Virus record (IMG/VR): IMGVR_UViG_3300050120_000230
Span: 248,001 to 312,000 of that record
Reading direction: 5' to 3' (one strand)
Length of the DNA: 64,000 nt
In this document: positions 1 to 64,000 of the stretch, piece after piece
Layout: every line of letters begins with the position of its first letter
Position numbering within the stretch: position 1 is the first letter of the stretch
The notes under the pieces: generated by a model
The model's input: the letters and a program-made list of their open reading frames with translations, nothing else
Told to the model about the DNA's origin: nothing
Databases searched by the model: none
Program-made: the position numbers and the translations under genes

Positions 1-2
1 CT

Positions 3-236
3 CTTGCGTTCAAGCTGGTGTTCGGTTTCCGGCAGGCGCTCGATGGCGCCGTGCGGCGATTGTCGCCCAAAGAGATCGCCGATCACGCCTACGATCTCGC
101 GCAATCCTTCTCGAAGTATTATGCGAACACGCAGATCGGAGAATCACCGTCGAGGGTGGCCCTCTCTGCCAAGGTGTTGGCCCAACTGGAATGCTGCTTG
201 GGTCTGATGGGTATCGATATCCCCGAGCGGATGTGA
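3..236 (+). CDS. argS: Arginyl-tRNA synthetase, C-terminal DALR anticodon-binding domain (5' truncated by window)
   Basis: Frame open from nt 3; AYDLAQSFSKYY...RVAL...CLGLMGIDIPERM matches the ArgRS C-terminal pattern ending LLGI.xPERM. Confidence 0.85.
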   Translation, partial: LAFKLVFGFRQALDGAVRRLSPKEIADHAYDLAQSFSKYYANTQIGESPSRVALSAKVLAQLECCLGLMGIDIPERM

Positions 237-496
237 TGCGCTGGTTCTGGGAAATGCTCTATCGCCGCCAAGCGGTAGAGGTTGTCCTTGATCGAGATTG
301 CATCAGAGTTCTCGGCGGTGATGGTCCCACGACCTTGGCCAGACTACGAGATGTCGAGCGCGAATGGTGTCGTCACAACGTTCGCAGGCCATTCGGTCTA
401 TATTGCCGATGGCGAGGCGTAGGGGGCGGATACCATGCGTATCTGTGGTTCATTGAGCCGAAAGATGCTGCACTCTTCAAAATGTTTCAAACGTGA
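236..496 (+). CDS. DAxxFK[LM]xW-family small protein
   Basis: Start overlaps the argS stop (TGATG); ends DAALFKMFQT. Confidence 0.7.
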   Translation: MRWFWEMLYRRQAVEVVLDRDCIRVLGGDGPTTLARLRDVEREWCRHNVRRPFGLYCRWRGVGGGYHAYLWFIEPKDAALFKMFQT

Positions 497-502
497 CGTG
501 TC

Positions 503-509
503 CTAAATA
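503..509 (+). promoter_or_regulatory. T4-like late promoter CTAAATA, 4 nt before ATG 514
   Basis: The same motif precedes many structural and CTS-bearing genes. Confidence 0.7.
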
Positions 510-513
510 GTGG

Positions 514-1650
514 ATGCGTGAGTTCATCAATCTCCTAGAGCAAGCCGACAACGTCACGCTCTATCGCGGCGACAGCGGCCCTGTGGAGAAGTTCGAACTG
601 GCCAAGACCGATTCAGGAGCTTTGCTCGGCATCGGCATCTATCTCACCGATAGCCCGGAAGTGGCTGGCGACTATACCGTCAAGGGTTCCCAAGACATCG
701 CCTATCCGTCAGGGCGCCGGGGCGAAGACAATTCGTTCAACGATCCGAAGCAATTGACCGCTGGGTATCTGCGGAAACTCATGAACGATGCTGGTTTCCA
801 ACAGCAAATGGACGACACGAAAAATCAGTGGCAGGACAAATATTACAGCCTGTCGCGAGATATCGATTGGACCGACCATGAACGTGCTCGTAAGGAGCGC
901 GACGAAATGCAAGCCAAGTTCCAAGCGGACTATCAGGTCGTCCGATCCAAGATGATCCGCGCCGCCGTGGCCAAGGCCAAGGCACAGTTCAAGGCGATTC
1001 GACCGAACCTACGGATGGTCAAGCTGACCACTGGGGAATACATCTTCACGAAAGTTGGCCGGGCGGCCAGCATCGCGAAGTTTATCGTGCCTACGGCCTA
1101 CCTCGAACGATGCCTTCATGCTGAGCGGCCTCTGCCTGATGATCTTCTTCCGATCATGAAAGCGGCTTTCGCTCGTGTGGCTCATGACAAAAACCCCGAT
1201 CAAAAATGGGACCTACGGGTTCGGAATCCCAAGGGGAACAACGGCGACGAAGACATTGGCCTTTCATTCGATGAGTTCATCGCAGGCTTTCGTAAAGCGG
1301 GCGCTCGCTACGCGTGGACGGACGAAGTTCGTGGCGGCAAGGGTGAGAACCCTTCGCTCGACATCCTCTGGAACGGCACGCACAGCGGCTATCACGTCTT
1401 CCAGAACAAAGAAGCACAAGAGACCCTCATGCATGAACTCATGGCCATGGGCTACGTCGGCTACGCCTACGACGGCGGCGTTCGTCTAGCTGGCACCGGT
1501 GCTCGTGGTGGCGGTGGCATTCGTCACAACGCCTACGTTCTTTGGGACGAAAATGCCGTTCATTCTTTCCGCGTCGAGGGCGGCGGGGTGACTGATGACG
1601 AAGTCGGTGACTTGGAAAAAGGTATCAAGGCAGCAAAAGTCCTGCGTTAA
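514..1650 (+). CDS. Putative virion-packaged ADP-ribosyltransferase-like protein (ART-PolyVal-like) with insertion
   Basis: N-terminus MREFINLLE; LYRGD...GIYLTDSPEVAGDY...GYAY...YVLWD motifs. Confidence 0.55.
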   Translation: MREFINLLEQADNVTLYRGDSGPVEKFELAKTDSGALLGIGIYLTDSPEVAGDYTVKGSQDIAYPSGRRGEDNSFNDPKQLTAGYLRKLMNDAGFQQQMDDTKNQWQDKYYSLSRDIDWTDHERARKERDEMQAKFQADYQVVRSKMIRAAVAKAKAQFKAIRPNLRMVKLTTGEYIFTKVGRAASIAKFIVPTAYLERCLHAERPLPDDLLPIMKAAFARVAHDKNPDQKWDLRVRNPKGNNGDEDIGLSFDEFIAGFRKAGARYAWTDEVRGGKGENPSLDILWNGTHSGYHVFQNKEAQETLMHELMAMGYVGYAYDGGVRLAGTGARGGGGIRHNAYVLWDENAVHSFRVEGGGVTDDEVGDLEKGIKAAKVLR

Positions 1651-1664
1651 ACACTAAATAGTTC

Positions 1665-2063
1665 ATGTTTTCGATGCGTGAACTGATGTTGATGGTCGAA
1701 ACCGAGCGTCCGAGAGAAGGGCCGCCGGTTCCCGACACGTTGTTCCATGGCACCGGTGAAGAAGCGTGGAATAGCATCCAAGAGAGCGACACCATGTATT
1801 CGTCGGATCACAGAGACGAAGACGCTATTTCCTTCACCACCGATTGGCACACTGCAAATCGCTTCGCACAAGCCGTAGCCAAGCGAGAGGGCGGCGCCGG
1901 AGTCATCATCGAGTTCAACGGTGACGATCTGGCTCGCAAGTTCAACGTCGAGCCATTTTCAGATAGTGGGCTGGTTCACGCCGAACAAGAATGGCTAGTC
2001 AAGGTTGGCAGCATCACACAGGTCACCCGCTATATCATTGGCGTGGAAAAGGTGTCCGCGTAG
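1665..2063 (+). CDS. Putative ADP-ribosyltransferase-fold protein with capsid-targeting-like N-terminus
   Basis: CTAAATA at 1654; LFHGT...SFTTD...A..FA...EQEWLV. Confidence 0.55.
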   Translation: MFSMRELMLMVETERPREGPPVPDTLFHGTGEEAWNSIQESDTMYSSDHRDEDAISFTTDWHTANRFAQAVAKREGGAGVIIEFNGDDLARKFNVEPFSDSGLVHAEQEWLVKVGSITQVTRYIIGVEKVSA

Positions 2064-2286
2064 GCGTAGTCATCAGATGAACAGTGACGCGGGCACGCAC
2101 GGCTTCGTGTCGTTGGTGATGTTCGGTGGGCGTCATTCTTGCCGCCTGATATTCAAGTTCTTGTAGGTCTTCTTGCTTCAAAACAACTTCGAAACCCCAG
2201 TCTTCTAGTTTTTCATGGATCATTTGCAGCAAGGTAGTCTTGCCAGCAGCATTCGGACCACGGATGTCGATGACAATTTCGTTCAT
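2035..2286 (-). CDS. Small protein with Walker A-like motif
   Basis: GPNAAGKTT near the N-terminus. Confidence 0.5.
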   Translation of the reverse strand: MNEIVIDIRGPNAAGKTTLLQMIHEKLEDWGFEVVLKQEDLQELEYQAARMTPTEHHQRHEAVRARVTVHLMTTPTRTPFPRQ

Positions 2287-2348
2287 TTTGCTTGACCAAC
2301 TCAGAATGTGGGATATCTTCAGGGCATAGGAACCAAGGAGATTATCCC

Positions 2349-2741
2349 ATGACCGAGGCGACCAGAACAGCGAAACTTGTTTGGGGTGAACCCGGTACGG
2401 GCAAATCGGAAATGGTCCGCCGCGTCATGGAGGCTCAAGCCGACGCCGAGGCGGTAGCGAAAGTGCCGCTCATCGACGTTCGACTGTCCAAGATGGACCC
2501 CGAAACGCTCGCCGCCGCCTGCCCGGCAGTTCCCGTCATCGCCACCGAAGCCAAGGATCACATCCTTCACGCCGCCTTCAAGTCCGGCAACGGCCGCCGC
2601 GTCACGCACGACTTTCCGATCACCGAATTCCAAGCCAACGATACGGCGGCCCGCGCCTCCGCGATCAGCAACGCCAGCGCCTACGGCTTTGGCCGGGGCT
2701 ACAAGATGCTGGTGAACTGGACGATCAAGAAAGCCAAGTGA
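2349..2741 (+). CDS. Hypothetical protein with an AAA-ATPase-like N-terminal fragment
   Basis: VWGEPGTGKSEMV...LIDVRLSKMDP; downstream of promoter TTGACC at 2292. Confidence 0.55.
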   Translation: MTEATRTAKLVWGEPGTGKSEMVRRVMEAQADAEAVAKVPLIDVRLSKMDPETLAAACPAVPVIATEAKDHILHAAFKSGNGRRVTHDFPITEFQANDTAARASAISNASAYGFGRGYKMLVNWTIKKAK

Positions 2742-2887
2742 TGCTATCTCGCTTCTTCAGGAAGTTCGGCTACGAGCGCGCCGTTTCGATTCTCTCGATC
2801 ATAGCCGCCGTGGGCGCCATAGTGTTTGCCGCCTTGGCCATGTTCTTCCTGAACCTGTTTGAGAAAATGGTGTCGGGGCTGGGATGA
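2741..2887 (+). CDS. 48-aa single-pass membrane protein (absent from ORF track)
   Basis: MLSRFFRKFGYERAVSILSIIAAVGAIVFAALAMFFLNLFEKMVSGLG; start overlaps the upstream stop and stop overlaps the next start. Confidence 0.6.
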   Translation: MLSRFFRKFGYERAVSILSIIAAVGAIVFAALAMFFLNLFEKMVSGLG

Positions 2888-3192
2888 TCCATCTCGTCTC
2901 TACATCAAGCGAAGCGGATCAACTTGGGCGAAGGATTCCTCGCTCCACGGCTACACACGCGGCCCTCGAACTGATTCAACGTGTTCGAGGTAACGAGCGA
3001 GAAATACCGCTACTGTTTGGTCTCGACACGTCTCACGCAATTCTGAAGCCGTGGCGAATACAGGGTATAGCGGCATCGTTGCATACCGCAGAGTGGCAGT
3101 TTATCTGGGAATCTATTGGCTTCCTACTCATCGGTGACTTAGAGGCGTTTGAGCGAGATTGTCTCTATATCAAACTGGCGTTGGACACGTAG
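2884..3192 (+). CDS. Hypothetical protein
   Basis: ATGA overlap with the upstream ORF. Confidence 0.55.
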   Translation: MIHLVSTSSEADQLGRRIPRSTATHAALELIQRVRGNEREIPLLFGLDTSHAILKPWRIQGIAASLHTAEWQFIWESIGFLLIGDLEAFERDCLYIKLALDT

Positions 3193-3752
3193 CCCAAGAG
3201 AGTGCGAATCGCCTGTTTGCCATTGGGTAGCAGCTTGCGGCTACCAATTCCTGCCCAGACGCCGTGCGGCTTAGGCACATCGGTGACCGCAAGCCACCCG
3301 TCTTCACCGGCCCACATAAACCAAGCTCCCGTGATCTGATCGAAGACGTAGGCTTCACATGCCTCTCCATCAAATCGGTCGATGAACATCTGAACGGCCC
3401 AAGATGTGCCACCGGTTACGATGCCGTCCTCGAAGCTTGCCACGGCGTAGACGCGCTCCGCGTCTTTGACCTGATACCAGTTTCGCCGCAGCAAATTCTT
3501 GACGAACAGACTCTTGGGCGGGAACCAGCGTTTAATGCCCTTGCTAGCGGCCTTGCAGGGGCCGTCAGCGGCCTCAAGCTGTTCTGGGGTCAACACCACT
3601 AGCTCAGCCTCCGGGGCCGCTGAGCGGTGTCCTGAGAAGCTAAAATGGACAACCATGTGACCGATCATGCCAGCGCACATGCCCCATTGTAGATCAGCGC
3701 CTTCGGCGCCGCCACTCAGGCAGATGTCATCTAGGTTCGAAGTCGTAGTCAT
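3165..3752 (-). CDS. SLOG/YspA-like nucleotide-binding protein
   Basis: CLSGGAEGADLQW glycine-rich motif; GGTSWAVQM; GIGSR. Confidence 0.55.
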   Translation of the reverse strand: MTTTSNLDDICLSGGAEGADLQWGMCAGMIGHMVVHFSFSGHRSAAPEAELVVLTPEQLEAADGPCKAASKGIKRWFPPKSLFVKNLLRRNWYQVKDAERVYAVASFEDGIVTGGTSWAVQMFIDRFDGEACEAYVFDQITGAWFMWAGEDGWLAVTDVPKPHGVWAGIGSRKLLPNGKQAIRTLLGYVSNASLI

Positions 3753-4035
3753 AGGTCACGGTTACCAGCCCTCTAGCACAATTATCCGAGATAATCCAGT
3801 CGTAATAGACCATCTTGAATAGTGTTGCGTCAGCAAGACTCTTAAAAGAAAGGAAGACGAGGGTCGTTTGTTTCGTCCAACCGTCATTGTCCGGTTTGCC
3901 ATAGCCAGTTTTGGCTTTGGCTTTTATTCTGAAGTTGCAATTGGTGTTGAGCCACAGGATCATTTCATCGATCCATTCAGCAAACTTGGTGTCCTCGCTC
4001 GGCCCATCTAGATAGAACTTTGACCATTGGGTCAT
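3727..4035 (-). CDS. DAxxFK[LM]xW-family protein
   Basis: DATLFKMVYY. Confidence 0.7.
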   Translation of the reverse strand: MTQWSKFYLDGPSEDTKFAEWIDEMILWLNTNCNFRIKAKAKTGYGKPDNDGWTKQTTLVFLSFKSLADATLFKMVYYDWIISDNCARGLVTVTYDYDFEPR

Positions 4036-4547
4036 AGGAGAGCACGGCGCGTATTTTCTAGCATTTGCTCCGTCACCATTTGCTTCAGGATTTGACGTTT
4101 CGCTCTACGCTTTTGTTTGCTGCCTCGCGGCGCCTTTCGATATCGCACACGAAGCGCAAAAATCGCGGCCGTAGGTCCGGTCATCGGTTGCACGCCACAA
4201 ATGTCATAAGCGATGACATTCGGCATAGCACGGCGAACGAGCGAGATAAGAACGCGATTGAGTTTCTGTTCGTCGGTGATGATCTCCCCAGAGAAGAACA
4301 GCTTGAACAGAGTGGCGTCACGATTCGAGCGGAACTTCACCTGAATGAACGACGGCCATTTGAACTGTTCCCACGTCTGGCCGCCGCCAGAACTGCCGAT
4401 CTTCGCGACCTTGGCCGTCTTCGTTTTGTTGGCGCGCAACCATTCTTCAATGCGGTCGTGCATTTCGCGAAATTGATCGACGATTGCGTTCGCCGATGAA
4501 TTGGGACGCAGATCGGGCCGGAGGCAGAAAGTGGACCACTTGGACAT
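4032..4547 (-). CDS. DAxxFKL-family domain fused to a major-capsid (gp23) Gol-like segment
   Basis: DATLFKLFF followed by VLISLVRRAMPNVIAYDICGVQPMTGPTAAIFALRVRY. Confidence 0.75.
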   Translation of the reverse strand: MSKWSTFCLRPDLRPNSSANAIVDQFREMHDRIEEWLRANKTKTAKVAKIGSSGGGQTWEQFKWPSFIQVKFRSNRDATLFKLFFSGEIITDEQKLNRVLISLVRRAMPNVIAYDICGVQPMTGPTAAIFALRVRYRKAPRGSKQKRRAKRQILKQMVTEQMLENTRRALL

Positions 4548-4552
4548 TTGGT

Positions 4553-5113
4553 TTACGATGTCACGAAATTGAACGGAGCGCAAACGCCTCCGCTGAACTC
4601 GGCCGCTGCCTCAAGTGCCGCTTCAAGTCGCCATTTCGGCTTCAGGTTGGCATGAGTTCCGGTCGTGTAGAGCGAACCAAGCGCGTAGCTTTCTCCGCAG
4701 CCCACAGCAGCATACTCCATGAGATTTTCGCCGACTTGAAAATCTGCATCGATCTGGAAGAGGCGGCCCTGAGTCCCAACGAGGAAACAACCGCCGGTTT
4801 CTTCGTTGGAATCGATACGGCTGAAACCATGTTCTTTGAATGATTTTCGCAAGGCCGTAATGAACTCCCGCACCATGAACTCCATCAGCGGGTCATCGGT
4901 CTTGGCTTTATCGAAATCTTCGAACTTCGGTGGCTTGAAGTCATATTGAAGAATCTGACCCATCCGAAACGACGAGGTGAAGCCCATCGCGAAGTCCCCA
5001 TTGGTGAAAACCTTCTTGTCTTTGCGGATGACGATGTCGAGGCCAGACACACCGGCGCTGTCGCCTGCTAGATGCGTCTTACCCTTGTGGGCGATCCCAA
5101 CAATGCAAGTCAT
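4553..5113 (-). CDS. HslV/proteasome-type Ntn (Thr) protease
   Basis: Starts MTCIVG (N-terminal Thr nucleophile); AGDS; AVGCGESYALG. Confidence 0.75.
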   Translation of the reverse strand: MTCIVGIAHKGKTHLAGDSAGVSGLDIVIRKDKKVFTNGDFAMGFTSSFRMGQILQYDFKPPKFEDFDKAKTDDPLMEFMVREFITALRKSFKEHGFSRIDSNEETGGCFLVGTQGRLFQIDADFQVGENLMEYAAVGCGESYALGSLYTTGTHANLKPKWRLEAALEAAAEFSGGVCAPFNFVTS

Positions 5114-5122
5114 GAGGAACTC

Positions 5123-5776
5123 TTACAGGCAGACGCGGAGGACTTCCGCGTGAAGATGGGCGATGCTGAGATCATTGCTGATGGTCTCGTCGAGCGGGGC
5201 GCCGATCCATGCCCATTCCGACTCATGGATGTTATATTGCGTCTCCATGTGCCAACGCGCGACTTGTGCCGTTCCAACACCGGGAAGCGATCCACCGTGA
5301 CCGTTGGCGATCTTGGCACACTCGAACCACTCCGGTTCAGGGCCACGCTTTACGCGAACGACCTTGCCACCAAATTTTCGACCGAGATCAAGTTCGTTCG
5401 GGAACCTGCCGTCGCACAGGACGACGCTCGCATCTTCGGAAAGAAGACTGATCTTCCGTTCGATGTTCAGAATCCAAAGGTCCATGTTGAAGTGCTGGCG
5501 GAACACATTGGTCCCGACCAACTGCATAGCCAGACGTGGGGTAAAGTTCGGGATATTAAGTTTGTCGGACCACCACTGGTCCACAGTCTCGCGCCATGCT
5601 CGGCTTTCGCCGGTGTCTCCTTCCAGCAAGGCCCGCTCCCAGCAAAAGATGGAAGCCAAGGCATCCTTCAAGCTTTCTGCGAAGCTGAAGTTCTTGTATC
5701 CGTAGTTCTCTACTAGAAACCTACCGGCAGTGTCCTTGCCACTACCTTTGAACCCCACCAAAGCGACCAAATTCAT
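5123..5776 (-). CDS. Deoxynucleoside monophosphate kinase (T4 gp1-like)
   Basis: GFKGSGKDT, FAESLKDA, TPRLAMQLVGT, DGRFPNE, HESEW. Confidence 0.9.
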   Translation of the reverse strand: MNLVALVGFKGSGKDTAGRFLVENYGYKNFSFAESLKDALASIFCWERALLEGDTGESRAWRETVDQWWSDKLNIPNFTPRLAMQLVGTNVFRQHFNMDLWILNIERKISLLSEDASVVLCDGRFPNELDLGRKFGGKVVRVKRGPEPEWFECAKIANGHGGSLPGVGTAQVARWHMETQYNIHESEWAWIGAPLDETISNDLSIAHLHAEVLRVCL

Positions 5777-5797
5777 TTCGAGAAATACCCATATGCA

Positions 5798-6346
5798 TTA
5801 AGTATTCCTCACTTTAACCAAGCCCTTTGGGAATGTCATTATTCCGAGCGCATAGGGGATGTTCTTTTCGCTGTAGCCATTCCAAACCCGAGGAATCTCG
5901 AAGTTCATCGTGATCCACATGCGGTAACGCTCTGCATCTTCTTCATTTCGGAAAGCAGCGTTGTTGATTTGCGAATCTGACCCGATGCCGTGAGCGTTGT
6001 AGACATCAAGTTCGATGCCCCGCCCCTCATAGTTTCCGCAAAATATGGAGATATCTGGACTGATTTCGTAGAGCGGATTGATGGATTTGAACCCGGCGCC
6101 GCTGTTTCGCATGATAAAGCCACCCACTTCATGGGGCGTCAGGTGCGTCATTCGGGCAAAGTCACGAAACCCTTCTGCTCTACCAAAAGTACCGGGTCTG
6201 CGGATGTTGACTTCTTGGCCCACGAACCAGACGGTTTGTCCAAGCATGGTCTTCATCTCCATCAGCGTAGAGATGCGACCGTGGGCTTGGTCGAGACAAT
6301 ATTCAGGCGGGTGGATCATGGAATATTTTGTATAGCACCATGTCAC
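5798..6346 (-). CDS. Hypothetical protein
   Basis: Part of a packed minus-strand gene run. Confidence 0.55.
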   Translation of the reverse strand: MTWCYTKYSMIHPPEYCLDQAHGRISTLMEMKTMLGQTVWFVGQEVNIRRPGTFGRAEGFRDFARMTHLTPHEVGGFIMRNSGAGFKSINPLYEISPDISIFCGNYEGRGIELDVYNAHGIGSDSQINNAAFRNEEDAERYRMWITMNFEIPRVWNGYSEKNIPYALGIMTFPKGLVKVRNT

Positions 6347-6644
6347 GCTCGCTGGCGAATTGTAGACCGTAGCGATAGCAATTCCGCCCGCCGCCTACCC
6401 AAAACACGCGCACAACTTTGAAGCCGTCTGCCAAGTTGTCACAACACCAGCCGAGATGCTCGGGTGCGATATGAAAGGAATGGGGGTAGGTCATGCCTTT
6501 GCTTTTCTCGCCGGATGTGCGGCGATATCGCTTGGCAAGCCAGAGCACCATCGGTGGACAGTCGCGATCCGAGGCAACCGGCACGTCGTCGAACAATACG
6601 TTCGCGTTGAAGATGTCCCGCACCATCCCCAGATTTTTAGTCAT
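6303..6644 (-). CDS. DAxxFK[LM]xW-family protein
   Basis: WCCDNL...F.SERDMVLYKIFH. Confidence 0.65.
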   Translation of the reverse strand: MTKNLGMVRDIFNANVLFDDVPVASDRDCPPMVLWLAKRYRRTSGEKSKGMTYPHSFHIAPEHLGWCCDNLADGFKVVRVFWVGGGRNCYRYGLQFASERDMVLYKIFHDPPA

Positions 6645-6976
6645 CGGAAAGCGCGGGGCACCGGAGTTGTGGCATCATGCAGAACGACCGCCAGACGCGT
6701 CAGGCCGACCCACGCAAGGAACTGCATGAGCGGATGCCCCACGATGTTGTGGAACGCCCACGCGCCCTTCTTCCACTTCAGACGACGACCTTCCACGGCA
6801 CTGGGTTTGAATGCCCAAATCGCCTCGATTGCATCGAAGCCCATGGCTTTGAACGTCTCACCATCATTGGTCACGATATCGACTTCAGCGTGTTCGATGG
6901 AGCCGATGTCGATCCGCTTGATATGGTGCAGGGGGATGAGTTGATCCCCGGCTTTCAGCGCGAGAGGCCGCCACAT
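6641..6976 (-). CDS. Hypothetical protein
   Basis: Overlapping gene run. Confidence 0.55.
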   Translation of the reverse strand: MWRPLALKAGDQLIPLHHIKRIDIGSIEHAEVDIVTNDGETFKAMGFDAIEAIWAFKPSAVEGRRLKWKKGAWAFHNIVGHPLMQFLAWVGLTRLAVVLHDATTPVPRAFR

Positions 6977-6977
6977 C

Positions 6978-7235
6978 TCAGGAAAACCGAGACTGGCGCC
7001 AGTTGAACCGTTCGCACACGAAGAAGCGCCCCTCCGTCACGCAAACCCACGCCCATGCCCCGTAGCTGGCGGCCAGCAGGAAACAGTCGAAGGCGACTTG
7101 CCAACCCGGAGGATGAGGTCGATCAAAAATTAGCGAGAGCGGAACGAGCAGCGAGAGAATGACGCTCATCTGCGCGGAGTAGAAATAGGCGAAACGATAC
7201 ATCAGTGTTGCTCTTTGCTGTATTTCACGAGCCAT
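6978..7235 (-). CDS. Small membrane protein
   Basis: Two hydrophobic segments. Confidence 0.5.
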   Translation of the reverse strand: MAREIQQRATLMYRFAYFYSAQMSVILSLLVPLSLIFDRPHPPGWQVAFDCFLLAASYGAWAWVCVTEGRFFVCERFNWRQSRFS

Positions 7236-7567
7236 TCAGGAGGCGGACTTGGAACTGACGGTGCCCGGAGACGCAAACTGGCCGAAGGATAGAACGAAAC
7301 CACCACGTTTGCATCATTTTCGTCTTCGCAATAGATCGTGAAATAGGCCGTCGTATCGGTCATCTGATCTTCATGGGCCAGCAGTACCCACACCCGCTTC
7401 TGAGTGAGCATCACGACTTCGCTGATGACTTGGTCCCATGTCGCTTGATAATCATCGTATTTTTCTTGAGTGACGGCGATGTCAGCACACGCCCACTGCG
7501 TCATCAACCGCATGACTTCGAAGCCACCGATTTCTTCAAGATCATGTTGGGACAGGTTGTAGCCCAT
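7202..7567 (-). CDS. Hypothetical protein
   Basis: Overlapping gene run. Confidence 0.55.
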   Translation of the reverse strand: MGYNLSQHDLEEIGGFEVMRLMTQWACADIAVTQEKYDDYQATWDQVISEVVMLTQKRVWVLLAHEDQMTDTTAYFTIYCEDENDANVVVSFYPSASLRLRAPSVPSPPPEWLVKYSKEQH

Positions 7568-8070
7568 CAGGCGATCATTTTCGTTTCTTCGATCAGATCG
7601 TTCAGGTGGTTGACAATCTGGTAGAGTTGAACGCTGAGATTTAACATCTGGTGGAAATCAGAAACCACGAACACGTTCGGCATCGGGTTGGCTGCGAGGT
7701 GAGCGGAGACCAACGTCCGCGCTCGCAGGCTTTCTTTGTAGGCCGTCTGATCGGCCTTCAGCGCCTCGTCGAGATCGGGGACGATCATGACAATCACGAA
7801 CCGAGTGGAGTTGCTCTGCACAGCTTGGAGGATCGAGAAACCAGTCTCCGCGAGCGAGCCGGTGCCGTAGGTTTCGCTGGTCACCGGGAACAGAATGATC
7901 TCGTCCCGCTTCAGATGTTGGGCCTCAATATCCGCCAATTCCGGCGACCAGTTCTCGACTTGCGGATTGAAATAGTTGATCCCCAATTTGGAATACTGAC
8001 GGATGAAATCTGCCCGCCAAGTGCTGGTGCCGCATGTTCCGAACAGACCAATGCATCCGATATTTTTCAT
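7567..8070 (-). CDS. Nucleoside 2-deoxyribosyltransferase-like protein
   Basis: GLFGTCG.STWR...YFNPQVENW...E.....ILFPVTSETYGTGSLAETG. Confidence 0.75.
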   Translation of the reverse strand: MKNIGCIGLFGTCGTSTWRADFIRQYSKLGINYFNPQVENWSPELADIEAQHLKRDEIILFPVTSETYGTGSLAETGFSILQAVQSNSTRFVIVMIVPDLDEALKADQTAYKESLRARTLVSAHLAANPMPNVFVVSDFHQMLNLSVQLYQIVNHLNDLIEETKMIA

Positions 8071-8414
8071 GGCGTTCGCGGCGGCTGCACGGCTGGCATA
8101 GGGACGCTCGCGTTGAACGGCGGGAACATGGATTCGCCTGCATCCATTCTCGCTTTCGATTCGCGCTGACGAAGTTCAGAGCGCATCCAGCGGGGAATAA
8201 CGAGCAGGACGCCAAGCGCCATGATAATCGTGATGGCGAAAACGCCGCCCAGAACCACCATGTCGTTAATACGATGCTCACCCAGAGCGGCCACGGCGAA
8301 GACGGCCGCAATGCAGCCGTAGCAGAACCATGGAGCGATTCGCTGAGCCTTTGTCGGCGGGGGAAGCGGGGGCGCCTTACCCGTGAACATTTCGCTGAGT
8401 TCTTCTGGGGTCAT
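8067..8414 (-). CDS. Membrane protein
   Basis: Two TM-like segments. Confidence 0.55.
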   Translation of the reverse strand: MTPEELSEMFTGKAPPLPPPTKAQRIAPWFCYGCIAAVFAVAALGEHRINDMVVLGGVFAITIIMALGVLLVIPRWMRSELRQRESKARMDAGESMFPPFNASVPMPAVQPPRTP

Positions 8415-9721
8415 GCAACCATGCCGCCCGTTTTCTTTTCGAGATCGAAGTTCGCATTGATGAACTCGATCACGTCGTTCGCGGGCGTATGGCGAGAGAA
8501 AACGATGTTCGGCCCGTGACCATCGAGCATGACGACCTTCATGTCTCGGCGATAGTTCACGGCCGACAGGTTGCGGCTGGTGTTCTGACCGCATTGGTGA
8601 CTGCCACACTCGTTCTCCCATTGCGACGCCACGGGCACGGCGTCGGGATGATTTTCACGCAGGGGCGAATGGAAGTGGACGATGCAGTCCAATTCGGGAT
8701 GTTCACGGAACACGACGCGTTGCGATTGGCCGCCGACCGAAGGCTTCGCGCCGTAGGCGATCACCTTGTTGTCGCCTTCGTATTCGACCAGCACGAGACC
8801 TTCCTTGGAAAGTTCGTTGAAGTTCCGCTTACGCTTGGACGTGATGATCCGGCCTTCGTCCAGCTTCACAGCGAAGTGCCCAGCGGTGACCCCTCGGAAC
8901 GGCTTGTAGGCGCCTCGTTCGATGCAGTAGTCCACGACGGCACGAAGGTTCTCGGGGATCATCGGCGAATCCCACGAAACCGAATCGCCCTCGACGACGG
9001 TCGAGCGGGTGTAGGTGTTCTCGATCCGACTCCTGACCATCTTGGCCAGAGCCGCGAGGACTTCGGCGCGGTCGGTTGTCTCCGAATAGCGGGTTTCTTC
9101 CGGCGCCACGATCATGTTGTTGCGGGTGACCGTGTCATTGGCCAGCACGAGGTTCAGACTGTCGCGCTTCAGCATGTCGAGCGCGATGCGGTATTGTTCG
9201 TCGGACGTTGCATCCGTAGTGGTTTTGAAACCGACGACGAAGATGTCCTTGCGCTCTTTCCTGATCTTGCCGATCAGCTTGGAAGCTGGTTGGAGGGTGA
9301 GCATCTGAGTGCCATCAGATGTCTTGAGACGAGGGGCGTGCGGGCCGGATGCAATGTTGGCCGGAGGGCCTTCACCTCGAATATGGGCAAGATGTTTGTC
9401 TTCCCACTCCTGATCCATTGTCTGGACCACACTGCCAGTATAATCACAGAGGGCCGCGTTCAGGATGATGCAACGCGTGTCCGGGTCGGCGACGAGCTTT
9501 TCCAGCAGCGTCGAAACGTCGGCGTTGGTGACCAGAGGACTGCGGTAGTCCGCCATCTTCGTCAGATGCAGGTTCACGTCGTAGTCGTGTGGGTCGCCGA
9601 TATGCGGAGCGAGGTGCTCATGTAGCGCACGAGCAGAGTTACCGAAAGCGGGCGCGGCGAGGGCCAGATGGTTGCGAACGTAGTTGAAAGTTCCGCCGCC
9701 GATGATGTGGATTTTCTTCAC
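8411..9721 (-). CDS. CoaB-like (DFP C-terminal) domain fused to a class II aldolase/adducin-like domain
   Basis: IIGGGT, ILNAALCDY, VVGFKTT, LVLAND (CoaB-like); GHFAVK..IITSKR, IVHFH, VMLDGHG (aldolase II-like). Confidence 0.7.
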   Translation of the reverse strand: MKKIHIIGGGTFNYVRNHLALAAPAFGNSARALHEHLAPHIGDPHDYDVNLHLTKMADYRSPLVTNADVSTLLEKLVADPDTRCIILNAALCDYTGSVVQTMDQEWEDKHLAHIRGEGPPANIASGPHAPRLKTSDGTQMLTLQPASKLIGKIRKERKDIFVVGFKTTTDATSDEQYRIALDMLKRDSLNLVLANDTVTRNNMIVAPEETRYSETTDRAEVLAALAKMVRSRIENTYTRSTVVEGDSVSWDSPMIPENLRAVVDYCIERGAYKPFRGVTAGHFAVKLDEGRIITSKRKRNFNELSKEGLVLVEYEGDNKVIAYGAKPSVGGQSQRVVFREHPELDCIVHFHSPLRENHPDAVPVASQWENECGSHQCGQNTSRNLSAVNYRRDMKVVMLDGHGPNIVFSRHTPANDVIEFINANFDLEKKTGGMVA

Positions 9722-10233
9722 GAGGGTTCTTTCATGAGCTTGGCGATGGCTGCTTTTTCCTTCGCCTGCAAGTCGTGTTCTTGTGAAATGTTTACGCGCT
9801 CGCGCCACCGCATGAACGCATTGAAGATGATGACTTGAGCCACGGTCGTGTTCGTGTTTCCGTTCTCACGACGAAATCCGGGCATGTCCGTTCCATCGAC
9901 CTTGACAGAAATAGATCGAATTTCAACCGGACTGTTGCCGATTGGATCGGCCCCGACGAAGATATTGATGCCGAGTTTATCGTTCCCAATTCCGAATGTT
10001 TCTTCTTTCCAATCCGCAGGATGGGCGTCAAGAAGGTCCGATATTTTCTGCGCGAGTTGATTTGCGGTCGCCTCTTGCATCGTAGGGGGCACGGGGACTT
10101 CCGCTTGATGGTGAGGCGTCATACCAATCCACACCGCATAACCTACCGCACAGACCAAAGCCACGATCCCACACGTTTGCAGGATGAGCTTGAACATCGG
10201 GCTGGGTTTAGGGAACTCGCGGATGATCTTCAT
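9718..10233 (-). CDS. Membrane-anchored protein
   Basis: N-terminal TM helix. Confidence 0.6.
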   Translation of the reverse strand: MKIIREFPKPSPMFKLILQTCGIVALVCAVGYAVWIGMTPHHQAEVPVPPTMQEATANQLAQKISDLLDAHPADWKEETFGIGNDKLGINIFVGADPIGNSPVEIRSISVKVDGTDMPGFRRENGNTNTTVAQVIIFNAFMRWRERVNISQEHDLQAKEKAAIAKLMKEPS

Positions 10234-11231
10234 GGCATCAGGGGGAACTTACCGACGAACGGGCGGGCTTCGCCCTTCTTGGCGAACACGTAGGCACAAG
10301 TGTCGAGCGGGATGAGATGGAAGCTGGCGCCGTCGCGCAGCGGATAGCTCGGATCATGCGTGACGCCCGTATGCAGTCCAGCCGCATCGGCGGTCTCGAC
10401 GGCGTCACGCATTTCGCTCTCGGTCACCGAGAGGACGATGCAAGTCCCGAAGCCATAGGCGGCGGTCTCCCACGAATCCAAAAGGTCTTCCAGCGCGTCG
10501 CCGAGTTGATTCGGGACGGTTTCCCCCGCTTTCTTGCGGGCCTCAAACACCATCTGGTTGGCGGCGTGGGTGCCTTGCGCGACGGCTTTGCCCGCGTTCA
10601 TCGACGCGAGATCGTTCCGCATCAGAATGTAGAGATACGGTTCGGCATCCTGCGAATCGTCCACTTTGGGGTTCAGGGTTGCCCAGAGCGCCGTCACGGC
10701 GGGATCGAGGCTGTCACCGAACATCTTGTGCGCTTTGTGGGCGCGGACGAACGTCGAAGCCGATTCGACCAGATCAGGTTCACTGGCAATCTGGCCTTCG
10801 GTTTCTTCCAACAGGGCATCACGCAGGTTGTGCACTGCCTCTTCGATCAGGTCTTTGTCGCCACCCTTAACGATGTCAACGACCGACCTTAGACGGCCGC
10901 GAAGAGATTGCGGATTTTCGGCCGCCCACTCCGCAGGCGTGATGACGCTTTCCGGGGGTTGCGGAAGATCGGCCGCCATCGCCAAGGCGATTTCTTCCTT
11001 CAGCCCGTTGATTGCCGCTTCCACATCCGTGCGATTCGGGCGGGTCTTCGACGACACGTTGGAGTAAATGGCCAGTGCCGAATAGAGGTTCTGTTCGACC
11101 GGGCTCCGTGTCTCGCGAACATCTTGTTCCGAAAGGCGATATTGCCGGAAAATGGACAGGAGGTTCACGCCAGCGAGTGCATCGGACAGGAACATCCGGG
11201 TCGCGACGATAACATCGGTGAAAGAAGTCAT
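10230..11231 (-). CDS. Peptidyl-tRNA hydrolase 2 (Pth2) domain with long unknown N-terminal extension
   Basis: YLYILMRNDLASMNAGKAVAQGTHA...FGTCIVL...HDPSY...DTCAYVF. Confidence 0.75.
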   Translation of the reverse strand: MTSFTDVIVATRMFLSDALAGVNLLSIFRQYRLSEQDVRETRSPVEQNLYSALAIYSNVSSKTRPNRTDVEAAINGLKEEIALAMAADLPQPPESVITPAEWAAENPQSLRGRLRSVVDIVKGGDKDLIEEAVHNLRDALLEETEGQIASEPDLVESASTFVRAHKAHKMFGDSLDPAVTALWATLNPKVDDSQDAEPYLYILMRNDLASMNAGKAVAQGTHAANQMVFEARKKAGETVPNQLGDALEDLLDSWETAAYGFGTCIVLSVTESEMRDAVETADAAGLHTGVTHDPSYPLRDGASFHLIPLDTCAYVFAKKGEARPFVGKFPLMP

Positions 11232-11279
11232 TGGATGCCCCTCAGTGAGCAACCAGAATAACTCGTAAACGAGATCAGG

Positions 11280-11543
11280 TCAACGTTTTCTACGCCGTGC
11301 CAACCAATGCGGGCGATGAGGGTGATGGAAGTATTGCCAGACTTTCAGGCAGCCCCAAATTCCTTCCAGAAGACCGAAGGGCCACGCACCTTGCATGAAC
11401 CCATAGGCCGCCCCCGCCCAGCAAGAAAAGGCGAACACCATGGTGAAACGATAGTGTCGTTTCTCAACCATATCGCTGAACATCATCGCACTCACCGCCA
11501 ACAGACCGAAGATAGTCAGCAGATCGACGTGCGGAATGCTCAT
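11280..11543 (-). CDS. Small multi-pass membrane protein
   Basis: Three hydrophobic segments. Confidence 0.6.
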   Translation of the reverse strand: MSIPHVDLLTIFGLLAVSAMMFSDMVEKRHYRFTMVFAFSCWAGAAYGFMQGAWPFGLLEGIWGCLKVWQYFHHPHRPHWLARRRKR

Positions 11544-12094
11544 TTTTCTCTAACCTTGTGGTGGTCCACGGACAGATAGCTGGGTTGTTTGCGTAGATAG
11601 CGGCGGATTTCTTCCAGTGTTACTGGTTTCAACCCCATGTTGTCTACCCCCACATCACACGATTGATCTGTGCCGGGCAGCGATCCATGCGAGTGCCCGT
11701 AGAGCATGATCGCACCTCTGTGACTTTTGTTCCACACGCGCATGGAGTAATGGCACAGGACGATGAACTGCCCATCGAGATTGATCTCAAGATAGGGCTG
11801 GGACGATGTCCACTCGGGGAGTTGGCGAACCTGATTGCTGTCGTGGTTGCCCCAAATCAAGTGCTTCCGGCCGTTCAGCCGAGACAGAATTTGCGGCGCC
11901 GGAGTCTTACCCATGGCGAAGTCGCCAAGGTGGTAGATGTCATCGTCTTGATCGACGGCGGCATTCCAGTTTGCGATGAGGGTCTCGTCCATTTGGACGA
12001 TGGTGTCGAACGGGCGGTTCGAATAGTTCTTGCCCTCGTTCGTCATGTTGCGATGGCCGAAATGCGTATCGCTAGTAAACAGTGTCTTTTTCAT
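11540..12094 (-). CDS. Calcineurin-like metallophosphoesterase
   Basis: SDTHFGH, HLGDF, GNHD, LCHY, GHSHG. Confidence 0.9.
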   Translation of the reverse strand: MKKTLFTSDTHFGHRNMTNEGKNYSNRPFDTIVQMDETLIANWNAAVDQDDDIYHLGDFAMGKTPAPQILSRLNGRKHLIWGNHDSNQVRQLPEWTSSQPYLEINLDGQFIVLCHYSMRVWNKSHRGAIMLYGHSHGSLPGTDQSCDVGVDNMGLKPVTLEEIRRYLRKQPSYLSVDHHKVREK

Positions 12095-12128
12095 AATGAC
12101 ACTATATATCCAGAAAACTAGGCAATAG

Positions 12129-12452
12129 TCAATCTACAGCGGCGAGCCTCTCCGCAAAATGCATTTTGAAAATCACCGCATCGGTTTCTCTCGGGAAAGA
12201 AATGGCTACGTAGGAATGCGCGTTTCCCCACTCTTTCTTTGCATGAGTAGTCACCAATGTGAAATCATGCTCCATGTTATAGGTCCGCAAGAATTCACGG
12301 AGGCCCGACCACTCTTCATCCATCATTCGACTCAGCGAAACCACTTCGTAGACCGTCATAGGTCTAGTAAAGATGGTCCCTTGTTTTGTGGAATTCAGCT
12401 CATCGATGGTTAATGTGGCAGAAAACAACCTGAACTCAGTCTTCAACTTCAA
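12129..12452 (-). CDS. DAxxFK[LM]xW-family protein
   Basis: DAVIFKMHF. Confidence 0.65.
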   Translation of the reverse strand: MKLKTEFRLFSATLTIDELNSTKQGTIFTRPMTVYEVVSLSRMMDEEWSGLREFLRTYNMEHDFTLVTTHAKKEWGNAHSYVAISFPRETDAVIFKMHFAERLAAVD

Positions 12453-12897
12453 GACCTTTCATGACGGACAATTGCCCCTTCTCTGGGATCGGGCCGTCGA
12501 TGTCGAGCACTGTCACCACCATGGCTTGGCTCGTCTTATCGGCACGGTTGCGTCCTCGGATCACGATGACGGCTTTTTCTTCCTGAGAGATAATCACATC
12601 GTGGTCATCGTTTGGATCATATCGCCCGGCCGCCATAGCGCGGATGCGATCACGGACAGATTGTAGGTCCACGCCGTCGATGCGTTCAAGCCATCGGACA
12701 ATGGCATGGTCACTCACCATCAGGTCTTCAGGTGTGGTTTCGCTTTGTCGAATGGCGCCGTTCACAGCTTCGAACCGCGCAGCCATCATCTTTTGATCGC
12801 GAATCAAGCCGCGATTGGCCAAGGTCAACTCTTCCCTGATCCGATACAATTCGTTCAATGGAAGTCCGGCCAAGATCAAGGGATTGTTCTGCGACAT
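12436..12897 (-). CDS. Hypothetical protein
   Basis: VSDHAIVRWLER motif; downstream of TTGACG early promoter. Confidence 0.6.
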   Translation of the reverse strand: MSQNNPLILAGLPLNELYRIREELTLANRGLIRDQKMMAARFEAVNGAIRQSETTPEDLMVSDHAIVRWLERIDGVDLQSVRDRIRAMAAGRYDPNDDHDVIISQEEKAVIVIRGRNRADKTSQAMVVTVLDIDGPIPEKGQLSVMKGLEVED

Positions 12898-12937
12898 ACC
12901 TCCAATGTGGAGTGTCGGGTAGTTTTCGTCAACCAGA

Positions 12938-13543
12938 TTAGCGAATCTGTTCCACGCCGATGATATTCACCGGAGAGTTTTCGCGGATGCGAATTTCTTT
13001 TTCGTCTTCATAGTCAGGCATTATGTTCATCGCCAGCGTCGTGGTCCAATCCACTACCGACATGTTGACCTCGGCGGCGATCCGCCATTTGACGTTGCCT
13101 TCACTGAAATCGCCCCAGTGAGCATCAGCAGCATTCTTGTCCCATGACCAATAGATGCCGGGATGACGGGCATCTGGTTTCCAATCGGCCGGAGCGGTGA
13201 TGACACGATAAAGGGTGGCGTTGCCAGACGCGTCGAACAGGTGAGCGAAATTCCCCCAAGCATCCCAGAGACGTTCTTCGACCCAACCCTTAAACCAATG
13301 TGTGAACTCAGGCGTGTTGGTGTCTACCGCGCTCGTGTCTGATCCATCGAAATTATCGTGATTGATTTCGATTTCGTGCTCACGAGCGTAGGCGTATTTC
13401 ACGCTCGCGGCGCCACCAGCCTCGGTGCTCCAATCCATGTCGTTGTAGACCAGATTGAAAACGGCCTTGGCATCGACCAAGTGATTCGGCGTGGGAAGTT
13501 CCTCGGCCAACAAATTCTCGACGAGGTTGATGAAATCACGCAT
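12938..13543 (-). CDS. Putative ADP-ribosyltransferase-fold protein with capsid-targeting-like N-terminus
   Basis: MRDFINLVE; LYRVI...GIYWSWD...EKEIRI (R-S-E-like); CTAAATA 4 nt upstream. Confidence 0.55.
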   Translation of the reverse strand: MRDFINLVENLLAEELPTPNHLVDAKAVFNLVYNDMDWSTEAGGAASVKYAYAREHEIEINHDNFDGSDTSAVDTNTPEFTHWFKGWVEERLWDAWGNFAHLFDASGNATLYRVITAPADWKPDARHPGIYWSWDKNAADAHWGDFSEGNVKWRIAAEVNMSVVDWTTTLAMNIMPDYEDEKEIRIRENSPVNIIGVEQIR

Positions 13544-13550
13544 CCGATAT

Positions 13551-14189
13551 TTAGGCGGTGGCAGGTTCCATATGACCGTGCATCGCTTCGATCAATTCGA
13601 TCTGCGTCCGCAGCATGTGCTTGATGTTCTCGTAGGCGAGCGCCTGATGCGGGAAATTGCGGCGTGCGGCCTTCAGCATCGGGAAGAACAGCTTCTCCGC
13701 TTCGCTGATGTAGGACTTCTGCTTGGCCAACGTGAAAACGCCCACCATGGATTGCAGATTGTGGATGCGGTCGCAGCCCTTGGCGATGCTGGCGATCTCA
13801 TCCTCGCCCATGGCGGCGAACAGCTTCGCTTCGTCCTTCTTGGCTCCGCGCCATTCCTTGGTCATGTTCTCGACCGCGCGACTGACACGTTCGGCGAAAG
13901 CTAGATCGGTGGCGAACAGCGACCGAACCTCCGCATCAGTGATGTGGTAATCCTCGCGCACGTCGTGCAGGAAAATCGTGGTGATAATCTCTTCACGGTA
14001 GCGCAGGTTGGGGAGCGTCAGCGCATACAGCGCGATGCTGATCTGGTGATCGAACTCCGGCGTGAAGCCGTCTTTGCGCGTGCCGGTGTGGTGCTTCGCG
14101 GCAAACTCCATCGCCACGAGGGCGTGGTAGTATCCGGCGCCTGCGAGATACTGTCGGAGCGTGAGTGCTTTCTTCTTGAATTTGTCCAT
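13551..14189 (-). CDS. RelA/SpoT-type HD domain hydrolase (Mesh1/SAH-like)
   Basis: FAAKHHTGTRKDG.TP...H, LHDVRED, V..MTK, KGCDRIHNL. Confidence 0.8.
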   Translation of the reverse strand: MDKFKKKALTLRQYLAGAGYYHALVAMEFAAKHHTGTRKDGFTPEFDHQISIALYALTLPNLRYREEIITTIFLHDVREDYHITDAEVRSLFATDLAFAERVSRAVENMTKEWRGAKKDEAKLFAAMGEDEIASIAKGCDRIHNLQSMVGVFTLAKQKSYISEAEKLFFPMLKAARRNFPHQALAYENIKHMLRTQIELIEAMHGHMEPATA

Positions 14190-14229
14190 ACCTACAGTGT
14201 GCCTGCAAGTAACCGGTTGGTCAACCAAA

Positions 14230-14529
14230 TCAGGAGACGGCCAGTTTCAAGGCGATCACGTCGTTCTTGTAGAGTTCGAAGTCACCGTAGAACGCGATGC
14301 TGTCTTTGCCACGAGGCAACCATCGAACCTGCCAAGTCCAAGTCGTGTGCGTGATCGGGTCGTCGGGCAAGAAACGCATCAAGTTCTTCGTGAACTCGTC
14401 GCCGTAGTATCGTTCTTTATTCGCCCACAGCCGGATGCCCAAAATGGTGATAGGCATCCCGACGCTACTCATGAACGGGTCCACATAATAGTGGATTTCG
14501 TCGAGCGTTCGCCGATCCAAGAAATCCAT
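14230..14529 (-). CDS. GD..F..D-x-x-x-K[LM] subfamily protein
   Basis: FYGDFELYKNDVIALKL. Confidence 0.6.
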   Translation of the reverse strand: MDFLDRRTLDEIHYYVDPFMSSVGMPITILGIRLWANKERYYGDEFTKNLMRFLPDDPITHTTWTWQVRWLPRGKDSIAFYGDFELYKNDVIALKLAVS

Positions 14530-15068
14530 CAGCGCGACTTGAGGCGCTCGACGATCTTGTAGTGGGTCTGGACGATTCGGCTCAACGTTTCATCATCGGT
14601 CAGCTTGCGGAACGAACGAGCATGGTAATCCTCATCTGGGATCACCGCTGTCAGAAACGCCATGATGTCGGCGGGTGTGTCAGGGTGTGAGGCGATCACG
14701 TTGAAGCGATCCACTGCCAATTGTTCCCCAAGATGGAACACAGCCGCGCAGGAGGACAGGTCCACAATGACCTTGTCCATCTCCGACCAGTAAATGCTTT
14801 CGGGCTGTTCGTCTTCGGTCGATAGGCCGCGTTTGTTCAGCAGTTCGACCAGCAGATCGCTGTGCCTCAGTTCATCGAAGGCGGTAGCCCGGAGCACGGT
14901 CTCGGCCGCGATATTTCCACCGGCCCATTGCTCGATGGCCGAGAGATTGTCGGCGTAGCCGCTGTATTCGGTCTTCTGAAGTTTTTGCAGCCAGCGCGCC
15001 ATGCGCTCTTCGTCAGCGAGGTTTCGTTCCCACCAGCGGAGGGCGAAGTCTGTGTCGAACTTTTCCAT
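14529..15068 (-). CDS. Ferritin-like diiron protein
   Basis: Repeated E...DExxH pattern: DELRH, GEQLA, DEDYH. Confidence 0.75.
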   Translation of the reverse strand: MEKFDTDFALRWWERNLADEERMARWLQKLQKTEYSGYADNLSAIEQWAGGNIAAETVLRATAFDELRHSDLLVELLNKRGLSTEDEQPESIYWSEMDKVIVDLSSCAAVFHLGEQLAVDRFNVIASHPDTPADIMAFLTAVIPDEDYHARSFRKLTDDETLSRIVQTHYKIVERLKSR

Positions 15069-15099
15069 AGGCTCAATCTGCAAAATTAAGCCGAAGTCG

Positions 15100-15684
15100 T
15101 CAACCAGTTTGGAACCGCGTCCGGGTAGAGCCCCATCCATCTCTGTCAGGAGCGTAAGGATCGACGATCACGAACTGATCGCCACGCTTCATGATGTTAC
15201 CCGAGTTCAAGTCCACCCAGCAGCCACCTTTCTGCGAATGAAGTTCCTGCAACGTATCTAGAAATAGTTGTTGCTCGGGCGAGAAATCCCATTGCTCGAA
15301 ATCAGCCTGTGGCTTGGAAGCAATGGACACCAACGTGTGCAGTCCGGCCGCTCTCTGCTCTTCAGAAGTGGTCTCTGACAACCGCTCGATGCGGATCATC
15401 CGCGCTTTTTCATTCAGTCGCACACCGTTGCCCCTGAACCGAGGCAAACAGGGATTGTTCCGGTGGGCTTTGCAGAATGAAATGAAACGGTCGTAGCATT
15501 CGTCATTGTAGACTTTGACGACTTCGTTGACGCGCGGGTTTTCGAAGACGAGACTAAACTCGCCACCACTGAGCATCGAGAAACCGAGGGTCTCCATGTA
15601 ATCTTCCAACTGTTCGACCGTCTCGATAGGACGAGAGGTGTGGACCTTAGCCCCGGCCAGTTCGAAAATCTCGTGAGAGCGCAT
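15100..15684 (-). CDS. Protein kinase-fold protein (T7 gp0.7-like) with capsid-targeting-like N-terminus
   Basis: SGGEFSLVF, VVKV, DLNSGNIM, IVDP; MRSHEIFE; CTAAATA upstream. Confidence 0.7.
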   Translation of the reverse strand: MRSHEIFELAGAKVHTSRPIETVEQLEDYMETLGFSMLSGGEFSLVFENPRVNEVVKVYNDECYDRFISFCKAHRNNPCLPRFRGNGVRLNEKARMIRIERLSETTSEEQRAAGLHTLVSIASKPQADFEQWDFSPEQQLFLDTLQELHSQKGGCWVDLNSGNIMKRGDQFVIVDPYAPDRDGWGSTRTRFQTG

Positions 15685-15691
15685 CCCCTAT

Positions 15692-15964
15692 TTAGGAGAG
15701 GAACATCTTCAGAATGGTCAAGTCATGCTGCATACGGTCAAGGTCGCCGTTCTGTCTGACTATCCCGCTTGGATTCCACTCCATGCTCCACACGCGGCCG
15801 ACCTGTCCATCGTCGTAGCGCATCAGGAACCAGTGCGTCTTACCCTGATGCGACGCTGAGCAGGCCCACATGACGATACCTTCAAGCTTGGCCTCGCCAC
15901 CCGCCGACAGTTCTCGCAGATTCTTCCACGCGACCTTGGCGGTCTCTAGTTGAGACTCGCTCAC
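15692..15964 (-). CDS. GD..F..D subfamily protein
   Basis: NGDLDRMQHDLTILKMF. Confidence 0.6.
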   Translation of the reverse strand: MSESQLETAKVAWKNLRELSAGGEAKLEGIVMWACSASHQGKTHWFLMRYDDGQVGRVWSMEWNPSGIVRQNGDLDRMQHDLTILKMFLS

Positions 15965-16260
15965 GTCCGGCCCGTGAATTCTTCGTTGAACCTTTCAGGC
16001 GGAACGGTGCTCCACCGAGTCCCCCACCGGCCATCGCGGGTGACTTGGAACATCGTTGGGAGTTTCACGAATTCCTCGAACAATTGCCACTTCATATCCG
16101 TTCGATCTTGCCCTCGGAAACGCTCGTCATCTGTCGTCAGGATCGTGGTGACGTATTCGAGCGTGCATCCTAGATGCCGGTGAACACCGCTCATCTTGGC
16201 CATAAGCTCGGCCTTCTCGATCACGAGAACGGCCGCCGCGAGCGTTTCCGGTTCGAGCAT
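15961..16260 (-). CDS. Hypothetical protein
   Basis: Overlapping gene run. Confidence 0.5.
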   Translation of the reverse strand: MLEPETLAAAVLVIEKAELMAKMSGVHRHLGCTLEYVTTILTTDDERFRGQDRTDMKWQLFEEFVKLPTMFQVTRDGRWGTRWSTVPPERFNEEFTGRT

Positions 16261-16695
16261 TCAGGCAACCGTGACGAACGTCAAGCCGGGTTCGTTCGCG
16301 AACTCGGCGTAGTCGTGCAGGTAACCGTCCGTGACGACGATGGCCTTGTCGGCGCCGGAAGCGCGGAAGTCGGCGACGATCTTGTAGAGCATCGACGGGC
16401 CGTCGCACCGATCAAACAGCGTTTCGATCTTGCTGTGGCGGAAGTAGCCAATCGTGCGAACGTCGTAGCTGAAAGTCTTCAGCACAGCGAACGGCTTGTT
16501 GATCGTCTGAAGCTTCTGGATCATCTTCGTCCGAACAGAATCGACGCTGATGCTTCCCGATGTATCGACGTAGATGGTGGTCTTCTGACCAAGCGTCGCG
16601 GCGATGAAGAGCACGGCGAACGTGAGCACCAGAAGAATGACGACGCAAGAAATGGTCATCGTGAGTTGGGGATGGGCGGATGCAAAAGCGATCAT
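16261..16695 (-). CDS. Membrane-anchored truncated vWA-domain protein
   Basis: N-terminal TM; YVDTSGSIS (MIDAS DxSxS), VVTDGY. Confidence 0.65.
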   Translation of the reverse strand: MIAFASAHPQLTMTISCVVILLVLTFAVLFIAATLGQKTTIYVDTSGSISVDSVRTKMIQKLQTINKPFAVLKTFSYDVRTIGYFRHSKIETLFDRCDGPSMLYKIVADFRASGADKAIVVTDGYLHDYAEFANEPGLTFVTVA

Positions 16696-16710
16696 GTGTG
16701 CGTCTCCTGT

Positions 16711-16962
16711 TCAGAGGTTGGGTTCGGCGCGGACGATGTCCATCAGTTCGCGCATCCGGGTCGGGTTGTTGAGTTGCACCCGCTTGCCGCCGGACTTCAC
16801 GTAGAAGTCCACGCCGTTGGCGTTCTTTTCCCGAGCGAACTTGGCCCGGTTCCGAAGCAGATGGAGGTAGGCGGACTCGATGTCGCCGAAACTGTCGGAA
16901 TGCTCATTGTGGGTGAGACCATCCGTGCCGCCGTAGCTGAAATATGCCGCGAAAGTCGCCAT
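16711..16962 (-). CDS. Hypothetical protein
   Basis: Follows early promoter TTGACG-N16-TACTCT (minus strand, near 17000-17025). Confidence 0.55.
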   Translation of the reverse strand: MATFAAYFSYGGTDGLTHNEHSDSFGDIESAYLHLLRNRAKFAREKNANGVDFYVKSGGKRVQLNNPTRMRELMDIVRAEPNL

Positions 16963-17027
16963 GGAATGTGCCTCCGACAGTTGAACTTACCATCAGAGTA
17001 ACATTGAACCGGAACTCGTCAACAATA

Positions 17028-17324
17028 TTACGCCCAAAACAGCTTGAAGAGCAGCGCGTCATCCTCGGACTCAAAATAGAAGATGAACGTGAAACGGTCT
17101 TCGGGCGTCCCTAAACGCTCGGACGTGTCATAGAACACCACATGCTTGAGTTTTTTGTTGCACCACTTCACGAAACCCGTTTGGAAAATCTTCAGTTCCC
17201 AGAGTGATCCTTTCCGATCAGGATGACGTAGGCGAACTGTGGGGACCATGACATAGTGTAGGCCGCGCACTTCATCCTCGCTCGGATGCTGGTATCTAAG
17301 CGGCGATTTCCGGCGAGTTCTCAT
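17028..17324 (-). CDS. DAxxFK[LM]xW-family protein
   Basis: DALLFKLFWA. Confidence 0.7.
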   Translation of the reverse strand: MRTRRKSPLRYQHPSEDEVRGLHYVMVPTVRLRHPDRKGSLWELKIFQTGFVKWCNKKLKHVVFYDTSERLGTPEDRFTFIFYFESEDDALLFKLFWA

Positions 17325-17342
17325 CCCCTCAATATACTTGAA

Positions 17343-17372
17343 TTGACTTCATCGTCCAGAGGGGTCTAAATA
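17343..17372 (+). promoter_or_regulatory. Hybrid promoter TTGACT-N17-CTAAATA for the release factor gene
   Basis: TTGACT 17343-17348; CTAAATA 17366-17372. Confidence 0.55.
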
Positions 17373-17440
17373 GCTGTAGCCCAAATATGGGCTAAAATCG
17401 AAAAGTCACCCATTTTAGGGCGACAACAAAGGAACGTATC

Positions 17441-18139
17441 ATGAAAAGGATTCTGGAAATCCGCTCCGCTGAAGGCGGCGCCGATTCTCAACTGTTCGTC
17501 CGCGATCTCTCGGACGCCTATCTTCGCCTGTTCGCCCGCAAGGGTTGAAAGTCCCGCGTCGTAAGGGAACGCCCATCTGACGCGGGCATAAGCGAGATCG
17601 CCTTCGAAATCGAAGGCAAGGGTCTCGAACCTCTCAAAAATGAAATCGGCGGACACCGCATTCAGCGTGTCCCTCCCACCGAAAGGCGCGGCCGTGTCCA
17701 CACGAGCACCGTGACCGTTGCTGTCATGGATGCGGATGTTACGATGCTGTCCACCTTTTCGGCGCGGGGGGCTGGCGATTTCCGAATCGAATGGTTTTCC
17801 GGTTCGGGAGCAGGAGGCCAGCACCGTAACAAACATCAGAACTCATGTCGGGTGCATCATGTTCCCAGCGGCATGTCCGAAGCCCGCCAAGGTCGCAAGC
17901 GCGAGGCAAACCTCAAAGATGCTATGGATGGTTTGACCAAGGCGCTCGACGCCGCTCAGCGAGGTGAACTCGGTGCGGTTGTCTCGACGGAACGCAAGGG
18001 TCAAGTCGGAAGTGGTATGCGAGGCGATAAGACCGTGACTATTCGTTTCCAAGACGATAAAGTCGCGCACCACATGACCGGCAAGACGATGTCCGCGACC
18101 CGCTACATGAAAGGGTTCATGGACGAGGTTTGGAGCTAA
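17441..18139 (+). CDS. prfA-like: RF1-like peptide chain release factor (lacks domain 1) with in-frame UGA at codon 36
   Basis: MKRILEIRSAEGG...FARKG*KSR...GGHRIQRVPPTERRGRVHTSTVTVAV...GAGGQHRNK; TGA at 17546-17548; the ORF track reports only 17711-18139. Confidence 0.85.
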
Positions 18140-18143
18140 GCCC

Positions 18144-18401
18144 GTGAAAGAGACGTATCGTTTCAACAACGGTGAACACACCATCGAGCCGGGCAAAACC
18201 CGCGTCTCGGCGGTGCGTGTCATATCCAATGAAGATTGGAAAACGGCGATGGCCCATGGCCAACGTAGCTTCGAAGTCGGAGAGCAAGCAACGCTCTCCG
18301 ATGCCATCGTCAATTTCTATGGCTCATACGCCAGAGTTCAATTCGATAACGTGGACTTCAGCGTCTACGTCAAATGGTCTGATCTCAACTGGGTCGGCTG
18401 A
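18144..18401 (+). CDS. Hypothetical protein
   Basis: Co-directional gene run. Confidence 0.55.
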   Translation: MKETYRFNNGEHTIEPGKTRVSAVRVISNEDWKTAMAHGQRSFEVGEQATLSDAIVNFYGSYARVQFDNVDFSVYVKWSDLNWVG

Positions 18402-18784
18402 TGACAACCATAAAGAAACTATCGAACCCCGTATTCCTCATCGAGACGACTCTCACGAACATCGTCTCACAATGGTTCCATGGCCAATATTGGAATGAGG
18501 AAACGAAACTTCGGGTGTCTTTGAATGCACCCGTGCACCCTAAAGACTACGATGGCTTCGATAAGCCCGGTTACGATTGGAAGGGTTGGACCATCGTCGG
18601 TCAGACGCCACTCAAGCCACAAGATCGCGGCTATGCCGGACCCACGAGCACCTACACAAGAGAAGGAACCGTGGGTTCTATTCGCGTCTACAACAGCGGA
18701 GAGATTATGCTCTTCATTCAAGAAGAGTATGGCTACATGTTTGACGACGCCATGGCGATCTATCGAAAGATGGAACGCTCTTAG
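18401..18784 (+). CDS. Hypothetical protein
   Basis: TGATG overlap. Confidence 0.55.
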   Translation: MTTIKKLSNPVFLIETTLTNIVSQWFHGQYWNEETKLRVSLNAPVHPKDYDGFDKPGYDWKGWTIVGQTPLKPQDRGYAGPTSTYTREGTVGSIRVYNSGEIMLFIQEEYGYMFDDAMAIYRKMERS

Positions 18785-19401
18785 ATCGGGCTACACGAGT
18801 AGACGAGACGGAGCCTTGCTTTGAAGGCGCCCAACACATTGTGCCACTCACCGTTCTTGAACGAGATGGCGTGCGGCCAGCCGCCCGCATGAATCTGTGC
18901 GATGAGCACAGCATTGGGATCATTTTCCTTGAGCCACACTTGAGCTTGCCGGACGTTCATCGGCGTCATCATCCATGGCATCTTGTAGTAGCCGTCCATT
19001 TTCCAGCCAAGTTCACGCATGATCGCTGATTTGTGTGCGGCGTTGAGGCCGTAGCGGCTGAAATAGGGCTTCGCCACTTCGAAGACTTCTTCCCACGTTT
19101 TTCCGGTGACTTCGGCCATGGCGATCACCGCACAGCTACCGATGTCGCGAGCTTGCTCGGGGGTATAGCTGCCTTGATTTCGATCCCGGCCGCCGCCTTC
19201 TTCGAGCTTGCTGATGCGGGGCTTGAAGAGCTTCTGATCGCCCTTGGTGGTCTTGAGGACCGGCTGATTGTGATCGTCCTTCGTGAACCCCTTGACGATG
19301 GCCTTGCGGTTCTTGAACTTACCCACCTTCACTTCATCACCGACTTCGATGGTCGGAAGTTCGAGGCTCTCGATTTCGGTCATGATCTCGTGGGCACGCA
19401 T
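18781..19401 (-). CDS. Bipartite protein: small beta domain plus putative papain-like (C39-like) peptidase; capsid-targeting-like N-terminus
   Basis: MRAHEIMTE; SCAVIAMAEVTG...GWPHAISF. Confidence 0.5.
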   Translation of the reverse strand: MRAHEIMTEIESLELPTIEVGDEVKVGKFKNRKAIVKGFTKDDHNQPVLKTTKGDQKLFKPRISKLEEGGGRDRNQGSYTPEQARDIGSCAVIAMAEVTGKTWEEVFEVAKPYFSRYGLNAAHKSAIMRELGWKMDGYYKMPWMMTPMNVRQAQVWLKENDPNAVLIAQIHAGGWPHAISFKNGEWHNVLGAFKARLRLVYSCSPI

Positions 19402-19405
19402 CCGA

Positions 19406-19422
19406 TATTTAGTCCCTAAATA
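19406..19422. promoter_or_regulatory. Back-to-back late promoters (TATTTAG / CTAAATA)
   Basis: 19406-19412 on minus and 19416-19422 on plus; each 4-5 nt from a start codon. Confidence 0.7.
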
Positions 19423-19427
19423 GCCTC

Positions 19428-20036
19428 GTGCGTATTTTTCAACTCTTCGAGGCGGCGAGTTTGCCCATGGACCCGGAATCTCGGTTCCGCCGGGCCGAAG
19501 AGCTTGGTTTCACCGTCAAAGCGTTCCATGGCACCGGAGCAGACTTCCATTCGTTCTCGCTGGCCAAAGGTAAGCCTGCGCGCGGTGGTGGCTACGCCCC
19601 GATGTTCTCGAACGTCCCCGGCGAGGCTGGCGGCTACGCCAACAAGATCAAGGGTCATGTTCTTCCCGTTCTGCTGAGAATGCAGCGGCCGATGGAAATC
19701 AGTCACCTCAAGAAACCCGGCATGGACAAGCTGCTCGCCGGTGTCCCTTCACGATGGGATGACGGCGCCAAGAGTACCCGAGACGTGATGGATTCGGTGT
19801 GGAAATACTGGTTCGACAAACTGGGTGACCAAAAGAAAGCATGGACCGAAGTGTATCGCCACTTCGCCGCGCTGGGATACGACAGTTTCGTGTTCGCCGA
19901 CATCGAGCGCGACTATCCCGATGGCGCCACGGATTCGTTGCACACGAAGTTCGTCATCTTCGATCCAAAAAATGTTCGTTCGATTTTTGCGGCATTCGAT
20001 CCCAGCAAGGCGAACTCCGCGAACCTGCTGGCTTAG
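19428..20036 (+). CDS. ART-PolyVal-like ADP-ribosyltransferase domain protein with capsid-targeting-like N-terminus
   Basis: MRIFQLFEA; AFHGT..F..F...MFS...A.GYA...VLPVLL...GYDS...IFDPKNVRSIFAAFDP. Confidence 0.65.
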   Translation: MRIFQLFEAASLPMDPESRFRRAEELGFTVKAFHGTGADFHSFSLAKGKPARGGGYAPMFSNVPGEAGGYANKIKGHVLPVLLRMQRPMEISHLKKPGMDKLLAGVPSRWDDGAKSTRDVMDSVWKYWFDKLGDQKKAWTEVYRHFAALGYDSFVFADIERDYPDGATDSLHTKFVIFDPKNVRSIFAAFDPSKANSANLLA

Positions 20037-20578
20037 CCGTGCATCATCTTGAAGACGGCCGCTGCCTGCATATCGTCGAACGAGAAAATCAAAGTCCCGT
20101 CTCGACCTTGCCACCTACGACGATTCGTCCGCAATTTCATCGACCATACTTTGGCGTTTGATTGGGTCTCGACCCACTCCGCGATTTCATCCAAATCGGC
20201 CGCCTTCGCTTCGGCAACTTCCACCTCAAACTCTTGCGGCTCCATACTGAACCTAACCGTGAATTTTTCGGGCACCGCTATCCAACAGTCCGCAGCATCG
20301 GGTTCGTCGGCCGCCGTGACCAATCGGAACATGTAGACAGGTTCTTCGTCGCGTTTTTTCGCATAGCCTTTGCCAACGACGTTCAGGAACACCGGGATGG
20401 AAGACATGCGCTCGTATTCGGCTTCCTCGGCCTTTCGCTCGGCGACCGCATTTTTGTAAGCCGGGGTCTCCTGTAGCTCTGCCATGGCGGATTGCATGGG
20501 AGTGAGTTTATATCGGTCTGTGCGGCTTTTGTTGCATAGGTCGGCTCGCATCTGAGCGGCCTCTTCTTCCTCGGTCAT
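20033..20578 (-). CDS. DAxxFK[LM]xW-family protein
   Basis: W.E...W...FSFDDMQAAAVFKMMHG. Confidence 0.65.
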   Translation of the reverse strand: MTEEEEAAQMRADLCNKSRTDRYKLTPMQSAMAELQETPAYKNAVAERKAEEAEYERMSSIPVFLNVVGKGYAKKRDEEPVYMFRLVTAADEPDAADCWIAVPEKFTVRFSMEPQEFEVEVAEAKAADLDEIAEWVETQSNAKVWSMKLRTNRRRWQGRDGTLIFSFDDMQAAAVFKMMHG

Positions 20579-20753
20579 TTGGCGGCGCCTTTCATTAACA
20601 CCACATATTTATTTCGGCCGCCTGTCACGTTTGCCGAATCTCGCCTCCTTAAAGATAGGAGCGCAACCAAACGCGTTTCTCACACACCGTAAATGTGTGT
20701 GGCCCTTATCGTTTTGCGCGCTCTGGTTATTCATCATCAGAAGGAGACGAATC

Positions 20754-20963
20754 ATGGGACAAATGCTGATCTTCCCCGAGTGGGCTTTCAAGGTGTCGAA
20801 TGCCGAGATGCTCATCATGCTCAAGGCGCTCGGTGGCCGCCTTCGAAATGACGACGAGATCGCCGAAGCGAAGGAACTGGGTGACAAGCTCACTCGCAGT
20901 CGCATCTCTGAGTTGGAGCATGTGACCACCCACCTCAAGAAGTCGATGGAGGAAAGTAGTTGA
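20754..20963 (+). CDS. Hypothetical protein
   Basis: SD AAGGAG upstream. Confidence 0.6.
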   Translation: MGQMLIFPEWAFKVSNAEMLIMLKALGGRLRNDDEIAEAKELGDKLTRSRISELEHVTTHLKKSMEESS

Positions 20964-20989
20964 CGAGAGCTAAACTCTCGGACTAAATA
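20960..20989 (+). promoter_or_regulatory. Hybrid promoter TTGACG-N17-CTAAATA with inverted repeat CGAGAG-ctaaa-CTCTCG in the spacer
   Basis: Directly visible; predicted TSS at or near ATG 20995. Confidence 0.6.
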
Positions 20990-20994
20990 GGAGG

Positions 20995-21036
20995 ATGAGA
21001 ATGACGGTCACCACGCGAACAACGACCACCGGCTGA
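20995..21036 (+). CDS. Thr-rich leader peptide MRMTVTTRTTTTG (putative attenuator uORF)
   Basis: 7 of 13 codons are Thr; stop codon inside a hairpin; 34 nt upstream of tRNA-Thr genes. Confidence 0.7.
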   Translation: MRMTVTTRTTTTG

Positions 21037-21070
21037 GCCCCTGCAAGGGTTTCAGTCGTAGAGGTTGCGC

Positions 21071-21153
21071 GCCACGGTGGCTCAGCGGCGACAGCGCGTC
21101 ATTCGTAATGACGAATACAAACACCGGGGGTTCGAGTCCCTCCCGTGGCACCA
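21071..21153 (+). tRNA. tRNA-Thr(CGT), enlarged variable loop, encoded CCA
   Basis: Acceptor GCCACGG/CCGTGGC; anticodon stem CGTCA/TGACG, loop TT-CGT-AA; T-loop TTCGAGT. Confidence 0.85.
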
Positions 21154-21171
21154 ACCTCTCATCCTCCATAT

Positions 21172-21335
21172 GCCGGTTTAGCTCAGTTGGTAGAGCAGTG
21201 GTTTTGTTTCCGTGGCGGGTAATAGCCTCGGGTCGAGCGATCTTCGGATCGCTCCCTTTGAAGGACAGAGAGCCTAAAGCTCACAAGTCCAAGGAAAACC
21301 GAAGGTCGCGGGTTCGAGTCCTGCAACCGGCACCA
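21172..21335 (+). tRNA. tRNA-Thr(TGT) interrupted by an 88-nt insert (21208-21295) directly after the anticodon
   Basis: Exons GCCGGTT...GTGGTTT-TGT and AA-ACCGA-AGGTC-GCGGG-TTCGAGT-CCTGC-AACCGGC-ACCA rebuild a canonical tRNA. Confidence 0.8.
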
Positions 21336-21541
21336 TTTTACCAGCTTTCGCCAGCAGCAATATCTTGTCGTGCAGATCGAAATGCAAAAAAACGTGGATA
21401 AATAATACCTGAAAGTCCCCACCCAAAGATGGACAAGACTCTTCAGGGAACATGATGGGGCCTATGACAGTCCTATTTAGTTTGTTCCCACACGCCAGTC
21501 ATGGCCAAACCCCAACAAACCAAAATTAAGGAACACACATT

Positions 21542-21961
21542 ATGGGAATATTACCCCCAAAATTACTGCCGCAACTGCCCAAACTTCCACCACTCGCCCC
21601 CGGCTTGACGCCCGACAGTGCCATGTTGCCGCCCGGCCTTAGAGCAATCTTTGACTCCAAGCCCAACTCTTTGTTGGAAAAACTCAGTCTTGGAGTCCAA
21701 GCACCCAAGGACGGTTTTTTCGGTAGCGATTTTCAAGCCCTTTTGAAACGCGAGACAGTTTTGAGCAAAATGTCATTTGCTCCTCCTCCTCTTGCTCCTC
21801 TCGCCCCTCCACCTCGCTCACCTCAAATCATCTACTCTCACGAATACACCCGCATCGACATAGATACTATACGAGTTACTATAACGATGCAGTGTGGTGG
21901 AAAAGTCATCCATGTGGAAAGCGAAACAGTTGATCTTCGAGAACTCAACTGGGTATCGTAA
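21542..21961 (+). CDS. Proline-rich hypothetical protein
   Basis: SD AAGGA; multiple PP/PPP motifs. Confidence 0.5.
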   Translation: MGILPPKLLPQLPKLPPLAPGLTPDSAMLPPGLRAIFDSKPNSLLEKLSLGVQAPKDGFFGSDFQALLKRETVLSKMSFAPPPLAPLAPPPRSPQIIYSHEYTRIDIDTIRVTITMQCGGKVIHVESETVDLRELNWVS

Positions 21962-21999
21962 GATAAACCAGACACCGCGCCTTTGGTAGGGCGCGGTGT

Positions 22000-23760
22000 T
22001 CACCTTCGAATGCCGTGCTTCTCGATGTAAGCCGGGATGCCCGGCCGCAATTCGATCATGTGCTTGTAGCTCATGTGCTGTTCGAAATACTCGGCGTAGG
22101 TAGCTGCGTCTCTCATCGGCAAAGACTTGAACGCCATGTCGAACGCTTTGATGTTGTGGTTCATGAGTGTCGTGAGGAAGCGTGACCAGTTCATGCCGGT
22201 GTCAGCTTCGCTCTTGTAAGACATCACGAAATATTTGTAGAGCAACTTGGGTGAGATGTTCTGCGGCGAGCGCGAACCGAATGCCATCACTTCCCTTGTG
22301 AAAGCTTGGATATCATGCGTCATCGCCCAATCAACCAGTTCGTCATTGGCCGCCCGCCCGTGATGGTTCTGCCCAATGACCTTACCGATGTAGCTGGGAT
22401 CGTTTTTCATGATCGTGATGAGTGCCTCGGTTGAGAACGGCACCTTATCGAAGTAGTAGGCGAACTTCGTGGCGTTCTCGTTGAGATAGGCAAGAACTCC
22501 GGGGCGAACGATCTCGGCATGTAGGAACTTTTCGAGTGAGTCCGGGTGCTGTTTCAGAAGAGCTACGAGTTTTTCGTCCGTCATGGGCATCCAACGGATG
22601 AGTCCGATGTAGCCGAAGTAGACGAACTCTATCCAATGCTTCTCGAAAAATTCCTGCGTTCCCTTCGGTAGAATGTCGAACGGGATCAGATGCGGCATCG
22701 ACGACAGGTTCTTTTTCATCACGTCTTCCGCGAGCCCGGCCGCAACTTTTCCGGCCTTCAAATCGCGCATGAACATGCCGGGATTTTCCGAGTAGATTTG
22801 GACGTAACCGCGTTCGCTTTGCACATCGGCGCGATTGTCTACGACTTCCAACACCCGCAGATTTTCTTTCGAGAAGAAGACCGCCTGTGTGGGTTCATTT
22901 TCATGGATGATGCCCCTGTCAGTCGGATCGACCACACCGGAGTATCCGAGCGCACGAAACAGCTTCGACCATTGAGCGCGGACGGTGGCTTTCGCTGCTT
23001 CGACGATCACACTCTCGCTGGTGTATTCGTCTTCTTCGGCCTCATCGTCGTGATCTTCCCAATCATCGTCTTCATCATCGTCGGGCACGAAGTCGTCTTC
23101 ATATTCTTCGTCCTCATCGTCGTCTTCGCCATATTTGATCTCGACGAAATCGCGAGCGTCGGGATTGCCATGAACGCCGTTGGCGATATTGGTCAAATAC
23201 ATCGCAGCGATGCGGGTCACGTTCCAGAAAGCGCCAGCAGTCGATTGAACCAGTGCATGTCGTTCGGCACGGTCCACGTCGATGCGGATGTGCAAACCTT
23301 GGTGATCCATAATAGTCTGGATTTTTTCAACATCTGCTCGCATATCGGCGCGGCTGTAGGTGGACAGGTCGAGTATCTTGCCGCCTGCACGGAAGACCTG
23401 AATGTAAGGCTCGTTGCCTGCGAAAGGCACGACGCCTTTTTCTTTGATGACGTAATCGACCGGATAGGAATAGATGCCAATCGGGGTGTCGTATTGTGAT
23501 TTCGGATTGATACCGAACTTCGTGCCGCGAACGTTGTGGGCACCCTTCTTCGAACTTACGCCGCCTTTGAAGGCAGTATCGGCGCGTAGCTTGTTGCCAT
23601 GACTGGCGACGCCAACATCAGAGACGTAGCTGACGAACACGTCTGTCTGTCCCGCATATTTGGACAATTCCTCTACGGTCGAACGCTTCGGCGCCAACCC
23701 GCCTGCTCGGCGCTTCTCACTGAGGAGAGAACGGTTGTTGAAAAGTTCGACCAGACGCAT
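22000..23760 (-). CDS. Large capsid-targeted-type protein with central Asp/Glu tract
   Basis: MRLVELF...LLSE; ATAAATA 4 nt upstream; DDDEDEEYEDD... tract. Confidence 0.75.
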   Translation of the reverse strand: MRLVELFNNRSLLSEKRRAGGLAPKRSTVEELSKYAGQTDVFVSYVSDVGVASHGNKLRADTAFKGGVSSKKGAHNVRGTKFGINPKSQYDTPIGIYSYPVDYVIKEKGVVPFAGNEPYIQVFRAGGKILDLSTYSRADMRADVEKIQTIMDHQGLHIRIDVDRAERHALVQSTAGAFWNVTRIAAMYLTNIANGVHGNPDARDFVEIKYGEDDDEDEEYEDDFVPDDDEDDDWEDHDDEAEEDEYTSESVIVEAAKATVRAQWSKLFRALGYSGVVDPTDRGIIHENEPTQAVFFSKENLRVLEVVDNRADVQSERGYVQIYSENPGMFMRDLKAGKVAAGLAEDVMKKNLSSMPHLIPFDILPKGTQEFFEKHWIEFVYFGYIGLIRWMPMTDEKLVALLKQHPDSLEKFLHAEIVRPGVLAYLNENATKFAYYFDKVPFSTEALITIMKNDPSYIGKVIGQNHHGRAANDELVDWAMTHDIQAFTREVMAFGSRSPQNISPKLLYKYFVMSYKSEADTGMNWSRFLTTLMNHNIKAFDMAFKSLPMRDAATYAEYFEQHMSYKHMIELRPGIPAYIEKHGIRR

Positions 23761-23805
23761 CCGATATTTATGTGCGTTTCGACCGGCATCTGTTAGGATT
23801 CAAAA

Positions 23806-24069
23806 ATGAGCTTTTGGCAACTCGCGAAAGAAGAATTCGCCTACGTGAACCGGTCCTATTGGATGCCGTTCACGTTCACATGGGTGCTGTGCACCAAGGG
23901 TTGGCCAGCGGCGAAGAAGCACTTTCTCGACGCATGGAACGCTCAGAGCCCGTTGCTGCGGAATCGCGAGCATCCTACACCGCCGGAAGGCTATGTGGAT
24001 GGGTGGGGCGTGGACAAGGACGACATCAAAGTTCCACCCATCGTCGTGAAGGTCCCTAAGCGACCTTGA
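23806..24069 (+). CDS. Hypothetical protein
   Basis: SD-like AGGA upstream. Confidence 0.5.
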   Translation: MSFWQLAKEEFAYVNRSYWMPFTFTWVLCTKGWPAAKKHFLDAWNAQSPLLRNREHPTPPEGYVDGWGVDKDDIKVPPIVVKVPKRP

Positions 24070-24559
24070 GCTTCGTCTTTTTTGGCATCCGCGCCGACAC
24101 CGGCATCGCCGCTTCCAACTTCCAGACTTGTTCGAGCGTGCATCCATTCATGCGCGGGCCGAAATAGCTCCGCACGAAATTGGCTCGATGAGCGATGGCT
24201 TGCCCTTCGTCGGCCGAAATGTGCTCAACCAGTATGTTCCTGAAATCGTTACCCGGCATACAAAGGAAGAAGCCGTTGTCATCGCGGAATAACGTCCAGT
24301 CGAACATCATGCTGGGAGTGGACAGCTTCAGATGTAGGTTCCGCTCGACATAGCGACTGGCGTGCATGATTGCATCATGCTTGGAAAGTCCGAAATAATC
24401 TATGGGTGTCGGTAAGCCCATCGAGTCCATCGCGACGGCCACGTAACCGTTCCCAGTTGGATGCACGTCCAACCTGAGAATGTTAGTTCCGTTTTCGGTG
24501 GCGATGTAAATCGGTTCGCCCATAACGTCACTGGCCCCCGACGACTCGAACGACGACAT
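24056..24559 (-). CDS. Hypothetical protein
   Basis: Minus-strand gene run. Confidence 0.55.
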   Translation of the reverse strand: MSSFESSGASDVMGEPIYIATENGTNILRLDVHPTGNGYVAVAMDSMGLPTPIDYFGLSKHDAIMHASRYVERNLHLKLSTPSMMFDWTLFRDDNGFFLCMPGNDFRNILVEHISADEGQAIAHRANFVRSYFGPRMNGCTLEQVWKLEAAMPVSARMPKKTKLKVA

Positions 24560-24815
24560 CGCCTTCGTTTTGATTGTCGCGAATGTGCGGGAGGGCGCCC
24601 AAGCCCTGACCCGGAAGGAACTCGCCTTCCTTCATGCCGACGATCCGAAAATCGCAGTCGTTGTTGCCGAACGGAATGCGCTTCACCCGCTCCAACGCCA
24701 TGGTGGGATCGCTATCTCCGATCTCGATTTCGACTGTAACCAAATAGCTCTTAAGCATCTGATCTCCCAACGTGCCTTGACACGCAGAAAATACCTTAGA
24801 AGCAAGAACCGTCAA
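24528..24815 (-). CDS. Hypothetical protein
   Basis: Minus-strand gene run. Confidence 0.45.
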   Translation of the reverse strand: MTVLASKVFSACQGTLGDQMLKSYLVTVEIEIGDSDPTMALERVKRIPFGNNDCDFRIVGMKEGEFLPGQGLGALPHIRDNQNEGDVVVRVVGGQ

Positions 24816-24821
24816 TGATAT

Positions 24822-25229
24822 TCAGCCAATCCACCGGAGCTTGAAGTAGAGAGCGTCATTAGACGTGGCGAACTCAACCGTATAGCGCACCATTTCTTCT
24901 TGGGTGGCGTGATAATATTCGGCGTGGCGGCGCGGATAGGCCACGTTGCCTTTCAGATTTTCCATGCACCATTCTTTGACCGGCGCCTTCAGTTTCACGC
25001 GCCATTGTTCGCGCAAGATCGAAGTCGGGATCGGCGACGATATGTCGAGAATGTCTTCGGCTTGATCCGGTGGAACGAAGATGCGGTGCGTCTTGACTTG
25101 AACGTTTAGCGGAAAGGACACGATCTTCGATTTGTCATCGTCCAGAAACCGAATCATCGTATCACTCGGAAAGTCGCTCATGCTCAGCAGACTTTTGATC
25201 GTGATTTTTTCGACTGTCATGACCACCAT
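24822..25229 (-). CDS. DAxxFK[LM]xW-family protein (tandem array, member 8)
   Basis: DALYFKLRWIG. Confidence 0.75.
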   Translation of the reverse strand: MVVMTVEKITIKSLLSMSDFPSDTMIRFLDDDKSKIVSFPLNVQVKTHRIFVPPDQAEDILDISSPIPTSILREQWRVKLKAPVKEWCMENLKGNVAYPRRHAEYYHATQEEMVRYTVEFATSNDALYFKLRWIG

Positions 25230-25531
25230 CGCATCTTGAAGTGAATCGCTGACATCTCATCCATGAACCAGATCGCGTTGACCGGATCGTCTTGGTTGAT
25301 GATTCTCGGCATCGGAATATGTTCCATGCAATCGTATCGAAATCCGGCCGGAATGTAGTGGAAGCCCACTGCACCTTTCACGTTGTCGTCCATCCATGCG
25401 AGCACGTCATCACGAAGGCGTTGGACGGTCTTTCCGCCCTCGTGGGTTCTCACGACCAGATCGTTTGGTATCAGGCAGCGGATAGCAGTTTCTATTTCAT
25501 CTACGCTCGGCCAGCGATTCTCAACCATCAT
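25217..25531 (-). CDS. DAxxFK[LM]xW-family protein (array member 7)
   Basis: SAIHFKMRWWS. Confidence 0.75.
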   Translation of the reverse strand: MMVENRWPSVDEIETAIRCLIPNDLVVRTHEGGKTVQRLRDDVLAWMDDNVKGAVGFHYIPAGFRYDCMEHIPMPRIINQDDPVNAIWFMDEMSAIHFKMRWWS

Positions 25532-25742
25532 GCTTATCTCCCCAACGTAGCTTGAAATGGAGATAGTCTTCGTCGCATTTGAAGGTGATGATGCAGACGG
25601 TGTTGAAGAAATCCATACCCCAGTGCCACTCGTCGCGCATGTTCAGTTTCAGCCACGCGAGAACCTCTGGCGAAGGCCGCCAAGTGTCGTATTTGGTGAA
25701 TACCGAATGTTCTTGGGAAATGGTGATACAACCGCCAGACAT
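25521..25742 (-). CDS. DAxxFK[LM]xW-family protein (array member 6)
   Basis: DYLHFKLRWG; start overlaps upstream TGA. Confidence 0.7.
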   Translation of the reverse strand: MSGGCITISQEHSVFTKYDTWRPSPEVLAWLKLNMRDEWHWGMDFFNTVCIITFKCDEDYLHFKLRWGDKHDG

Positions 25743-25996
25743 CAGAACCACTTCAGCTTGAAATAAATCGCATCCTTGGTTCGCATCGTAACGGCTGGAT
25801 TTCCGACCATCATCTTTGTGCCAAGTTGACCCACCAGCATGAAAGCCTGTGGCGCCAGTTTCCAATATTTGATGCGTTCAGCCCTACACCATTCGTCCAC
25901 GTCAGAACGCAAGAAAATATCATACACGCGAAACCACGATTTGCTAAGACCTTCTATCACCAATTCTCTGGGCAATTCGAAGCGTTCGCGTTTCAT
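25742..25996 (-). CDS. DAxxFK[LM]xW-family protein (array member 5)
   Basis: MKRERFE...DAIYFKLKWF. Confidence 0.7.
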   Translation of the reverse strand: MKRERFELPRELVIEGLSKSWFRVYDIFLRSDVDEWCRAERIKYWKLAPQAFMLVGQLGTKMMVGNPAVTMRTKDAIYFKLKWF

Positions 25997-26220
25997 AGCC
26001 ATCGCATCTTGAACATCAAAGCATCGTTGTCGTTGGCAAATTCGATCTCGAACGGCAGCGCGTAGTCTTTGCGTTCGGAGGACGATTTCCACGACAGATA
26101 AAAATCCTGCACCAACTCTTCGCGGCACCAAGCATCCATTTCATCCAACAGACGAACCTCAGCCAGAACGCGAGTATCATCTCGGATGAATTGAATGGGA
26201 ACAGGGACGATCATGCCCAT
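25993..26220 (-). CDS. DAxxFK[LM]xW-family protein (array member 4)
   Basis: DALMFKMRWL. Confidence 0.75.
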   Translation of the reverse strand: MGMIVPVPIQFIRDDTRVLAEVRLLDEMDAWCREELVQDFYLSWKSSSERKDYALPFEIEFANDNDALMFKMRWL

Positions 26221-26477
26221 TATCCCTCTTCTCCCCAGAACATTTTGAACAGCACCGCATCGGTGTCTTTTGCGAAACTCGCCTCCGCAGTCACCGGCCG
26301 ATTGATGCTAAATCGCGCGGTGCAATCGTTCGGATCACCCTTGCGATGCACTCGCCATTTTCCCTTTAGATTTTTCGCGACCCAAGACAGCACGTCTTTT
26401 CGGAAACGATATCGGCCGTCGCGGATTTCGGCCACGCCGTATGGGACTGAGATGGTGGCCTTCATCTTCATAGCCAT
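26220..26477 (-). CDS. DAxxFK[LM]xW-family protein (array member 3)
   Basis: DAVLFKMFWG. Confidence 0.75.
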   Translation of the reverse strand: MAMKMKATISVPYGVAEIRDGRYRFRKDVLSWVAKNLKGKWRVHRKGDPNDCTARFSINRPVTAEASFAKDTDAVLFKMFWGEEG

Positions 26478-26788
26478 CGCATCTTGAAGGCCAACGCCGC
26501 CGCGTCCGTTCTGAATCGAAAATAAGGCTGGCGATCATCGTCTAGGAAACAGCGAATGTTTCCTCCGATCATTTCCTTCGCCCATTGTTCGATTTCTGGC
26601 GCGGGCAGCCAAATTGACGGCCGCGACCACCATCCGGCCTGCATTCCGGCCGGTCCCGCCGCCCCCCGCGTGAACCACGCCAGTGGATTATGTTCCAACC
26701 CAGCAGAGGGTTTTATCGGCAGTTCGATCATGATCGAAAAACCGAAATTAGCCCAATCACCGGCGAATTCTTCTTCAGTCATAGCCAT
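26468..26788 (-). CDS. DAxxFK[LM]xW-family protein (array member 2)
   Basis: AALAFKMRWL. Confidence 0.75.
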   Translation of the reverse strand: MAMTEEEFAGDWANFGFSIMIELPIKPSAGLEHNPLAWFTRGAAGPAGMQAGWWSRPSIWLPAPEIEQWAKEMIGGNIRCFLDDDRQPYFRFRTDAAALAFKMRWL

Positions 26789-27054
26789 CGCATCTTGAAC
26801 AGCAGCATGTCGGAATCGGTTTCAAACGAGAACGTGAATTCGTAGAGGCCATCTCGGTCGAATGGGTAGGGTGCGGGAAGTTGAGCACTGGTGATTTCCC
26901 ATCCCGCGTGAAGGTTCTCCTCACACCAGACGCGGACATCGCGGCGGATCACGGTGAAGGCATGGGCCGCCTCACGATCATCGCACCAATCTATGTCCAC
27001 GCCGACTATGCCAAGGTACTCAGGCGGGGCGGCCAAACTGAACTCTGAACCCAT
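26779..27054 (-). CDS. DAxxFK[LM]xW-family protein (array member 1)
   Basis: DMLLFKMRWL. Confidence 0.75.
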   Translation of the reverse strand: MGSEFSLAAPPEYLGIVGVDIDWCDDREAAHAFTVIRRDVRVWCEENLHAGWEITSAQLPAPYPFDRDGLYEFTFSFETDSDMLLFKMRWL

Positions 27055-27100
27055 GATTAAGGGTCTAGCATAGCCCGATTTTTTCGTCTACCAAAGTGGA

Positions 27101-27727
27101 ATGGAATCCTCGGGTGGCCTGACGGCCGAACACATTGCCGGGATGTTTCGGCATTTCGAAGAGCACGGCGACGCCACGATAGGTGGGGTGGCGTTGACGC
27201 TGAGTGATCTGGGGAAATACCACGAGCCCTCGCTCGATCCACTCGATATCGACACCGGGATGTGGGTTGCCCGGCAAGGCTCTCGCAAATGGGAAACTCA
27301 CCGAATGGAGATCGGCGCCGGAGCGTGGCGCTTGGCATTTATCAGTTCTGTCAATCCCATACAAATGCAGATGGGTAAGTCCTATTGGGATGGCAAATCA
27401 TATCGTCGTGTTGAGCATGTCGAGGTGTATGGCGATCTCGAACGGTTCAAACACGATGCCACCTTGATCTTGCTATTTGCATCAGAGTGGATGCCCGATC
27501 CTGATCCTCATCCATGGGACCTATCATCGTTCAAAGGTGGTATTGGTTTTTCTTCGGGACGAAGCCTTGGAAAAAGCAGCATCACCAAATCCACCATGAT
27601 GTCTCTTCAACAAATTGGGCGGTCACAAAGAGCCGTGCAAGCAGCAACCGGTGTGCCTGCGATCTTCGTGGACACTGAGGCCAGTTATGACCGTAAAATG
27701 TTCCTGACGGTCATCAAGAACCGTTGA
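27101..27727 (+). CDS. GD..F..D subfamily protein with RecA-like C-terminal fragment
   Basis: YGDLERFKHDATLILLF, then GRSLGKSS...AIFVDTEASYD. Confidence 0.6.
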   Translation: MESSGGLTAEHIAGMFRHFEEHGDATIGGVALTLSDLGKYHEPSLDPLDIDTGMWVARQGSRKWETHRMEIGAGAWRLAFISSVNPIQMQMGKSYWDGKSYRRVEHVEVYGDLERFKHDATLILLFASEWMPDPDPHPWDLSSFKGGIGFSSGRSLGKSSITKSTMMSLQQIGRSQRAVQAATGVPAIFVDTEASYDRKMFLTVIKNR

Positions 27728-27797
27728 TCCATTATTGTTGACGGAATCTGGATCGGCTGTATTCTCATCTCAACACTGCAACAGCAGGAGATGGCAC

Positions 27798-28121
27798 ATG
27801 ACTCCGCAAGAGATTTACGAAGAAGCCGAACAATCCGCCGCCGACGCGTTTCGTCTCGCGATGATCGAGCACGATCCGATGGGTGGTCTTTGTGGCACGG
27901 CGTGGATCGTGGTCCGCCCGGCGCGGGGTCCGTTCATCAGCTATCTGAAGAGCAAGGGCATCGGTGAAACCGGCGTCTACGGTGGCTGGGAGATCACGGT
28001 GGCCACGCCCCCGGAATATCGTGGCCAGAACAGCGACATCAAGGAAGCCGGTGTCCGTGCCTTCGCCCGTGTGCTGAAGGAAAACGGCCTGAAGGCGGCC
28101 GTCTGCACGAGACTCACCTAA
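27798..28121 (+). CDS. Hypothetical protein
   Basis: SD AGGAG; early promoter TTGACG-N16-TATTCT near 27738. Confidence 0.7.
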   Translation: MTPQEIYEEAEQSAADAFRLAMIEHDPMGGLCGTAWIVVRPARGPFISYLKSKGIGETGVYGGWEITVATPPEYRGQNSDIKEAGVRAFARVLKENGLKAAVCTRLT

Positions 28122-28483
28122 TGAGCCGCGCCAAGGACATCGCCGCCAACCCGGCGAAACAATTGATCTCCGCCAAGATCGAGCACTCGTATCTCGATCT
28201 CGAAGGCAGCCTCGATTCGGCCATCGAGGAACTGCAACGGGAGAAGGCGGAATATGAAGGCAAGGGCTTCACCGGCCTGAACCTGCAAAGCATCCGCGAC
28301 TGTAGCTGCTACGGTCACTGCGATTGCGGCCCGCGCTTGCGGTTGTTCGGCTCGCGTCTGGAAACGAACGACGAGTTCGCCAAGCGCGTCGAACTCGAAG
28401 AGCAACGGGCGGCTGCCATTGAAGCCCGTGACCGCGCCGAGTTCGAACGTCTGTCGAAGCAGTTCGGCAAGCCCGCCATCTAA
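28121..28483 (+). CDS. Hypothetical protein (CSCYGHCDC motif)
   Basis: TAATG overlap. Confidence 0.65.
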   Translation: MSRAKDIAANPAKQLISAKIEHSYLDLEGSLDSAIEELQREKAEYEGKGFTGLNLQSIRDCSCYGHCDCGPRLRLFGSRLETNDEFAKRVELEEQRAAAIEARDRAEFERLSKQFGKPAI

Positions 28484-28486
28484 CCA

Positions 28487-28729
28487 ATGGCGGCCGACTT
28501 TCACATCAAAAAGCACCATGCCGCAGAGATGGAAGAGCGTCGGCGCCAATTCCCGTACTCGTTCAGGATGAGCACGGTTGTTGGCCCGAGGAAGTTCGCG
28601 ACGAAGGCCGAAGTCATGCAGTGCCGCGCGTTCTTTGAAGGCCAGAAAGTTCTCGTCAATAAGAACACCGCGTACTTCGTCAGAGTGGAAGATGCTATTT
28701 TCTTCAAGATGGGGATGTGGCTGACATGA
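28487..28729 (+). CDS. DAxxFK[LM]xW-family protein
   Basis: DAIFFKMGMW. Confidence 0.7.
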   Translation: MAADFHIKKHHAAEMEERRRQFPYSFRMSTVVGPRKFATKAEVMQCRAFFEGQKVLVNKNTAYFVRVEDAIFFKMGMWLT

Positions 28730-29121
28730 TCCGGGTCGGTGGCATTCTGCTCCAAGACGTGCTTGATCTAGGGAGCAAAGTCTTTGTCGATGGTGGGCAC
28801 GATCCTGAACGGAGCGGGGAGCTTGGTCTCACCGTGGGAGACGAGATTTCTGCTCTCACCATTGCGGTCGCTGGTGCGAAGTTCACCCACGATATTGTCG
28901 GTGGTCCGGCTGTTACGCGCTATGTTCTCTATGGGCGTCGGTGGCGGATTTGGGTCGAACTGCACAACGGGCAATTGAGCCCGAGAGACCCTGAAAACAT
29001 AGAACCCACGCTACTCCGAAAAGCGCGTGGGTTCTACAGATTGAGCGATTACGATTTCCAAGGTAATCCTTGGGATTTCGAAAGAGACATGACCATCGGT
29101 CGGATGGCCGGTCTCGTTTAG
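28717..29121 (+). CDS. GD..F..D subfamily protein
   Basis: FQGNPWDFERDMTIGRM. Confidence 0.6.
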   Translation: MADMIRVGGILLQDVLDLGSKVFVDGGHDPERSGELGLTVGDEISALTIAVAGAKFTHDIVGGPAVTRYVLYGRRWRIWVELHNGQLSPRDPENIEPTLLRKARGFYRLSDYDFQGNPWDFERDMTIGRMAGLV

Positions 29122-29396
29122 GTGCGCTTGTTACGCCAGAAGTTGCCCGTGGCGGCGAGGTGATAGCTGGTCTTGCTATCCTTGCTCACGACGGTGAACC
29201 AACCATCTTTGGTAAGTTCGTCCACGGCGGCGGCGAACATCTGGTCATCGGGACCACGACCGGAAGCAGCTAGAACAGCCGTGCCATCCTTCGATGAGTT
29301 GATGAGGTCTGCAACCTGAGTGAGGATCGAGTCCTTATAGTCCTCGAACTTGGTCATCGGCGGCGGGGTAGGAGTAGGGGTGGGGTTATTCGGCAT
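29118..29396 (-). CDS. Hypothetical protein, Pro/Thr-rich N-terminus
   Basis: SD GAGG; downstream of the gp13-like gene. Confidence 0.6.
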   Translation of the reverse strand: MPNNPTPTPTPPPMTKFEDYKDSILTQVADLINSSKDGTAVLAASGRGPDDQMFAAAVDELTKDGWFTVVSKDSKTSYHLAATGNFWRNKRT

Positions 29397-29422
29397 GAAA
29401 AATCCTCAAAATATGTTAAAAA

Positions 29423-30187
29423 TCAACCGATGATGAACCCGTAGCCCTCATTTTGATCGATGAGGTTCTTCAGTTCGTCTTCGAGTTTGTCCATCTCTGC
29501 CTGAGCTTCGTTCTTGAGAGCGTCGCCGTTCAGAGTAATGCCGCCTTGGGGACCAGCCAGAGATGCGAACTTGCTGCGGGCTTGGCCGAGCAGCATCTTC
29601 GAATTGGCGATGGCCATGCTACGCAGCCACGGCTTGGCGTAGACATCGTTCAACAGAACTTCTTCCGGGCGGGCGTTGAAGCAATGCAGGCCCACTTGTT
29701 CCACGGCGCCGAAGCGGCGGTGGAAGGTGATGCGCTTGGACGAAGAGTCCCATGTGAACTGCACGTCGCGGCCGAACATGCGGCCGATCAGCGATTGATA
29801 CTGCATGGCGAAGTCGTAGGTCGCCAGCAGACCCGCACCCGTCGTGCCCAATTGGGCCGGGTTCTGAATCATGTAGATGTTGTTCGTGAACGCGAGACTG
29901 AACGGGTCGATGGTCGAACCACCGGAGCTACCGTTCACGCGGCGATAGACGGAGCGCACTTCCTGCACTTCCGGGGGCAAGGTGTAGATCGCCACATCCG
30001 GCTGTACGTCGAGGAACACGAAACTTTCTTCGATGGCGTTACCCGAACGCTGCCGATAGCGGTCAAGCGTCACGGTGATGGCGTAGTTGTATTCTTTTTC
30101 CTCAAGTTCAACCTCCATCATCGTGCCACCGAGAGCGATCTCGATTTCTTCGATGAGGCGTTGACGAGCAGTTTGTTCGGCGGCCAT
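29423..30187 (-). CDS. Neck protein, T4 gp13-like
   Basis: LG...EVEL...Y...Y; KPWLRSMAIA..K.LLGQARSKF..L.GP.GGITLNG..L..EA..E...LE.EL. Confidence 0.85.
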   Translation of the reverse strand: MAAEQTARQRLIEEIEIALGGTMMEVELEEKEYNYAITVTLDRYRQRSGNAIEESFVFLDVQPDVAIYTLPPEVQEVRSVYRRVNGSSGGSTIDPFSLAFTNNIYMIQNPAQLGTTGAGLLATYDFAMQYQSLIGRMFGRDVQFTWDSSSKRITFHRRFGAVEQVGLHCFNARPEEVLLNDVYAKPWLRSMAIANSKMLLGQARSKFASLAGPQGGITLNGDALKNEAQAEMDKLEDELKNLIDQNEGYGFIIG

Positions 30188-30444
30188 GAGGACATCCTTA
30201 GAGGAGTTGCCCAGTATTTATCCGTGTGGCATACTCGTTCTTTAGGATTTAAGGACGGAGCGAGTAATGGGTTGGCGAGATTTGCCAAAGCTGACCATTT
30301 TGCCCGGCCACCCGGTTCCTCGGGAACCTATTTCAGCCGATACCATCTACATGCGCGGCCAGAAAATGAGCGCAGTCCGCCTCGGACAAGAATGGGAGAA
30401 TCGCAAGCTAAGTCTGGGTGTGCCCCGCCTCAATAAATAGGTGC

Positions 30445-31524
30445 ATGGGTCGTCAAATCTCAATCTGGAACAGTGGTCGTAAGGGTCTCGACTACAAATA
30501 CATTGATCGCATAATTTCTTCGTTCTTTGGAGCTTCCGGCACTGCGGTCTACGTTCACCGCTATTTGGGTGTCTACGATCAGACCGCCAATGGGATCGCG
30601 AACGCGGCCGTCATGGATGGCGGGATCACCAGCATCCAAGACCCGCTGTTCCTTGAGAACCGCGACCGCAAATATGATACGACGATCATCGAACTGCGTG
30701 GCATCTACAACGTGGCCGACGTGGACTTTGACATGCGTCAGTTCGGCTTGTTCCTTCAGAACGATACGATTTTTCTGGAAGTGCACATCAACGACATGGT
30801 CGCCATGTGCGGCCGACGTATCATTCCCGGTGACGTTCTAGAATTGCCGCACCAGCGCGACGACACCATTCCGGGTGATGCCCCGGCTATCAACAAGTTC
30901 TACGTCGTGGAAGACGCCAATCGCGCCTCTGACGGCTATTCGTCCACATGGTTTCCCCATATCTGGCGCCTGAAGTGCACGCCGATGACGGGCGGCCAAG
31001 AGTATGCCGATATTCTGTCTCAGCAGCAGACCGATCCGTTCGGTCTCAACGACGTGGGCACGCTGAACGATCTGCTGACCACTATTGGGATCGAACAGGA
31101 CATCAACAATTCTATCGTCGATGCCGCTATCGCCAACTTCAAGAACCGCAACTTTGAGACCCAGCAATTCTGGATCATGCCGGGCACCGAACTTGATGAT
31201 GAATTGCCGTGGATTTTCGCTGGTGACGGCATCCCGCCGAATGGCGAAGGCAAGCCCCTTCAGTCCGGTATGAGCTTCCCGGTGAGCCCGGCCGTTGGTG
31301 ACTATTTCCTTCGTATGGACTACACCCCGTCTACCCTGTTCCGCAGGGTTGAACACGGCTGGCAAATCCAAGAAGTGAACTACCGTCAGCAGCAATGGAC
31401 GGCAGCCCACCGCTTGCTATATGATTTCATCAACAACGACAAGATTTCGGATTTCAAGGACGGCACGAGTGCCCCCGAGAAACAAGCGTTGTCCACAGCA
31501 GTCAAAGCTCGCGCGGATTTCTAA
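30445..31524 (+). CDS. Head completion/neck protein, T4 gp14-like
   Basis: IQDPLFLENRDRKYD...YNV.D.DFD..QFGLFLQND.IF...GDVLELPH...W.PH.WR.KC.PM...QEY; ATAAATA 5 nt upstream. Confidence 0.8.
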   Translation: MGRQISIWNSGRKGLDYKYIDRIISSFFGASGTAVYVHRYLGVYDQTANGIANAAVMDGGITSIQDPLFLENRDRKYDTTIIELRGIYNVADVDFDMRQFGLFLQNDTIFLEVHINDMVAMCGRRIIPGDVLELPHQRDDTIPGDAPAINKFYVVEDANRASDGYSSTWFPHIWRLKCTPMTGGQEYADILSQQQTDPFGLNDVGTLNDLLTTIGIEQDINNSIVDAAIANFKNRNFETQQFWIMPGTELDDELPWIFAGDGIPPNGEGKPLQSGMSFPVSPAVGDYFLRMDYTPSTLFRRVEHGWQIQEVNYRQQQWTAAHRLLYDFINNDKISDFKDGTSAPEKQALSTAVKARADF

Positions 31525-31525
31525 G

Positions 31526-31723
31526 ATGGATTTTTTCAGAATGGTGTGTGCCGGGGCTTGGGTCTCCGTGCTGCCTCTGGACGTTGAGGCGAATTGGCTG
31601 GGCATTCCAAACTGGTGGAATTCTCCGCACCAAATGATCCTGTCATTGTTGGTCGGTCTCGGCCTAGCGTGGGCCGTCCACGGAGACGAAAAATGGGCAC
31701 TCAGCCGCACCGACCATGACTGA
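31526..31723 (+). CDS. Small two-TM membrane protein
   Basis: Hydrophobic segments; coupled to flanking genes. Confidence 0.5.
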   Translation: MDFFRMVCAGAWVSVLPLDVEANWLGIPNWWNSPHQMILSLLVGLGLAWAVHGDEKWALSRTDHD

Positions 31724-32297
31724 TCTCGTAAGCATCCCCGGCCGAGATATCGTCGCCTTACTGCGCGCAGAGGCGAAACGGAAGCCTGCCATCGCCGAAC
31801 TCATGGATGCCGCATCGGACATGACTGATGCGGAGATCGACGCTCTAAAAGTCCCGCTCCCGTGGTATCGCAAGGCGCTGAAGAAGTGCCGGGATATGCA
31901 GATTTCGTCTGACACGACTGCACGGGTGAGCGCCATCATCGCCAACTCTGTTGTGGAAGTTAAGCTCAACAACGTCGATGGCACCATGCGACGCTATACC
32001 GGCGATACTCAGTTCATCTCCGTGGCGCGGGGCGGGGATGTCGAGATCAAATCCGGCACCCTGATTTGGTTTCCCATGGGTGGTGGCGTCTGGGTAGATA
32101 CGCTGTTTTCCGCAAGCATCGACCCTCGGCTAGGTCTCTCTGAATATGTCGGAGATATTGACCGCCAAGGCTACATCAACGCACGCGCAGCGCAGAGGGC
32201 GGGTAATGCTCCGGCTGACATACAGGGAACGGTTGTTGATGGTGTGGGGCCAGCCGAATCAAGCGTGAAACCGTTGTTCACGATCCATCGCCACTAG
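31716..32297 (+). CDS. Hypothetical protein
   Basis: Co-directional run. Confidence 0.65.
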   Translation: MTDLVSIPGRDIVALLRAEAKRKPAIAELMDAASDMTDAEIDALKVPLPWYRKALKKCRDMQISSDTTARVSAIIANSVVEVKLNNVDGTMRRYTGDTQFISVARGGDVEIKSGTLIWFPMGGGVWVDTLFSASIDPRLGLSEYVGDIDRQGYINARAAQRAGNAPADIQGTVVDGVGPAESSVKPLFTIHRH

Positions 32298-32301
32298 GCG
32301 A

Positions 32302-32937
32302 TCAGAGGAACTCTTTGATGATGTAGTTCCCTGCGAACACAGGGGCCGCACCATACGTGAACGACTGGGATTTGTTCACGAACCAATTTCCCGCCGACAC
32401 TCCAATCCTCGCTGAGTAGGTAACCGCAGCGTTAGTCGCCGGGGAGTCCATAACTTCGATAGCCATGAAGCTCGGAATGTTCTGGGTTGTGGTGAGTGTC
32501 GCGGTGAATTGGTCGATGGTCTGGATTCGAAGACCGATCAACGTCGTATTGCGAAAAATACCGCAAGTGATGTAGGCGCCGGAAGTGCTCACGTCGATCA
32601 GAAAGTTGAGACTGATTTGAACGATGCTTGTTGCAAATGCAGGTGTGTAGGACTGCGTCATGATTTGCGTGCCTGACGCAGAGGTGATCGCCGTGTTCGA
32701 GTTGGTGATGGTCGTCGAGCCGGTCTGAGCAGCAATGCTTCCGAACACTGGCTTGATGTCGGCAGTCATCGGCAACCAAACGCCGTTGATGCACCCTTCG
32801 AAATTATTGATTGTAGTATTGTAGCGGAACGTGCCCGCGTTTGCTGTCGGACGTGTTGAAGTAGGCCCAGAGCCAACCACAATATAGGAATTGGCTATCT
32901 GTGTAATGCTGCCTTCGTTTATTGTACCTTCACGCAT
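32302..32937 (-). CDS. Putative virion/tail-fibre-related protein (Thr/Ser-rich beta domain)
   Basis: Late promoter 4 nt upstream; G.T..RP....G..RYNTT.N.FEG...G.W motif typical of fibre repeats. Confidence 0.6.
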   Translation of the reverse strand: MREGTINEGSITQIANSYIVVGSGPTSTRPTANAGTFRYNTTINNFEGCINGVWLPMTADIKPVFGSIAAQTGSTTITNSNTAITSASGTQIMTQSYTPAFATSIVQISLNFLIDVSTSGAYITCGIFRNTTLIGLRIQTIDQFTATLTTTQNIPSFMAIEVMDSPATNAAVTYSARIGVSAGNWFVNKSQSFTYGAAPVFAGNYIIKEFL

Positions 32938-32941
32938 ACCG

Positions 32942-32961
32942 TATTTAGTTCCTCCTAAATA
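32942..32961. promoter_or_regulatory. Back-to-back late promoters (TATTTAG 32942-32948 minus; CTAAATA 32955-32961 plus)
   Basis: Directly visible between divergent genes. Confidence 0.7.
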
Positions 32962-32988
32962 CCCAAAACTACTTGGGGGAACTCTGGT

Positions 32989-33627
32989 ATGGACGTTCTT
33001 GGTATTCAAAATAGGTTGGTGGCAGCAGGCTTCAGTCCCGGCAAGGTCGATGGAGACATTGGCCCGAACACTTACACCGCGATCATCAATTACGCTGCGA
33101 AGAAAGATTTGGGCGCGCTATCGGTGCTGCTTGGCCGGGCCATGGCATCCGATTTCCCGAAATATGGGATCGTCACGCCTCTACGGATCGCGCACTTCAT
33201 CGCGCAGGCATGTCACGAGACCGGCGGGTTCCACTACCTGAGCGAACTGGGGTCGGGCAAAGACACCAACCACGACGGGTATGACGACTACCTGCAACAC
33301 TACGATTTTCGCAAAGACCTTGGCGATAGCCATGTGGGCGACGGTGACAAATATCGCGGGCGTGGGCTGTTCCAGATCACAGGCATCTTCAACTATACCG
33401 TCTATGGCACACGGATCGGCGTGAACTTGTTGGCCAACCCGGCACAAGCCGCACAGCCCGAGATCGCAACGCTTACCGCGTGCCTCTTCTGGTCAGATCG
33501 CAAGCTGAACAACTATGCTGACGCCGACGACGTGACGACGATCACCAAGAAGATCAACGGCGGCCTGAACGGTCTAGTTGATCGTCAGACCATCACCTAT
33601 CGAATGAAGGTCTTGCTCGGCGCCTAA
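32989..33627 (+). CDS. Endolysin: peptidoglycan-binding domain plus GH19 catalytic domain
   Basis: LQ..L...GF.PG.VDG..GP.T; AHFIAQACHETGGF; YRGRGLFQITG..NY; INGG.NGL..R. Confidence 0.9.
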   Translation: MDVLGIQNRLVAAGFSPGKVDGDIGPNTYTAIINYAAKKDLGALSVLLGRAMASDFPKYGIVTPLRIAHFIAQACHETGGFHYLSELGSGKDTNHDGYDDYLQHYDFRKDLGDSHVGDGDKYRGRGLFQITGIFNYTVYGTRIGVNLLANPAQAAQPEIATLTACLFWSDRKLNNYADADDVTTITKKINGGLNGLVDRQTITYRMKVLLGA

Positions 33628-34262
33628 CCGTTCAGGTGAGACATCATCGTGTCGAGCGGCAACGTCGCCGACACTTTGGTCAAATCGGTCAGCGTTTTTT
33701 GATCGTCCCGGTGAAACTCCGGGTTGTGAACGAACATCTGCTTGGCCTTGGCGTGCGTGAGACCCAGAAGGCGGGCTTCGGCCTCACTGAGCTTCGACAT
33801 GGCGCTCATCCGCAGGAACTCGTTGACCGCCTGATCGTCGTGGAACAGAGACAAGGTCAGGTCTTCGACTTGCATCTTGTAGCTGACGATCCGCAGGGTT
33901 TCCGGGCGGACGCTGTCTTCCCACGGAATGGCGTTGTCGATAACGACGCGCTTCCAGATGTCCAGAAGGTTTTCGGCTTCCTCGACACCAAACACACATG
34001 GCGAGTTGTAGCAGTCGAGGCAATGTTGATTGACACGAACGTAGGTCCATTGGCCGTCGTGACGTTGCACCACAAACGTCAGATAGTCCTTGTCCGGGTT
34101 CGTCGCGACAGTCGCCCCGCCGTAAGAGCCGTGGCCGTTCACCGAGGATGGGGAACATGTCTGGTTCATATTCTGGTGGGCTTGGGCGCGGCTGCCTCTG
34201 GGAACACTGAAATGCTTCGGCCGGACGGCGCGCGCCACTTTCTTTTGGGTTTTCATTCTCAC
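33624..34262 (-). CDS. Hypothetical protein
   Basis: ORF with plausible coding composition. Confidence 0.65.
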   Translation of the reverse strand: MRMKTQKKVARAVRPKHFSVPRGSRAQAHQNMNQTCSPSSVNGHGSYGGATVATNPDKDYLTFVVQRHDGQWTYVRVNQHCLDCYNSPCVFGVEEAENLLDIWKRVVIDNAIPWEDSVRPETLRIVSYKMQVEDLTLSLFHDDQAVNEFLRMSAMSKLSEAEARLLGLTHAKAKQMFVHNPEFHRDDQKTLTDLTKVSATLPLDTMMSHLNG

Positions 34263-34368
34263 AACATCTCTTCGCTATGCATTTGATGTCAATATTTTCG
34301 TGTGGGGACAAAAACAACAACGGTCCCTTCACCGCTAAATAAAGCACATATACTATAGGCGTTGCAAA

Positions 34369-35697
34369 ATGATTCAGGGGCTCGACTACTTCTACGACCG
34401 TCAACAGCCGCGCTTTCTTGAACAGATCGTGCGAGCATTCTCGGGCTTCCAGTATATGGCTGGCAGTCGTGCCGGTTTGCCGCCTGCATTGCAGATGGTC
34501 CCTTGCCGATTGGCTTCCACGAACAACGTGGTCGCCAACATCATGAAAAATCAGTCGGAGAACACGCTCCTGACTGTGCCCATGATTACCGTGTGGCAGA
34601 CCAACATCACCGGCAGCACCGACCGTTTGCAGAACCGAAACCACATCGACACCCGCCAGATCGTCGAACGGGCCATCGATCCGAATACCGGGCAATACAC
34701 GGCCGCTCGCGGCCAGAGCTACACCCTCGAACGCATCATGCCCCTGCCGTTCGACATGAACGTTCAGGTCGATATTTGGACTTCCAACTTGGACCAGAAA
34801 TACCAGTTGGAGGAACAAATCCTCACGATCATGTGGCCGAACTTCAACATCCAAAACAGCGACAACGCGCTCGACTGGACGGCCCTCACTGAGGTTCGGA
34901 TTACGGACATCACCCACACGTCGCGCTCGATCCCAATTGGAACATCGGACGAGATCGACATCATGACGCTGCAACTCGAAGTTCCGATCTGGCTCTCGCC
35001 GCCTGCCAAGATTCGTCAGCAGAACCTCATCGAGCAAATCGTCACCAACATCAACGACACCAGCCCGTTGCCCGGCGTCCTTTCCGATGCGGCAAACCCC
35101 GGCACACTGTTGACCCAAAACATCGTCACGCCCGGCAACCATTACATCAAGGTCGATGGTGACGAGATCACGCTGCTCGGCCCGGATGGCGAGCATGAGC
35201 CGCTTCCTTGGCAACCGCTGCTGGACCTTTATGGTTTCCTACGACCCGCCATGAGCCAACTCTATCTGCGGAAAACTTCCGACATCGAAGGACCGTCGAT
35301 TATCGGCGTCCTGCAAGCGTCGGGCGATCCTACGAAGCTACTTTGGCAGATCGACCCCGACACGCTCCCGGCGAACACCCTCGATCCCGTGGATGCCGTG
35401 ATCGATCCCATGCGAACGTTCCCCGGTGACGGTCTTGCTGCTCCGGCCGAAGGGGTTCGCTACCTGCTCATCAATGAGATGGGACCGAGCGTCGCTTGGG
35501 GTCCAATCACCGCACGCTACGGCGATATCATCGAGTTCCATTCCGGCGAATGGGTCGTGGATTTCGCATCGGTGGGGCAAGGCGTTCAGCACGTCACCAA
35601 TCTGCACACCGGCCGCCAACTTCGCTGGACCGGAGATGACTGGGTTCTGGCTATCGACGGGACGTTTGGCCCCGGCTACTGGCGGCTGGCGGTTTAA
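34369..35697 (+). CDS. Tail sheath stabiliser/terminator, T4 gp15-like, with C-terminal extension
   Basis: YFYD.Q..RF..Q..R.FS.F; LTVPMI; ER.MP.PF....VDIWTSNLDQK.QL.EQIL; PIWLSPPAK; CTAAATA at 34335. Confidence 0.85.
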   Translation: MIQGLDYFYDRQQPRFLEQIVRAFSGFQYMAGSRAGLPPALQMVPCRLASTNNVVANIMKNQSENTLLTVPMITVWQTNITGSTDRLQNRNHIDTRQIVERAIDPNTGQYTAARGQSYTLERIMPLPFDMNVQVDIWTSNLDQKYQLEEQILTIMWPNFNIQNSDNALDWTALTEVRITDITHTSRSIPIGTSDEIDIMTLQLEVPIWLSPPAKIRQQNLIEQIVTNINDTSPLPGVLSDAANPGTLLTQNIVTPGNHYIKVDGDEITLLGPDGEHEPLPWQPLLDLYGFLRPAMSQLYLRKTSDIEGPSIIGVLQASGDPTKLLWQIDPDTLPANTLDPVDAVIDPMRTFPGDGLAAPAEGVRYLLINEMGPSVAWGPITARYGDIIEFHSGEWVVDFASVGQGVQHVTNLHTGRQLRWTGDDWVLAIDGTFGPGYWRLAV

Positions 35698-35960
35698 GCG
35701 GCTTCCAGCACTCGCCACGTCCGGCGGGTGTAGACGGCATACCCTTGCTTGCGGGCGCGCTGCATTAGGCGATTCGCCACTTCCTGCCTGATCCACAGAT
35801 CGTTGGGCTCGAACCCGGCCCGACCCATGGCGGCGGCCACATCCATGTTGGTGAAATCACCGCGCATGGCGCCGATCCCGGCGTCGATCACTTGGCTGGA
35901 AACGATCTTGCCTTCGACTGTCATGGGTGCGTTCAGCATTTTCCCCTCCATCTGGATCAA
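35694..35960 (-). CDS. Hypothetical protein
   Basis: Early promoter TTGACG-N16-TATTTT (minus strand, near 35970-35997). Confidence 0.6.
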   Translation of the reverse strand: MIQMEGKMLNAPMTVEGKIVSSQVIDAGIGAMRGDFTNMDVAAAMGRAGFEPNDLWIRQEVANRLMQRARKQGYAVYTRRTWRVLEAA

Positions 35961-36008
35961 CTATAAGGGAAAATACCACCAATGTGGATTCCGTCAACAA
36001 AACTCGTC

Positions 36009-36359
36009 TCAGGAATAGACACCAATATCCCACCGCCAGTAGTGATCGCCGAAACTACTCGGACCACCTTCGATCAGTCTGATTCTAGCGGACGCCAAAG
36101 ACGACGGATGACGAACATCCGCACTGCTCCGGCCATTGTCTTCGATGTTCCAACCCTCGATCATCAGCAAAGCAAGCAGACGACTGCGGCAATCGAGGAC
36201 GGTGTCGTAATCCTCGCCTTCAACGATGATGGCGTATTTGTTAACCGAGTAACGGTTCCCCAGCGGGTCATCATGCATGACCACATCGGCATCGCCGATG
36301 ACCTCGCGGGCCTTCGACCATAACCGTCTGCTCAGTTTTTTTCTCTGCGTCTCGGACAT
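36009..36359 (-). CDS. Hypothetical protein
   Basis: ORF. Confidence 0.55.
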   Translation of the reverse strand: MSETQRKKLSRRLWSKAREVIGDADVVMHDDPLGNRYSVNKYAIIVEGEDYDTVLDCRSRLLALLMIEGWNIEDNGRSSADVRHPSSLASARIRLIEGGPSSFGDHYWRWDIGVYS

Positions 36360-36439
36360 GTCTATACTTTACCGCAGGGAGTTTGGTTGACCAAACGAAT
36401 ATTTCGAGTAGATTGGCATCTTCAATTTGAGGAAATCGC

Positions 36440-37522
36440 ATGGACGTTGGCACCCGCGTGAAGATCGTTGCGAAGCAATCTTCGTGGAACCGTGCGATGT
36501 CCGCCGAACCCCACGTCGGTCTGACCGGAATCGTCTCCGAGGAATCGACCACTCCGGTGGGCAAGGTTTGCGTTGAGTTCGACGCATGGAAACTCGGCTA
36601 CGAGGGCGATGAACCCATCCGATTGTTTATCGAAACGAACACTCTCGAAGCGTGGTCACTGCTTGATGAGTTCGTGCGTCGGGCCATGCTGACTCACCCG
36701 TCGATCTATCCCAATCGTGCGCGGGTTCTCACCCACTGCTATCTCACTCTCGGCAACGGTGTCGATTGGCAAGAGGATGGCACACTGTCCTTGGACAACT
36801 ATGACGAGGTGATGGATTACAGCGATCTGGACGAACGTCTGGAACGCTGGCACCCCGAGGCCATGAAGGATCGTGAGGCGGGAAAACCGCTGAAGCCCTA
36901 CATGATCGACATGCTCGCGCAAGCCGAGGCGGACATCGTCAAGGAACGAGCGAAACGCGCCGAGACAGCGCGCAACATCTACGAACTCGCCAGCAAGCGT
37001 GCGACGGATTTTCGCTTCGTGTATGACAAGGTGAAAAGCTTCACGGCCGACAACGTCGAGGAAACGCACGGCGGCCACTACGAAGAAGCAAAGAACATCG
37101 TCGGCTATATCGAAAGTGGCTACCTCACAATCGCCAACATGCCCGACCGTGTTGAACAATCGTTCTTCATGGGCGCCCTTGACTTGATCGAGGCTGTCGT
37201 CCGCAGTCAACCGGATGGCGATCCCCATGCCGTCACACTGAAGGATTTTGCGACATTGCTCACCAAGACGCACACGACCTATGACGGCGGGGCGCCGAAA
37301 GCACGAGAACCCGTGGTCGTCCCCGCATCGGATGGGCCGCCGACGATTAGCCTCCGTGAATCCGATCCGGGTGGCCATGTCTGCGTGCTGGCGAACGGAA
37401 CCGAGGTGCGTCGGTTCAGCGAGTATCAACGCGCGGCCTTGTACGCCCAACGAACCTACAATCTGTCCGACGCGGAGTTGATGGCGATCTACCACGACTA
37501 CCGCGAAGACTACGACGCGTAA
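36440..37522 (+). CDS. Hypothetical protein
   Basis: Early promoter TTGACC-N16-TAGATT at 36387; SD GAGGA. Confidence 0.75.
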   Translation: MDVGTRVKIVAKQSSWNRAMSAEPHVGLTGIVSEESTTPVGKVCVEFDAWKLGYEGDEPIRLFIETNTLEAWSLLDEFVRRAMLTHPSIYPNRARVLTHCYLTLGNGVDWQEDGTLSLDNYDEVMDYSDLDERLERWHPEAMKDREAGKPLKPYMIDMLAQAEADIVKERAKRAETARNIYELASKRATDFRFVYDKVKSFTADNVEETHGGHYEEAKNIVGYIESGYLTIANMPDRVEQSFFMGALDLIEAVVRSQPDGDPHAVTLKDFATLLTKTHTTYDGGAPKAREPVVVPASDGPPTISLRESDPGGHVCVLANGTEVRRFSEYQRAALYAQRTYNLSDAELMAIYHDYREDYDA

Positions 37523-37531
37523 GGGAACACC

Positions 37532-39298
37532 ATGGCCAGCACCGATATCAAGCAAATCCTGACGGATCACTATCGCAACGCGACCGATCAGTATCCCGAC
37601 GACTGGAAGCGCGTGTCGAAGAAGGTCTACAAGGCCATCAACGGCAGCAAGATCGAGGTGCGCGAGTTCAGCAGCGCCATCCTGAAGATTCAGGTCGTGA
37701 CTATCGAGATCGATGGCAAGGTCGGCATCGTGGAGACCGAGGCGGCGCTGATCGCCTTCGCCGTTTCCTTGGGCGATTCTGCTGCTGACGCTGCGACCAA
37801 GGTGGCGGCGCTCGGCCTGACGTTCGGTGGTGCACCGGTGACGAAGCAGCCGCAAATCACCCAAGAAGACTTGGATACGGTTCGGGCCGAACTTAACGCT
37901 ATCGCTTCCCCCGCGAAGGCGGCTCCCAAAGCCCCCGCCACACCCAAGACGCCGAACAAGAAAGCCCTGATGAAGAAGGGCACCAAGTGGCGCGTCACGC
38001 AAGACTGCGTCATCCACGGTTGGGTGGACAATCCCGCCTACTACGTCGAGATGCGACGCCTCGATGCCGCGCACATCAGCGGCCAACCGCGTGTGGATGC
38101 TCTCCAAAAAGTCGGCAAGCACATGAAGATCGAAGTGGCCAAGCTGAAGGCTGGAACCGTGCTGACGGTTACCGGCAAGCTGGTCGCCGACTTGAACAAC
38201 AGCGTGTGGTTCAATGGCGGTCAGAAGACCGAAGGCAACGGTCACGGCGTGCCGTTTTCGTTCAAGCTCGGCGACAACGAGCTTCTGAACGCCAAGGTCC
38301 ACCGGCCGGTCTTCGCAGGGCATCAGCCCTACCTTCAGCCGGGCGAAGCGATCATCACGGGCGACGATGTCATCGCTGTGTTGGGTTACAAGTTCGTCGA
38401 ACAATTTCTGGAACAGGAAGGCGAGGCAGCCGAGCAGTATATCTACCTGCTCCGCAACAAGACCACCGGCCTGTTCTACAAGATGATCCGACACGATATG
38501 AAGCAATACATCCACGCTCCCGAGTGGGATGCGTGGACTGACGCGCGAGAAAAGGCTTTCCCGCGACAAGTCTCGTCGCAAGCTGAATCCGCACGCTGGA
38601 CTCAGTGGCATAAGGACAACAAGTTCGAGGGCAAAACCGGCCACTATGCGCTGAAGGCCGTCAAAGATGATGCCGAATATTTCGAATGGGAGGCCAAAGT
38701 CACCAAGGCCAAGCAATACGCCGACATGGGAAAGATGAAGACTTCGATTCTCAACTTCATCGGCTATCACAATGGCTTGGAAGAACCGACTCATGAATCC
38801 GGGTCGTGGGTCGAAAACATTCGCTCCGGTGATGGAGACGAAGTGGGCTACCCGTTCCTGTCCGGCTTCGAAGCCGTCAAGATGGAAAAGTTCTCCAAGC
38901 GCGAAATCGAGATCATCGATCTTCAAAGTTGGTATGAGCGAACCATCCGTCTGCGGAGGATCACGGCCACCTACGGTTCATCGGTTCGCAGCCTCTACAA
39001 CAAGCTCGACAAGGCCAGCGAGATCGACGCGTGGCCCTATGTCGTCGTGTTCAGGAGCGGCAAGAAGGATCGCTGGGACGAAACCATCGATCTGACGCCG
39101 GAGCAGACGGCTTCCATCGACGACACCATCGTGCAGCTTGGTGGATCGCCGAAGAAGGTGAAACGCGCCAAGGCGTTCGGCAGTCTCGCCGTGGCTGTTG
39201 ACAGTCTGTCGTTCGGCTTCGGCCTCAAGATGGGCGCGGATGACACCACGTCCGCCATCATCGAACTGAAGACCATGCAGGAGATGGTTCAGGAGTGA
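37532..39298 (+). CDS. Large hypothetical protein containing a TGLF[WY]-family module
   Basis: YLLRNKTTGLFY; strong phage codon bias. Confidence 0.8.
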   Translation: MASTDIKQILTDHYRNATDQYPDDWKRVSKKVYKAINGSKIEVREFSSAILKIQVVTIEIDGKVGIVETEAALIAFAVSLGDSAADAATKVAALGLTFGGAPVTKQPQITQEDLDTVRAELNAIASPAKAAPKAPATPKTPNKKALMKKGTKWRVTQDCVIHGWVDNPAYYVEMRRLDAAHISGQPRVDALQKVGKHMKIEVAKLKAGTVLTVTGKLVADLNNSVWFNGGQKTEGNGHGVPFSFKLGDNELLNAKVHRPVFAGHQPYLQPGEAIITGDDVIAVLGYKFVEQFLEQEGEAAEQYIYLLRNKTTGLFYKMIRHDMKQYIHAPEWDAWTDAREKAFPRQVSSQAESARWTQWHKDNKFEGKTGHYALKAVKDDAEYFEWEAKVTKAKQYADMGKMKTSILNFIGYHNGLEEPTHESGSWVENIRSGDGDEVGYPFLSGFEAVKMEKFSKREIEIIDLQSWYERTIRLRRITATYGSSVRSLYNKLDKASEIDAWPYVVVFRSGKKDRWDETIDLTPEQTASIDDTIVQLGGSPKKVKRAKAFGSLAVAVDSLSFGFGLKMGADDTTSAIIELKTMQEMVQE

Positions 39299-39768
39299 TC
39301 GAACCCAATATCCATGGCGTGCCCGCGCAGACGATCATGATCGTCTGTGAGCGCATCCATGTGCTTGGCCATATCATTCGACGACACCCGACTTTACACG
39401 CGCTCGAAATCATGGGGGTTAAGTTCCTCTTTGAAGAAAATGCGATCCAGCGCGGTTACCAGAACATGCGCGAAATACATCTGCGCGGAGAAGACTGGGA
39501 AGTTTGGATGCGGAGCATTCGCTTCGTCCCAGAATACGAACCGGTCGAATGGAACGTCAAAGCCGGAGCTACCACTTCATGGCCCAAGCCGCGAAAAGCC
39601 AAAGCCCTCCCCGATGACGTTGTGCGCTGGGGCCGAGAAGCATACTATCAAATCAACGGTCTTCGTTTCGACGGCGACGAAGAGACGTTCAAGAAGAACA
39701 TGGTCATAGCCAAGATGCTCGGCGATCTCGCCGACTGGCAACATGCTCTTGACGCGTTCAAAAGTTGA
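39295..39768 (+). CDS. GD..F..D subfamily protein
   Basis: FDGDEETFKKNMVIAKML. Confidence 0.65.
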   Translation: MIEPNIHGVPAQTIMIVCERIHVLGHIIRRHPTLHALEIMGVKFLFEENAIQRGYQNMREIHLRGEDWEVWMRSIRFVPEYEPVEWNVKAGATTSWPKPRKAKALPDDVVRWGREAYYQINGLRFDGDEETFKKNMVIAKMLGDLADWQHALDAFKS

Positions 39769-39804
39769 CTTCTGTCATTTGGTTGACTAAATCTAAATTA
39801 CTCT

Positions 39805-39897
39805 CTGAGTGGCCGCGCGGCGCGAAGGGAGCCTAAAGAACACGGCGCCGCTGGTTCCGGCCGGGTTGGATTCCCGGTGATCCGGCGGCGTCGTCAC
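39805..39897 (+). ncRNA. GC-rich structured element of unknown class upstream of valS
   Basis: Stems CGGCGC/GCGCCG and CCGGG-TTGGATT-CCCGG within a longer CGCTGG/CCGGCG helix. Confidence 0.35.
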
Positions 39898-39940
39898 TAA
39901 ATACGCACTTAATCGCCATACCGTAGGAGGATAGGCAAAT

Positions 39941-41422
39941 GTGGGACGTAAGCAGCTAACGAAGACCTTCGATCATCGCACCGAAGAGTCCTCGATCTAT
40001 CAGAATTGGGAGACTAGCGGTGCGTTCGCCCCTCGCGGCGACGGTCCTGCTTATTTTCTCCCAATGCCACCGCCGAATATCACCGGCATCTTGCACATGG
40101 GGCACGCACTTTTCGCGACCCTGCAAGACATCTCGACCCGCTATCATCGCATGAAAGGGGACGCCACGTTGTGGCTGCCGGGAAGCGACCATGCGGGCCT
40201 CGCAACGCAAGACAAGCTCGATGCTCTCATGATCGAGCAAGGGCTCGACCCTAACGGTCCAGAGTTCGATGCGTTCGCGGAAACCTACAAGCTCAGCCTG
40301 CAAGGCACGATCATGAAACAGCTTCGAAGCTGTGGTGCATCGTGTGATTGGTCCCGCGAGACGTTCACGCTCGACGACCGCTACTCCAACGCCGTCCAGA
40401 CGGCTTGGAAAAAGTGCAACGACGCTGGCCTGACCTACGCCAAGGAAGGTGAACTCTTCATCAACATGGAGCCATTGGCCAAGCGTCTGCTTGACCATCT
40501 CGATGCTGGTGATCTGAAGATCATTCCGGCCGGTGGAGAAGGAACTCTGCGGAACTTCCTGACCAAGATCGAGCCATGGAACATCAGTCGTAAAATCCGC
40601 TGGGGTCACAAAATCCCCGGATGGTTCCACGACGGGCACAACATGGTCTTCGATACATGGTTCTCGTCGGCACTCTGGCCGTTCGCCACGCTTGGTTGGC
40701 CAGACGACACCGAAGACATGCAGCGATTCTACCCGGCGGCCATGATCGAAACGGCTGACGACATTCTGTTCTTCTGGTGTGCGCGGATGCTCATGATGGG
40801 CCTCCTGCTCACCGACCGTCTGCCGTTCGACACGATCTTCCTGCACGGTTTGATCCGTGACAAGCACGGAAAGAAGATGTCGAAATCGGCTGGCAACGGC
40901 ATCGACCCACTCGACATCATCGAACGTTACGGCGCCGACAGTATGCGGTTTGCCTTGGCCGAAGCTGCCACGCCCGGTCAAGACATGAGGATGTGGGACG
41001 ACAAGTTCCAAGCAGGCAAAGCTCTGCGGACGAAACTGTGGAACGCCGCTCGATATTCCTTGGCCCATTACGAACGCCTAGGAAGCCCGCAGGAGCCCTT
41101 TAAGCCCTCGAAGCACTACGACGACGTTGAGATGGAAAAGAGGCTCACAGCGGCTCACAGGGACGCTACAGAGGCATTTGAAGAGCTACGTTACCACGAG
41201 GCTGCTCATGGGATCAGAAAGTTCATCTTCGAAGACTTGTGTGGCTGGTATATCGAGGCCACGAAGAGCCGTCTATACGACGAAGATGACCAAGATGCTC
41301 TTCAAACCCTGATGTGGGCTCTGGATGGCACGTTGAAGATGCTTCATCCGATCATGCCGTTCATCACTGAGCGCATTCGTGAGGCATATTCGGGCACGCC
41401 GCTCATCACAGATGCGTGGTAG
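39941..41422 (+). CDS. valS: Minimal valyl-tRNA synthetase (no CP1 editing domain, no C-terminal coiled coil)
   Basis: PPPNITGILHMGH, GSDHAGLATQ, WNISR..RWGH.IP, VFDTWFSSALWPF, KMSKS, YG.D..RF, LHP.MPFITE. Confidence 0.95.
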   Translation: MGRKQLTKTFDHRTEESSIYQNWETSGAFAPRGDGPAYFLPMPPPNITGILHMGHALFATLQDISTRYHRMKGDATLWLPGSDHAGLATQDKLDALMIEQGLDPNGPEFDAFAETYKLSLQGTIMKQLRSCGASCDWSRETFTLDDRYSNAVQTAWKKCNDAGLTYAKEGELFINMEPLAKRLLDHLDAGDLKIIPAGGEGTLRNFLTKIEPWNISRKIRWGHKIPGWFHDGHNMVFDTWFSSALWPFATLGWPDDTEDMQRFYPAAMIETADDILFFWCARMLMMGLLLTDRLPFDTIFLHGLIRDKHGKKMSKSAGNGIDPLDIIERYGADSMRFALAEAATPGQDMRMWDDKFQAGKALRTKLWNAARYSLAHYERLGSPQEPFKPSKHYDDVEMEKRLTAAHRDATEAFEELRYHEAAHGIRKFIFEDLCGWYIEATKSRLYDEDDQDALQTLMWALDGTLKMLHPIMPFITERIREAYSGTPLITDAW

Positions 41423-41708
41423 CCGAAAACGTTGTGGCAAGGGCGGCGAATCTAGGTCAAGGTTCGCCGTCCAACCACGGGAGGCATCATTGGGTAGGCC
41501 ACAGGATACCGGGTTCTTCGCAAGCCGAGACGATCTCGTTCGAGCAATCTGGGACCTACATTTTGAGGGCCTGTCGCAAGGACAAATCCGCGAACGCTGT
41601 GGCGTGAGCCAGCGCGTCTACACGCAGGCCCGCGCTGAGGCAGTCGTGTCGTTCGAACCTACCCGAGAACAAATGATCCGCCTGCAAAGTGCGCTCAAGG
41701 GCGCCTAA
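41379..41708 (+). CDS. Small HTH-like protein
   Basis: GLSQGQIRERCGVSQR; start uncertain. Confidence 0.45.
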   Translation: MRHIRARRSSQMRGSRKRCGKGGESRSRFAVQPREASLGRPQDTGFFASRDDLVRAIWDLHFEGLSQGQIRERCGVSQRVYTQARAEAVVSFEPTREQMIRLQSALKGA

Positions 41709-41726
41709 TGAAACGTTGTGCGCTCT

Positions 41727-42002
41727 TCAGAGCGTAAGGAACATTTTCGCGAAGACAGCATCGGCCGGGACCTTGCATCCCACGATGTATTCGTAGTTCA
41801 CCGAATGCATGGTGCAGAATGTCCAATCGTTCGTCATGAATGGCGCGACTGCATCTGGAAAATCAGAAGGTTTGATTTTCGAAGAGATCGTGACCGTGCA
41901 TGGGAAACCATTGTCGATCATGTATTGGAGACGTTCATCCCAATCGGCGTGTTTCTGGTAATACTCACCAGCCCATTCGCTTAGAGGAATGCACCTACTC
42001 AA
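41727..42002 (-). CDS. DAxxFK[LM]xW-family protein
   Basis: DAVFAKMFL. Confidence 0.65.
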   Translation of the reverse strand: MSRCIPLSEWAGEYYQKHADWDERLQYMIDNGFPCTVTISSKIKPSDFPDAVAPFMTNDWTFCTMHSVNYEYIVGCKVPADAVFAKMFLTL

Positions 42003-42262
42003 AACCAGAACAACTTGAACATAGTTGCATCGGTCTCACTGACCGTTTCGAATGTCGGCTTGTAGCCTATGCCAGAATACCAACTGGCATTCATGTTCTC
42101 AATGCACCAGTCCCATGTTTCATGGGCCATGAAGTAGCCGTCGTTCTGGTTGCCCTCAACGAGATGGCGAGGCAAGTCGATCTTATATACGACAGGTTTC
42201 GTCGATTGGATCAGTTCGACCCAATTGTTCAAGCCACAGTAAGATTTACCGAGAGCAATCAT
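41999..42262 (-). CDS. DAxxFK[LM]xW-family protein
   Basis: WCIEN...DATMFKLFWF. Confidence 0.75.
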   Translation of the reverse strand: MIALGKSYCGLNNWVELIQSTKPVVYKIDLPRHLVEGNQNDGYFMAHETWDWCIENMNASWYSGIGYKPTFETVSETDATMFKLFWF

Positions 42263-42576
42263 AGCCAGAACGTCTTGAAGAGCACGGCGTCGCGCTCGTT
42301 GAATAGTTGAAAATGGATATACGTCTTGGGACGGGGCTCATAGTGACAGACGTTCACCAGTCCTTCTCTATTTTCCATGAGCCAGTCATAGGCATCTTGT
42401 GCTCGCCCACTGAACATGTTCGGCCCGAAGTCATAGGACGCGCGCTTCGGTGTGGCAGCCGTTCGAAGCTTCAGGCCAAACGTCGCCACGGTCACGTTGC
42501 AGAGTTCAATGATCTCTGGCGCGGGCTCATTAGCACCATCGCCCCATCCGAAAGGAAACACCGGCCTCACATCCAC
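42259..42576 (-). CDS. DAxxFK[LM]xW-family protein
   Basis: DAVLFKTFWL. Confidence 0.75.
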   Translation of the reverse strand: MDVRPVFPFGWGDGANEPAPEIIELCNVTVATFGLKLRTAATPKRASYDFGPNMFSGRAQDAYDWLMENREGLVNVCHYEPRPKTYIHFQLFNERDAVLFKTFWL

Positions 42577-42830
42577 ATCAACTTGAACTGCAAGGCATCG
42601 CGATAATTGGGAATGCCCAGATAGAAAACATCTGCATTTGAATTCGGGTAAAACAGGTCCGCAAAATTTGCCTTTGCCCAGTTGAATGCGGCTTCCGCCT
42701 TTGGCTCCCAGTTATAGACTGCCACCGGCGCGTCGCAACATTGAATGGCTTCTCGTTGCAACGCAAATACCCAGCCCGCCGCAACTTCGACCGGCCCAGA
42801 GATTTCCAAAATCGGGTCAGAGATTTCCAT
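42567..42830 (-). CDS. DAxxFK[LM]xW-family protein
   Basis: DALQFKLMWM. Confidence 0.75.
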   Translation of the reverse strand: MEISDPILEISGPVEVAAGWVFALQREAIQCCDAPVAVYNWEPKAEAAFNWAKANFADLFYPNSNADVFYLGIPNYRDALQFKLMWM

Positions 42831-42907
42831 TAACGAAGCCTAACACGGTCGAGAGTGGTTCGCCAAAATTTCGTTGACCATTTTACCCAGCCTGCTACCA
42901 TCTCAGG

Positions 42908-43591
42908 ATGGACAAGAAGTCGATCATCATCACGGAAGAAAGGTCGGTCACTGCGGGTTCGGAATACCTCCGCAAGACCAGAGTCAGCCGCGTCAACACT
43001 TGCTGGAAGATCGTGGACACCGAAACCGGATTGTTCTGGAACGGATACAATGCCCAGTGCAATCACGTCGTTGGTACGCGTTTCGAACGGCGTTCATCGC
43101 TCGACGATGCCGTGAAATACTGCATCTTGCATGGTGGATTTCCGAAGACGTGGGACGTGGTCGAAGTTCGTCTCAGCGAGACTGAGATGGGGCGCCTGCG
43201 TGGCGAGGACGTGGTCATCGACTACCAGATCGAGACCGAACTTCCGAAAATCCTGAAGCAACGATTCTCTTGCAACGAAACTGAGACAGGACACGGCGTG
43301 ACCCTGTTTCGGCGGATGCGTCGCAAGGGTGAGTTCGATGCGTGTCCGTTCATTGGCCTGCGCTCTGGGAAATATACCCATAGCTGGCCTACCTTCAAAT
43401 CCGCCCTGAAGGGCGTAACCGGCGATCTCACGGGTAGATTGCAAGCCGAGACCGGTGGTTGGGTTCTGTTCGCCGACAAGGAAGCTGCGACGATGGCGAG
43501 GTTGACCGACACGCTGAAGGGCGTGGGGGAAATCAAAGAACTCAAGATCGCATTCTCGCGCGCCATCGGTCTCCCGGTGGATCGAATCTGA
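42908..43591 (+). CDS. TGLFW-family protein 1
   Basis: WKIVDTETGLFW. Confidence 0.7.
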   Translation: MDKKSIIITEERSVTAGSEYLRKTRVSRVNTCWKIVDTETGLFWNGYNAQCNHVVGTRFERRSSLDDAVKYCILHGGFPKTWDVVEVRLSETEMGRLRGEDVVIDYQIETELPKILKQRFSCNETETGHGVTLFRRMRRKGEFDACPFIGLRSGKYTHSWPTFKSALKGVTGDLTGRLQAETGGWVLFADKEAATMARLTDTLKGVGEIKELKIAFSRAIGLPVDRI

Positions 43592-44292
43592 TGAAGTCTG
43601 TCGCCGTAGATTTTGAAGACGGCATGACGCCCGCGAAACCGCGCGCTTACAAGACCGTGCGGCCGGTGAACAAATCCATGTTCAAGTTGCGCGATCCCAA
43701 GACCGGTCTGTTCTGGGGCGTCTCGTCCTCCAAGACGCCGATGTTCAACAATATCGGGAAAAGTTGGAGCACGCGCAAGTCGGCTATGCGGAACTGGGCC
43801 GAATACAATTTCGAGGGTATGCTCGCCTCTGACAATCGCGCGCCGCTTGAACTCGCTGTGTTCGAAGTGACGACCGTCGAACAGAACGTCATTCCGGTCT
43901 GTGACATTTCCATGGAAAGAGTGGCCAAGGTGGAAGCGGTTCTCGGTAAGAATGCCGGGCACTATGGGATGATCGAGTTCCTGAAGAACATTGCTCGGGA
44001 AAACAAGTTCAACGCGGCCTACGTCATCGACGCAGAGGGAAACCGTGAGTTCGCCACGCCGTCTCCCGTCCCGGCCAATATCAAGTTCCGGGACAATCTA
44101 CAGCGTTCTTCCGGGCTATCTACCGATCAGTCTACCTATTTGCTTCTTGCGCTCGAATCCTTTACTGATCTCGCGTTCATGAGAATGGCAATCAGTGAGA
44201 ATATTGTTGCCATCTATGACATTGATGAGATCATCGCCCGGTATGATGGTGGCGAGCGCCATGACCGGAAGAAAAGAGGAGATGCGTTTTGA
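43591..44292 (+). CDS. TGLFW-family protein 2
   Basis: FKLRDPKTGLFW. Confidence 0.7.
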   Translation: MKSVAVDFEDGMTPAKPRAYKTVRPVNKSMFKLRDPKTGLFWGVSSSKTPMFNNIGKSWSTRKSAMRNWAEYNFEGMLASDNRAPLELAVFEVTTVEQNVIPVCDISMERVAKVEAVLGKNAGHYGMIEFLKNIARENKFNAAYVIDAEGNREFATPSPVPANIKFRDNLQRSSGLSTDQSTYLLLALESFTDLAFMRMAISENIVAIYDIDEIIARYDGGERHDRKKRGDAF

Positions 44293-44906
44293 AAAAGAAA
44301 AAAGCCCCTGACGCGTCGAATCCTAACTCGGAACCACGCCTCTTCAAGTTCATCGACGAAGCCACGAATCTGTTCTGGACCGGCAAACTCAAGGCCGGTG
44401 GCTCGGACGCGCTGTTCGGAGAGCGCGGGATGGAGTTTCGTTCGCGCACGGCCGCCGAGGAAGCATTCTGTAACTACGAGGTGACCCGGCTCGGGATGCC
44501 CGACCTGAACTTGCCCGAAGTCAAGATGCTGGTGTTCAAAGTTGAACTGATCGAACTCGACCGGCGGTCGTTCGATCTGGCGCCTTCGGCTGTTCGTCTC
44601 ACCCGCTTTGCCATGACGCATGGCAAGCAAGATCGTCTGGTCGGATTCGTTCGTGCGCTGAGTGAGCGCGGTGCGGGCGACTTCATGGACTTTCGCTACA
44701 TCGTCGCCCGCAGTCCGGCAGCCACATTCGATCTCGCCGCCTTGACGAATGCCGTGCTGTCGTCGCGCAAGAGCGGCAAGAAACTGATCGCCATTCGATC
44801 CGACGCGGACCTTCTCTATCTCCGCATGTCGCTCGGCGAGGGTTTTGTCACGGCCTACGACCTCGACACGGCCGCACAGGTGGCCAAGAAGGAAGAGCAC
44901 GCGTGA
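44289..44906 (+). CDS. TGLFW-family protein 3
   Basis: FKFIDEATNLFW. Confidence 0.7.
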   Translation: MKKKKAPDASNPNSEPRLFKFIDEATNLFWTGKLKAGGSDALFGERGMEFRSRTAAEEAFCNYEVTRLGMPDLNLPEVKMLVFKVELIELDRRSFDLAPSAVRLTRFAMTHGKQDRLVGFVRALSERGAGDFMDFRYIVARSPAATFDLAALTNAVLSSRKSGKKLIAIRSDADLLYLRMSLGEGFVTAYDLDTAAQVAKKEEHA

Positions 44907-45103
44907 CTGCACAACTGACCGTCGTCCCGTCAGCCACGAAGCCCATCAACTCGATGCGCGACTGGTTGGATCAGCAGACGACAGAAGCGTTGGTGTCGGT
45001 GCGCGAATCGGTGATCGGTGATGAACGGCGGGAGATCGATTTGGAGATCACCCGCAGAGAAATCGCCAAAGAACCCGTGCGGAAGGGGCTCAATGTATAT
45101 TGA
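44903..45103 (+). CDS. Hypothetical protein
   Basis: GTGA overlap. Confidence 0.55.
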   Translation: MTAQLTVVPSATKPINSMRDWLDQQTTEALVSVRESVIGDERREIDLEITRREIAKEPVRKGLNVY

Positions 45104-45827
45104 GTCGTTCTCGTATCGGGGTTGGCGTGGGGCTGGCTTCAAGTTCAAGTTCACCAAAGGCGTAAACGTCTTGGTGGGGATGAACGGCTGCGGCAAAACC
45201 AACTCTGCCGAACTGTTGGCGATTCTTGTGGGTCACAAAGACGCGCACAAACTGTTGCGCGAAGACGACCAACTCAAATACGCCAAGATCGTCGTCGGCG
45301 AAGACGTGGGACCGTCTGCTACGCAGCGATACGTTTTGGAACTGAAGGACGGCATCGACCTTGAGAAAATCAACGCCTTCAAGGACTGTTTACCAACACT
45401 GACCAGTTTCGTGCTTCAGCAAGACGATCTGCGGGATGATCGGTTCGTGACGGCTAGGCGCGAGCCGGTTGAATGCCAAAAAGACATGCTGGAATGGCTC
45501 CGCGCGCACGATCTCGATCTGCGGCTCTACGTCAAGGATGGTGAGTACGCGACATTGCTGGTTAGCGAGACCGGCGCGCAACGCTATCTGATGACCGTGG
45601 GGATGCGGCGGGCGCCGAGCGCAACGCCGATGATCGTCGAGCATCCCGAGCGCAGCCTCCACATCATGCTGCGGAGGCGGATTGCCGATTACTATCGCGA
45701 GAGCAACGATCAGCAAGTCATCTTGACGACGCATGACCCGGAAGTGCTTAGCATGGTAGACAGTGCTCGATGGGGCACATACCACGATTGTGCCATCGAC
45801 ATGTCGGACAAGAAAATCAGATGGTAA
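45093..45827 (+). CDS. Compact ABC/AAA_15-21-type ATPase (OLD/AbiEii-like ATPase fold)
   Basis: GVNVLVGMNGCGKTN; IVEHPERSLH; QVILTTHDP. Confidence 0.75.
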   Translation: MYIESFSYRGWRGAGFKFKFTKGVNVLVGMNGCGKTNSAELLAILVGHKDAHKLLREDDQLKYAKIVVGEDVGPSATQRYVLELKDGIDLEKINAFKDCLPTLTSFVLQQDDLRDDRFVTARREPVECQKDMLEWLRAHDLDLRLYVKDGEYATLLVSETGAQRYLMTVGMRRAPSATPMIVEHPERSLHIMLRRRIADYYRESNDQQVILTTHDPEVLSMVDSARWGTYHDCAIDMSDKKIRW

Positions 45828-46285
45828 CGGTCAAGGACTTGTCTAATCTTCTCGATACGCTGGTCGTCGATGACACGCGCTCGATCATTCTCGTTCCAAA
45901 GCAAACGCCGAATCACCTAGACTCAGCGCACTCCATCCCACCGGAATATTTGTGGATGATTCCGTTGTCGGCGGCTGGACACTACATCATCCACGACCAC
46001 GCCAAAGAACCAGAGGGCATACAAGCATTTGAGCATTGTAGGTCACCGATCATTCAATACGATTTGTATGATGACCGTAGCTTCAGCTACCAGCGCACTC
46101 GTCTCCACGACATGGGCATGACACAGTGGTGCGAAGAAACCCTTCGCGGCCACTACATCGTGCGTAAGAACTATGAGGCGGTTTTGCCGCCGCCGAGCGT
46201 CAAAACGATCATCGAAGTCTGGTTCGATGACCCAGTGGACGCCGTGGTTTTCAAGATGCGATGGAAGGGCAACCCATGCGAATAG
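45821..46285 (+). CDS. DAxxFK[LM]xW-family protein
   Basis: WCEE...DAVVFKMRWK. Confidence 0.7.
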   Translation: MVTVKDLSNLLDTLVVDDTRSIILVPKQTPNHLDSAHSIPPEYLWMIPLSAAGHYIIHDHAKEPEGIQAFEHCRSPIIQYDLYDDRSFSYQRTRLHDMGMTQWCEETLRGHYIVRKNYEAVLPPPSVKTIIEVWFDDPVDAVVFKMRWKGNPCE

Positions 46286-46578
46286 AGGATCGCCCGAACA
46301 TCGCTCTTTCGCATCTTGACCTTCAAGATGGCAGGCACGAGGACATCAGCGATCTGCCTATCGTCGTCGTGCCGTTGAAAAACGTCTGTATTTCTGGTGG
46401 CAGCCTTGCATTGGCGCCCGAGACTAGGCATTGGCTAATTGCCAACGTCGGCCACCAATATCGTGGCGAGCAGATTTCGTGCTGGGATTATATCCTCGCA
46501 GAGAGCGCCACCGGGCTCGCGACGTTTCGGTTCAAAGACGTAACGCACGCCACCTTGTTCAAAATGTTCTTCTCATGA
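46276..46578 (+). CDS. DAxxFK[LM]xW-family protein
   Basis: HATLFKMFFS. Confidence 0.7.
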   Translation: MRIEDRPNIALSHLDLQDGRHEDISDLPIVVVPLKNVCISGGSLALAPETRHWLIANVGHQYRGEQISCWDYILAESATGLATFRFKDVTHATLFKMFFS

Positions 46579-46832
46579 GTTCCGATCTGGATCGCGTGGC
46601 CGAATTGAACACGTTGATGAAGATGTTCGGCATCGACGGGAAAGTCATGTTTTTCCCAAAAAACTCGCTGCCCTTTCATCTCCAAGGGATTTTTCACGGC
46701 GTGCATCAGGGAACCTCACGTAACTCGGTGGCCGAGATCGAACAGTTCGTGCAAGACCTCATCAACGAGGACAAGGCGCCGGGCTTGGGCGTGCAACTGC
46801 AAACGACCATCGCCAAGCGTGCTGCGAAATGA
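46575..46832 (+). CDS. ELNxLxKMF-family protein 1
   Basis: RVAELNTLMKMFG. Confidence 0.7.
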   Translation: MSSDLDRVAELNTLMKMFGIDGKVMFFPKNSLPFHLQGIFHGVHQGTSRNSVAEIEQFVQDLINEDKAPGLGVQLQTTIAKRAAK

Positions 46833-47074
46833 TCCGCGATGATTATTACCGCGATGTGTGCCCGCGCATTGGTAAGCTCAACGTGCTCCTTAAGCTCTAC
46901 GATCTTGGGGAGATCACGGTTGGGATGACGGCCGACTATCGCCAGCAATTCACTCATCGAATTGGGGCACCCGAGCACGAGAATTACACGGTGCGCTGGA
47001 CGCTGGATTCCATCGAACACCACGTCAATCTGCTGATCGGCATAAAACAGCGAAGGATTGCAAGTGGCGAGTAG
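46829..47074 (+). CDS. ELNxLxKMF-family protein 2
   Basis: RIGKLNVLLKLYD. Confidence 0.7.
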   Translation: MIRDDYYRDVCPRIGKLNVLLKLYDLGEITVGMTADYRQQFTHRIGAPEHENYTVRWTLDSIEHHVNLLIGIKQRRIASGE

Positions 47075-47408
47075 CGAACTCGGCGCGGCGCTCGAACGTC
47101 TTGGTGTTGAGCCGAAAGCGCATCTCGGTGGTTATCGCACGACGCTTGAGCGGTTCGACCACATCAACACGCTCTTCAAAATGTTCGGCATAAAGGCCGA
47201 AGCCGGTATCCGCGCGCCAATGCCGTTTGACGACTATCGATATTTCAACATCATCGTCGAGATCACAACGGTGCACGACAGTGGCACGCAGATCACCCGC
47301 ATGGGCTATCCCTTCAAGACGACCAATGAGCTTGCGGCCTTCGCCGACACTCTGATCCGGCGCGCTCAGGGCCTAGAACCAGAAATCGAAGAGTGGCGCC
47401 ATGCGTGA
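47064..47408 (+). CDS. ELNxLxKMF-family protein 3
   Basis: RFDHINTLFKMFG. Confidence 0.7.
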   Translation: MASSELGAALERLGVEPKAHLGGYRTTLERFDHINTLFKMFGIKAEAGIRAPMPFDDYRYFNIIVEITTVHDSGTQITRMGYPFKTTNELAAFADTLIRRAQGLEPEIEEWRHA

Positions 47409-47595
47409 TGATCGCATGGACGAATTGAACACCCTATTGAAGACGTTCGATACGGGTCTAAGCGTCGAGCCGTTTTCAGGCGGGTATCCGCCGACCAGCT
47501 ATGCCCTGCTCGAAGACAAGTTGATCGTCTTCATCGGCGCTTTTGAGGCAGTCGAGAAAATGGGGCACAGCCGAATGACAGAGCAAAACCAGTGA
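47401..47595 (+). CDS. ELNxLxKMF-family protein 4
   Basis: RMDELNTLLKTFD. Confidence 0.7.
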   Translation: MRDDRMDELNTLLKTFDTGLSVEPFSGGYPPTSYALLEDKLIVFIGAFEAVEKMGHSRMTEQNQ

Positions 47596-47891
47596 AGCGG
47601 ATGTCGATCACCGAGCGGGATGCCGAGATCAAGGCGCTCAACGTTCTTTTCAAGATGTTCGACATCCACGCCGTGGCTCATTACGACGAGGGTAAACCGA
47701 ACAGCAATGCCGGATGCTGGCGGCCGTATCCCTTTCGGATAGGGACCTTCGAGACGACCGAAGGGACTGGTGCTCGTGCCGGATCGTTGCGCGAAAAGAT
47801 GACAACGAAATACATGTTCTATTCGCTGCAAGAACTCATCAAACAGGTCCATATCATGGTCAGCGAACATCAAACGAAAGAAGTCGCGTGA
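47592..47891 (+). CDS. ELNxLxKMF-family protein 5
   Basis: EIKALNVLFKMFD. Confidence 0.7.
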   Translation: MKRMSITERDAEIKALNVLFKMFDIHAVAHYDEGKPNSNAGCWRPYPFRIGTFETTEGTGARAGSLREKMTTKYMFYSLQELIKQVHIMVSEHQTKEVA

Positions 47892-48175
47892 CCTGTCCAA
47901 TTCGTTCGGCAAAAGCGAAAGAAGCGTGGGCGAGGCGGCGGCAGAGAAACGACCGCTGCGACGAGTTGAACACGCTGCTGAAGATGTTCGACCTGAACTT
48001 CGTGACCGGCTATGCCGACCGTGAGCGGCGAATGTCGAAACAGGAGTTCAACGACTATCGCTATCGGCTATATGGCATGGGTCCGGCCATTTCGATGGAA
48101 TACTTCCACACGCTCGAAGACCTCACACGGCGAGTGAACGTGCTTATCGGAGAGGTGTCCGGTGTCCGAGTTTGA
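47888..48175 (+). CDS. ELNxLxKMF-family protein 6
   Basis: RCDELNTLLKMFD. Confidence 0.7.
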   Translation: MTCPIRSAKAKEAWARRRQRNDRCDELNTLLKMFDLNFVTGYADRERRMSKQEFNDYRYRLYGMGPAISMEYFHTLEDLTRRVNVLIGEVSGVRV

Positions 48176-48575
48176 ACACGAGCTTGCGAAGCTGCAAACA
48201 GTCTTTGATACACGAGCACACGAACTCGAAGAGCTTGGGAAACTGCAAGTCACTTTGAAGATGGCTGGCAAGGCGGGCGATGTCGCCCATTACAAATATG
48301 GGCCGGGCTTCGTCTTCCGATGCTGGTGGCAAACAGGCAGCGGTGGCAGGGGATTCGAAGAAGACGAGTATTTCGAGGAACTAGATGAACTGAAGAAGCG
48401 CGTTCACGCTATCGCCACCGGTCACATCGCGGCGAGGGCCGACCCGAAAACAAATTCCATCGACGAGACGGCTATTGAGCCGCTTTTTGTCTCAAGTTCA
48501 CGCTGGGCGCCTTTCGCCGAACTGAACATCCAACGCGCAATGCAGAAGCACAAACGTGACAACGGAGGAATATAA
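48162..48575 (+). CDS. ELNxLxKMF-family protein 7 (divergent)
   Basis: LGKLQVTLKMAG. Confidence 0.6.
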   Translation: MSEFEHELAKLQTVFDTRAHELEELGKLQVTLKMAGKAGDVAHYKYGPGFVFRCWWQTGSGGRGFEEDEYFEELDELKKRVHAIATGHIAARADPKTNSIDETAIEPLFVSSSRWAPFAELNIQRAMQKHKRDNGGI

Positions 48576-48807
48576 AATCTGGGCCGCCGTGACCCATGAC
48601 CGCGTCGAGGGATTGCGCGTCTTGGTGAAGTTGTTCGGCGGCAAACTGCACTTAGGATTCCACGACGTTTGGGTCACGCCTAACGGCCCGGTGTGGCGAC
48701 AGTTCTTTTCCGCTGTCGGAACAAACCTCACTACTTTCGACACTTTCGAAGAGCTTGAGACTCACGTCAAAACGACCCTCGCTGAAAAACTTGATGTCGT
48801 TGACTAA
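48556..48807 (+). CDS. ELNxLxKMF-family protein 8 (divergent)
   Basis: RVEGLRVLVKLFG. Confidence 0.6.
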   Translation: MTTEEYKIWAAVTHDRVEGLRVLVKLFGGKLHLGFHDVWVTPNGPVWRQFFSAVGTNLTTFDTFEELETHVKTTLAEKLDVVD

Positions 48808-48843
48808 ATAAATGTTGACGGGCCGATTCCGGTCCTTCATAAA
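48804..48843 (+). promoter_or_regulatory. Late motif CTAAATA (48804) plus TTGACG (48815)-N17-CATAAA promoter with a spacer hairpin
   Basis: Directly visible upstream of the leader ORF and tRNA cluster. Confidence 0.5.
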
Positions 48844-48852
48844 GAACATACT

Positions 48853-48984
48853 ATGACAAACGCACGCACCATTTTCGGAACCGCCAACGCGCCCCTCGGG
48901 CGCGATTGCGGCGATATGGGCGGTCGGGGCGAACGAGAACTTCGCGCCGGGATGGTTCGTCATGGTGTTCTGACCAGCTTCTAA
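48853..48984 (+). CDS. 43-aa Gly/Asp/Glu-enriched leader peptide (putative attenuator uORF)
   Basis: MTNARTIFGTANAPLGRDCGDMGGRGERELRAGMVRHGVLTSF; absent from ORF track. Confidence 0.55.
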   Translation: MTNARTIFGTANAPLGRDCGDMGGRGERELRAGMVRHGVLTSF

Positions 48985-49015
48985 AAGCAGTCACTCCCCC
49001 AAAAATCGAAACCGT

Positions 49016-49047
49016 TCCGGCGACCAGTGGAAATCCCACTGGCCGGA
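49016..49047 (+). promoter_or_regulatory. Strong hairpin between the leader ORF and the first tRNA
   Basis: TCCGG-cga-CCAGTGG-aaatc-CCACTGG-CCGGA; no poly-T tail. Confidence 0.6.
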
Positions 49048-49072
49048 CGATTGTCCAACTTCAAATGACAAT

Positions 49073-49148
49073 GGAGCGGTAGCTCAGTGGTAGCAGCGCC
49101 GGTTTGTCAGGCCGAAGGTCGCGGGTTCGATCCCCGTCCGCTTCGCCA
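49073..49148 (+). tRNA. tRNA-Asp(GTC), encoded CCA
   Basis: GGAGCGG/CCGCTTC; loop TT-GTC-AG. Confidence 0.9.
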
Positions 49149-49173
49149 TTTCATTTGAAGCTAGGTGATTTGA

Positions 49174-49245
49174 GCGGCTGTAGCTCAGTGGTAGAGCATC
49201 TCGTTGCCAACGAGAATGTCGCGGGTTCGAATCCCGCCAGCCGCT
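49174..49245 (+). tRNA. tRNA-Gly(GCC), no encoded CCA, flanked by a 13-bp inverted repeat
   Basis: GCGGCTG/CAGCCGC, U73; TCTCG-TTGCCAA-CGAGA. Confidence 0.9.
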
Positions 49246-49281
49246 CAAATCACCTAGAAGGCAATCCTCCGAGACCTTTAC

Positions 49282-49355
49282 GGAGCGTTCGACTATGGGT
49301 AAGTCATCACCCTTTCAAGGTGAGGTAGCGGGTTCGAGCCCCGCACGCTCTACCA
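49282..49355 (+). tRNA. tRNA-Glu(TTC), encoded CCA
   Basis: TCACC-CTTTCAA-GGTGA. Confidence 0.9.
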
Positions 49356-49357
49356 AT

Positions 49358-49431
49358 GGACCGTTCGTCTATGGGTAGGACACCACGTTCTCAGCGTGGG
49401 GGAAGGGGTTCAAGCCCCCTACGGTCTACCA
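49358..49431 (+). tRNA. tRNA-Glu(CTC), encoded CCA
   Basis: CCACG-TTCTCAG-CGTGG. Confidence 0.9.
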
Positions 49432-49468
49432 ATCTCAGCTTCGGTTGAGACGATCTTTGAAACTATAT

Positions 49469-49540
49469 GCGGGCGTAACTCAGCGGTAGAGTGTCAGCCT
49501 TCCAAGCTGTTCGTCGCAGGTTCGATCCCTGTCGCCCGCT
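49469..49540 (+). tRNA. tRNA-Gly(TCC), no encoded CCA
   Basis: GCGGGCG/CGCCCGC, U73; TCAGC-CTTCCAA-GCTGT. Confidence 0.9.
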
Positions 49541-49549
49541 CACTTTCAT

Positions 49550-49621
49550 GCAATCTTCGTCTATCGGCTAAGACGCCTTGCTTTCCGGCAGGAAAGAGCA
49601 GTTCGATTCTGCTAGGTTGCT
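49550..49621 (+). tRNA. Atypical tRNA-Gly-like gene with non-canonical (6- or 8-nt) anticodon loop
   Basis: GCAATCT/AGGTTGC plus U73; T arm AGCAG-TTCGATT-CTGCT; CTTGC-TTTCCG-GCAGG. Confidence 0.6.
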
Positions 49622-49623
49622 AC

Positions 49624-49911
49624 CTACATCCATTTCAGCTTGAACAACGTCGCGTCATTCAATGACTCGAAGTGCAGAAGGAAAGCGAACTCAAGGCCGC
49701 CTTCCTCTTCCCGCGAGACTTGCAGCGAGAGATAGACATCTTCGAGCATCGTCTCCCGAAGCCACGTCTTGATGTCAGGATTGAAAGCGGTGATCTCGGA
49801 ATCGCTCAGGCCGCCATCCACACAAAACGGCGAATCGCACGGCAACTCGACGCGGATCAGATCATTCACGATCTGCGGTGGGTGCGGATGTTTGATGAAC
49901 AGTTCGGCCAT
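49624..49911 (-). CDS. DAxxFK[LM]xW-family protein
   Basis: DATLFKLKWM. Confidence 0.75.
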   Translation of the reverse strand: MAELFIKHPHPPQIVNDLIRVELPCDSPFCVDGGLSDSEITAFNPDIKTWLRETMLEDVYLSLQVSREEEGGLEFAFLLHFESLNDATLFKLKWM

Positions 49912-49931
49912 GACGATCCTAAATAAAGTCG

Positions 49932-50471
49932 ATGTTTACTTTCAAGATCACCGGACTGCAAGACGCTCTCGATCTTCTCGACATGGGTTGGCCGACCAAA
50001 ACCGTGACCGTCATCCAACGTGGCGCCAACGTTTACCCGAGAGACGACACGCACATCGTCGTCGCGATGAGCGACGTGGGCGATCCGAAGATGAGCCCGG
50101 ATGCACCTCATCCGAGGCACCTTCGTTCGATCCTTGCACACACGGCCAACCTCACCGATCAGGATATGCTTCTGGTGAACTGCTGGGCGGGCCAGAGCCG
50201 TTCTACGGCCGCCGCGCTGGCAATCCTCATCCAACACGGTTGCACCCCACAGGAGGCTTTAGACCGCGTTGTGGATGAACGTCCAGTCGCGCTGCCGAAC
50301 GTCCTGTTCGTGAAGCACATCGACAAATATTTCGGGCTGAAAGGTGAACTGAACAAGATCGTCAAGGCGTTCATCAGGTCCGAACTCGCGAAACCTTATA
50401 TCAGGAACACCACACCGTCTGCGGAAAGCGTAGACGAGATGAAACGATTGATGTCGCTGTTCGGTGATTAG
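49932..50471 (+). CDS. Cys-based protein tyrosine phosphatase-like protein
   Basis: LVNCWAGQSRSTAAA (CX5R); CTAAATA at 49919. Confidence 0.85.
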   Translation: MFTFKITGLQDALDLLDMGWPTKTVTVIQRGANVYPRDDTHIVVAMSDVGDPKMSPDAPHPRHLRSILAHTANLTDQDMLLVNCWAGQSRSTAAALAILIQHGCTPQEALDRVVDERPVALPNVLFVKHIDKYFGLKGELNKIVKAFIRSELAKPYIRNTTPSAESVDEMKRLMSLFGD

Positions 50472-50878
50472 TCGTTGAGGGGCTTGCCCCAGCGAGCGAA
50501 GTTTTCGAACGCTGAGTGATCTTCGTAATCGGCCGCGTCTCTCGGATCGGGCATCCGAGTGTGCTGCATGTTGGCCGGAGCTTCCGCCATCAACTTTTTC
50601 ATCTGATCGTCCGGCTCGCCACCTTCATAGCGGCTAACGCTGTGGCCGCCGGGATTGGCAAAATTCATCGCAAGGTGTGCGCGAGCCATGGCGTAAGAAT
50701 CGAACGGGCCGAAGCAACGTGCGCTGTCGCGCCAATCCCAGCGATTGCCATAATCGTCTTCGAGAAGCGAATACCAGACACCCGGTGCGACTTCTTCGAA
50801 CGAGCACTCAAGGCCAGTGCTTTCGGTGAGGTTCTCGGCGCCCTCTGTGATGAGGGTCAAAGCTTTGCGGATGTCCAT
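50468..50878 (-). CDS. Capsid-targeted-type hypothetical protein
   Basis: MDIRKALTLITEGAENLTES; CTAAATA 4 nt upstream. Confidence 0.7.
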   Translation of the reverse strand: MDIRKALTLITEGAENLTESTGLECSFEEVAPGVWYSLLEDDYGNRWDWRDSARCFGPFDSYAMARAHLAMNFANPGGHSVSRYEGGEPDDQMKKLMAEAPANMQHTRMPDPRDAADYEDHSAFENFARWGKPLND

Positions 50879-50931
50879 CAGGTATTTAGCAATTCGGTTG
50901 ACGAAATCAACCGATCCGTTAGGTTTGAACG

Positions 50932-51237
50932 ATGCACAAGAAGGTGGAAACTCGGATGATCCGCGTGAAACTGCTCGCCGCTTTGAAGGAGCAGCGAGAT
51001 TGGAAAATCGAGAACTCAAATCGAATTCACCGATCCGATGGTCTGTGGGTTGAGAGAATTAGTGGAGAGCATTCCACCACGTTCTCCATCGGGTCTGCCG
51101 ATATCGGCGTGCCGCAAGCTTATATCGAGGCCGATTCGGAATTGATCGCCGCCTATACCCATGTGGTTGACTTGGGCATCGGCACGGACCCGGCACGTCG
51201 TCCGATCCTTGGGTTGCTAGGAATCGAAATCCCTTGA
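50932..51237 (+). CDS. Hypothetical protein
   Basis: Early promoter TTGACG-N16-TAGGTT near 50898. Confidence 0.55.
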   Translation: MHKKVETRMIRVKLLAALKEQRDWKIENSNRIHRSDGLWVERISGEHSTTFSIGSADIGVPQAYIEADSELIAAYTHVVDLGIGTDPARRPILGLLGIEIP

Positions 51238-51662
51238 CCTCCTATCAACTGCTCAAAGAGTATAAGGGCCTAGAGCCCTTCGCTGTATTCCACCCGATCA
51301 TGTGGACGAAGACTGACGACGATCTGTGCATAGGGGATCATGAACGCCGTATTCGTGAACTGTTGATGTGGCTCAATGACCGAAACGCACCATATCAAAT
51401 CATCATCAAAGAAGAACTGAAACCCGTAGAAAATTTCGACGGATACAACGGCTATCAATCCTACCGGCATTATCACAACAATTACGAACTCGTCGTCGAA
51501 GACGATGACGCCGTAGTATTGATGAAACTTTTCTTCGAAGATTTCGTGCCATTCCCGATTACACCCGAACCTGTTGTGGTTGTTGAAACTTCCACTCCTA
51601 TTACGGAGCCACCGCCAGAAAATTTCTTCGCCTTCTGGCTGAAGAGATTGGGATTTGGTTGA
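51234..51662 (+). CDS. DAxxFK[LM]xW-family protein (divergent)
   Basis: DDAVVLMKLFF. Confidence 0.6.
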   Translation: MTSYQLLKEYKGLEPFAVFHPIMWTKTDDDLCIGDHERRIRELLMWLNDRNAPYQIIIKEELKPVENFDGYNGYQSYRHYHNNYELVVEDDDAVVLMKLFFEDFVPFPITPEPVVVVETSTPITEPPPENFFAFWLKRLGFG

Positions 51663-51712
51663 CGAAAACTGGTTCGATGATAGGTTGTGTGTAGACTTCA
51701 AAGGAGTGGCAC

Positions 51713-51961
51713 ATGGCGCGTTATCAGAACTCAGAAAATTGCGCGCTGACCGGTGTTAGCGGCGCGGAACTGATCCGCCGCTCCGGCGACTGCCAACCCA
51801 TCGGCGAAATCTACAAGGGCCAAGACGGCTGGAAATCCTACGCGGGCTACGAGCTTCCGGCCGAGTTCCGGGGAACGTGGGACCTGCGGGTCGATGCGAT
51901 CTTCGCCATCAACGAGGCCGACCGTCTGCAAAATCGGGGGACCTACTATGGCGCGATCTGA
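51713..51961 (+). CDS. Hypothetical protein
   Basis: Early promoter at 51659; SD AAGGAG. Confidence 0.7.
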   Translation: MARYQNSENCALTGVSGAELIRRSGDCQPIGEIYKGQDGWKSYAGYELPAEFRGTWDLRVDAIFAINEADRLQNRGTYYGAI

Positions 51962-52190
51962 CCTGACCCCCGACTATGTCGATTTCGGCGACCACGTTCG
52001 CAACGCCGGACTTGGTCAGTGCCAGTACGTTTCGCGCTACGTTGGCGGGCGCCATGGCTACCCGGATTTTGGCGAGGGTCTGCGCTTCCAAGGCGATCCC
52101 ATCGACTATCATTTCCTCGAAATCCACAAGGATGACGTGGACACTTTCATCGAACGCGTGAAAGAGCATCTGCATCGGCGCGGGTTCTGA
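51948..52190 (+). CDS. Hypothetical protein
   Basis: Co-directional run. Confidence 0.65.
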
Positions 52191-52198
52191 GAAACAAC

Positions 52199-54136
52199 AT
52201 GACCGAACCCTACGATCACGCGACCGTCGAGCAGAAATGGCGCCAGTTCTGGGCGAAATCACGCCTGTTCGATCAGGCGCTCGCAAGCCGGACGAAGACG
52301 AAATACTACGTGCTGGAAATGTTCCCGTATCCCTCGGGTCGCATCCACATGGGGCATGTCCGCAACTACGCCATCGGCGACGTGCTGGCGCGCTACAAGC
52401 GCAGCCAAGGCTTCAACGTGCTTCATCCCATGGGCTGGGACGGCTTCGGCCTGCCCGCTGAGAACGCGGCCATTGAAAATGGCACGCACCCTGCGGACTG
52501 GACGTTCGCCAACATCGCCGCCATGCGTGAGCAATTGAAGCGTCTGGGCTTGTCCGTGGACTGGACGCGCGAAATCGCGACTTGTGACCCGGCGTACTAC
52601 GGTGAGCAGCAAAAACTCTTCCTGCGGCTGCTGTCCGCTGGTCTCGCCTATCGCAAAGAAAGCGAAGTCAACTGGGACACCGTGGACAACACTGTGCTGG
52701 CCAACGAACAGGTCATCGACGGTAAGGGCTGGCGCTCGGGTGCACCTGTCGAGAAGCGGATGCTGACCCAGTGGTTCTTCCGAATCACCAACTACGCCGA
52801 TGAACTGCTGGACGGTTTGAAGACCCTGTCGAACTGGCCGGAGAAGGTCAAGACGATGCAGCAAAACTGGATCGGCAAGGACGAAGACGGCAACACGATG
52901 CTGCGCGACTGGGGCGTGTCTCGGCAGCGGTATTGGGGTTGCCCGATCCCGGTGATCCATTGCACCGAGTGCGGCATCGTCCCGGCCGAAACGCCGGTGA
53001 TCCTGCCAAAAGATGTGGACTTCACAATCCCCGGCAACCCGCTGGCCAACCATCCGACGTGGAAACACGTCGCGTGCCCGACGTGCGGCGAGGATGCGAC
53101 GCGTGAGACCGACACCATGGACACGTTCGTGGACTCGTCGTGGTATTTCGCCCGCTTCGTCAGCGCCGACCCCGCGAACCCGATCTGCGATGCGGGCATC
53201 GATCATTGGATGCCGGTCGATCAATATGTCGGTGGTATCGAACACGCCATCCTGCATCTGCTGTATGCCCGGTTCTTCACCAAAGCGTTGCGCGACACGG
53301 GCTGTTGGCGAGTGGACGAACCATTCACCGGGCTGTTCACGCAAGGCATGGTCACGCACAAGACCTATCGAACCGTGATCGGCAAGGAATGGGTCTACCC
53401 GGAAGAAGTGACCCTCAACAGCGACGGCGTCACGGCCAAGATGACCGCCACCGGACTTCACGTCGAAATCGGCGCGGCCGAGAAGATGTCGAAGAGCAAG
53501 AAAAACGTCGTCAGTCCTGACGCGATCTTCGACAAGTATGGCGTCGATGCCGCCCGCCTGTTCGTGCTGTCAGACAGCCCGCCGGAGCGCGATTTCGTGT
53601 GGTCCGAAGCTGGTGTCAAAGGCGCCGCAGGATTCATCCAGAAAGTCTGGAACGTCATCAACGAACCCGATGGCGTGCCGGACCAAACCAACATCATCCT
53701 GACCCACCAGACGATCAAGGACGTGACCGATTGTCTGGACAACTTCAAGTTCAACAAAGCGGTCAGTCTCCTGCATGTTTTCGTAGCCGGGATCACCGGT
53801 AAGGCCGACGTGGCGACCAAGAAAATTCTGATCCAACTGATCTCGCCGATGACGCCACATCTGGCCGAAGAGGCATGGCACGATCTCAAGGGTTGCTACT
53901 CCATCGTGGATGAACCGTGGCCGACGTTCAATCCCGCTCTGTTGGTGCCGCCGAACGTCACCATGCCGGTGTCGGTGAACGGCAAGCGCCGCAGCGAGAT
54001 CGTTGTCCCGCTGGATCACGCCGACGACTTGGTCATCGCCATTGCGACGGCTGATCCCGAAGTCATGCGCTTCATCGGCGATGGTGTGAAGAAAGCCATC
54101 GTCGTCAAGAACCGCATCGTAAATCTGGTGGTGTGA
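52199..54136 (+). CDS. leuS: Leucyl-tRNA synthetase lacking the CP1 editing domain
   Basis: [89 protein letters not shown]. Confidence 0.97.
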
Positions 54137-54417
54137 TGATCTACGAACTTCGCGCCACAGGTAAGCGCATTCGTTTCTTGGATGTGTCGATTGGCAACCC
54201 ATTCGCCAAGCATGGCGCGATCTGGGTTCGCACGAGCTACGACGCGGCGACCAAGGTCGCGTCCAGCGGTCACCATGCGTCCTGCTGCAACTTCGTCATC
54301 GATCCAGAGGACGAGTGGGTTGAAGTCGTTAACGTCGTGATCGATGGCGATGAAATTGGCCCGAAGCATGGACCGACGTTGAGCCCCGAACAAATCGAAA
54401 CGTTCCCCGCACTATGA
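54133..54417 (+). CDS. Hypothetical protein
   Basis: Coupled to the leuS stop. Confidence 0.6.
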
Positions 54418-54755
54418 CGCGCGTCTGGAAGCCAGTTCCGATCCAATTCCAAGATACGCTGTTTCGGATGGATTTGATAATTCGGAATAACACTGATCCG
54501 TCGTTGGATGGCATGTTCGTATACCATTTCGGTGAAGTGAAAGTGGTCATTCGACCGATCTATCACCATCTGCATTATATCGCCGGTCGCAGCCAATGGC
54601 ATCCGCAACGGATAAGTTTTCCCGACTGGCAAGTACGGTGGGAATGGACAGATTCGCCCACCAAACATCGATCCAGCGTGCGATATCTGGCGCGCAGCGA
54701 ATCGCTCATGATTCGTGACCTGACGATGGTCAAACTGTCGGCGGAATTCGAATGA
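54414..54755 (+). CDS. RDxTxxK[LM] subfamily protein
   Basis: IRDLTMVKL. Confidence 0.6.
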   Translation: MTRVWKPVPIQFQDTLFRMDLIIRNNTDPSLDGMFVYHFGEVKVVIRPIYHHLHYIAGRSQWHPQRISFPDWQVRWEWTDSPTKHRSSVRYLARSESLMIRDLTMVKLSAEFE

Positions 54756-55231
54756 GACGTTCTCGCCTCAAACAGGCAGCGCCGGGCCTCTACCCTGAGA
54801 ACACACCGGGGTATAAAAAGCCGCCGCCGGAGCCCAAGATCATCCGTGGTGTGCCCGCTGAGTTCGCCATCAAGGTTGTGGATCACATTCTTCGTTGGGG
54901 TGATCCAACCGGCAAGACCTATGCGGCCGGGCGAGCCGACTATGGCGGTCAGGAAGAACGACACGAGCCGATCCGGTTCGCCAATCTAGGAGGCGTACTG
55001 TTCGATTGCTACATGGTGCCGAGCTTCGGAATGCACCATCGCGTCTATCTCTCTGGTCCAACGTGGTCTTGCACGCTGTTCGTCGAGCACTGGATGATGG
55101 GCGGGGCGGATTGCCATATGATCTTTGGCAAATATTTTGCAGTGGCGGACTACGAGATGAGGAACAAGCGGGGCTGGCTCATGGATATGACCATCGCCCG
55201 TATGATGGTAGCGGACTGGGCTCGTGGTTGA
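54752..55231 (+). CDS. RDMTIARM subfamily protein
   Basis: KYFAVADY...GWLMDMTIARM. Confidence 0.65.
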   Translation: MRRSRLKQAAPGLYPENTPGYKKPPPEPKIIRGVPAEFAIKVVDHILRWGDPTGKTYAAGRADYGGQEERHEPIRFANLGGVLFDCYMVPSFGMHHRVYLSGPTWSCTLFVEHWMMGGADCHMIFGKYFAVADYEMRNKRGWLMDMTIARMMVADWARG

Positions 55232-55625
55232 TCGCCCACGCCTTTTCACAATAGCCGGTGTGCCCGTCTCTCTTGTGTTCGATTTCGCAGTGGGCGGGTA
55301 TTGTATCGGGCTGCCTATCAATCACGAAAGAGTAGACCGCCAAAAACTTATGGTGGGGAACCCTCAGAAAACAGTTGTTACTCAGTTCAAGGTCGGGAAC
55401 ATGAAGTTCATCACCTTTTCCGAGTCACCATACAACGAAGATCATCGCCTTCACCTCTCTACAAGTCACTGGACTTGTGAAGTAAAAATGCGACAAGTGG
55501 CGGGAAACGGATTCGTATTCTGGGACAAATACTACGCAGTTCACGACTATACCGTTACCGACGAACAAGGATGGTTGCGCGATATGACTATCGCACGTAT
55601 GCTATCTGACGAATGGATGGAATAG
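55224..55625 (+). CDS. RDMTIARM subfamily protein
   Basis: KYYAVHDY...GWLRDMTIARM. Confidence 0.65.
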   Translation: MVDRPRLFTIAGVPVSLVFDFAVGGYCIGLPINHERVDRQKLMVGNPQKTVVTQFKVGNMKFITFSESPYNEDHRLHLSTSHWTCEVKMRQVAGNGFVFWDKYYAVHDYTVTDEQGWLRDMTIARMLSDEWME

Positions 55626-55627
55626 GA

Positions 55628-56221
55628 ATGGCCCTCGACCGTAACCAAGACGTGACAAACGACGACATCTTGGCGATGCTCGGTGGCGAACTGCTGCCCG
55701 CTGATATTCATGAACGCCGTGCCGCGAAGCAGCGCCAGAAAGCCATGGGCCGCCGCCAACGCGAGATCGAAGCAGAGCTTGCAAAATTCTCGACCGGCAA
55801 GCTTCTGAAAATGCGGAATCACAATTTCTCCGGCGATGTCGTGTTTCTTGACGGTGACGAATATCGTCGGGGACGCAACGCAGACTATCGGTCTGAGGCT
55901 GCCACGCAAGCCGAATACGATGAGCAGCTTGCCCGCCGCAACGCGCTCTATGCCGTGCTATCTCGTCGTCCACACGTCCCCAACAAGATCGAGGGACACA
56001 ACGCTCGCAAGCAGGCAGCGACAGAGCATCACGGACCCAAGAAGACCGGTGGCCGCCGATCAAAGTTTTCCACCGAACCGGCGAAGAAAAGTGCCCGGCG
56101 ACTGGAACAGGATGAACGGAAGTTTGACCGATGGTTCGCGGCCGAATGCAAGACAAATCCGAGCATGGCGAACAGTCGCAATTTCTGGCGGCGGATGTTC
56201 AAGCTTGGCTACTATGGCTGA
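55628..56221 (+). CDS. HHGP-family paralog 1
   Basis: VTNDDILAMLGGELLP...HVPNK...ATEHHGP. Confidence 0.7.
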   Translation: MALDRNQDVTNDDILAMLGGELLPADIHERRAAKQRQKAMGRRQREIEAELAKFSTGKLLKMRNHNFSGDVVFLDGDEYRRGRNADYRSEAATQAEYDEQLARRNALYAVLSRRPHVPNKIEGHNARKQAATEHHGPKKTGGRRSKFSTEPAKKSARRLEQDERKFDRWFAAECKTNPSMANSRNFWRRMFKLGYYG

Positions 56222-56609
56222 ATATCATCCGCTCGACAAAGAGCGTCCCACCACAGATGTGACGAACGAAGAGTTGATGCAAATCCTCTCGGGCGAAATC
56301 TTGCCTCGGGATGTTCACTGGCAGCGTTGGCAAAAAGAACGTGTCAAGAGGATGAAGGCTGCGCGCCTCGATTTCACGGGTCATCTGAAAACGTTTCATA
56401 CTCGCGAACTGATGCAAATGCATCGCGACGGTAGCATTCAGGGGTGGGCCAATTTCGGCATTCTCGCCGAGGTGAGTTATAGCGAAAAAATCGAAACCAT
56501 GGTGCGAGCGGAACTCGCGACTCGTGAGCACATTCCGAACAAAACCGAAGCCAAGGCACTGCGGAGGGCCGCCGCCACGAAGCATCATGGCCCTAGGAAG
56601 CGCGCATGA
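56214..56609 (+). CDS. HHGP-family paralog 2
   Basis: VTNEELMQILSGEILP...HIPNK...ATKHHGP. Confidence 0.7.
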   Translation: MAEYHPLDKERPTTDVTNEELMQILSGEILPRDVHWQRWQKERVKRMKAARLDFTGHLKTFHTRELMQMHRDGSIQGWANFGILAEVSYSEKIETMVRAELATREHIPNKTEAKALRRAAATKHHGPRKRA

Positions 56610-56956
56610 CGGCTAGCGCAATGAACACGGCTGCAATTTTGAAGATGGCTGCGAAAATACATCTCAACAGTCACTATCCGAAAATGTCCCAACGCTTCGC
56701 GCCAATCTATGGCGCCGCCACGAATTATCTGGAAGACCGGCGGCCGGACATCACGGAATATTCGTCGGCGGGCTACCGTCTGTTCATCCTGAAAACGGAT
56801 GGAGAAACTCCTTCCCCTCGCGCGGCCGAAGCCGTGCAATGGCTCAGCGACAACAAGATCGTCCATGAGTATGAATTCCAGCTTACGCGGAACTCGATTT
56901 GGATTAGGTTCCCTCGTGGAGAAGACGCCGCCCTGTTCAAATTGTTTTGGATGTGA
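56606..56956 (+). CDS. DAxxFK[LM]xW-family protein
   Basis: DAALFKLFWM. Confidence 0.75.
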   Translation: MTASAMNTAAILKMAAKIHLNSHYPKMSQRFAPIYGAATNYLEDRRPDITEYSSAGYRLFILKTDGETPSPRAAEAVQWLSDNKIVHEYEFQLTRNSIWIRFPRGEDAALFKLFWM

Positions 56957-56959
56957 GCC

Positions 56960-57160
56960 ATGCGCTTGAAAAACGCCCGCCGCCGCACAGCTAACGATGC
57001 GAGGATCATGTCGATCTGGGATGACGTGACCGACGAGTTCGACGACAAGTCCACCGAGTTCTGCATCCAGATGACTGCCGACCGCGCCATAGTGGACTAT
57101 GGTCGCGTTGTCGATGCACTGTCCCGCCAAGCCACCCAAAAGGAAACGACCAATGCGTGA
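56960..57160 (+). CDS. Hypothetical protein
   Basis: Co-directional run. Confidence 0.55.
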   Translation: MRLKNARRRTANDARIMSIWDDVTDEFDDKSTEFCIQMTADRAIVDYGRVVDALSRQATQKETTNA

Positions 57161-57413
57161 TCGCGGCCTCGTTCATTTCAGCCACCTGACGGTGCTTGCC
57201 GACTGGGCAAAAGCGCGAGGCTGGAAAGAAGAACCGGTGAAAGACACCTACGAGGTTCTGCGACTCCGAAGCGGCAAACAGTGCGCTATTTTCCACAAGA
57301 AACACGCCGCCCAAGAACATCTGACGGTGTGGGGCGACAGCGAAAAACTCGCGCGACAATTCATGCGCTGGCACAGAGAGCAAGAAGCTACCCCGCTGGA
57401 AGCAAACTCGTAA
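57153..57413 (+). CDS. Hypothetical protein
   Basis: Co-directional run. Confidence 0.6.
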   Translation: MRDRGLVHFSHLTVLADWAKARGWKEEPVKDTYEVLRLRSGKQCAIFHKKHAAQEHLTVWGDSEKLARQFMRWHREQEATPLEANS

Positions 57414-57455
57414 ACGAAAGTTGACGCTGGCGCGGTGGCGGTCTATTTTATACCC

Positions 57456-57659
57456 ATGAATGATCGCATCCATGGCTGGCTCGACGAGCACGAGTTGCTG
57501 AAGTTCCTTTTCGTCATGGTGCTCGCAATGGGGCTCAGCGTGTTTACATCGACATGGATGATCCAGCACGCCAAATGGGGCGTTGTCGCCTATCTTCTGG
57601 TGTGTATGTGGTTCGTCATCTCGCGCATGATCTACCTGCGTAAGGGCGGCGCCCTGTGA
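57456..57659 (+). CDS. Small two-TM membrane protein
   Basis: Hydrophobic segments; TTGACG promoter at 57422. Confidence 0.6.
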   Translation: MNDRIHGWLDEHELLKFLFVMVLAMGLSVFTSTWMIQHAKWGVVAYLLVCMWFVISRMIYLRKGGAL

Positions 57660-58033
57660 CCATCACGTCCGATGAAATTCGGGCGTTGTGCGACCGGGTG
57701 AAGGCCGCCGGAACGAAGATGGGACGCGTTTACTACGCGACACTGTCATCGGGCCTAGAGTTTCGCATCTACTGCACAGAAGAGAAAAAATCCGCTGATC
57801 GTTCCACGGTCATCGAAGGCCCGACACAGGCGTGGTTCCTCATTGTGAAGAACTGGCAGTTCTCGTGGGTGGGTTTGAGGATCGTCTCCACCGAGCGCGA
57901 AATGATCGCGATGTTTAGTGATGATCTGACGTTCGAAATCCGTGGCGACACCGAGCAGTTTTTGCAGGACATGGCTCTGTGCAGAATGTTCGATGATTTG
58001 TCTCCCAACAACGATGTGAGGATGGCGGCATGA
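57656..58033 (+). CDS. GD..F..D subfamily protein
   Basis: IRGDTEQFLQDMALCRMF. Confidence 0.65.
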   Translation: MTITSDEIRALCDRVKAAGTKMGRVYYATLSSGLEFRIYCTEEKKSADRSTVIEGPTQAWFLIVKNWQFSWVGLRIVSTEREMIAMFSDDLTFEIRGDTEQFLQDMALCRMFDDLSPNNDVRMAA

Positions 58034-58221
58034 AGCTCGTGGTTGGGGCGCTAACGCCTCGTGATGACGGCCGGTTCTACATCCCAATTGTGGTGATGGA
58101 ACCGCGCGATCATTCGCCGATCCTCGCCCGCGTTGCGTCTGATGCGTTCGGCGGTGATGCGGATGCCGCGACTGCTTTCGCGAAACAACTCACCGACTGC
58201 TACAACGCGTTCAATGGATAA
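58030..58221 (+). CDS. Hypothetical protein
   Basis: ATGA overlap. Confidence 0.55.
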   Translation: MKLVVGALTPRDDGRFYIPIVVMEPRDHSPILARVASDAFGGDADAATAFAKQLTDCYNAFNG

Positions 58222-58591
58222 CTTTCATCTCGATATCACCGCCAAAGGCGACCGTCTTCTCGAAGACGCGATGATGATTGCCTTCACGCGCGGAGACGGC
58301 AAGCCCACGACGGCTGAAGGTTATTTGGTGGACCCCGAAAAGGGTCTCATCTTTTTCTGGTATACGACCCTCGACAAAGGGGTCATCAAGCTACCCTTCA
58401 AGCTCGATTCGACCGGTGCTGCGGACTTTGCCAGACGATGGTTGGCCGAGCAGGACTACGGTAAAGAGCCGGGTCATGACGGCAGCAACTCCAAGGGTTG
58501 GCGGCTCTACAATACGAAGTGGAGCCGTGTTGATGACTATCAAGGAAGCATCATTGCTGTCCTGCCGAACTGGGCATGGCACGGCAAATAG
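58214..58591 (+). CDS. Hypothetical protein
   Basis: A..WL....Y...P.HDGSN.KGWRLY. Confidence 0.7.
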   Translation: MDNFHLDITAKGDRLLEDAMMIAFTRGDGKPTTAEGYLVDPEKGLIFFWYTTLDKGVIKLPFKLDSTGAADFARRWLAEQDYGKEPGHDGSNSKGWRLYNTKWSRVDDYQGSIIAVLPNWAWHGK

Positions 58592-58651
58592 TATTTGGTT
58601 GACCAATTCCAAATGCCGACTATCCTCTGACTAATGTAATCGGAGGCATCC

Positions 58652-58915
58652 ATGGACGACTCGAACTACATCGCCGAATATCCCAAGTGGACCACCGGGG
58701 CGTTCATGATCGGCATGGGCGTGCTTGGCGGCAGCTTCGTGGCGGTGATGACCGCGACCACCAGTGGCCTGCGGATCGTGGAAGCCGTTATATGCGGCAT
58801 CGATCTGATCGTCGCCGTGGCGCTGCCCACCATCGTTCGCTATCGTTTCCGCAAGAAGGCTCGCGCCCAGTTCGCGGCCAACGGCGGCGATCCCTCCAAG
58901 CTGCATTTCTTCTAG
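58652..58915 (+). CDS. Two-TM membrane protein
   Basis: Early promoter TTGACC-N16-TATCCT at 58599; SD GGAGG. Confidence 0.7.
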   Translation: MDDSNYIAEYPKWTTGAFMIGMGVLGGSFVAVMTATTSGLRIVEAVICGIDLIVAVALPTIVRYRFRKKARAQFAANGGDPSKLHFF

Positions 58916-58924
58916 GAGGGGTCC

Positions 58925-59266
58925 ATGAGCTACGCGATCAACTTCTTCGGCTGGAACAACACCGAGGGCCACGATAAGGTCTGGGGCTACGTGACCATTG
59001 GCGAAGGCTCGACGGCCGAGCTTTACAATTTCTGGGGCAAGCGCGGGAAGCGTCTGGCCTTCAAGAAGTTCCCCACCGGCTACGGGTCGGCGTTTGAACT
59101 CTCCAAGCTTTCGAAGAAGAAAGCCGAGAAGGGATATCAGGAGTATTCGGTCGCCGAGATCGACAAGGTATGCGAGGGTTTCATCGATCAGTTCGAGAAG
59201 GAACTGACGTTGGCCAAACTCTTCGACAACTTCCGGGGGCGACCGGTTGAAGGTGGATATTCGTGA
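58925..59266 (+). CDS. WGR-like domain protein
   Basis: HDKVWG...FWGKRGK...KK..KGY. Confidence 0.65.
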   Translation: MSYAINFFGWNNTEGHDKVWGYVTIGEGSTAELYNFWGKRGKRLAFKKFPTGYGSAFELSKLSKKKAEKGYQEYSVAEIDKVCEGFIDQFEKELTLAKLFDNFRGRPVEGGYS

Positions 59267-59436
59267 CGAGCAGGACTGTCGCGCTGAACGACAAGGAATA
59301 CACCATTCGTATCAATTCTGACGGCCGACCTGTGGGGATCGTGGTCGCAGTGAAACCAAGCGCCAAGATGGGCGCCCATACTCGTCGGGTAGACGTGCGC
59401 GGCACCCTTGGGCGCGAAGTGCTGAAACTGATCTAA
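59263..59436 (+). CDS. 57-aa hypothetical protein (absent from ORF track)
   Basis: GTGA and TAATG overlaps with both neighbours. Confidence 0.55.
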   Translation: MTSRTVALNDKEYTIRINSDGRPVGIVVAVKPSAKMGAHTRRVDVRGTLGREVLKLI

Positions 59437-59879
59437 TGGGCGCGCAAGAACTCTGGAAGCTGGCCAACAATTTCGACGACTTGGGCGTGGTGACATCGAA
59501 GCCGCGTATCGGCTCCATTGGCTCGCGTTGCGAGCACCATTACGTCACGCACATTCGCGACAGTGGCGATGCGGCGGCCTATGCCGACATGACCTTCCTG
59601 ACGGCGATGGATATCTTCCAGCGCATCCAGCGATTCGAAGTTCGCGACGAACGCAATCGTCTCGCGCTCGAACTGCTCAAAGCATCATCGAAATGCGAGT
59701 GCAACGTTCTGCGTCTTTGGACGCCGAGGGGCAACCCGAACGACTCCAAGGGCACCTACGTTTTTCCGAAGACCGAACACGACGCGGCGGTGTTCGCGAT
59801 CTTCTTCAATGAGACCGACCCGGCGATCTGGCGGCACGAACGTATCGGTGAACCGAGGATGTTCTTTTTCAACCAATGA
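59436..59879 (+). CDS. Hypothetical protein
   Basis: DAAVFAIFF, a degenerate family motif. Confidence 0.6.
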   Translation: MGAQELWKLANNFDDLGVVTSKPRIGSIGSRCEHHYVTHIRDSGDAAAYADMTFLTAMDIFQRIQRFEVRDERNRLALELLKASSKCECNVLRLWTPRGNPNDSKGTYVFPKTEHDAAVFAIFFNETDPAIWRHERIGEPRMFFFNQ

Positions 59880-60157
59880 CTTTCGTGCTAAGTAGGCCGA
59901 TGGATATTCGTTGTTCCCCTCGTGACTCGACCAACCAACAGGAAGACGCCTTTCTGATTGAGGGACCGTGGGCAGAAATTGCCTACGTCCTGAAATGGAT
60001 CGCGGCGAACTGTTCGACGGTATGGGAAAGCAATTTCATTCCGAATGGGAATTACGGGCCGGGAAATGTCTCCTACAACGTCAAGTTCAAGGATGAACGT
60101 GACGCTATTTTCTTCAAGATGATGTGGCATGGGCATAGTTTCTCGGAAGTTGCGTGA
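59876..60157 (+). CDS. DAxxFK[LM]xW-family protein
   Basis: DAIFFKMMWH. Confidence 0.75.
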   Translation: MTFVLSRPMDIRCSPRDSTNQQEDAFLIEGPWAEIAYVLKWIAANCSTVWESNFIPNGNYGPGNVSYNVKFKDERDAIFFKMMWHGHSFSEVA

Positions 60158-60422
60158 CGCATTCCTGAAGCCGGAATGGCAGTTCGTGGAAGGCAATAAG
60201 ATGCCTAGCGCGTGGGAGGATGAACCTCCGGCGTGCGGTGGCCTATGCTACCTCGAAGATGAAGTTGCCCAATGGTGCAGGGAGAACTACACCAAGCCTC
60301 CCACAATCTGGTTCCTCGATCTGACCGACTATGACAAGTGGGTTCAGAATTGGTTGATCGATTTTCGCTCCGAGGCCGACGCCCTGCTCTTCAAAATGCG
60401 ATGGAGTGATTATCGGCGGTAA
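60129..60422 (+). CDS. DAxxFK[LM]xW-family protein
   Basis: WCREN...DALLFKMRWS; start uncertain (60129 or 60201). Confidence 0.7.
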   Translation: MGIVSRKLRDAFLKPEWQFVEGNKMPSAWEDEPPACGGLCYLEDEVAQWCRENYTKPPTIWFLDLTDYDKWVQNWLIDFRSEADALLFKMRWSDYRR

Positions 60423-60461
60423 TTTGGTTGACCAATTCAACTATCGAGATATCATTACCGT

Positions 60462-60812
60462 ATGACATACAGCGTTCACCTGACCAAGTTCCGCGATCTC
60501 GATGGCAACAATCCGTTGCGAGGTGGCGGGCTTTTGCTGATCCGGCTTATTCGCGCCCTTGCCCCGGAGCTTTCGCTCAAAGAGTCAGGCGAGATCGTTC
60601 GAGGCCAATTTCCGCAACGGGTCACCGTCGTCGATACCTTGGCCAAAGCTACCGAAATCGTTGAGCGCCTCTACGTTTATGGGTGCATCACGAAGGTCAC
60701 CGACCTTTCTACCAGCAAAGTGGTGATGGATAGCACCGATGGGCTGCCTCGCGGTGCGGTAGCGGCACGACAAGCTGAAGCTCTTACGGAGTGGCAACTC
60801 CTGTCAACGTAG
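60462..60812 (+). CDS. Hypothetical protein
   Basis: Early promoter TTGACC-N16-TATCAT at 60428; weak resemblance to ribosomal L7/L12 C-terminal domain (LIKLIR...LSLKES..IV), not asserted. Confidence 0.6.
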   Translation: MTYSVHLTKFRDLDGNNPLRGGGLLLIRLIRALAPELSLKESGEIVRGQFPQRVTVVDTLAKATEIVERLYVYGCITKVTDLSTSKVVMDSTDGLPRGAVAARQAEALTEWQLLST

Positions 60813-60878
60813 CGATGATAACTGTCGAGTTCCGGCGACAGGAGAGCTTCGCGTGCGATCCTCGCCGCCTCTTGCTTC

Positions 60879-61649
60879 GTGCTGTTCTCGCACGGCGAAG
60901 CGGCTACACCGAAGCATAACCGTAAGAACGCGGATGCGACGAGACGTTATCAGGAGCTTATGGAACGGCAGGGCGAGTTCGTGGAATGGTGCAAGACCAA
61001 TCTGCGCGGCCTCTATCGCATTCGCACCGATGTGCAGGCGAGCATCTACATCTGCACCACTCTGGAAATCACCAACGACATCGACGCTCTCTGTGTGAAG
61101 ATGTGGTGGCAAGATGATTTCGATGAGTCCAAAGACAACGTCATCATCGGCAAATCGCACGACGAGTGGTTGTGGGCGCCGCCGTCGCGTCTGTTCGGCG
61201 ACAACGAGCCATCGTTGGCCCTCGAAATCGACAAGCAAGGCCAATGGGGCAACAGTGGCTTCGTCAAGCGGGGACCTCTCATGCATCCGAGCGGTGTCCC
61301 CTACACCTTCGCTGAAGGCGTTCAAACTGGGCTCGCGGGTGATCCCTACTTCACGCCGACCATCGAGACGAAAGATCGTCTGCTGGCGCTGGCGCCGACC
61401 GAAGAGCAACGCGAAATCTTCATCAAATACTGCTCGGACTACGTGATGGTCCATGCGTTGAGCGAGCCCATCACCGACACCATTGTGGATGACGTGATCT
61501 TCGACGCCATCGTTTCCGTCGATGACGACAAGGCTGAAGCCTTCGAGACGATCTGGGCCAGCGCCTTCCAGCGTTTCCGGCGAGACAACCTGATGACTTC
61601 GGCCCTCAGCAAACTGGCCGTGGCTCATGTGACAAGGCCGGTGTCCTAA
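60879..61649 (+). CDS. DAxxFK[LM]xW-like N-terminal domain fused to an unknown domain
   Basis: EWCKTNL.G.Y...DALCVKMWW. Confidence 0.65.
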   Translation: MLFSHGEAATPKHNRKNADATRRYQELMERQGEFVEWCKTNLRGLYRIRTDVQASIYICTTLEITNDIDALCVKMWWQDDFDESKDNVIIGKSHDEWLWAPPSRLFGDNEPSLALEIDKQGQWGNSGFVKRGPLMHPSGVPYTFAEGVQTGLAGDPYFTPTIETKDRLLALAPTEEQREIFIKYCSDYVMVHALSEPITDTIVDDVIFDAIVSVDDDKAEAFETIWASAFQRFRRDNLMTSALSKLAVAHVTRPVS

Positions 61650-61656
61650 ATATTGG

Positions 61657-62229
61657 ATGCCGACCCTGCTAGAAATGTTTGGAATTACCGAGGCCGTCCG
61701 GTCGGGGCTGCTCTATCATGGCACCGACGCGGACAATGCCGAAGAAATCCTGACCACGGATCGTCTGACAGCTTCGACACCTCATAACGCAAAACCGCTT
61801 CGGGTCGTGAAAGGGATCAATCGCGAAGTGCCGATTGGTTTCCGCAAGCATGAGATCGAGCGATTCGACAATGTCTATGGCGTGTCAATGACTCGCGATC
61901 CGAACTTTGCTCGCCGGTGGAAAAGCGGTCAGGGCATCGTGTTCTGTTTGTCCGAAGAAAAACTTCGCCACAATTATCGAATCTTGCCGATCAACTACTA
62001 TGGCGACCGCTCCGAGTCGGAAGAGTTTGTGGTCGGTCCAATTCAACCCGTCTCGCGTTATCTTGTGTCCATCGAAGTCTCTACTTCTGTGATGCAGGAA
62101 ATGATCGATGACAATGAAATCTGGCCGCCGGGCGAGGGTCGATATTCGAAACTGGTGGAGCATCCGTTGCTTCGCGTGAACGGCCAGCGATGGGATTCCA
62201 GAACCGGGATCGTGTCCCGCGCGGCCTAG
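61657..62229 (+). CDS. Putative ADP-ribosyltransferase-fold protein with capsid-targeting-like N-terminus
   Basis: MPTLLEMFGITEA; LYHGT...VSMTRD..FA...ESEEFV; CTAAATA at 61646. Confidence 0.55.
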   Translation: MPTLLEMFGITEAVRSGLLYHGTDADNAEEILTTDRLTASTPHNAKPLRVVKGINREVPIGFRKHEIERFDNVYGVSMTRDPNFARRWKSGQGIVFCLSEEKLRHNYRILPINYYGDRSESEEFVVGPIQPVSRYLVSIEVSTSVMQEMIDDNEIWPPGEGRYSKLVEHPLLRVNGQRWDSRTGIVSRAA

Positions 62230-62906
62230 CTATACTGCTCAGGCTGATCGACTACGAACCATTCGGCCTGCGGCCCGCTCATATGGCTTTCGTCGGTCAT
62301 TCGCATCCGCCACTTCAAAATATCTTCGAGCGCCACTCCCTGAATAGGACGGTTGATCTCCAAGACGACGCCGGTGCGTTCCGCGAAGTTCTCGGCCGTG
62401 CCGCGATTGGCAGACCATGAATGGAAGCCACGCTTGTTGCTTCGTTCCTGACGGAACGGTTGCTGGCCGCGATAGAGATGTTTTGTCACCAACGGGTGGA
62501 TGCGTTTCAAGATCGCAAGGAAACGAGCCGAGAGATCGAGATTTTCTTCTGCGTGATCGGCATTCCAAGTCCAACCTCGCAGGAAGCCGATCAGACCATC
62601 ATCCGCCGCAATGAGCGCGCAAGCTGTCTCGTAGCTTACGGGCCTGTCGCTTTGACGTAGGGCTGGGAGGGCTGCGATGAGTTTGTCTATGGCTCTACCT
62701 TCTGCTCGACGAAGGACACCCCGGACGCGCTCGCTCTCGATTTTTTTCAGGGCTCCATCCACGCCGCCACCCAAGCGGATGTAGAAAGCGACATCGTCCG
62801 GCGACAGCGGGTATTTTGCGAAACGATCAGCATCTTGCGGCTCGATCCCGAATGCCTTGTAGGCATCGTAATCCACCGCCTCGTTGATGATCTCGAACCA
62901 ACGCAC
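62226..62906 (-). CDS. Putative R-S-E type ADP-ribosyltransferase with capsid-targeting-like N-terminus
   Basis: MRWFEIINEA; LYRG...FHSWS...TA..FA...QAEWFV. Confidence 0.6.
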   Translation of the reverse strand: MRWFEIINEAVDYDAYKAFGIEPQDADRFAKYPLSPDDVAFYIRLGGGVDGALKKIESERVRGVLRRAEGRAIDKLIAALPALRQSDRPVSYETACALIAADDGLIGFLRGWTWNADHAEENLDLSARFLAILKRIHPLVTKHLYRGQQPFRQERSNKRGFHSWSANRGTAENFAERTGVVLEINRPIQGVALEDILKWRMRMTDESHMSGPQAEWFVVDQPEQYS

Positions 62907-62913
62907 TGGGGTC

Positions 62914-63999
62914 TTAGGATTCTTTGGTGCTCTCAAGCACGAACTGGCAGGAGCCCGAGTTCGAATCGCCTTCCTTGCCATCCCATTCCGCGAAATTGCC
63001 GCAGGCAAGCCAGAGGATGCGCTTGGCAAGTTCTTCGTCGGTGGAGTTCTTCAGTTCGTCGCGCGACCATGACCCATATCCGGCGAGGCAGTGAATGGCT
63101 TTGGCGCGATCCACAGTGAAGTTCAGCTTATCGACCCAGTAGCTAACGGCCTCATCGGCATCGCCCGGCTGGCTGCAATCGTGAATGCACTCTTCCGGCA
63201 GTTCGTCGATGTCCAGCACGTAATCAACGTGCACACCACCGCCGCCCTCACCGTCTTCATCCAATTCGCGATGCGCGGGGAACTCTCGTTCAAAATTGGC
63301 GCGCATCTGGGCAAGCGCCTCTTCGGCCGCTGCCGTCTCTTCGTCGCTCAATTCATGATGCGGGAAACGAGCCATAGGATCGCGCCCGGCTCGAATATCG
63401 GAGATCAATTCGGCAATACCCTCTTGCGGGCCACCACCGGCTTTGTAGCCAGCGAGATGTTCTTGTTCTTCGTCGCTATAGGGCGGGGCGCCATCTTCAT
63501 ACACACCTTCGTCCACCATCGCGTCCGCATCCTTGTGACAGATGTAGTCGATCACGTCGCCGCCACGGGCGGTGCCGCCGTGAAGATCATAGCTCCAAGT
63601 GAAGCGCGGGTCTTCCCCTTCTCCATCTTCATGGCGAGCCACGTCAACGACGTAGTAGGGAGCGATTTTCTCAACCCATGCATCCGCTGCGGCCTTCTCT
63701 TCGGGTTCGAGGCCAGAGTCATCACCATTGACCAGATAACTCGCCCAATAGGCGGGGCCGACAATCCGCTCAACTTCAGGAGCAGCTTCGTCGAGTTCGG
63801 ACGCCGTGCTCAGATGATCGGCATACATTTTGTCGAGATGATTTTCGTCTTCATCGACACCAACTTGGTGCATTTCACGGTGGTCGGGCATACGTTCGCC
63901 GTATGCTGCTTGGTTTGCTTCTTCTTCAGTGGGAGCATGACCTTGCCCCACGATGTGGCCGTTGACGGAGCGGGTCCAGAACCATTCACCCGAGCCCAG
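62914..63999 (-). CDS. Acidic multi-module protein with repeated [LVI]xE linkers (5' end beyond window)
   Basis: Frame open to the window edge; SELDEAA, AMVDEGV, RELDEDG, FVLES. Confidence 0.75.
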   Translation of the reverse strand: MGSGEWFWTRSVNGHIVGQGHAPTEEEANQAAYGERMPDHREMHQVGVDEDENHLDKMYADHLSTASELDEAAPEVERIVGPAYWASYLVNGDDSGLEPEEKAAADAWVEKIAPYYVVDVARHEDGEGEDPRFTWSYDLHGGTARGGDVIDYICHKDADAMVDEGVYEDGAPPYSDEEQEHLAGYKAGGGPQEGIAELISDIRAGRDPMARFPHHELSDEETAAAEEALAQMRANFEREFPAHRELDEDGEGGGGVHVDYVLDIDELPEECIHDCSQPGDADEAVSYWVDKLNFTVDRAKAIHCLAGYGSWSRDELKNSTDEELAKRILWLACGNFAEWDGKEGDSNSGSCQFVLESTKES

Positions 64000-64000
64000 T

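What the first reader, a model, noticed from the sequence alone, without database searches (positions are those of the whole stretch)
236..60422. About 28-member paralog family ending in DAxxFK[LM]xW, scattered singly and in tandem arrays
Seen: small ORFs at 236, 3727, 4032, 6303, 12129, 17028, 20033, eight in tandem at 24822-27054, 28487, four at 41727-42830, 45821, 46276, 49624, 51234, 56606, 59876, 60129 and 60879. They share W[CL]xE...W...[FY]xF...DAxxFK[LM]xW and have hypervariable N-termini. Inference: a constant small scaffold or docking helix plus a variable interaction surface, like a modular effector or anti-defence library. The terminal helix could be a common docking or sorting tag.
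Basis: partly seen in the sequence, partly recalled or inferred. Interest (0 to 1): 0.62.

Follow-up and report, generated by a model that had tools for sequence, protein, structure and literature searches.

The report
Expanded small-protein family in giant phage
A very large soil phage devotes about one gene in eight (74 genes, 25 in this window) to an undescribed family of small proteins that share a 55-residue C-terminal fold but each have a unique front end; this looks like a diversified toolkit for dealing with the host, but its function is untested.

Summary
An iterated profile finds 25 significant members in the window. The whole 415-kb IMG/VR phage record holds 74 members, 12% of its genes.

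The shared part is not a bare tag. It is a ~55-aa C-terminal domain that AlphaFold models confidently (pLDDT 82) as helix-hairpin-helix, with an extra N-terminal strand in a full-length model. It matches nothing in Pfam, PHROGs, NCBIfam or PDB sequences, and no solved fold specifically (best Z 4.9).

It is not a coupling artefact, because synonymous codons vary freely at the conserved residues.

The family is widespread in uncultured phages (1,811 cluster representatives). Sinorhizobium phage Phosso has at least 44 copies and PA5oct has 2, neither tagged as virion-associated.

Paralogues share nothing outside the domain, yet orthologues conserve their N-termini as well as the domain. Members evolve faster than their neighbours (45% vs 67% identity) and are gained and lost within collinear arrays.

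Every face of the C-terminal helix is conserved, and only that helix carries genome-specific residues. My best reading is a library of soluble accessory proteins, each with a constant docking module and a member-specific part. The partner and the function are unknown.

The parts
191..496 (+). family member (101 aa); lies directly upstream of ORF 514-1650, a weak ART-PolyVal match
   Evidence: HMM E 5.5e-14; ART-like neighbour
3727..4035 (-). family member (102 aa) with a 22-aa tail after the domain
   Evidence: HMM E 3.3e-16
4032..4583 (-). family member (183 aa): domain in the N-terminal half, then a ~45-aa fragment of the T4-type major capsid protein Gp23
   Evidence: HMM E 1.9e-18; PF07068 E 9.9e-18, residues 107-154 on profile 3-45
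6303..6644 (-). family member (113 aa)
   Evidence: HMM E 9e-14
12129..12452 (-). family member (107 aa)
   Evidence: HMM E 7.4e-14
17028..17324 (-). family member (98 aa)
   Evidence: HMM E 1.5e-19
20033..20578 (-). family member (181 aa), tail-to-tail with the ART-PolyVal gene; the pair is conserved in the related contig
   Evidence: HMM E 3.9e-9; orthologue at 41% identity
24822..25229 (-). tandem array member 8 of 8 (135 aa)
   Evidence: HMM E 2e-18; orthologue at 53% identity
25217..25531 (-). tandem array member 7 of 8 (104 aa); no counterpart in the related contig's array
   Evidence: HMM E 9e-20
25521..25865 (-). tandem array member 6 of 8 (114 aa)
   Evidence: HMM E 7.6e-14; orthologue at 67% identity
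25742..26131 (-). tandem array member 5 of 8 (longest ORF 129 aa; the true start is probably later)
   Evidence: HMM E 6.5e-17; orthologue at 34% identity
25993..26220 (-). tandem array member 4 of 8 (75 aa)
   Evidence: HMM E 3.7e-19; orthologue at 46% identity
26220..26477 (-). tandem array member 3 of 8 (85 aa)
   Evidence: HMM E 1.3e-16; orthologue at 61% identity
26468..26788 (-). tandem array member 2 of 8 (106 aa); no counterpart in the related contig's array
   Evidence: HMM E 3.8e-10
26779..27054 (-). tandem array member 1 of 8 (91 aa)
   Evidence: HMM E 2.5e-19; orthologue at 36% identity
41999..42262 (-). array member (87 aa)
   Evidence: HMM E 8.1e-16; orthologue at 41% identity
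42259..42576 (-). array member (105 aa)
   Evidence: HMM E 3e-13
42567..42830 (-). array member (87 aa)
   Evidence: HMM E 1.1e-14
45770..46285 (+). family member (171 aa), overlapping the end of an AAA_21/AAA_15 ATPase gene
   Evidence: HMM E 4.5e-21; neighbour Pfam match
46261..46578 (+). family member (105 aa); no orthologue in the related contig
   Evidence: HMM E 1.9e-13
49624..49911 (-). family member (95 aa), the one folded full-length; no orthologue in the related contig
   Evidence: HMM E 7.6e-22; model pLDDT 78
56606..56956 (+). family member (116 aa)
   Evidence: HMM E 2.3e-14; orthologue at 45% identity
59876..60157 (+). family member (93 aa)
   Evidence: HMM E 1.7e-17; orthologue at 55% identity
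60129..60422 (+). family member (97 aa); its domain is the first row of alignments A1 and A2 and was folded
   Evidence: HMM E 1.9e-22; orthologue at 73% identity; model pLDDT 82
60879..61649 (+). atypical member (256 aa): domain at the N-terminus, then a 176-aa unique extension; absent from the related contig
   Evidence: HMM E 4.1e-17
28487..28729 (+). possible degenerate member (only the last-helix motif is recognisable)
   Evidence: HMM E 0.003; sequence
41727..42002 (-). possible degenerate member next to the three-gene array
   Evidence: HMM E 0.55, not significant; motif remnant
51234..51662 (+). possible degenerate member with both helix motifs weakly recognisable and a 40-aa tail
   Evidence: HMM E 0.38, not significant; sequence
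19428..20036 (+). ART-PolyVal ADP-ribosyltransferase gene next to a family member (context, not a member)
   Evidence: PF18760 E 8.7e-12; 85% identical orthologue, same arrangement

Best explanation
These ORFs are real genes of a previously undescribed small-protein family, seen so far almost only in phage and viral records. The family is defined by a ~55-residue C-terminal domain of helix, beta-hairpin, helix, and in at least one member an N-terminal strand joins the sheet. The genome is a T4-related giant phage whose nearest cultured relatives are Sinorhizobium phage Phosso and Agrobacterium phage Atu_ph07.

Shown here:
- The family has expanded to 74 copies, 12% of the genes.
- Copies sit singly and in translationally coupled arrays inside ordinary operons.
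- Each copy pairs the constant domain with its own N-terminal segment and hairpin loop.
- These member-specific parts are unrelated between paralogues but conserved between orthologues.

Inferred mechanism: the proteins are soluble cytoplasmic accessory factors. The constant module, above all its fully conserved C-terminal helix, docks onto one common partner or onto other family members. The member-specific parts would recognise different targets. This would give the phage a diversified, fast-evolving set of host-interaction or counter-defence adaptors. The partner, the targets and the timing of expression are not known.
For: Real genes under protein-level selection:
- Synonymous codons vary at every conserved position, for example Asp GAC 32/GAT 16, Lys AAA 26/AAG 39 and four Ala codons.
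- Orthologues have dN/dS around 0.1-0.5, with dS saturated.

Common fold:
- Domain model pLDDT 82.4, with H13-22, E28-36, E39-47, H51-61.
- Full-length model pLDDT 77.7, with an added strand at 19-24.

Scale:
- 25 copies in the window and 74 in the genome.
- Significant clustering: 23 adjacent pairs against 8.8 expected.
- 1,811 representatives in public data, on contigs up to 573 kb.
- At least 44 copies in Phosso, 14-16 on a related 59-kb contig and 2 in PA5oct.

Constant plus specific architecture:
- Non-domain parts have no similarity to anything else in the genome.
- Between orthologues the N-terminal identity equals the domain identity: 0.48/0.50, 0.52/0.57, 0.77/0.71, 0.40/0.44.
- The domain is strictly terminal in 64 of 74 own copies and in nearly all of 135 external ones.

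Arms-race-like dynamics:
- Family orthologues have median 45% identity against 67% for neighbours, p 4.5e-4.
- Arrays are collinear, with six shared and two private members each.
- No within-genome pair exceeds about 45% identity.

Docking helix:
- D47, A48, L50, F51, K52, L/M53, R/F54 and W55 are all conserved, whereas helix 1 is conserved on one face only.
- The only columns with genome-specific residues are three in that helix, with p 4e-9, 1e-5 and 1e-5.

Soluble and non-catalytic: 1 of 74 has a hydrophobic 19-mer, 1 of 74 has CxxC, and there is no conserved polar triad.

Not virion-tagged in PA5oct.
Against: - No partner was identified.
- The only binding test, a homodimer of the domain, gave no verdict.
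- Expression timing could not be assigned: 21 copies follow late-type motifs, 8 follow early-type motifs and 45 are undetermined.
- The genome-specific helix residues could instead reflect founder effects of separate expansions, since 61 of 74 copies have their best hit within their own genome, or gene conversion.
- Conservation all round a short helix can also arise from packing inside a small domain.
- N-terminal lengths are upper bounds, because I took the first possible start codon. Typical external members are only about 86 aa, which leaves a short specific part.
- No anti-defence or host-takeover activity is shown for any member anywhere.
Confidence: 0.45

Rival explanations
1. Pure scaffold, no common partner. 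The domain is only a small stable fold, and its conserved residues are all structural. Each paralogue acts alone through its own hairpin loop and N-terminus, as a set of unrelated small binders or regulators.
For: - Nearly all conserved residues are aromatic or aliphatic, or are helix caps.
- Hairpin length varies from about 46 to 91 residues per domain.
- Charge is not consistent across members.
- The dimer test gave nothing.
Against: - Conservation covers every face of the last helix, including an invariant Lys.
- Genome-specific residues are confined to that helix.
- The strict placement at the very C-terminus across hundreds of diverged proteins is not needed for a mere scaffold.
Confidence: 0.25
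2. Clp-linked module. The C-terminal domain marks the proteins for, or adapts substrates to, the phage-encoded Clp protease. This would give timed turnover of many small factors or of their bound targets.
For: - The genome's ClpP (G000 406512-407051) is flanked by members at 405160 and 407163.
- In PA5oct one of only two members lies three genes from ClpP.
- Phosso's second Clp-like gene lies inside a family cluster.
- Clp systems read C-terminal signals (established knowledge).
Against: - Atu_ph07 has ClpP but at most one marginal member.
- The Phosso counterparts of the ClpP-adjacent members are not next to ClpP.
- At 12% gene density, adjacency is expected often.
- Known Clp tags are unstructured, whereas this helix is part of a fold.
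- The adjacency was noticed after the fact.
Confidence: 0.08
3. Nucleic-acid-binding regulators. The two-layer alpha/beta sandwich binds RNA or DNA like KH, RRM or ACT-type modules, and the copies regulate different transcripts or promoters.
For: The weak structural neighbours are KH, RRM, ACT and dsRBD domains, with Z 3.5-4.9.
Against: - Z values are far below the level expected even for chance neighbours (notes).
- There is no GxxG or RNP-type motif in the profile.
- Median pI is 6.2, with 39 of 74 acidic, like other small genes.
Confidence: 0.08
4. Packaged internal proteins. The conserved C-terminus is a capsid-targeting signal, analogous to the T4 internal-protein tag, and the variable parts are injected effectors.
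For: - The architecture of a constant element plus a variable body resembles the T4 internal-protein locus (established knowledge).
- One member is fused to a capsid-protein fragment.
- Members lie among structural genes.
Against: - The two PA5oct homologues lack the ESI-MS/MS virion tag that their neighbours carry. The paper lists 93 virion proteins.
- The T4 tag is a short, cleaved N-terminal peptide, whereas this is a folded C-terminal domain.
- 74 packaged species would be unprecedented.
Confidence: 0.06
5. Artefact. The motif is a by-product of nucleotide signals for translational coupling at gene junctions, or the ORFs are non-coding.
For: Many stops overlap the next start, of the type xxATGA. 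Family ORFs have low codon-usage scores.
Against: - Codons vary synonymously at conserved residues.
- Similarity spans 55 residues with E down to 1e-22.
- Single, uncoupled members keep the motif.
- The fold is confident.
- Orthologues are conserved.
- There are 1,811 outside relatives.
Confidence: 0.01

Closest known systems
Zinc-ribbon expansion (~35 copies) in Bacillus phage G, described as an unprecedented lineage-specific expansion (PMC7824862); also arrays of more than 30 similar genes in some jumbo phages (PMC13282480)
   Same: Both are a small domain amplified to tens of copies in one giant phage genome, with function only guessed.
   Different: - The fold is unrelated and has no metal ligands (1 of 74 has CxxC).
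- The copy number is about twice as high (74).
- The copies are highly diverged, at most about 45% identical, not 'highly similar'.
- The family is shared across distant phages.
T4 internal proteins with a capsid-targeting sequence (established knowledge, recalled, not tested against sequences here)
   Same: Both have a constant short element joined to highly variable bodies in a plastic locus of T4-type phages, and both are linked to counter-defence.
   Different: - The T4 element is an N-terminal peptide of about 10 residues that is cleaved off. Here it is a folded 55-aa C-terminal domain.
- N-termini here share nothing.
- The PA5oct homologues are not virion-tagged.
Poxvirus ankyrin/PRANC (F-box-like) and similar substrate-adaptor families (recalled analogy only)
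   Same: Both are an expanded viral family with a conserved C-terminal docking element and variable target-binding parts, with rapid turnover.
   Different: There is no sequence or fold relation, and the variable part here is short and not a repeat. A docking partner is not demonstrated. This is an analogy for the mechanism, not a claim of membership.
KH, ACT and RRM-type two-layer alpha/beta sandwiches
   Same: They show a similar order of strand, helix, hairpin and helix, and they are the top weak structural neighbours.
   Different: The best Z is 4.9, which is within the noise for this search. Sequence identity is 6-18%, the defining loops and motifs are absent, and there is no consistent basic charge.
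Hyperplastic regions of T4-type phages filled with small early ORFs flanked by promoter cassettes (recalled from the T4-phage literature)
   Same: Both have many small, fast-evolving ORFs of unknown function, gained and lost between relatives, with recurrent sigma-70-type promoter cassettes.
   Different: Here one homologous domain accounts for the ORFs. The members are spread through operons of both promoter types rather than confined to early regions.

Membership tests
Any curated protein family (Pfam-A, PHROGs v4, NCBIfam 20) | Significant match of the domain to a library profile | tested here: not met
   Pfam was scanned with 10 window and 8 external members at E up to 1. PHROGs was scanned with 10 members. 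NCBIfam was scanned with 60 members. None matched the domain.
Any solved structure family | Sequence or fold similarity to a PDB chain clearly above background | tested here: not met
   - Profile against PDB sequences: best E 0.31.
- Foldseek: best E 0.9 and 1.1.
- Exhaustive aligner: best Z 3.6 and 4.9.
- Viral model library: best E 0.31.
KH domain | Conserved GxxG loop between two helices ahead of the hairpin | tested here: not met
   Only one helix precedes the hairpin, and no GxxG column exists in the 55-column profile.
T4-type internal proteins (capsid-targeting sequence) | Shared N-terminal targeting peptide with a prohead-protease site | tested here: not met
   N-terminal parts of the 74 copies share no detectable similarity with each other.
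T4-type internal proteins (capsid-targeting sequence) | Presence in the virion | tested here: inconclusive
   This rests only on the annotation of two distant homologues in PA5oct, which lack the ESI-MS/MS tag. There are no proteomics for this phage.
Gp23 major capsid protein (PF07068), for ORF 4032-4583 only | Match over most of the 376-position profile | tested here: not met
   Only profile positions 3-45 are present. Intact genes of about 410 aa exist in Phosso and Atu_ph07.
The new family itself (working definition) | C-terminal ~55-aa domain with W-[CL]-x-E-N in helix 1, F-x-F in strand 2 and D-A-x-x-F-K-[LM]-x-W in the last helix, ending within a few residues of the stop | tested here: met
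Met by 25 window ORFs, 74 genome ORFs and 135 of the top external representatives.
Self-associating (dimeric) module | Predicted or measured homodimer | tested here: inconclusive
   The complex prediction returned 'no answer'. Natural two-domain proteins exist: 1 of 74 own and 7 of 135 external.

The most novel reading that the evidence does not exclude
The family is a phage-encoded adaptor library. The conserved C-terminal module plugs every member into one phage or host machine. Candidates suggested by gene neighbourhood are the phage ClpP protease or the ART-PolyVal ADP-ribosyltransferases. The roughly 70 different N-terminal and hairpin parts would each deliver a different host protein, for example a defence component, for degradation or modification. 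That would be a bacterial-virus counterpart of the expanded substrate-receptor families of eukaryotic viruses.
Probability: 0.1. Interest if true: 0.9.

Novelty: new variant of a known kind. Interest (0 to 1): 0.58.

Why it matters
Giant phages carry hundreds of genes with no known function, and how their genomes grew is an open question. Here one undescribed domain explains 12% of the genes of a phage of more than 400 kb. It also explains dozens of the 'unique' ORFs in the cultured Sinorhizobium phage Phosso, and probably in its relative AP-J-162, so it removes a sizeable block of dark matter at once. The pattern of a constant module plus a conserved but member-specific part, faster divergence than neighbouring genes, and gain and loss inside collinear arrays is what host-virus conflict genes usually look like. 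Cultured phages carry the family (Phosso on S. meliloti, PA5oct on P. aeruginosa), so pull-downs, deletions and structures are feasible now. If a common partner exists, it would reveal a hub that these phages target or use.

Tried and rejected
- **Homodimer prediction** of the domain (two copies, alignment A2): 'no answer', score 0.00, with the partner's own fold uncertain in that engine. This is neither support nor evidence against.
I worked round it through the tail sheath protein and whole-record profile searches.
- **Temporal class from promoter motifs:** I found an extended sigma-70-type consensus and a T4-late-like [CA]TAAATA[C] motif, but 45 of 74 members could not be assigned. No timing claim is made.
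- **dN/dS:** synonymous sites are saturated between the two related phages, so the ratios are only rough.
- **Orthology with Phosso:** only one clear pair, at 73 bits. The age of the expansion is unresolved.
- **Captured gene pieces:** I tested whether variable parts are pieces of other genes. That holds only for the Gp23 fragment in ORF 4032-4583 and for one weak case in Phosso. There is no other similarity, so I rejected it as a general rule.
- **PA5oct supplements** for per-gene expression: none are held.
- **tblastn** of single members against 50,697 phage records: nothing useful.
- **P0001**, the top hit of the big profile search, is a low-complexity repeat protein and was discarded.

Full report
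**What the window is.** The 64-kb window is bases 248,001-312,000 of a 415,409-bp linear IMG/VR virus record. CheckV rates the record about 72% complete, and its GC content is 55%. The tail sheath gene (34369-35697) is 42% identical to that of Sinorhizobium phage Phosso (469 kb). It is 40% identical to Agrobacterium phage Atu_ph07 (490 kb) and about 31% to Salicola phage SCTP-2 and the PA5oct group. The genome is therefore a T4-related giant phage from soil.

**Checking the observation.** A six-frame pattern scan finds the D-A-x-x-F-K-[LM]-x-W type motif close to the stop codon of 17 ORFs. A profile built from these and iterated over all window ORFs converges at once on 25 members, with E from 4e-9 to 2e-22. 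These three carry recognisable remnants of the motif but are not statistically supported. The eight-gene tandem array at 24822-27054 is confirmed, and the array at 41727-42830 has three firm members.

Extending the profile to the whole record gives 74 ORFs, one of them with two domains. That is 12% of about 615 genes. Members form 23 adjacent pairs where 8.8 are expected, with a maximum of 20 in 5,000 shuffles. They occur as 37 singletons, 10 pairs, 3 triplets and one run of eight, and 84% of flanking genes are co-directional.

**Not a coupling artefact.** Many members end in TGG-xxA-TGA, with the next gene's ATG overlapping the stop. That explains why most proteins end exactly one residue after the Trp. 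The conserved residues nevertheless use synonymous codons freely: Asp GAC 32/GAT 16, four Ala codons, Lys AAA 26/AAG 39, and five or six codons each for Leu and Arg. Isolated members keep the motif. Selection therefore acts on the protein.

**What the conserved part is.** The shared region is about 55 residues. Profile conservation is W15 100%, C16 68%, N19 83%, F42 94%, D47 95%, A48 81%, F51 97%, K52 98%, L/M53 94%, R/F54 83% and W55 93%.
- AlphaFold2 on the 25-row alignment gives a confident model (pLDDT 82.4) of helix 13-22, strands 28-36 and 39-47, and helix 51-61.
- A full-length model of ORF 49624-49911 with a 60-row alignment (pLDDT 77.7) adds a moderately confident strand at residues 19-24 ahead of the same core.

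The terminal helix is therefore part of a folded domain, not a free tag.

The domain matches nothing in the libraries I could search:
- Pfam, PHROGs and NCBIfam gave no match.
- PDB sequences gave a best E of 0.31.
- Foldseek against PDB and against viral models gave no E below 0.3.
- An exhaustive structural aligner gave a best Z of 3.6 and 4.9. The hits were a mix of KH, ACT, RRM and EF-G-domain pieces, well inside that search's noise.
- The nearest ESM Atlas clusters are unnamed and 78-100% viral.

The proteins have no membrane segments (1 of 74 borderline), no metal motifs, no conserved polar catalytic set, and an ordinary pI distribution with a median of 6.2.

**Distribution.** A profile search of 1.84 billion cluster representatives finds 1,811 proteins at E up to 1e-3. 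The top hit is a low-complexity false positive. The 135 best external members have the same architecture. Their median length is about 86 aa, the domain sits at the very C-terminus, and seven have two domains. They lie in phage-like arrays of small ORFs on contigs up to 573 kb.

| Phage or contig | Family members found |
|---|---|
| Sinorhizobium phage Phosso | 33-34 by window-based profiles; at least 44 in the regions I fetched, all annotated hypothetical |
| PA5oct | 2 divergent members (EST35_0247, EST35_0275) |
| Atu_ph07 | 1 marginal hit |
| SCTP-2 | 0 |
| RsoM2USA | 0 |

The literature I could search does not describe the family. That includes a comparative overview of jumbo phages, a paper on the Sinorhizobium jumbo phage AP-J-162 that counts 304 'unique' ORFs, and two 2026 reviews. 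Large paralogue arrays as a phenomenon are known: about 35 zinc ribbons in phage G, and arrays of more than 30 similar genes.

**The variable parts.** No non-domain part of any of the 74 copies resembles any other ORF in the genome at E<1e-3. No two copies are more than about 45% identical overall. These parts are nevertheless not junk. A related 59-kb soil contig (tail sheath 80% identical) is syntenic with much of the window. In four orthologous pairs the N-terminal identity equals the domain identity: 0.48/0.50, 0.52/0.57, 0.77/0.71 and 0.40/0.44.

The eight-gene array is collinear between the two phages. Six orthologues lie in the same order at 34-67% identity, and each phage has two members the other lacks. 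Members 46261, 49624 and 60879 have no counterpart there. Across 12 pairs, family orthologues have a median identity of 45%, against 67% for 28 neighbouring genes (Mann-Whitney p 4.5e-4).

One caution applies. I used the first possible start codon, so N-terminal lengths are upper bounds, and their Arg/Pro-rich composition may partly reflect over-extension.

**Evidence bearing on mechanism.** Two observations point at the last helix as an interaction surface. First, it is conserved at almost every position and so on all faces, whereas helix 1 is conserved on one face only. This is an inference from helical periodicity. Second, I compared the 74 copies here with 44 in Phosso. Of 54 profile columns, only three differ strongly, and all three lie in that helix:

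| Column | This genome | Phosso | p |
|---|---|---|---|
| 48 | Met 3% | Met 48% | 4e-9 |
| 52 | Leu 45% | Leu 86% | 1e-5 |
| 53 | Thr 1% | Thr 36% | 1e-5 |

Parallel, genome-specific residues across dozens of long-diverged paralogues are what a shared, co-evolving partner would give. Founder effects of separate expansions, or gene conversion, could produce the same pattern, and 61 of 74 copies do have their best match within their own genome. A direct homodimer prediction gave no verdict. The two PA5oct homologues lie among nucleotide-metabolism genes and lack the virion mass-spectrometry tag their neighbours carry, which weakly argues against packaging.

Timing could not be settled. An extended sigma-70-type consensus (TTTT[CG]GTTGAC[CG]AAA, 57 sites) and a T4-late-like motif ([CA]TAAATA[C], 15-18-fold enriched upstream of genes and present before the tail sheath gene) both occur. 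Only 29 of 74 members could be assigned, 21 to late-type and 8 to early-type motifs.

**Neighbourhood leads, all noticed after the fact.**
- An ART-PolyVal ADP-ribosyltransferase gene (19428-20036) abuts member 20033-20578 tail-to-tail. The pair is conserved in the related contig, at 85% and 41% identity.
- A weak ART-like ORF (514-1650) directly follows member 191-496.
- In a distant 573-kb phage, the only member in 20 kb overlaps the stop of an ART-PolyVal gene.
- The genome's ClpP is flanked by members. One of PA5oct's two members is three genes from ClpP, and Phosso's second Clp-like gene sits in a family cluster.
- Against the ClpP link, Atu_ph07 has ClpP without the family, and the orthologous Phosso pair is not next to ClpP.

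At 12% gene density such adjacencies are common, so I treat them as leads only.

**Verdict.** The finding is real, and larger and better defined than reported. It is a new, essentially phage-restricted small-protein family with a confident but unclassifiable fold, expanded to 74 diverged copies in one giant phage. My best-supported reading (confidence about 0.45) is a library of soluble accessory proteins that combine a constant docking module with member-specific recognition parts, evolving under conflict-like dynamics. The main rival (about 0.25) is that the domain is only a scaffold, with no common partner. Clp-linked, nucleic-acid-binding and packaged-effector readings are each below 0.1, and the artefact reading is refuted. 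Function remains untested. Cultured phages carry the family, so the decisive experiments are ordinary ones.

Noticed in passing
window 4116-4265 (-), inside ORF 4032-4583; also G000 396617-397375 (+): A ~45-aa piece of the T4-type major capsid protein (Gp23 profile positions 3-45) is fused behind a family domain. The contig has no intact capsid gene, only this piece and a 252-aa partial covering profile positions 99-353. Phosso has an intact gene plus similar stray fragments, one inside the N-terminal part of a family ORF.
   Followed up: partly
window, e.g. 17022(-), 24815(-), 27738(+), 35997(-), 36387(+), 42874(+), 51659(+), 58599(+), 60428(+); 57 sites genome-wide: An extended, partly palindromic sigma-70-type promoter consensus, TTTT[CG]GTTGAC[CG]AAA, followed by a TAtxxT -10 box. 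It often lies immediately after the stop of a family gene or array.
   Followed up: partly
genome-wide upstream regions; e.g. just before the tail sheath gene at window 34369: The motif [CA]TAAATA[C] is enriched 15-18-fold upstream of genes and looks like this lineage's version of the T4 late promoter. The canonical TATAAATA is absent from the window.
   Followed up: partly
window 19428-20036 (+) and 514-1650 (+); G000 106735-107565: There are three ART-PolyVal ADP-ribosyltransferase-like genes in the genome. Two have a family member as immediate neighbour. The same adjacency occurs in a distant 573-kb phage contig (L042 9030-10297).
   Followed up: partly
G000 405160-407471 (outside the window); PA5oct 180349-182187; Phosso 113159-118291: Phage-encoded ClpP or Clp-like genes lie next to or inside clusters of family members in three phages. 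Atu_ph07 has ClpP without the family.
   Followed up: partly
window 39941-41422 (+) and 52199-54136 (+): Two large ORFs 11 kb apart match different parts of the same PHROG. Phrog_12710 positions 482-731 match the first ORF and positions 8-192 match the second. This could be a split or rearranged large protein. A family array and other genes lie between them.
   Followed up: no
window 45018-45827 (+): An AAA_21/AAA_15 (AbiEii-like/SMC-type) ATPase gene overlaps the start of family member 45770-46285. The pair is conserved in the related contig.
   Followed up: no
all family ORFs in the window: Family genes score low on a codon-usage model trained on the genome's long ORFs, for example 98 aa scoring 6 against 99 aa scoring 23 for a neighbour. 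Their N-terminal parts are enriched in Arg, Pro, His, Trp and Cys. Possible causes are over-extended start calls, fast evolution or recent origin of these segments.
   Followed up: no
window 5123-5776 (-), 11540-12094 (-), 49932-50471 (+): Operon neighbours of family genes include a dNMP kinase, a calcineurin-like phosphoesterase and a weak dual-specificity phosphatase match. Family genes are therefore interleaved with metabolic as well as structural genes.
   Followed up: no

Follow-up and report, generated by a model that had tools for sequence, protein, structure and literature searches.

The window analysed here, 64,000 nt at positions 248,001-312,000 of IMGVR_UViG_3300050120_000230, comes from a 415-kb IMG/VR contig that belongs to an uncultivated Atu_ph07/Rak2-like jumbo myovirus. 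It contains eleven genes (P1 to P11, Table 1) whose products detectably have in common only their first 6-12 residues, of the form M-[RK]-x-x-hydrophobic…[LIM]-x-E, and show no mutual BLAST similarity. All eleven N-termini listed in the first-pass annotation of this DNA are present, nine of them starting with ATG and two with GTG (VRIFQLFE at 19428 on the + strand and VRWFEIINE at 62906 on the - strand). This tag is a short, degenerate motif, with Met instead of Leu/Ile at its position P3 in the proteins P2 and P5 and with Pro2 in P10.

Table 1. Tagged genes of the window and the gene heading the P11 transcription unit
Gene	Position	Strand	Length	N-terminal tag	TAAATA	Remarks
P1	514..1650	+	378 aa	MREFINLLE	504..509, 4 nt before start codon	
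P2	1655..2063	+	129-132 aa	(MFS)MRELMLMVE	1655-1660	minimal P10-family paralog
P3	12938..13553	-	201 aa	MRDFINLVE	13548-13553	
P4	15100..15694	-	194 aa	MRSHEIFE	15689-15694	T7 gp0.7-like kinase candidate
P5	18781..19411	-	206 aa	MRAHEIMTE	19406-19411	
P6	19417..20036	+	202 aa	(M)RIFQLFE	19417-19422	GTG start
P7	22000..23770	-	586 aa	MRLVELF…LLSE	23765-23770	long acidic tract
P8	32302..32947	-	211 aa	MREGTINE	32942-32947	matches PHROG 2803, 25721
P9	50468..50888	-	136 aa	MDIRKALTLITE	50883-50888	
P10	61647..62229	+	190 aa	MPTLLE(MFGITE)	61647-61652	predicted DarT/Tpt1-like fold
P11	62226..62906	-	226 aa	(M)RWFEIINE		GTG start; second gene behind late gene; R-S-E ART candidate
DUF6926 gene	62914..64000 (3' part)	-	446 aa			heads P11 transcription unit, 7 nt from P11

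The hexamer TAAATA occurs 22 times on the two strands of the window against 5.7 expected, a count reached in 0 of 100 shuffles, and the arrangement TAAATA-N4-RTG is found ten times against 0.21 expected. As annotated, it lies 4-5 nt upstream of ten of the candidates (4 nt in nine, 5 nt at 19428), and 62906 has no TAAATA of its own; the DUF6926 gene ahead of it has one 22 nt before its ATG, just past the window end, together with a Shine-Dalgarno-like TGGAG and the N-terminus MSHSDHMRHLIDLANGKITE. The hexamer also stands ~27 nt before neck and tail genes (gp14-like 30187, gp15-like 34369 and 32989), a spacing shared by Alt, gp22 and gp24 in the T4 record, and by its sequence context it behaves as a late promoter. 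N-termini matching MR-x(2-10)-[LIVM]-x-E are carried by 7 of the 11 TAAATA-adjacent genes and by 3 of the 113 other called genes (Fisher p = 5e-7), so the association of tag and promoter is not due to chance; two of those three are themselves candidates of the first-pass annotation. The regular expression used there is loose, with [LIVM]-x-E alone present among residues 1-16 in 21 of the 113 other genes, and the signal is the combination of tag, Arg2 and promoter. The tag is missing from two further genes that abut a TAAATA: 30445, which encodes a virion protein, and the phosphatase-like 49932.

At least five to six of the products had been read as ADP-ribosyltransferase (ART)-like from motifs. 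This stands for P6 by Pfam, for P10 by modelling and for P2 by homology to P10, whereas P1, P3 and P11 have no significant match, so that the ART fold is assigned to no fewer than three and probably to six of the products, which fall into four or more unrelated families. The assignment is firm for P6, a member of the ART-PolyVal family (PF18760, 46.4 bits, cutoff 31.2; 51.4 bits in an ortholog), whose GTG start is supported by an ATG at the same place in an 85%-identical ortholog; its TAAATA and the one of P5 lie back to back. Structure prediction, which had been suggested as a check on the ART folds, gives good support for P10: the AlphaFold2 model (pLDDT 72.6, pTM 0.72) has DarT as its top Foldseek match in the PDB (7omv, prob 0.99, E = 3e-3, TM 0.43), followed by NarE, Tpt1 and the SidE mART, and the family has invariant H21, S77-x-T79 and E120-x-E122, with M1, L4 and E6 almost invariant. 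The case is also good for P2, judged by its alignment to the P10 family (hhalign, 95.7%, E = 1e-8), in which the H, S-x-T and E-x-E motifs coincide, and it has a weak Pfam Tpt1/KptA match as well; 4 nt separate its TAAATA from an ATG at 1665, which gives MFSMRELMLMVE, the Met of MRELMLMVE being the fourth codon (1674). These two look like nucleic-acid-directed ART-fold enzymes of the DarT/Tpt1 type rather than protein ARTs.

For the other three, invariant R…S…ExE residues or sub-threshold matches are suggestive of the fold. The N-terminal domain of P1 is ART-PolyVal-like below threshold (Pfam E = 2e-3; 3e-4 and 4e-4 in two orthologs) and also resembles DUF3990. The P3 family (53 homologs) has invariant R113, W-S-W and E181-x-E183; P3 has no match in Pfam, the PDB or isolated phages, and its structure neighbours in the Atlas are RES, DUF3990 and ADPrib_exo_Tox (TM 0.38-0.45). 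In P11, where R146, S163-x-S165 and Q213-x-E215 are invariant across the family, nearly all top Foldseek matches of the AlphaFold2 model (pLDDT 80.5) are R-S-E ARTs, but at E >= 0.13 and TM ~0.27; the model excludes the tag from the fold (residues 1-8, pLDDT <50).

A kinase and a peptidase had also been proposed. P4 may be the former, as a T7 gp0.7-like protein with matches to PHROG 15752 (E = 2.8e-5) and 2828 (E = 6.7e-5) and a precomputed PF27024 (Phage_T7_kinase) match marked weak. The latter label could not be confirmed, its sole basis being an invariant Cys/His pair in the C-terminal domain of P5; this domain is preceded by the tag and a conserved 58-aa KOW-like module, which elsewhere occurs in fusions with domains of the ART-PolyVal, GNAT and amidoligase types. 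P7 has no match in Pfam, PHROG or the PDB, and P8, because it is Ser/Thr-rich and adjoins neck and lysin genes, may be no enzyme but a structural protein that undergoes processing. The tag variant of P9, MxDIR…[LI]-x-E, recurs in an AT-rich relative and on a neighbouring 510-aa protein encoded outside the window. Just outside the window lies a gene for an Acb1 anti-CBASS phosphodiesterase (128 bits), whose domain begins directly after MKIEDLFE.

The nearest counterparts of these N-termini are found on T4 head proteins. In the T4 record those processed by gp21 have the N-termini MKTYQEFIAE (IPII/IPIII), …TITE (IPI), MELITE (Alt), MAKINELLRE (gp24), MLKEQLIAE (gp22), MEGLIE (gp67) and …LLIE (gp21), and the phage tags match the propeptides of IPI-III, Alt, gp21, gp22, gp24, gp67 and gp68. 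According to reviews, the 10-residue capsid-targeting sequence of T4 is sufficient; its residues 4 and 7 are used for targeting, its residues 8 and 10 for processing, and it is the sole common part of the otherwise unrelated T-even internal proteins (PMC9026906, PMC3012670). Homologs of gp21 are found in Rak2-like phages, and the use of S77 peptidases has been reported for Group 2 jumbo phages (PMC7824862). Among the matches listed, genes for protease, scaffold and major capsid protein occur together on related huge-phage contigs, and in one of these the capsid protein has L-L-E|S aligned with the T4 gp23 cleavage site L-T-E|A; on the contig analysed here, none of the three genes lies within positions 243-318 kb. 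From the T4 match, the conservation in orthologs described below, the gp21-family protease of relatives and the L-L-E|S capsid site, we infer that many unrelated late enzymes carry a T4-like capsid-targeting propeptide ending in [LI]-x-E, which keeps the core of the first-pass proposal as the best-supported reading.

It is conceivable, if rather unlikely, that the tag does work as an N-terminal signal, but on proteins that act late in the same cell and are neither packaged nor injected; they might, for instance, dock where assembly takes place, be subject to controlled turnover, or modify parts of the phage or host ahead of lysis. Late action fits late promoters equally well, and 49932 has the late motif without the tag; however, the tag ends in the T4-type prohead protease cleavage motif and shows a residue-by-residue resemblance to T4 propeptides, and head packaging has already been inferred for many phage ARTs (PMC9503650). 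ART-PolyVal, T7-like kinase, Acb1 and DarT-like proteins are moreover of host take-over or counter-defence types, useful at entry, and finding such typical early functions behind late promoters, as in T4 Alt, supports their being head cargo. We give still less weight to the idea that the proteins are not delivered effectors but belong to the prohead core or scaffold and, once targeted, are broken down or expelled, as happens to T4 gp22, gp67 and gp68: the acidic tract of P7 recalls scaffold-region proteins of related contigs (among the matches listed) and P8 has a structural look, but at least three ART-fold enzymes with invariant catalytic-type residues, a kinase-like protein and the Acb1 neighbour speak against it, and the multiple internal [LI]-x-E sites typical of scaffolds are absent from the tagged proteins beyond the tag.

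The tag persists where its DNA context changes. An ortholog of P1 (65% identity) retains MREFINLLE with altered codons, and the tag is also present in one of 27% identity. In the AT-rich relative (457 kb), MTGIRKWINIITE is found on the P1 ortholog and MTDIRFFMNIVTE on the P3 ortholog, in each case with TATAAATA or AATAAATA, a ~25-nt leader and a Shine-Dalgarno site in front. Homologs of P3 carry the strict tag in 26/53 and the relaxed form in 40/53 cases, against 2/114 and 11/114 for other window genes, and one begins with MKTFKQFLFE. P11 homologs with additional N-terminal domains again have the tag at their start, homologs that consist of the P5 C-terminal domain on its own start with MRLVEAE or MRMIEIIEA, and P7 orthologs keep both the tag (MRLFELF…; MNFKQWLILSE) and the abutting TAAATA. 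Judged from these comparisons, selection on the tag is at the level of protein, not DNA, since it survives synonymous changes, a normal leader and differing domains. It is thus very improbable that the common N-termini are a functionless by-product of nucleotide constraints, in which the first codons would serve as the initially transcribed region or a leaderless translation start: TAAATA-N4-ATG leaves no space for a leader, ATG-CGT is over-represented (Arg2 is CGT in 6/8 candidates against ~20% of window Arg codons) and 24 of the first 30 coding bases of P1 and P3 are identical, but the recoded orthologs, the AT-rich relative, the homologs that retain the tag despite extra residues or domains in front, and P11, tagged without a TAAATA of its own, all speak against it. 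The CGT excess may reflect some nucleotide-level constraint beside the promoter.

As with T4 IPI/IPII/IPIII, a short N-terminal [LI]-x-E peptide stands on unrelated, late-expressed proteins of a diverse and fast-evolving set, in a lineage with a gp21-family protease. The phage consensus is M-R-x-[FW]-[IM]-x-[LI]-x-E against MKTYQEFIAE, and the putative cargo differs from those small basic inhibitors in consisting of predicted enzymes of 130-590 aa, each encoded by a scattered single gene with the promoter directly against its start codon. T4 Alt is likewise a late ART with a short propeptide (MELITE…), cleaved by gp21 and injected with the DNA, but the six ART candidates come from other ART-fold families, with no sequence resemblance to Alt and no match to Pfam ADPrib_exo_Tox. 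ART domains with predicted phage-head delivery are known from ART-PolyVal polyvalent proteins and MuF-ART fusions (Iyer et al. 2017, 2022); here they stand alone with their own targeting peptide rather than in a MuF, portal or giant multidomain fusion. P10, by predicted fold (prob 0.98-0.99 to DarT structures, TM ~0.4), and P2, by homology, share the invariant H, S-x-T and E-x-E of DarT (DarTG) and Tpt1/KptA but are phage-encoded and tagged; neither matches Pfam DarT, the weak Tpt1 match is confined to P2, and no DarG-like partner adjoins them. In phiKZ, SPN3US and 201phi2-1 a protease related to gp21 cuts many of the proteins inside the head after Glu, and these are then ejected, but these phages form a different group (nucleus-forming, with their own RNA polymerases and the cleavage logo S/A/G-x-E) in which a simple N-terminal tag is undescribed.

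Taken together, we put at about two in three the probability that the products of these tagged genes are phage head cargo, an extension of T4-type capsid targeting to an arsenal of enzymes. The targeting, cleavage, packaging and ejection that we infer, like the enzymatic activities, are predictions from sequence. Each gene would be transcribed late from the T4-type core TAAATA, and the first 6-12 residues (M-[RK/P]-x-x-hydrophobic…[LIM]-x-E), akin to the T4 capsid-targeting sequence, would dock the protein to the prohead scaffolding core, where a gp21-family (S77) prohead protease would cut after the Glu. Because the same short peptide loads proteins into the T4 capsid, the tagged late enzymes are probably injected into the next host along with the DNA, beside which the mature proteins would have been retained in the capsid. 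There, a varied group of enzymes for host modification and counter-defence (ART-fold proteins, the T7 gp0.7-like kinase, the Cys/His enzyme and, encoded nearby, Acb1) would act ahead of any phage gene expression.

All eleven genes whose N-termini the first-pass annotation had grouped together (P1–P11, listed in the table) were located at the window positions it gave, two of them with a GTG start. Their products show no BLAST similarity among themselves and are alike in their first residues: each of these otherwise unrelated proteins opens with a peptide of about 6–12 residues ending in [LI]-x-E (hereafter the tag), with Met at the P3 position in P2 and P5. The tags resemble the N-termini of gp21-processed head proteins in the T4 record (MKTYQEFIAE in IPII and IPIII, …STITE in IPI, MELITE in Alt, MAKINELLRE in gp24, MLKEQLIAE in gp22, MEGLIE in gp67, MLLIPE in gp68 and …LLIE in gp21).

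The same genes stand out by their promoters. The hexamer TAAATA occurs 22 times in the window against 5.7 expected, and TAAATA-N4-RTG is found 10 times against an expectation of 0.21. As originally described, the motif lies 4–5 nt before the start codon in ten of the candidates and is absent from P11, which begins 7 nt behind a 446-aa DUF6926 gene that has a TAAATA of its own; at P2, the ATG abutted by the motif puts three residues (MFS) ahead of MRELMLMVE. The pattern MR-x(2-10)-[LIVM]-x-E opens 7 of the 11 motif-abutted genes versus 3 of 113 others (p = 5e-7), and two of those three are P2 and P11. TAAATA also precedes the gp14-like gene, the gp15-like gene and the 32989 gene by about 27 nt, with a Shine-Dalgarno-like sequence between, and TATAAATA is found at like spacing (~27 nt) ahead of alt, gene 22 and gene 24 in the T4 record. 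Because this spacing is shared by the neck and tail genes of the window and the three T4 genes, TAAATA behaves as a late promoter core, and its presence at 10 of 11 tagged genes as well as before the neck and tail genes suggests that the tagged genes would be expressed late, alongside the head genes.

At the starts of the single-gene cassettes the arrangement is TAAATA-N4-ATG, versus ~27 nt and a ribosome-binding site for the neck and tail genes, and the promoters of P5 and P6 stand back to back. Late transcription in T4 begins about 5–6 nt after the motif; if the same holds here, the 4-nt gap leaves no leader, and the cargo genes may be translated from leaderless late mRNAs, perhaps at a low level in keeping with tens of copies in each head. 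The ATG of the gene for a 179-aa protein lies 6 nt behind TAAATA, but the protein has no tag; it carries a C-x5-R phosphatase motif (CWAGQSRS) and a below-threshold match to Pfam DSPc (E = 1.6e-5). A promoter and terminator consensus scan of 1–20 kb of the window returned counts at chance level, and so gave no evidence that the cassettes have terminators of their own. Neither late promoter motifs nor propeptides are treated in the PA5oct omics paper.

Positions of the tagged genes and of other features in the window and, in the last row, just past its end
Feature	Position	Strand	Remark
P1	514
P2	1665/1674
P3	12938-13553	-
P4	15100-15694	-
P5	18781-19411	-
KOW-like module of P5	18781-19401	-	residues about 10-70
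P6	19428	+
P7	22000-23770	-
P8	32302-32947	-
P9	50468-50888	-
P10	61657	+
P11	62226-62906	-
Cassette starts	504-516, 13541-13553, 19399-19428		others also present
Promoter pair of P5 and P6	19406-19422
TAAATA-abutted protein without tag	49920-50471	+	179 aa
Capsid-segment-like protein	4032-4463	-	143 aa
Metabolic/repair-type gene block	8411-14189	-	around P3
DFP/aldolase-II fusion	8411-9721	-	block around P3
PTH2-domain protein	10230-11231	-	block around P3
Metallophosphatase-like protein	11540-12094	-	block around P3
HD_4 protein	13551-14189	-	block around P3
Small paralog arrays	24-29 kb, 41-48 kb		60-150 aa
Example small paralogs	24822-25229, 25742-26002, 26220-26477, 46261-46578
Second small-gene set	46575-48175
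gp15-like tail completion protein	34369-35697
Class I aminoacyl-tRNA synthetases	39941-41422, 52199-54136	+	493 and 645 aa
Two further tagged genes	L097:11889-14911		contig piece past the window end

The tag is retained well beyond the window. A P1 ortholog of 65% identity keeps MREFINLLE with different codons, and an AT-rich 457-kb relative has MTGIRKWINIITE on its P1 ortholog (27% identity) and MTDIRFFMNIVTE on its P3 ortholog, both behind a TATAAATA-type motif followed by a ~25-nt leader and a ribosome-binding site. Among P3 homologs, one of which starts MKTFKQFLFE, a strict form of the tag is present in 26 of 53 versus 2 of 114 other window genes, and a relaxed form in 40 of 53 versus 11 of 114. 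P11 homologs with extra N-terminal domains again carry the tag at their start, P10 homologs retain M-P-x-L-x-E-[LMI]-F, and P7 orthologs keep both the tag and the abutting TAAATA (a distant phage has MNFKQWLILSE), while stand-alone homologs of the P5 C-terminal domain begin MRLVEAE, MRMIEIIEA or MKLSRILE. When families were aligned with hhalign (P11 with P10, P6 with P10, P3 with P11, P1 with P11 and P1 with P3), they proved related at the N-terminal tag only, and residues 1–8 are unstructured in the P11 model. Conservation of this kind across orthologs and homologs argues for selection on the tag as a peptide.

We put the probability that the tags direct these proteins to the capsid at roughly two in three. 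The cargo genes would be transcribed late and the tag would dock to the scaffolding core, after which a gp21-type protease would cut behind the tag Glu; the mature enzymes would stay in the DNA-filled head until their ejection into the next host, and would act there at once. An S77 peptidase, the family of the T4-type prohead protease, has been reported for group 2 jumbo phages, Atu_ph07 included (Iyer et al., PMC7824862). Our search with T4 gp21 found homologs in Rak2-like phages (K64-1, pEa_SNUABM_47), and a gp21-type protease lies beside a scaffold and a gp23-like capsid protein in at least hundreds of IMG/VR contigs, many of 300–600 kb. One protease-bearing contig comes from the same metagenome as the 65% P1 ortholog, and L-L-E/S in its capsid protein aligns exactly with the T4 gp23 maturation site L-T-E/A. 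A local tblastn of contig positions 243–318 kb did not find the head module with its protease.

Among the alternatives, the one that best survives is that the tagged proteins are made late and act inside the same cell, without packaging, which keeps a real share of the probability. A scaffold-only role could apply to P7 and P8 at most; P8 looks structural from its sequence. A purely nucleotide-level cause of the tag is unlikely, because its codons have changed in orthologs and orthologs with leaders keep it. A Sec or Tat signal peptide was rejected, the tag being acidic and its hydrophobic core too short. Overall, the shared N-termini noted in the first-pass annotation stand, and its reading of them as a capsid-targeted set injected at infection, comprising at least five or six ADP-ribosyltransferase (ART)-like proteins, a kinase and a peptidase, is upheld in part.

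For the ARTs, three candidates reach the level of the fold, each by a different route, and three are suggestive. P6 is a Pfam-level ART-PolyVal member (PF18760, 46.4 bits against a gathering threshold of 31.2; ortholog 51.4 bits). P10 is predicted to have a DarT/Tpt1-like ART fold: its model (pLDDT 72.6, pTM 0.72) finds DarT as best PDB match in Foldseek (probability 0.99, E = 3e-3, TM 0.43), followed by NarE, Tpt1 and the SidE mART, and H21, S77-x-T79 and E120-x-E122 are invariant in its family. Profile alignment identifies P2 as a short homolog of the P10 family (hhalign 95.7%, E = 1e-8, all three motifs aligned). Neither P10 nor P2 has a Pfam DarT match at E <= 0.1, and neighbouring genes gave no macrodomain match; the two are not DarT family members at the sequence level and show no DarG-like antitoxin partner beside them, the likeness to DarT being one of fold.

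Invariant residues of a catalytic-type triad (H-Y-E or R-S-E) are found in the P10, P11 and P3 families. In the P11 family these are R146, S163-x-S165 and Q213-x-E215, and the Foldseek PDB list for the P11 model consists almost purely of R-S-E ARTs (ART2.2, C3, ExoS, CDTa, iota, Vip2; E >= 0.13, TM about 0.27), with several ART-bearing proteins among mixed matches in BFVD. Since no PDB or BFVD match has E < 0.04 and TM is about 0.3, we do not count the fold as proven, and P11 is a suggestive R-S-E ART candidate. So is P3, with R113, S133 (W-S-W) and E181-x-E183 invariant in 33 aligned homologs and with RES, DUF3990 and ADPrib_exo_Tox as structural neighbours in the Atlas (TM 0.38–0.45). P1 is suggestive of an ART-PolyVal-like ART fold: three orthologs match ART-PolyVal at E = 2e-3 to 3e-4 and there is a DUF3990 match too. 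Aligned with P6 by hhalign, P1 gives a weak match of 9.5% probability that is in register at the H/R-G motif. As P1 and its orthologs score 19–22 bits, under the threshold of 31.2, P1 is not filed as an ART-PolyVal member. Taken together, at least four of the six candidates are very probably ART-fold proteins. None resembles T4 Alt by sequence comparison: hhalign of the P11 and P3 families with Alt gives a probability below 1%, and the candidates have no Pfam match to Alt/VIP2-type ARTs (PF03496).

P4 is a candidate T7 gp0.7-like protein kinase by its PHROG matches (15752, E = 2.8e-5; 2828, E = 6.7e-5) and a precomputed PF27024 match marked weak, with no match in the local Pfam copy or PDB. 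In P5, a Cys and a His are invariant in eight homologs of the C-terminal domain; P5 and seven homologs have no Pfam or PDB match and no peptidase family, leaving the assignment as a papain-like cysteine peptidase unconfirmed. Searches of PDB sequences with phmmer (P1, P4, P5, P6, P7, P11 and the P3 family profile) gave no meaningful matches.

P5 also contains a 58-aa KOW-like module (…LP.I.VGDEVKVGKFKNRKA.VKGF…) that recurs at 60–86% identity in at least 267 protein clusters (67–2,236 aa). It lies N-terminally, directly after a tag-like peptide, in 73 of 143 best matches and is internal or C-terminal elsewhere, fused to GNAT, DUF6934, ART-PolyVal, amidoligase, GH19 or RNA polymerase fragments. 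Neither Pfam nor PHROG has a family for the module, and 50,697 isolated phage records gave no match to it. Two further tagged genes follow immediately beyond the end of the window. The first codes for a protein of 510 aa (MADIRKFMDMLSE), and CCTAAATACCGC immediately precedes its ATG, with TAAATA 4 nt upstream; the other, translationally coupled to it, encodes a 496-aa protein in which MKIEDLFE is followed at once by an Acb1 anti-CBASS domain (Pfam 128 bits). The window thus holds only part of the tagged set, which counts a counter-defence enzyme among its members.

The source contig, IMG/VR UViG 3300050120_000230, is 415,409 bp long; the 64-kb window covers its positions from about 248,001 to 312,000 and has a G+C content of 55%. 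A DNA search with 6 kb of the window against 50,697 phage records gave no match, and by its protein matches the phage groups with the Atu_ph07, Phosso, SCTP-2, PA5oct and Rak2-like jumbo myoviruses, as indicated by the gp15-like tail completion protein (40–42% identity to Atu_ph07 and Phosso), the gp14-like adaptor, a virion protein and two class I aminoacyl-tRNA synthetases. The N-termini of these synthetases are 32% identical; the shorter fits the phage synthetase PHROG profile in parts only and may be truncated or split. In isolated phages, tblastn with P3, P1 and the P5 module returned nothing useful, and homologs of P1, P3, P6 or the module were absent except for one metagenome-assembled record (P6) and one partial weak match (P1).

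P3 lies within a block of metabolic and repair-type genes. Elsewhere, products of the arrays of small paralogous genes end in …F-K-[ML]-[RF], and stop codons overlap the start of the following gene (TTCAAGATGCGATGA); a second set has an N-terminal …LNTL[LM]K[MT]F… motif. A 143-aa protein encoded in a block of non-structural genes has a ~50-aa stretch that matches T4 gp23 residues 90–142 at 49% identity and the major capsid protein of a huge phage at 63%. It is an N-terminal capsid-protein segment standing on its own, and may serve as a decoy or chaperonin-targeting piece.

The delivery logic proposed here is that of the T4 internal proteins and Alt (PMC3012670, PMC9026906), from which the window phage would differ in its larger, more enzymatic repertoire, scattered as single genes within non-late gene blocks. 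Head packaging of phage ARTs has been inferred earlier from MuF fusions, polyvalent proteins and gene context (PMC9503650), so the kind is known; what is new is the stand-alone-tag variant in this clade and the breadth of the tagged set. We advance only tentatively, as rather improbable in its full extent, the idea that tag and late promoter form a portable capsid-delivery code shared across a large clade of huge, uncultivated phages, marking dozens of enzymes for injection in each genome (among them DarT/Tpt1-like ARTs directed at nucleic acids, a kinase and Acb1). The code would work with the previously undescribed KOW-like module as a possible internal docking domain; hundreds of protein clusters contain this module, and so do polyvalent proteins of 2,000 aa. 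Leaderless late mRNAs would limit the copy number of the cargo.

If the tag works as in T4, the injected proteins of unculturable huge phages could be read directly from sequence. The tags in the window would then flag a kinase, a Cys/His enzyme and at least three, perhaps six, enzymes of the ART fold, which represent four or more unrelated families, and would point to new ART families with protein or nucleic acid targets. The tags would also supply short peptides with which foreign proteins could be targeted into large capsids. With the anti-CBASS Acb1 flagged next to the window, host take-over and counter-defence would precede any phage transcription.

Follow-up and report, generated by a model that had tools for sequence, protein, structure and literature searches.

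The major capsid protein gp23 of phage T4 contains, within its 521 residues, a 29-residue stretch named the Gol peptide (AVMGMVRRAIPNLIAFDICGVQPMNSPTG, approximately residues 93-122), which binds the host translation factor EF-Tu and thereby activates the Lit protease encoded by the e14 element. The isolated peptide binds domains II-III of E. coli EF-Tu and a longer N-terminal piece of gp23 binds more stably (PMC3014915); thirteen residues of Gol are reported to be essential by scanning mutagenesis (Copeland and Kleanthous 2005). The segment is the most conserved stretch of T4-superfamily capsid proteins (PMC3014915), as our own comparisons confirm, and the reason for its conservation and for its binding to EF-Tu has been an open question since the Lit work. 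Several recently described defence systems (Lit, CmdTAC, Avs7/Dsr1, CapRel and a TIR system) are triggered by capsid protein, two of them together with EF-Tu. Avs7 senses capsid protein together with EF-Tu (bioRxiv 10.64898/2026.01.04.697583), while CmdTAC senses new Gp23 (PMC11618068). Phages are also known to encode small accessory proteins that imitate or mask what a defence system reads, for example Ocr as a DNA mimic, DSAD1 against DSR2, and the Tad and Acb sponges. These share with the protein presented here the concept only, without relation in sequence or fold, and no counter-defence protein described so far is a fragment of the phage's own structural-protein family. Finally, the protein may resemble the capsid-targeting sequences of T4 internal proteins and the scaffold-binding delta domains, which is a lead only: a short peptide could direct a passenger domain into the prohead through the scaffold, and the tail of our protein resembles the delta-domain helix. 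The T4 targeting sequences, however, are N-terminal, about 10 residues long, unrelated in sequence to our protein, and are cleaved off, whereas no cleavage motif is conserved in our protein.

Here we describe a gene of a giant T4-superfamily phage which carries the Gol segment outside of any capsid gene. The analysed stretch of DNA, further referred to as the window, comprises 64,000 nucleotides of the IMG/VR record IMGVR_UViG_3300050120_000230. A first-pass annotation, made from the sequence alone, noticed the conserved segment of gp23 in an accessory protein of a "DAxxFKL" family, followed by a basic tail and with no other capsid sequence present. This observation proved correct. The open reading frame exists, a public gene caller predicts exactly this protein (P0001), and the core of the segment reads VLISLVRRAMPNVIAYDICGVQPMTGPTAAIFALRVRY. 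The similarity to gp23 is far beyond chance, its homology is certain, and the residues shared by all T4-superfamily capsids are kept. The features of the locus are summarized in the following table.

Features of the locus (positions in the 64,000-nucleotide window; residue numbers refer to the 171-aa protein P0001)
Position	Strand	Feature	Supporting observations
4032..4547	-	Complete gene of the 171-aa chimeric protein; ATG at 4547, stop codon at 4032-4034	Identical protein called on JGI contig Ga0500009_000031 and on a Logan contig; orthologues start at the same position (MSKW / MRNW / MW)
4278..4547	-	N-terminal carrier domain, residues 1-90, ending in VKFRSNRDATLFKLFFS; predicted ferredoxin-like beta-alpha-beta-beta-alpha fold; member of the expanded DAxxFKL family	Family HMM; exhaustive profile search E=5e-16 for P0001; AlphaFold2 pLDDT 83-95 over most of residues 1-90 (66 for residues 51-60), strands 5-9, 45-50, 67-72, helices 19-40, 75-84; no significant PDB, Pfam or PHROG relative
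4122..4265	-	Capsid-derived segment, residues 95-142 (Pfam Gp23 match); 38-residue core, residues 99-136, at 4140-4253	Pfam Gp23 PF07068 E=7.5e-18, profile positions 3-45 of 376; PHROG 138 'major head protein' E=2e-19; phmmer to T4 gp23 structures (5vf3, 6uzc) E=3e-11, residues 96-144 against gp23 91-139, covering the whole Gol peptide; hhalign probability 98.7%, E=1.6e-16 against giant-phage capsid residues 71-115; AlphaFold2 pLDDT about 50, no stable fold of its own in the model
4086..4139	-	K/R-rich linker, residues 137-154 (RKAPRGSKQKRRAKRQIL)	Read from the sequence; a K/R-rich stretch directly follows the segment in every architecture found
4038..4085	-	C-terminal helix, residues 155-170 (KQMVTEQMLENTRRAL), resembling the conserved helix of the capsid propeptide (delta domain): KKKVMExVLENTRxDL in giant-phage capsids, RRaVTAviLENqEKAL in T4-type capsids	hhalign P=1.3e-6 and 1.4e-6 against the two kinds of capsid N-terminus, reversed-tail controls P about 0.6; AlphaFold2 helix at 144-170, pLDDT 79-94
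4553..5113	-	Upstream neighbour, 5 bp away: HslV / proteasome-beta-like N-terminal-nucleophile peptidase, 186 aa, starting MT; probably co-transcribed with the chimera	PHROG 1040 'peptidase HslV family' E=5e-22; weak Pfam Proteasome and NCBIfam 20S beta matches; next to the chimera in three of five lineages, absent in two
5123..5776	-	dNMP kinase (T4 gp1-like), conserved upstream anchor of the locus	Pfam DNMK; 47% identical to the kinase of phage Phosso; adjacent or nearly adjacent to the chimera in all lineages
3727..4035	-	Downstream neighbour overlapping by 4 bp: 102-aa stand-alone paralogue of the DAxxFKL family	Family HMM E=1e-6 on the first pass, 6e-19 after iteration; alignment
3165..3752	-	195-aa protein, conserved downstream anchor; homologue of Phosso protein '392', which in Phosso directly follows dNMP kinase	tblastn 55% identity; PHROG 768 DprA-like E=2.5e-11; Phosso annotation

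In comparison with complete capsid proteins of the T4 superfamily (PF07068; the giant-phage type is represented by Atu_ph07 gp215, Phosso, PA5oct and Rak2), the protein contains only a small part. Profile positions 46-376, i.e. the bulk of the A, P and I domains, are absent, and at 171 aa instead of about 400-520 aa the protein cannot form a capsid shell. A tblastn search of the window with a full gp23 (phage phiN3) found only this fragment, so that no complete capsid gene lies there. The segment follows the family motif RDATLFKLFFS and is itself followed by a K/R-rich stretch, RKAPRGSKQKRRAKRQ. The C-terminal helix was not recognized in the first-pass annotation, yet it matches the propeptide helix found at capsid residues of about 34-52. 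The protein thus holds counterparts of two capsid N-terminal elements, but in swapped order: in capsid proteins the propeptide helix comes first, followed by the cleavage site and the N-arm with the Gol segment. Two other origins of the flanking parts were considered and rejected. Firstly, the tail might have been colinear with the capsid spine region (IQILKETVEAKTRRL), but hhalign did not report such a match and the propeptide helix is the only significant one. Secondly, a tblastn alignment spanning residues 1-147 suggested that the N-terminus might be a diverged capsid propeptide; hhalign gave only E=0.3, and the region belongs to the paralogue family.

The DAxxFKL family is real. Its members share a domain of about 80 residues with a conserved W..N in the first helix and F.F...DAxxFK[LM] at the end, and W36, F81 and K82 are conserved. 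The exhaustive profile search yielded 884 clusters, and an HMM built from the N-terminal domains finds about 20-26 paralogues in the window, almost all of which stop 2-6 residues after FK[LM]xW. In P0001, by contrast, an 85-residue extension follows the motif, and this defines a conserved sub-family. Structural searches with the carrier domain gave only generic ferredoxin-like matches (E at least 0.03). Some relatives (P0357 type) share the carrier domain but have a different extension; its weak match to the capsid spine helix (Pfam E=0.002; hhalign E=5e-4, probability 31%) is not convincing. Apart from the capsid-segment match, the protein has no match to PADLOC defence components, NCBIfam or PHROG models, a search that included no dedicated anti-defence library.

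The simplest alternative would be a functionless relic of illegitimate recombination between a family gene and a capsid gene, or a broken, split or mis-assembled capsid gene. Many short Gp23-domain proteins in the databases are indeed truncated capsid genes (109 of the 120 listed hits begin with the normal capsid N-terminus), and a 5-residue microhomology, KLFFS against KLFES of the capsid N-terminus, could have mediated a fusion, although it is not significant. However, intact orthologues with 36-53% identity occupy the same locus in several contigs from independent samples, the fusion is syntenic in at least five diverged giant-phage contigs, at least 12 sequence clusters carry it, and the identical protein was assembled independently in two data sets. 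No downstream capsid remnant was found in any frame, and the tail is conserved and non-colinear. Lack of conservation in related phages, which would have indicated a recent neutral insertion, had been set beforehand, together with failure to bind EF-Tu, as the ground for rejecting the interpretation of the first-pass annotation; with regard to conservation we found the opposite. The capsid segment is the most constrained part of the protein, with dN/dS of 0.06-0.21 against 0.39-0.76 for the carrier domain (dS above 1, synonymous sites saturated), and R106, G118, P121 and M122 are invariant across 12 members. We therefore regard the relic as strongly disfavoured. The fusion is old and syntenic rather than a recent "transplant", and the gene is widespread in a giant-phage clade, both of which the first-pass annotation missed.

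Recent duplication or gene conversion from a resident capsid gene can be rejected for this contig as well. Two scans with degenerate DNA patterns of the segment hit the phage's own 415-kb contig only once, at the chimera itself, so its conservation is unlikely to be kept up by copying from a resident capsid gene of the same motif type. The phage's own capsid gene was not found among the 120 best relatives of the Atu_ph07 capsid protein, in a scan of a genome collection, or among the best 80 rows of IMG/VR scans with capsid alignments and with the Phosso capsid, portal or scaffold proteins (at least 600 rows in three of these four scans, 328 stretches with the scaffold). About 18 kb to the right of the window contained only accessory genes, and synteny with Phosso breaks beyond the gp15-like gene, so the direction of the capsid gene could not be predicted from it. 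The own capsid type is thus inferred from relatives: all 228 capsid segments recovered from giant-phage-type loci, including every 416-578-kb contig examined, carry a near-invariant segment (VILPVIRRVMPTVIANE...).

The window's copy matches the T4-type consensus at 33 of 38 core residues but this giant-phage capsid type at only 23 of 38. It is identical in 30 of 33 residues to a real T4-type capsid protein found on a 9.7-kb viral contig (L219), a close relative of which lies on a 163-kb contig (L218). This might suggest a weapon against competing phages, i.e. a dominant-negative capsid-interface fragment or a trigger of capsid-sensing suicide aimed at co-infecting T4-type phages rather than at the host. 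We consider it very unlikely. Other members of the same orthologous family are closer to the giant-phage type (P0315, 25 against 18; P0373, 24 against 18), so the T4-likeness is not a family property; T4-like phages with their own near-perfect copy, described below, would poison themselves; and the "foreign" nature of the segment is only an inference as long as it rests on an inferred own capsid. Whether the donor was of T4 type or giant-phage type remains unresolved, as family members range between the two and RVRY also occurs in some T4-type capsids.

Stand-alone proteins with the same segment are not restricted to giant phages. In uncultured, ordinary T4-like phages we found two unrelated architectures (P0006, P0035, P0038, P0120 and P0094, to our knowledge undescribed), in which the segment is placed behind a proline-rich or a coiled-coil N-terminus. 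It starts at the same point (about 3 residues before [VI]LISLVRR), ends at the same point (just after R.RY), and is almost identical to the T4-type consensus (35-37 of 38). The proteins are small (122-141 aa), lie in non-structural gene blocks and have no propeptide-like helix. One of the architectures is always followed by a stand-alone tail-sheath C-terminal domain. The recurrence of the segment with identical boundaries strengthens the idea of a stand-alone module, and the segment appears to be the functional unit.

The first-pass annotation interpreted the protein either as a stand-alone module recruiting or sequestering EF-Tu, or as a decoy for capsid-sensing defence. Its interpretation is partly supported: the fusion of a Gol-type segment to an accessory-family domain, the exceptional conservation of the segment and its modular nature hold, whereas binding or sequestration of EF-Tu and any decoy action on Lit- or CapRel-like systems are inferences by analogy with T4 Gol. 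What our analysis demonstrates is a conserved, selected accessory protein of a clade of giant T4-superfamily phages, in which a small, confidently predicted carrier domain is followed by a predictedly unstructured copy of the Gol segment, a basic linker and a helix resembling that of the capsid propeptide; these correspond to the two most conserved elements of the first ~115 residues of unprocessed capsid protein. From this we infer, tentatively, that the protein acts as a molecular mimic of nascent, unassembled capsid protein and binds whatever that region binds. The only partner demonstrated for the isolated peptide is EF-Tu, a universally conserved host protein, which would also explain why the peptide hardly varies among phages of very different hosts. 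If the protein is made before or alongside the real capsid protein, it would occupy EF-Tu, or the sensors that read capsid-EF-Tu complexes (Lit-type proteases, Avs7-type receptors), in a non-productive way and would blunt capsid-triggered abortive infection.

Several features agree with this presumed role. In the AlphaFold2 model, the confident carrier domain and C-terminal helix contrast with a low-confidence, undocked capsid segment, which is what a displayed binding peptide would look like. The distribution is patchy, as for an accessory gene: the gene is absent at the same junction in Phosso and the carrier domain has no match in 50,697 isolate phage records. Furthermore, the neighbourhood is non-structural and rich in translation genes (peptidyl-tRNA hydrolase, aminoacyl-tRNA synthetases and tRNAs). 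There are nevertheless serious difficulties. In the Lit system, Gol bound to EF-Tu is the activator, so a faithful mimic should trigger Lit rather than block it, and protection needs the extra assumption that the carrier domain or the tail makes the complex non-productive. EF-Tu is very abundant and its stoichiometric masking would need very high expression; scans for promoters, terminators and T4 late promoters gave nothing above chance. Within the giant-phage family the segment also drifts well beyond what capsid proteins tolerate (18-33 of 38 residues identical to the T4-type consensus), so strict retention of EF-Tu binding is not guaranteed.

The main rival, which we consider somewhat less likely still, is a prohead-targeting or assembly factor. 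The propeptide-like helix would bind the scaffolding core and the Gol-type segment (end of the N-arm plus a P-domain strand) would dock on capsid subunits, so that the protein is incorporated into, caps or regulates assembling capsomers; it might carry the ferredoxin-like domain into the head as cargo or prevent off-pathway polymerisation. The propeptide helix is removed from real capsid protein by the prohead protease and is therefore relevant only before maturation. In T4, gp23 residues 66-105 and 132-160 are disordered in the unexpanded head and later form the arm and "N-fist" that make contacts within and between capsomers (PMC9546572), which makes the segment a natural interface piece. 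The basic stretch could face packaged DNA. The sheath C-terminal domain mediates contacts between sheath subunits, and the propeptide-like helix together with the paired sheath fragment of T4-like phages fit an assembly role at least as well as mimicry. On the other hand, the patchy distribution described above is unusual for an assembly factor, and phage T4 is among the records that give no match to either architecture's N-terminal part. The gene lies in a nucleotide-metabolism and translation block instead of with head genes, the T4-like versions have neither the propeptide-like helix nor a folded cargo, and inspection of the sequences revealed no conserved L/I-x-E protease site flanking the segment. 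The mismatch between the window's copy and the giant-phage capsid type would be odd for a partner of its own capsid, though that type is only inferred.

A broader hypothesis, doubtful at present but not excluded, is that phages of two different groups encode stand-alone copies of the most conserved pieces of their most abundant structural proteins, the capsid Gol segment and, in T4-like phages, also the tail-sheath C-terminal domain. These would act as molecular mimics that neutralise or misdirect host sensors reading such pieces (Lit with EF-Tu, Avs7 or Dsr1 with EF-Tu, CmdTAC, CapRel-like systems). If true, this would represent a general "structural-protein decoy" counter-defence that has not been described.

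Taken together, short proteins annotated as "Gp23 domain" are not all truncated capsid genes, since about 10% of those inspected here are genuine chimeras. A naturally occurring, selected, stand-alone version of exactly the Gol segment, found on three unrelated scaffolds in two phage groups, gives a small soluble reagent with which one can ask what the segment binds outside the capsid. It is also a candidate for a new type of counter-defence or assembly control.

Translation of the minus-strand ORF at its locus gives a protein of 171 aa (coordinates of all features are collected in the table below), and a public gene caller predicts exactly this protein on the source contig, JGI Ga0500009_000031 (415,409 bp, also IMGVR_UViG_3300050120_000230, where the window corresponds to about 248,001-312,000). 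The identical protein was also assembled independently in a Logan run. Its residues 99-136 read VLISLVRRAMPNVIAYDICGVQPMTGPTAAIFALRVRY. Pfam Gp23 matches residues 95-142 at E=7.5e-18, but only to profile positions 3-45 of 376, and PHROG 138 'major head protein' gives E=2e-19. Against solved structures, residues 96-144 align to T4 gp23 91-139 at E=3e-11, a stretch that contains the Gol peptide named in the first-pass annotation. A tblastn search with a complete gp23 as query finds nothing else in the window. The annotated observation, a capsid Gol peptide within an accessory protein, is confirmed in every detail.

Coordinates of the chimera, of its neighbours and of further features in this and related phages
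Feature	Location	Strand	Remarks
Chimera, complete ORF	window 4032-4547	minus	171 aa, ATG at 4547
Core of capsid segment	window 4140-4253		residues 99-136
KLFFS, end of family motif	window 4290-4304		residues 82-86
HslV / proteasome-beta-like peptidase	window 4553-5113	minus	PHROG 1040, E=5e-22; starts MT; 5 bp upstream of chimera, probably co-transcribed; at this position in three of five lineages
Carrier-family paralogue	window 3727-4035		gene immediately downstream of chimera
Protein of about 190 aa	window 3165-3752		homologue in Phosso follows dNMP kinase directly
Other carrier-family paralogues	window 24822-27087, 59852-60422, 46037-46578, 41999-42839, 17028-17348, 12129-12458, 6303-6644 and others		24822-27087 is a tandem run (24.8-27.1 kb)
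gp15-like tail protein	window 34369-35697
Translation genes	window 52199-54136; 10230-11252; L028 14312-15901; L220 18702-20060		class I aminoacyl-tRNA synthetase of 645 aa, PTH2 peptidyl-tRNA hydrolase, arginyl-tRNA synthetase just left of the window (L028), another class I synthetase to the right (L220)
Seven tRNA genes	window 21071-21153 and 49073-49621		Thr, then a cluster Asp, Gly, Glu, Glu, Gly and one with an odd anticodon loop
Acb1-family protein and PrkA-DUF444-SpoVR gene trio	L114 15421-16911 and L220 10842-15811		encoded by the phage, about 3-17 kb right of the window end; Acb1 family, Pfam PF23474, is the anti-CBASS family
ABC-transporter ATPase, permease-like gene, ~590-aa OmpA-domain protein	L028 17038-20516 (left of the window), also L001, L003, L305, L306		conserved in the giant-phage genomes
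Gene upstream of the capsid gene	L006 6976-8220 and L117 9308-10720 (Atu_ph07 and Phosso)		annotated 'Rad50 ATPase'; reads like a coiled-coil scaffolding protein, may be misannotated
Gol-segment protein and sheath-domain protein, conserved gene pair	L301 6001-6859, L304 7001-7826, L308 about 5919-6740		uncultured T4-like phages; between gp55 and gp47

The window has no nucleotide-level relative among isolate phages. Its gp15-like tail protein is 42% identical to that of Sinorhizobium phage Phosso (469 kb), 40% to that of Agrobacterium phage Atu_ph07 (490 kb), and 31% to those of PA5oct-type phages and Salicola phage SCTP-2. The window therefore comes from an uncultured giant phage of the T4 superfamily, with 55% G+C and a number of genes for translation.

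Residues 1-90 of the protein form a carrier domain that ends in VKFRSNRDATLFKLFFS. An HMM built from this region in three orthologues, iterated on the ORFs of the window and of two related loci, collects about 20-26 paralogues of about 80-110 aa in the 64-kb window alone (motif W..N ... F.F...DAxxFK[LM]xW). Almost all of the aligned paralogues stop 2-6 residues after FK[LM]xW, whereas the chimera continues for 85 residues. The family has no Pfam, PHROG, NCBIfam or PADLOC model. A word-indexed search found it only in three related genomes, but an exhaustive profile search of public data then found 884 clusters at E below 0.001, so it is a large and undescribed family of small phage proteins. 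AlphaFold2 models residues 1-90 mostly confidently (pLDDT 83-95, dipping to 66 around residues 51-60) as a beta-alpha-beta-beta-alpha ferredoxin-like domain, the capsid segment scores about 50, and residues 144-170 are predicted to form a helix at 79-94. Foldseek and Atlas matches are generic ferredoxin-like folds with E of 0.03 or worse. A sister sub-family (P0357, P0293 and P0374, relatives from the exhaustive search) has the same carrier domain but a different C-terminal extension. P0357 gives a weak match to the capsid spine-helix region (Pfam Gp23 profile 171-196, E=0.002; hhalign E=5e-4, probability 31%), which may be a degenerate Gol segment or a second capsid piece.

Two full-length relatives of the chimera appeared first. 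P0002 (193 aa) is 47-53% identical, depending on the aligner, and comes from a rhizosphere-sample contig, while P0003 (173 aa) is about 40% identical and lies on a 569,661-bp contig of an NCBI metagenome-assembled genome. The exhaustive search added P0255, P0268, P0269, P0275, P0277, P0286, P0315, P0373 and P0389. Wherever enough flanking DNA exists, gene order is kept: peptidyl-tRNA hydrolase ... dNMP kinase - (0-4 small genes) - chimera - a protein of about 190 aa ... arginyl-tRNA synthetase ... ABC transporter - OmpA-like. A functional link of the chimera with the adjacent HslV-like peptidase is conceivable. In Phosso the dNMP kinase is followed directly by the homologue of the 190-aa protein, 55% identical to that of the window; the chimera is therefore a clade-specific insertion at a conserved junction. 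Neither tblastn nor the family HMM finds it in the sampled parts of Phosso and Atu_ph07, and the carrier domain has no match in 50,697 isolate phage records.

Between the three first orthologues, dN/dS is 0.06-0.21 in the capsid segment with dS above 1. It is 0.39-0.76 in the carrier domain, and the tail is saturated. Across twelve members R106, G118, P121 and M122 are invariant, and I112, A113, I116, V119 and T123 nearly so. Lack of conservation in related phages, proposed beforehand as the observation that would speak against the finding, is therefore not what we see. We regard a functionless relic as very unlikely. The end of the family motif, KLFFS, resembles the first residues of giant-phage capsid proteins (MSKLFES) and could be a microhomology for the original fusion, but the resemblance is not statistically significant (E=0.3).

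The tail of the protein is capsid-derived as well, which the first-pass annotation did not include. The last 16-19 residues (consensus KkaVMqQmLENtrkaL; KKNIMQKLLENTRKELQKQ in the orthologue P0286) align to the conserved helix of the capsid propeptide. Hhalign gives P=1.3e-6 against the N-termini of giant-phage capsids (KKKVMExVLENTRxDL, residues 34-52) and P=1.4e-6 against T4-type N-termini (RRaVTAviLENqEKAL), whereas reversed tails give P about 0.6. The protein thus contains the two most conserved elements of the first ~115 residues of unprocessed capsid protein, in the opposite order to the capsid, joined by a K/R-rich linker.

The capsid segment of the giant-phage group is almost invariant. 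N[RK]VILPVIRRVMPTVIANE[IL][VI]GVQPMTGPV[GA]QIHTLRVRYA occurs in 228 recovered capsid segments, including those from all contigs of 416-578 kb examined; the isolates Atu_ph07, Phosso, PA5oct and the Rak2 group share 60-73% capsid identity. The window's copy, however, matches the ordinary T4-type consensus at 33 of 38 core positions and the giant-phage type at 23 of 38, and it is 30/33 identical to a real T4-type capsid protein on viral contig L219. Other orthologues lean the other way, with P0003 matching the T4 type at 21 positions against 24 for the giant-phage type, P0315 at 18 against 25 and P0373 at 18 against 24. A single old capture followed by divergence is the simplest reading, although the donor cannot be named. 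The ending RVRY, otherwise typical of giant-phage capsids, also closes the segment in the ordinary T4-type capsid proteins of L219 and of contig L218 (IMGVR_UViG_3300013121_000003, 163 kb), and is therefore not diagnostic of the capsid type. Two degenerate DNA signatures of the segment hit the 415-kb contig only once, at the chimera. There is thus no second copy of this variant, and no evidence of ongoing copying from a resident gene. Repeated searches did not recover the phage's own capsid gene, and that it is of the giant-phage type is inferred from its relatives. Interference with competing T4-type phages is another imaginable role, but we consider it unlikely.

Independent stand-alone versions of the segment exist. 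Of the 120 best short Gp23-domain proteins, 109 begin with a normal capsid N-terminus and are truncated capsid genes, and eleven do not. Three of these eleven are the chimera and its two closest orthologues, and three more (P0034, P0103, P0104) look like capsid genes called from an internal start. P0006, P0035, P0038 and P0120 (122-141 aa) share a proline-rich N-terminus (...LPTVWTQQWPVERPRRRP...), followed by [WF]DPILISLVRRAMPNLIAYDICGVQPMTGPTGLIFAMRSRYD, then SGKQRRKERY and an acidic end. P0094 (176 aa) has a coiled-coil N-terminus, the same segment, and then GRKKTTRKKIKEL. Their segments are 35-37/38 identical to the T4-type consensus. They lie in ordinary T4-like genomes in the variable block UvsY-UvsW-gp55-...-gp47-...-gp46, beside SIR2, NUDIX and acetyltransferase genes.

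In all seven contigs of the first architecture where the gene could be read (an eighth, L309, holds the mini-sheath, but the Gol gene was not recovered), the next gene encodes a 155-aa protein that consists of the complete tail-sheath C-terminal domain (Pfam PF17482 E=8e-17; PHROG 23 'tail sheath' positions 364-474 of 496) and is 50-57% identical between lineages. Two structural-protein fragments are thus encoded together in a non-structural block. Synonymous sites of the segment are nearly saturated between lineages (pS 0.57-1.0) while pN is 0.07-0.13. The N-terminal part has no match in isolate phages, and five IMG/VR contigs carry the motif. The same ~40-residue piece, cut at the same places and followed by a basic stretch, has thus been fixed at least three times on unrelated scaffolds, which argues that the segment itself is the working part. 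The paired sheath domain, together with the propeptide helix of the chimera, favours a scaffold- and capsid-binding role in the prohead, since both fragments belong to self-polymerising proteins. This is the main rival to the explanation we prefer, though we hold it to be somewhat less likely.

The isolated 29-residue Gol peptide binds EF-Tu domains II-III, preferentially the GDP form, and a longer N-terminal piece of gp23 binds more stably. The region is the most conserved of gp23, which led to the proposal that all these capsid proteins touch EF-Tu (PMC3014915). In the capsid, residues 66-105 and 132-160 are disordered before expansion and later form the arm and N-fist contacts (PMC9546572). 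Capsid protein triggers several defences: Lit with EF-Tu, Avs7 and Dsr1 with EF-Tu built into the complex (bioRxiv 10.64898/2026.01.04.697583), and CmdTAC through its chaperone (PMC11618068).

Several features of the chimera point the same way. The peptide appears to be displayed and unfolded, two propeptide-stage elements are retained, and the gene is accessory, patchy and placed among non-structural genes. We therefore tentatively suggest, on sequence evidence that does not by itself separate the alternatives, a mimic of nascent capsid protein that would engage EF-Tu and/or capsid sensors. Homology of the two capsid pieces, the conserved position and the purifying selection on the segment are established by our data, whereas EF-Tu binding and any action on capsid-sensing defence are inferred. 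The weakness of this explanation is that in the Lit system a faithful mimic should activate rather than protect. The interpretation in the first-pass annotation, a stand-alone EF-Tu-binding module or a decoy for capsid-sensing defence, is partly supported.

Literature searches found no description of stand-alone Gol-segment proteins or of capsid-fragment decoys. The capsid peptide itself is known, and what differs here is its reuse in a domain-shuffled accessory protein. There is a real chance that this protein represents an undescribed strategy.
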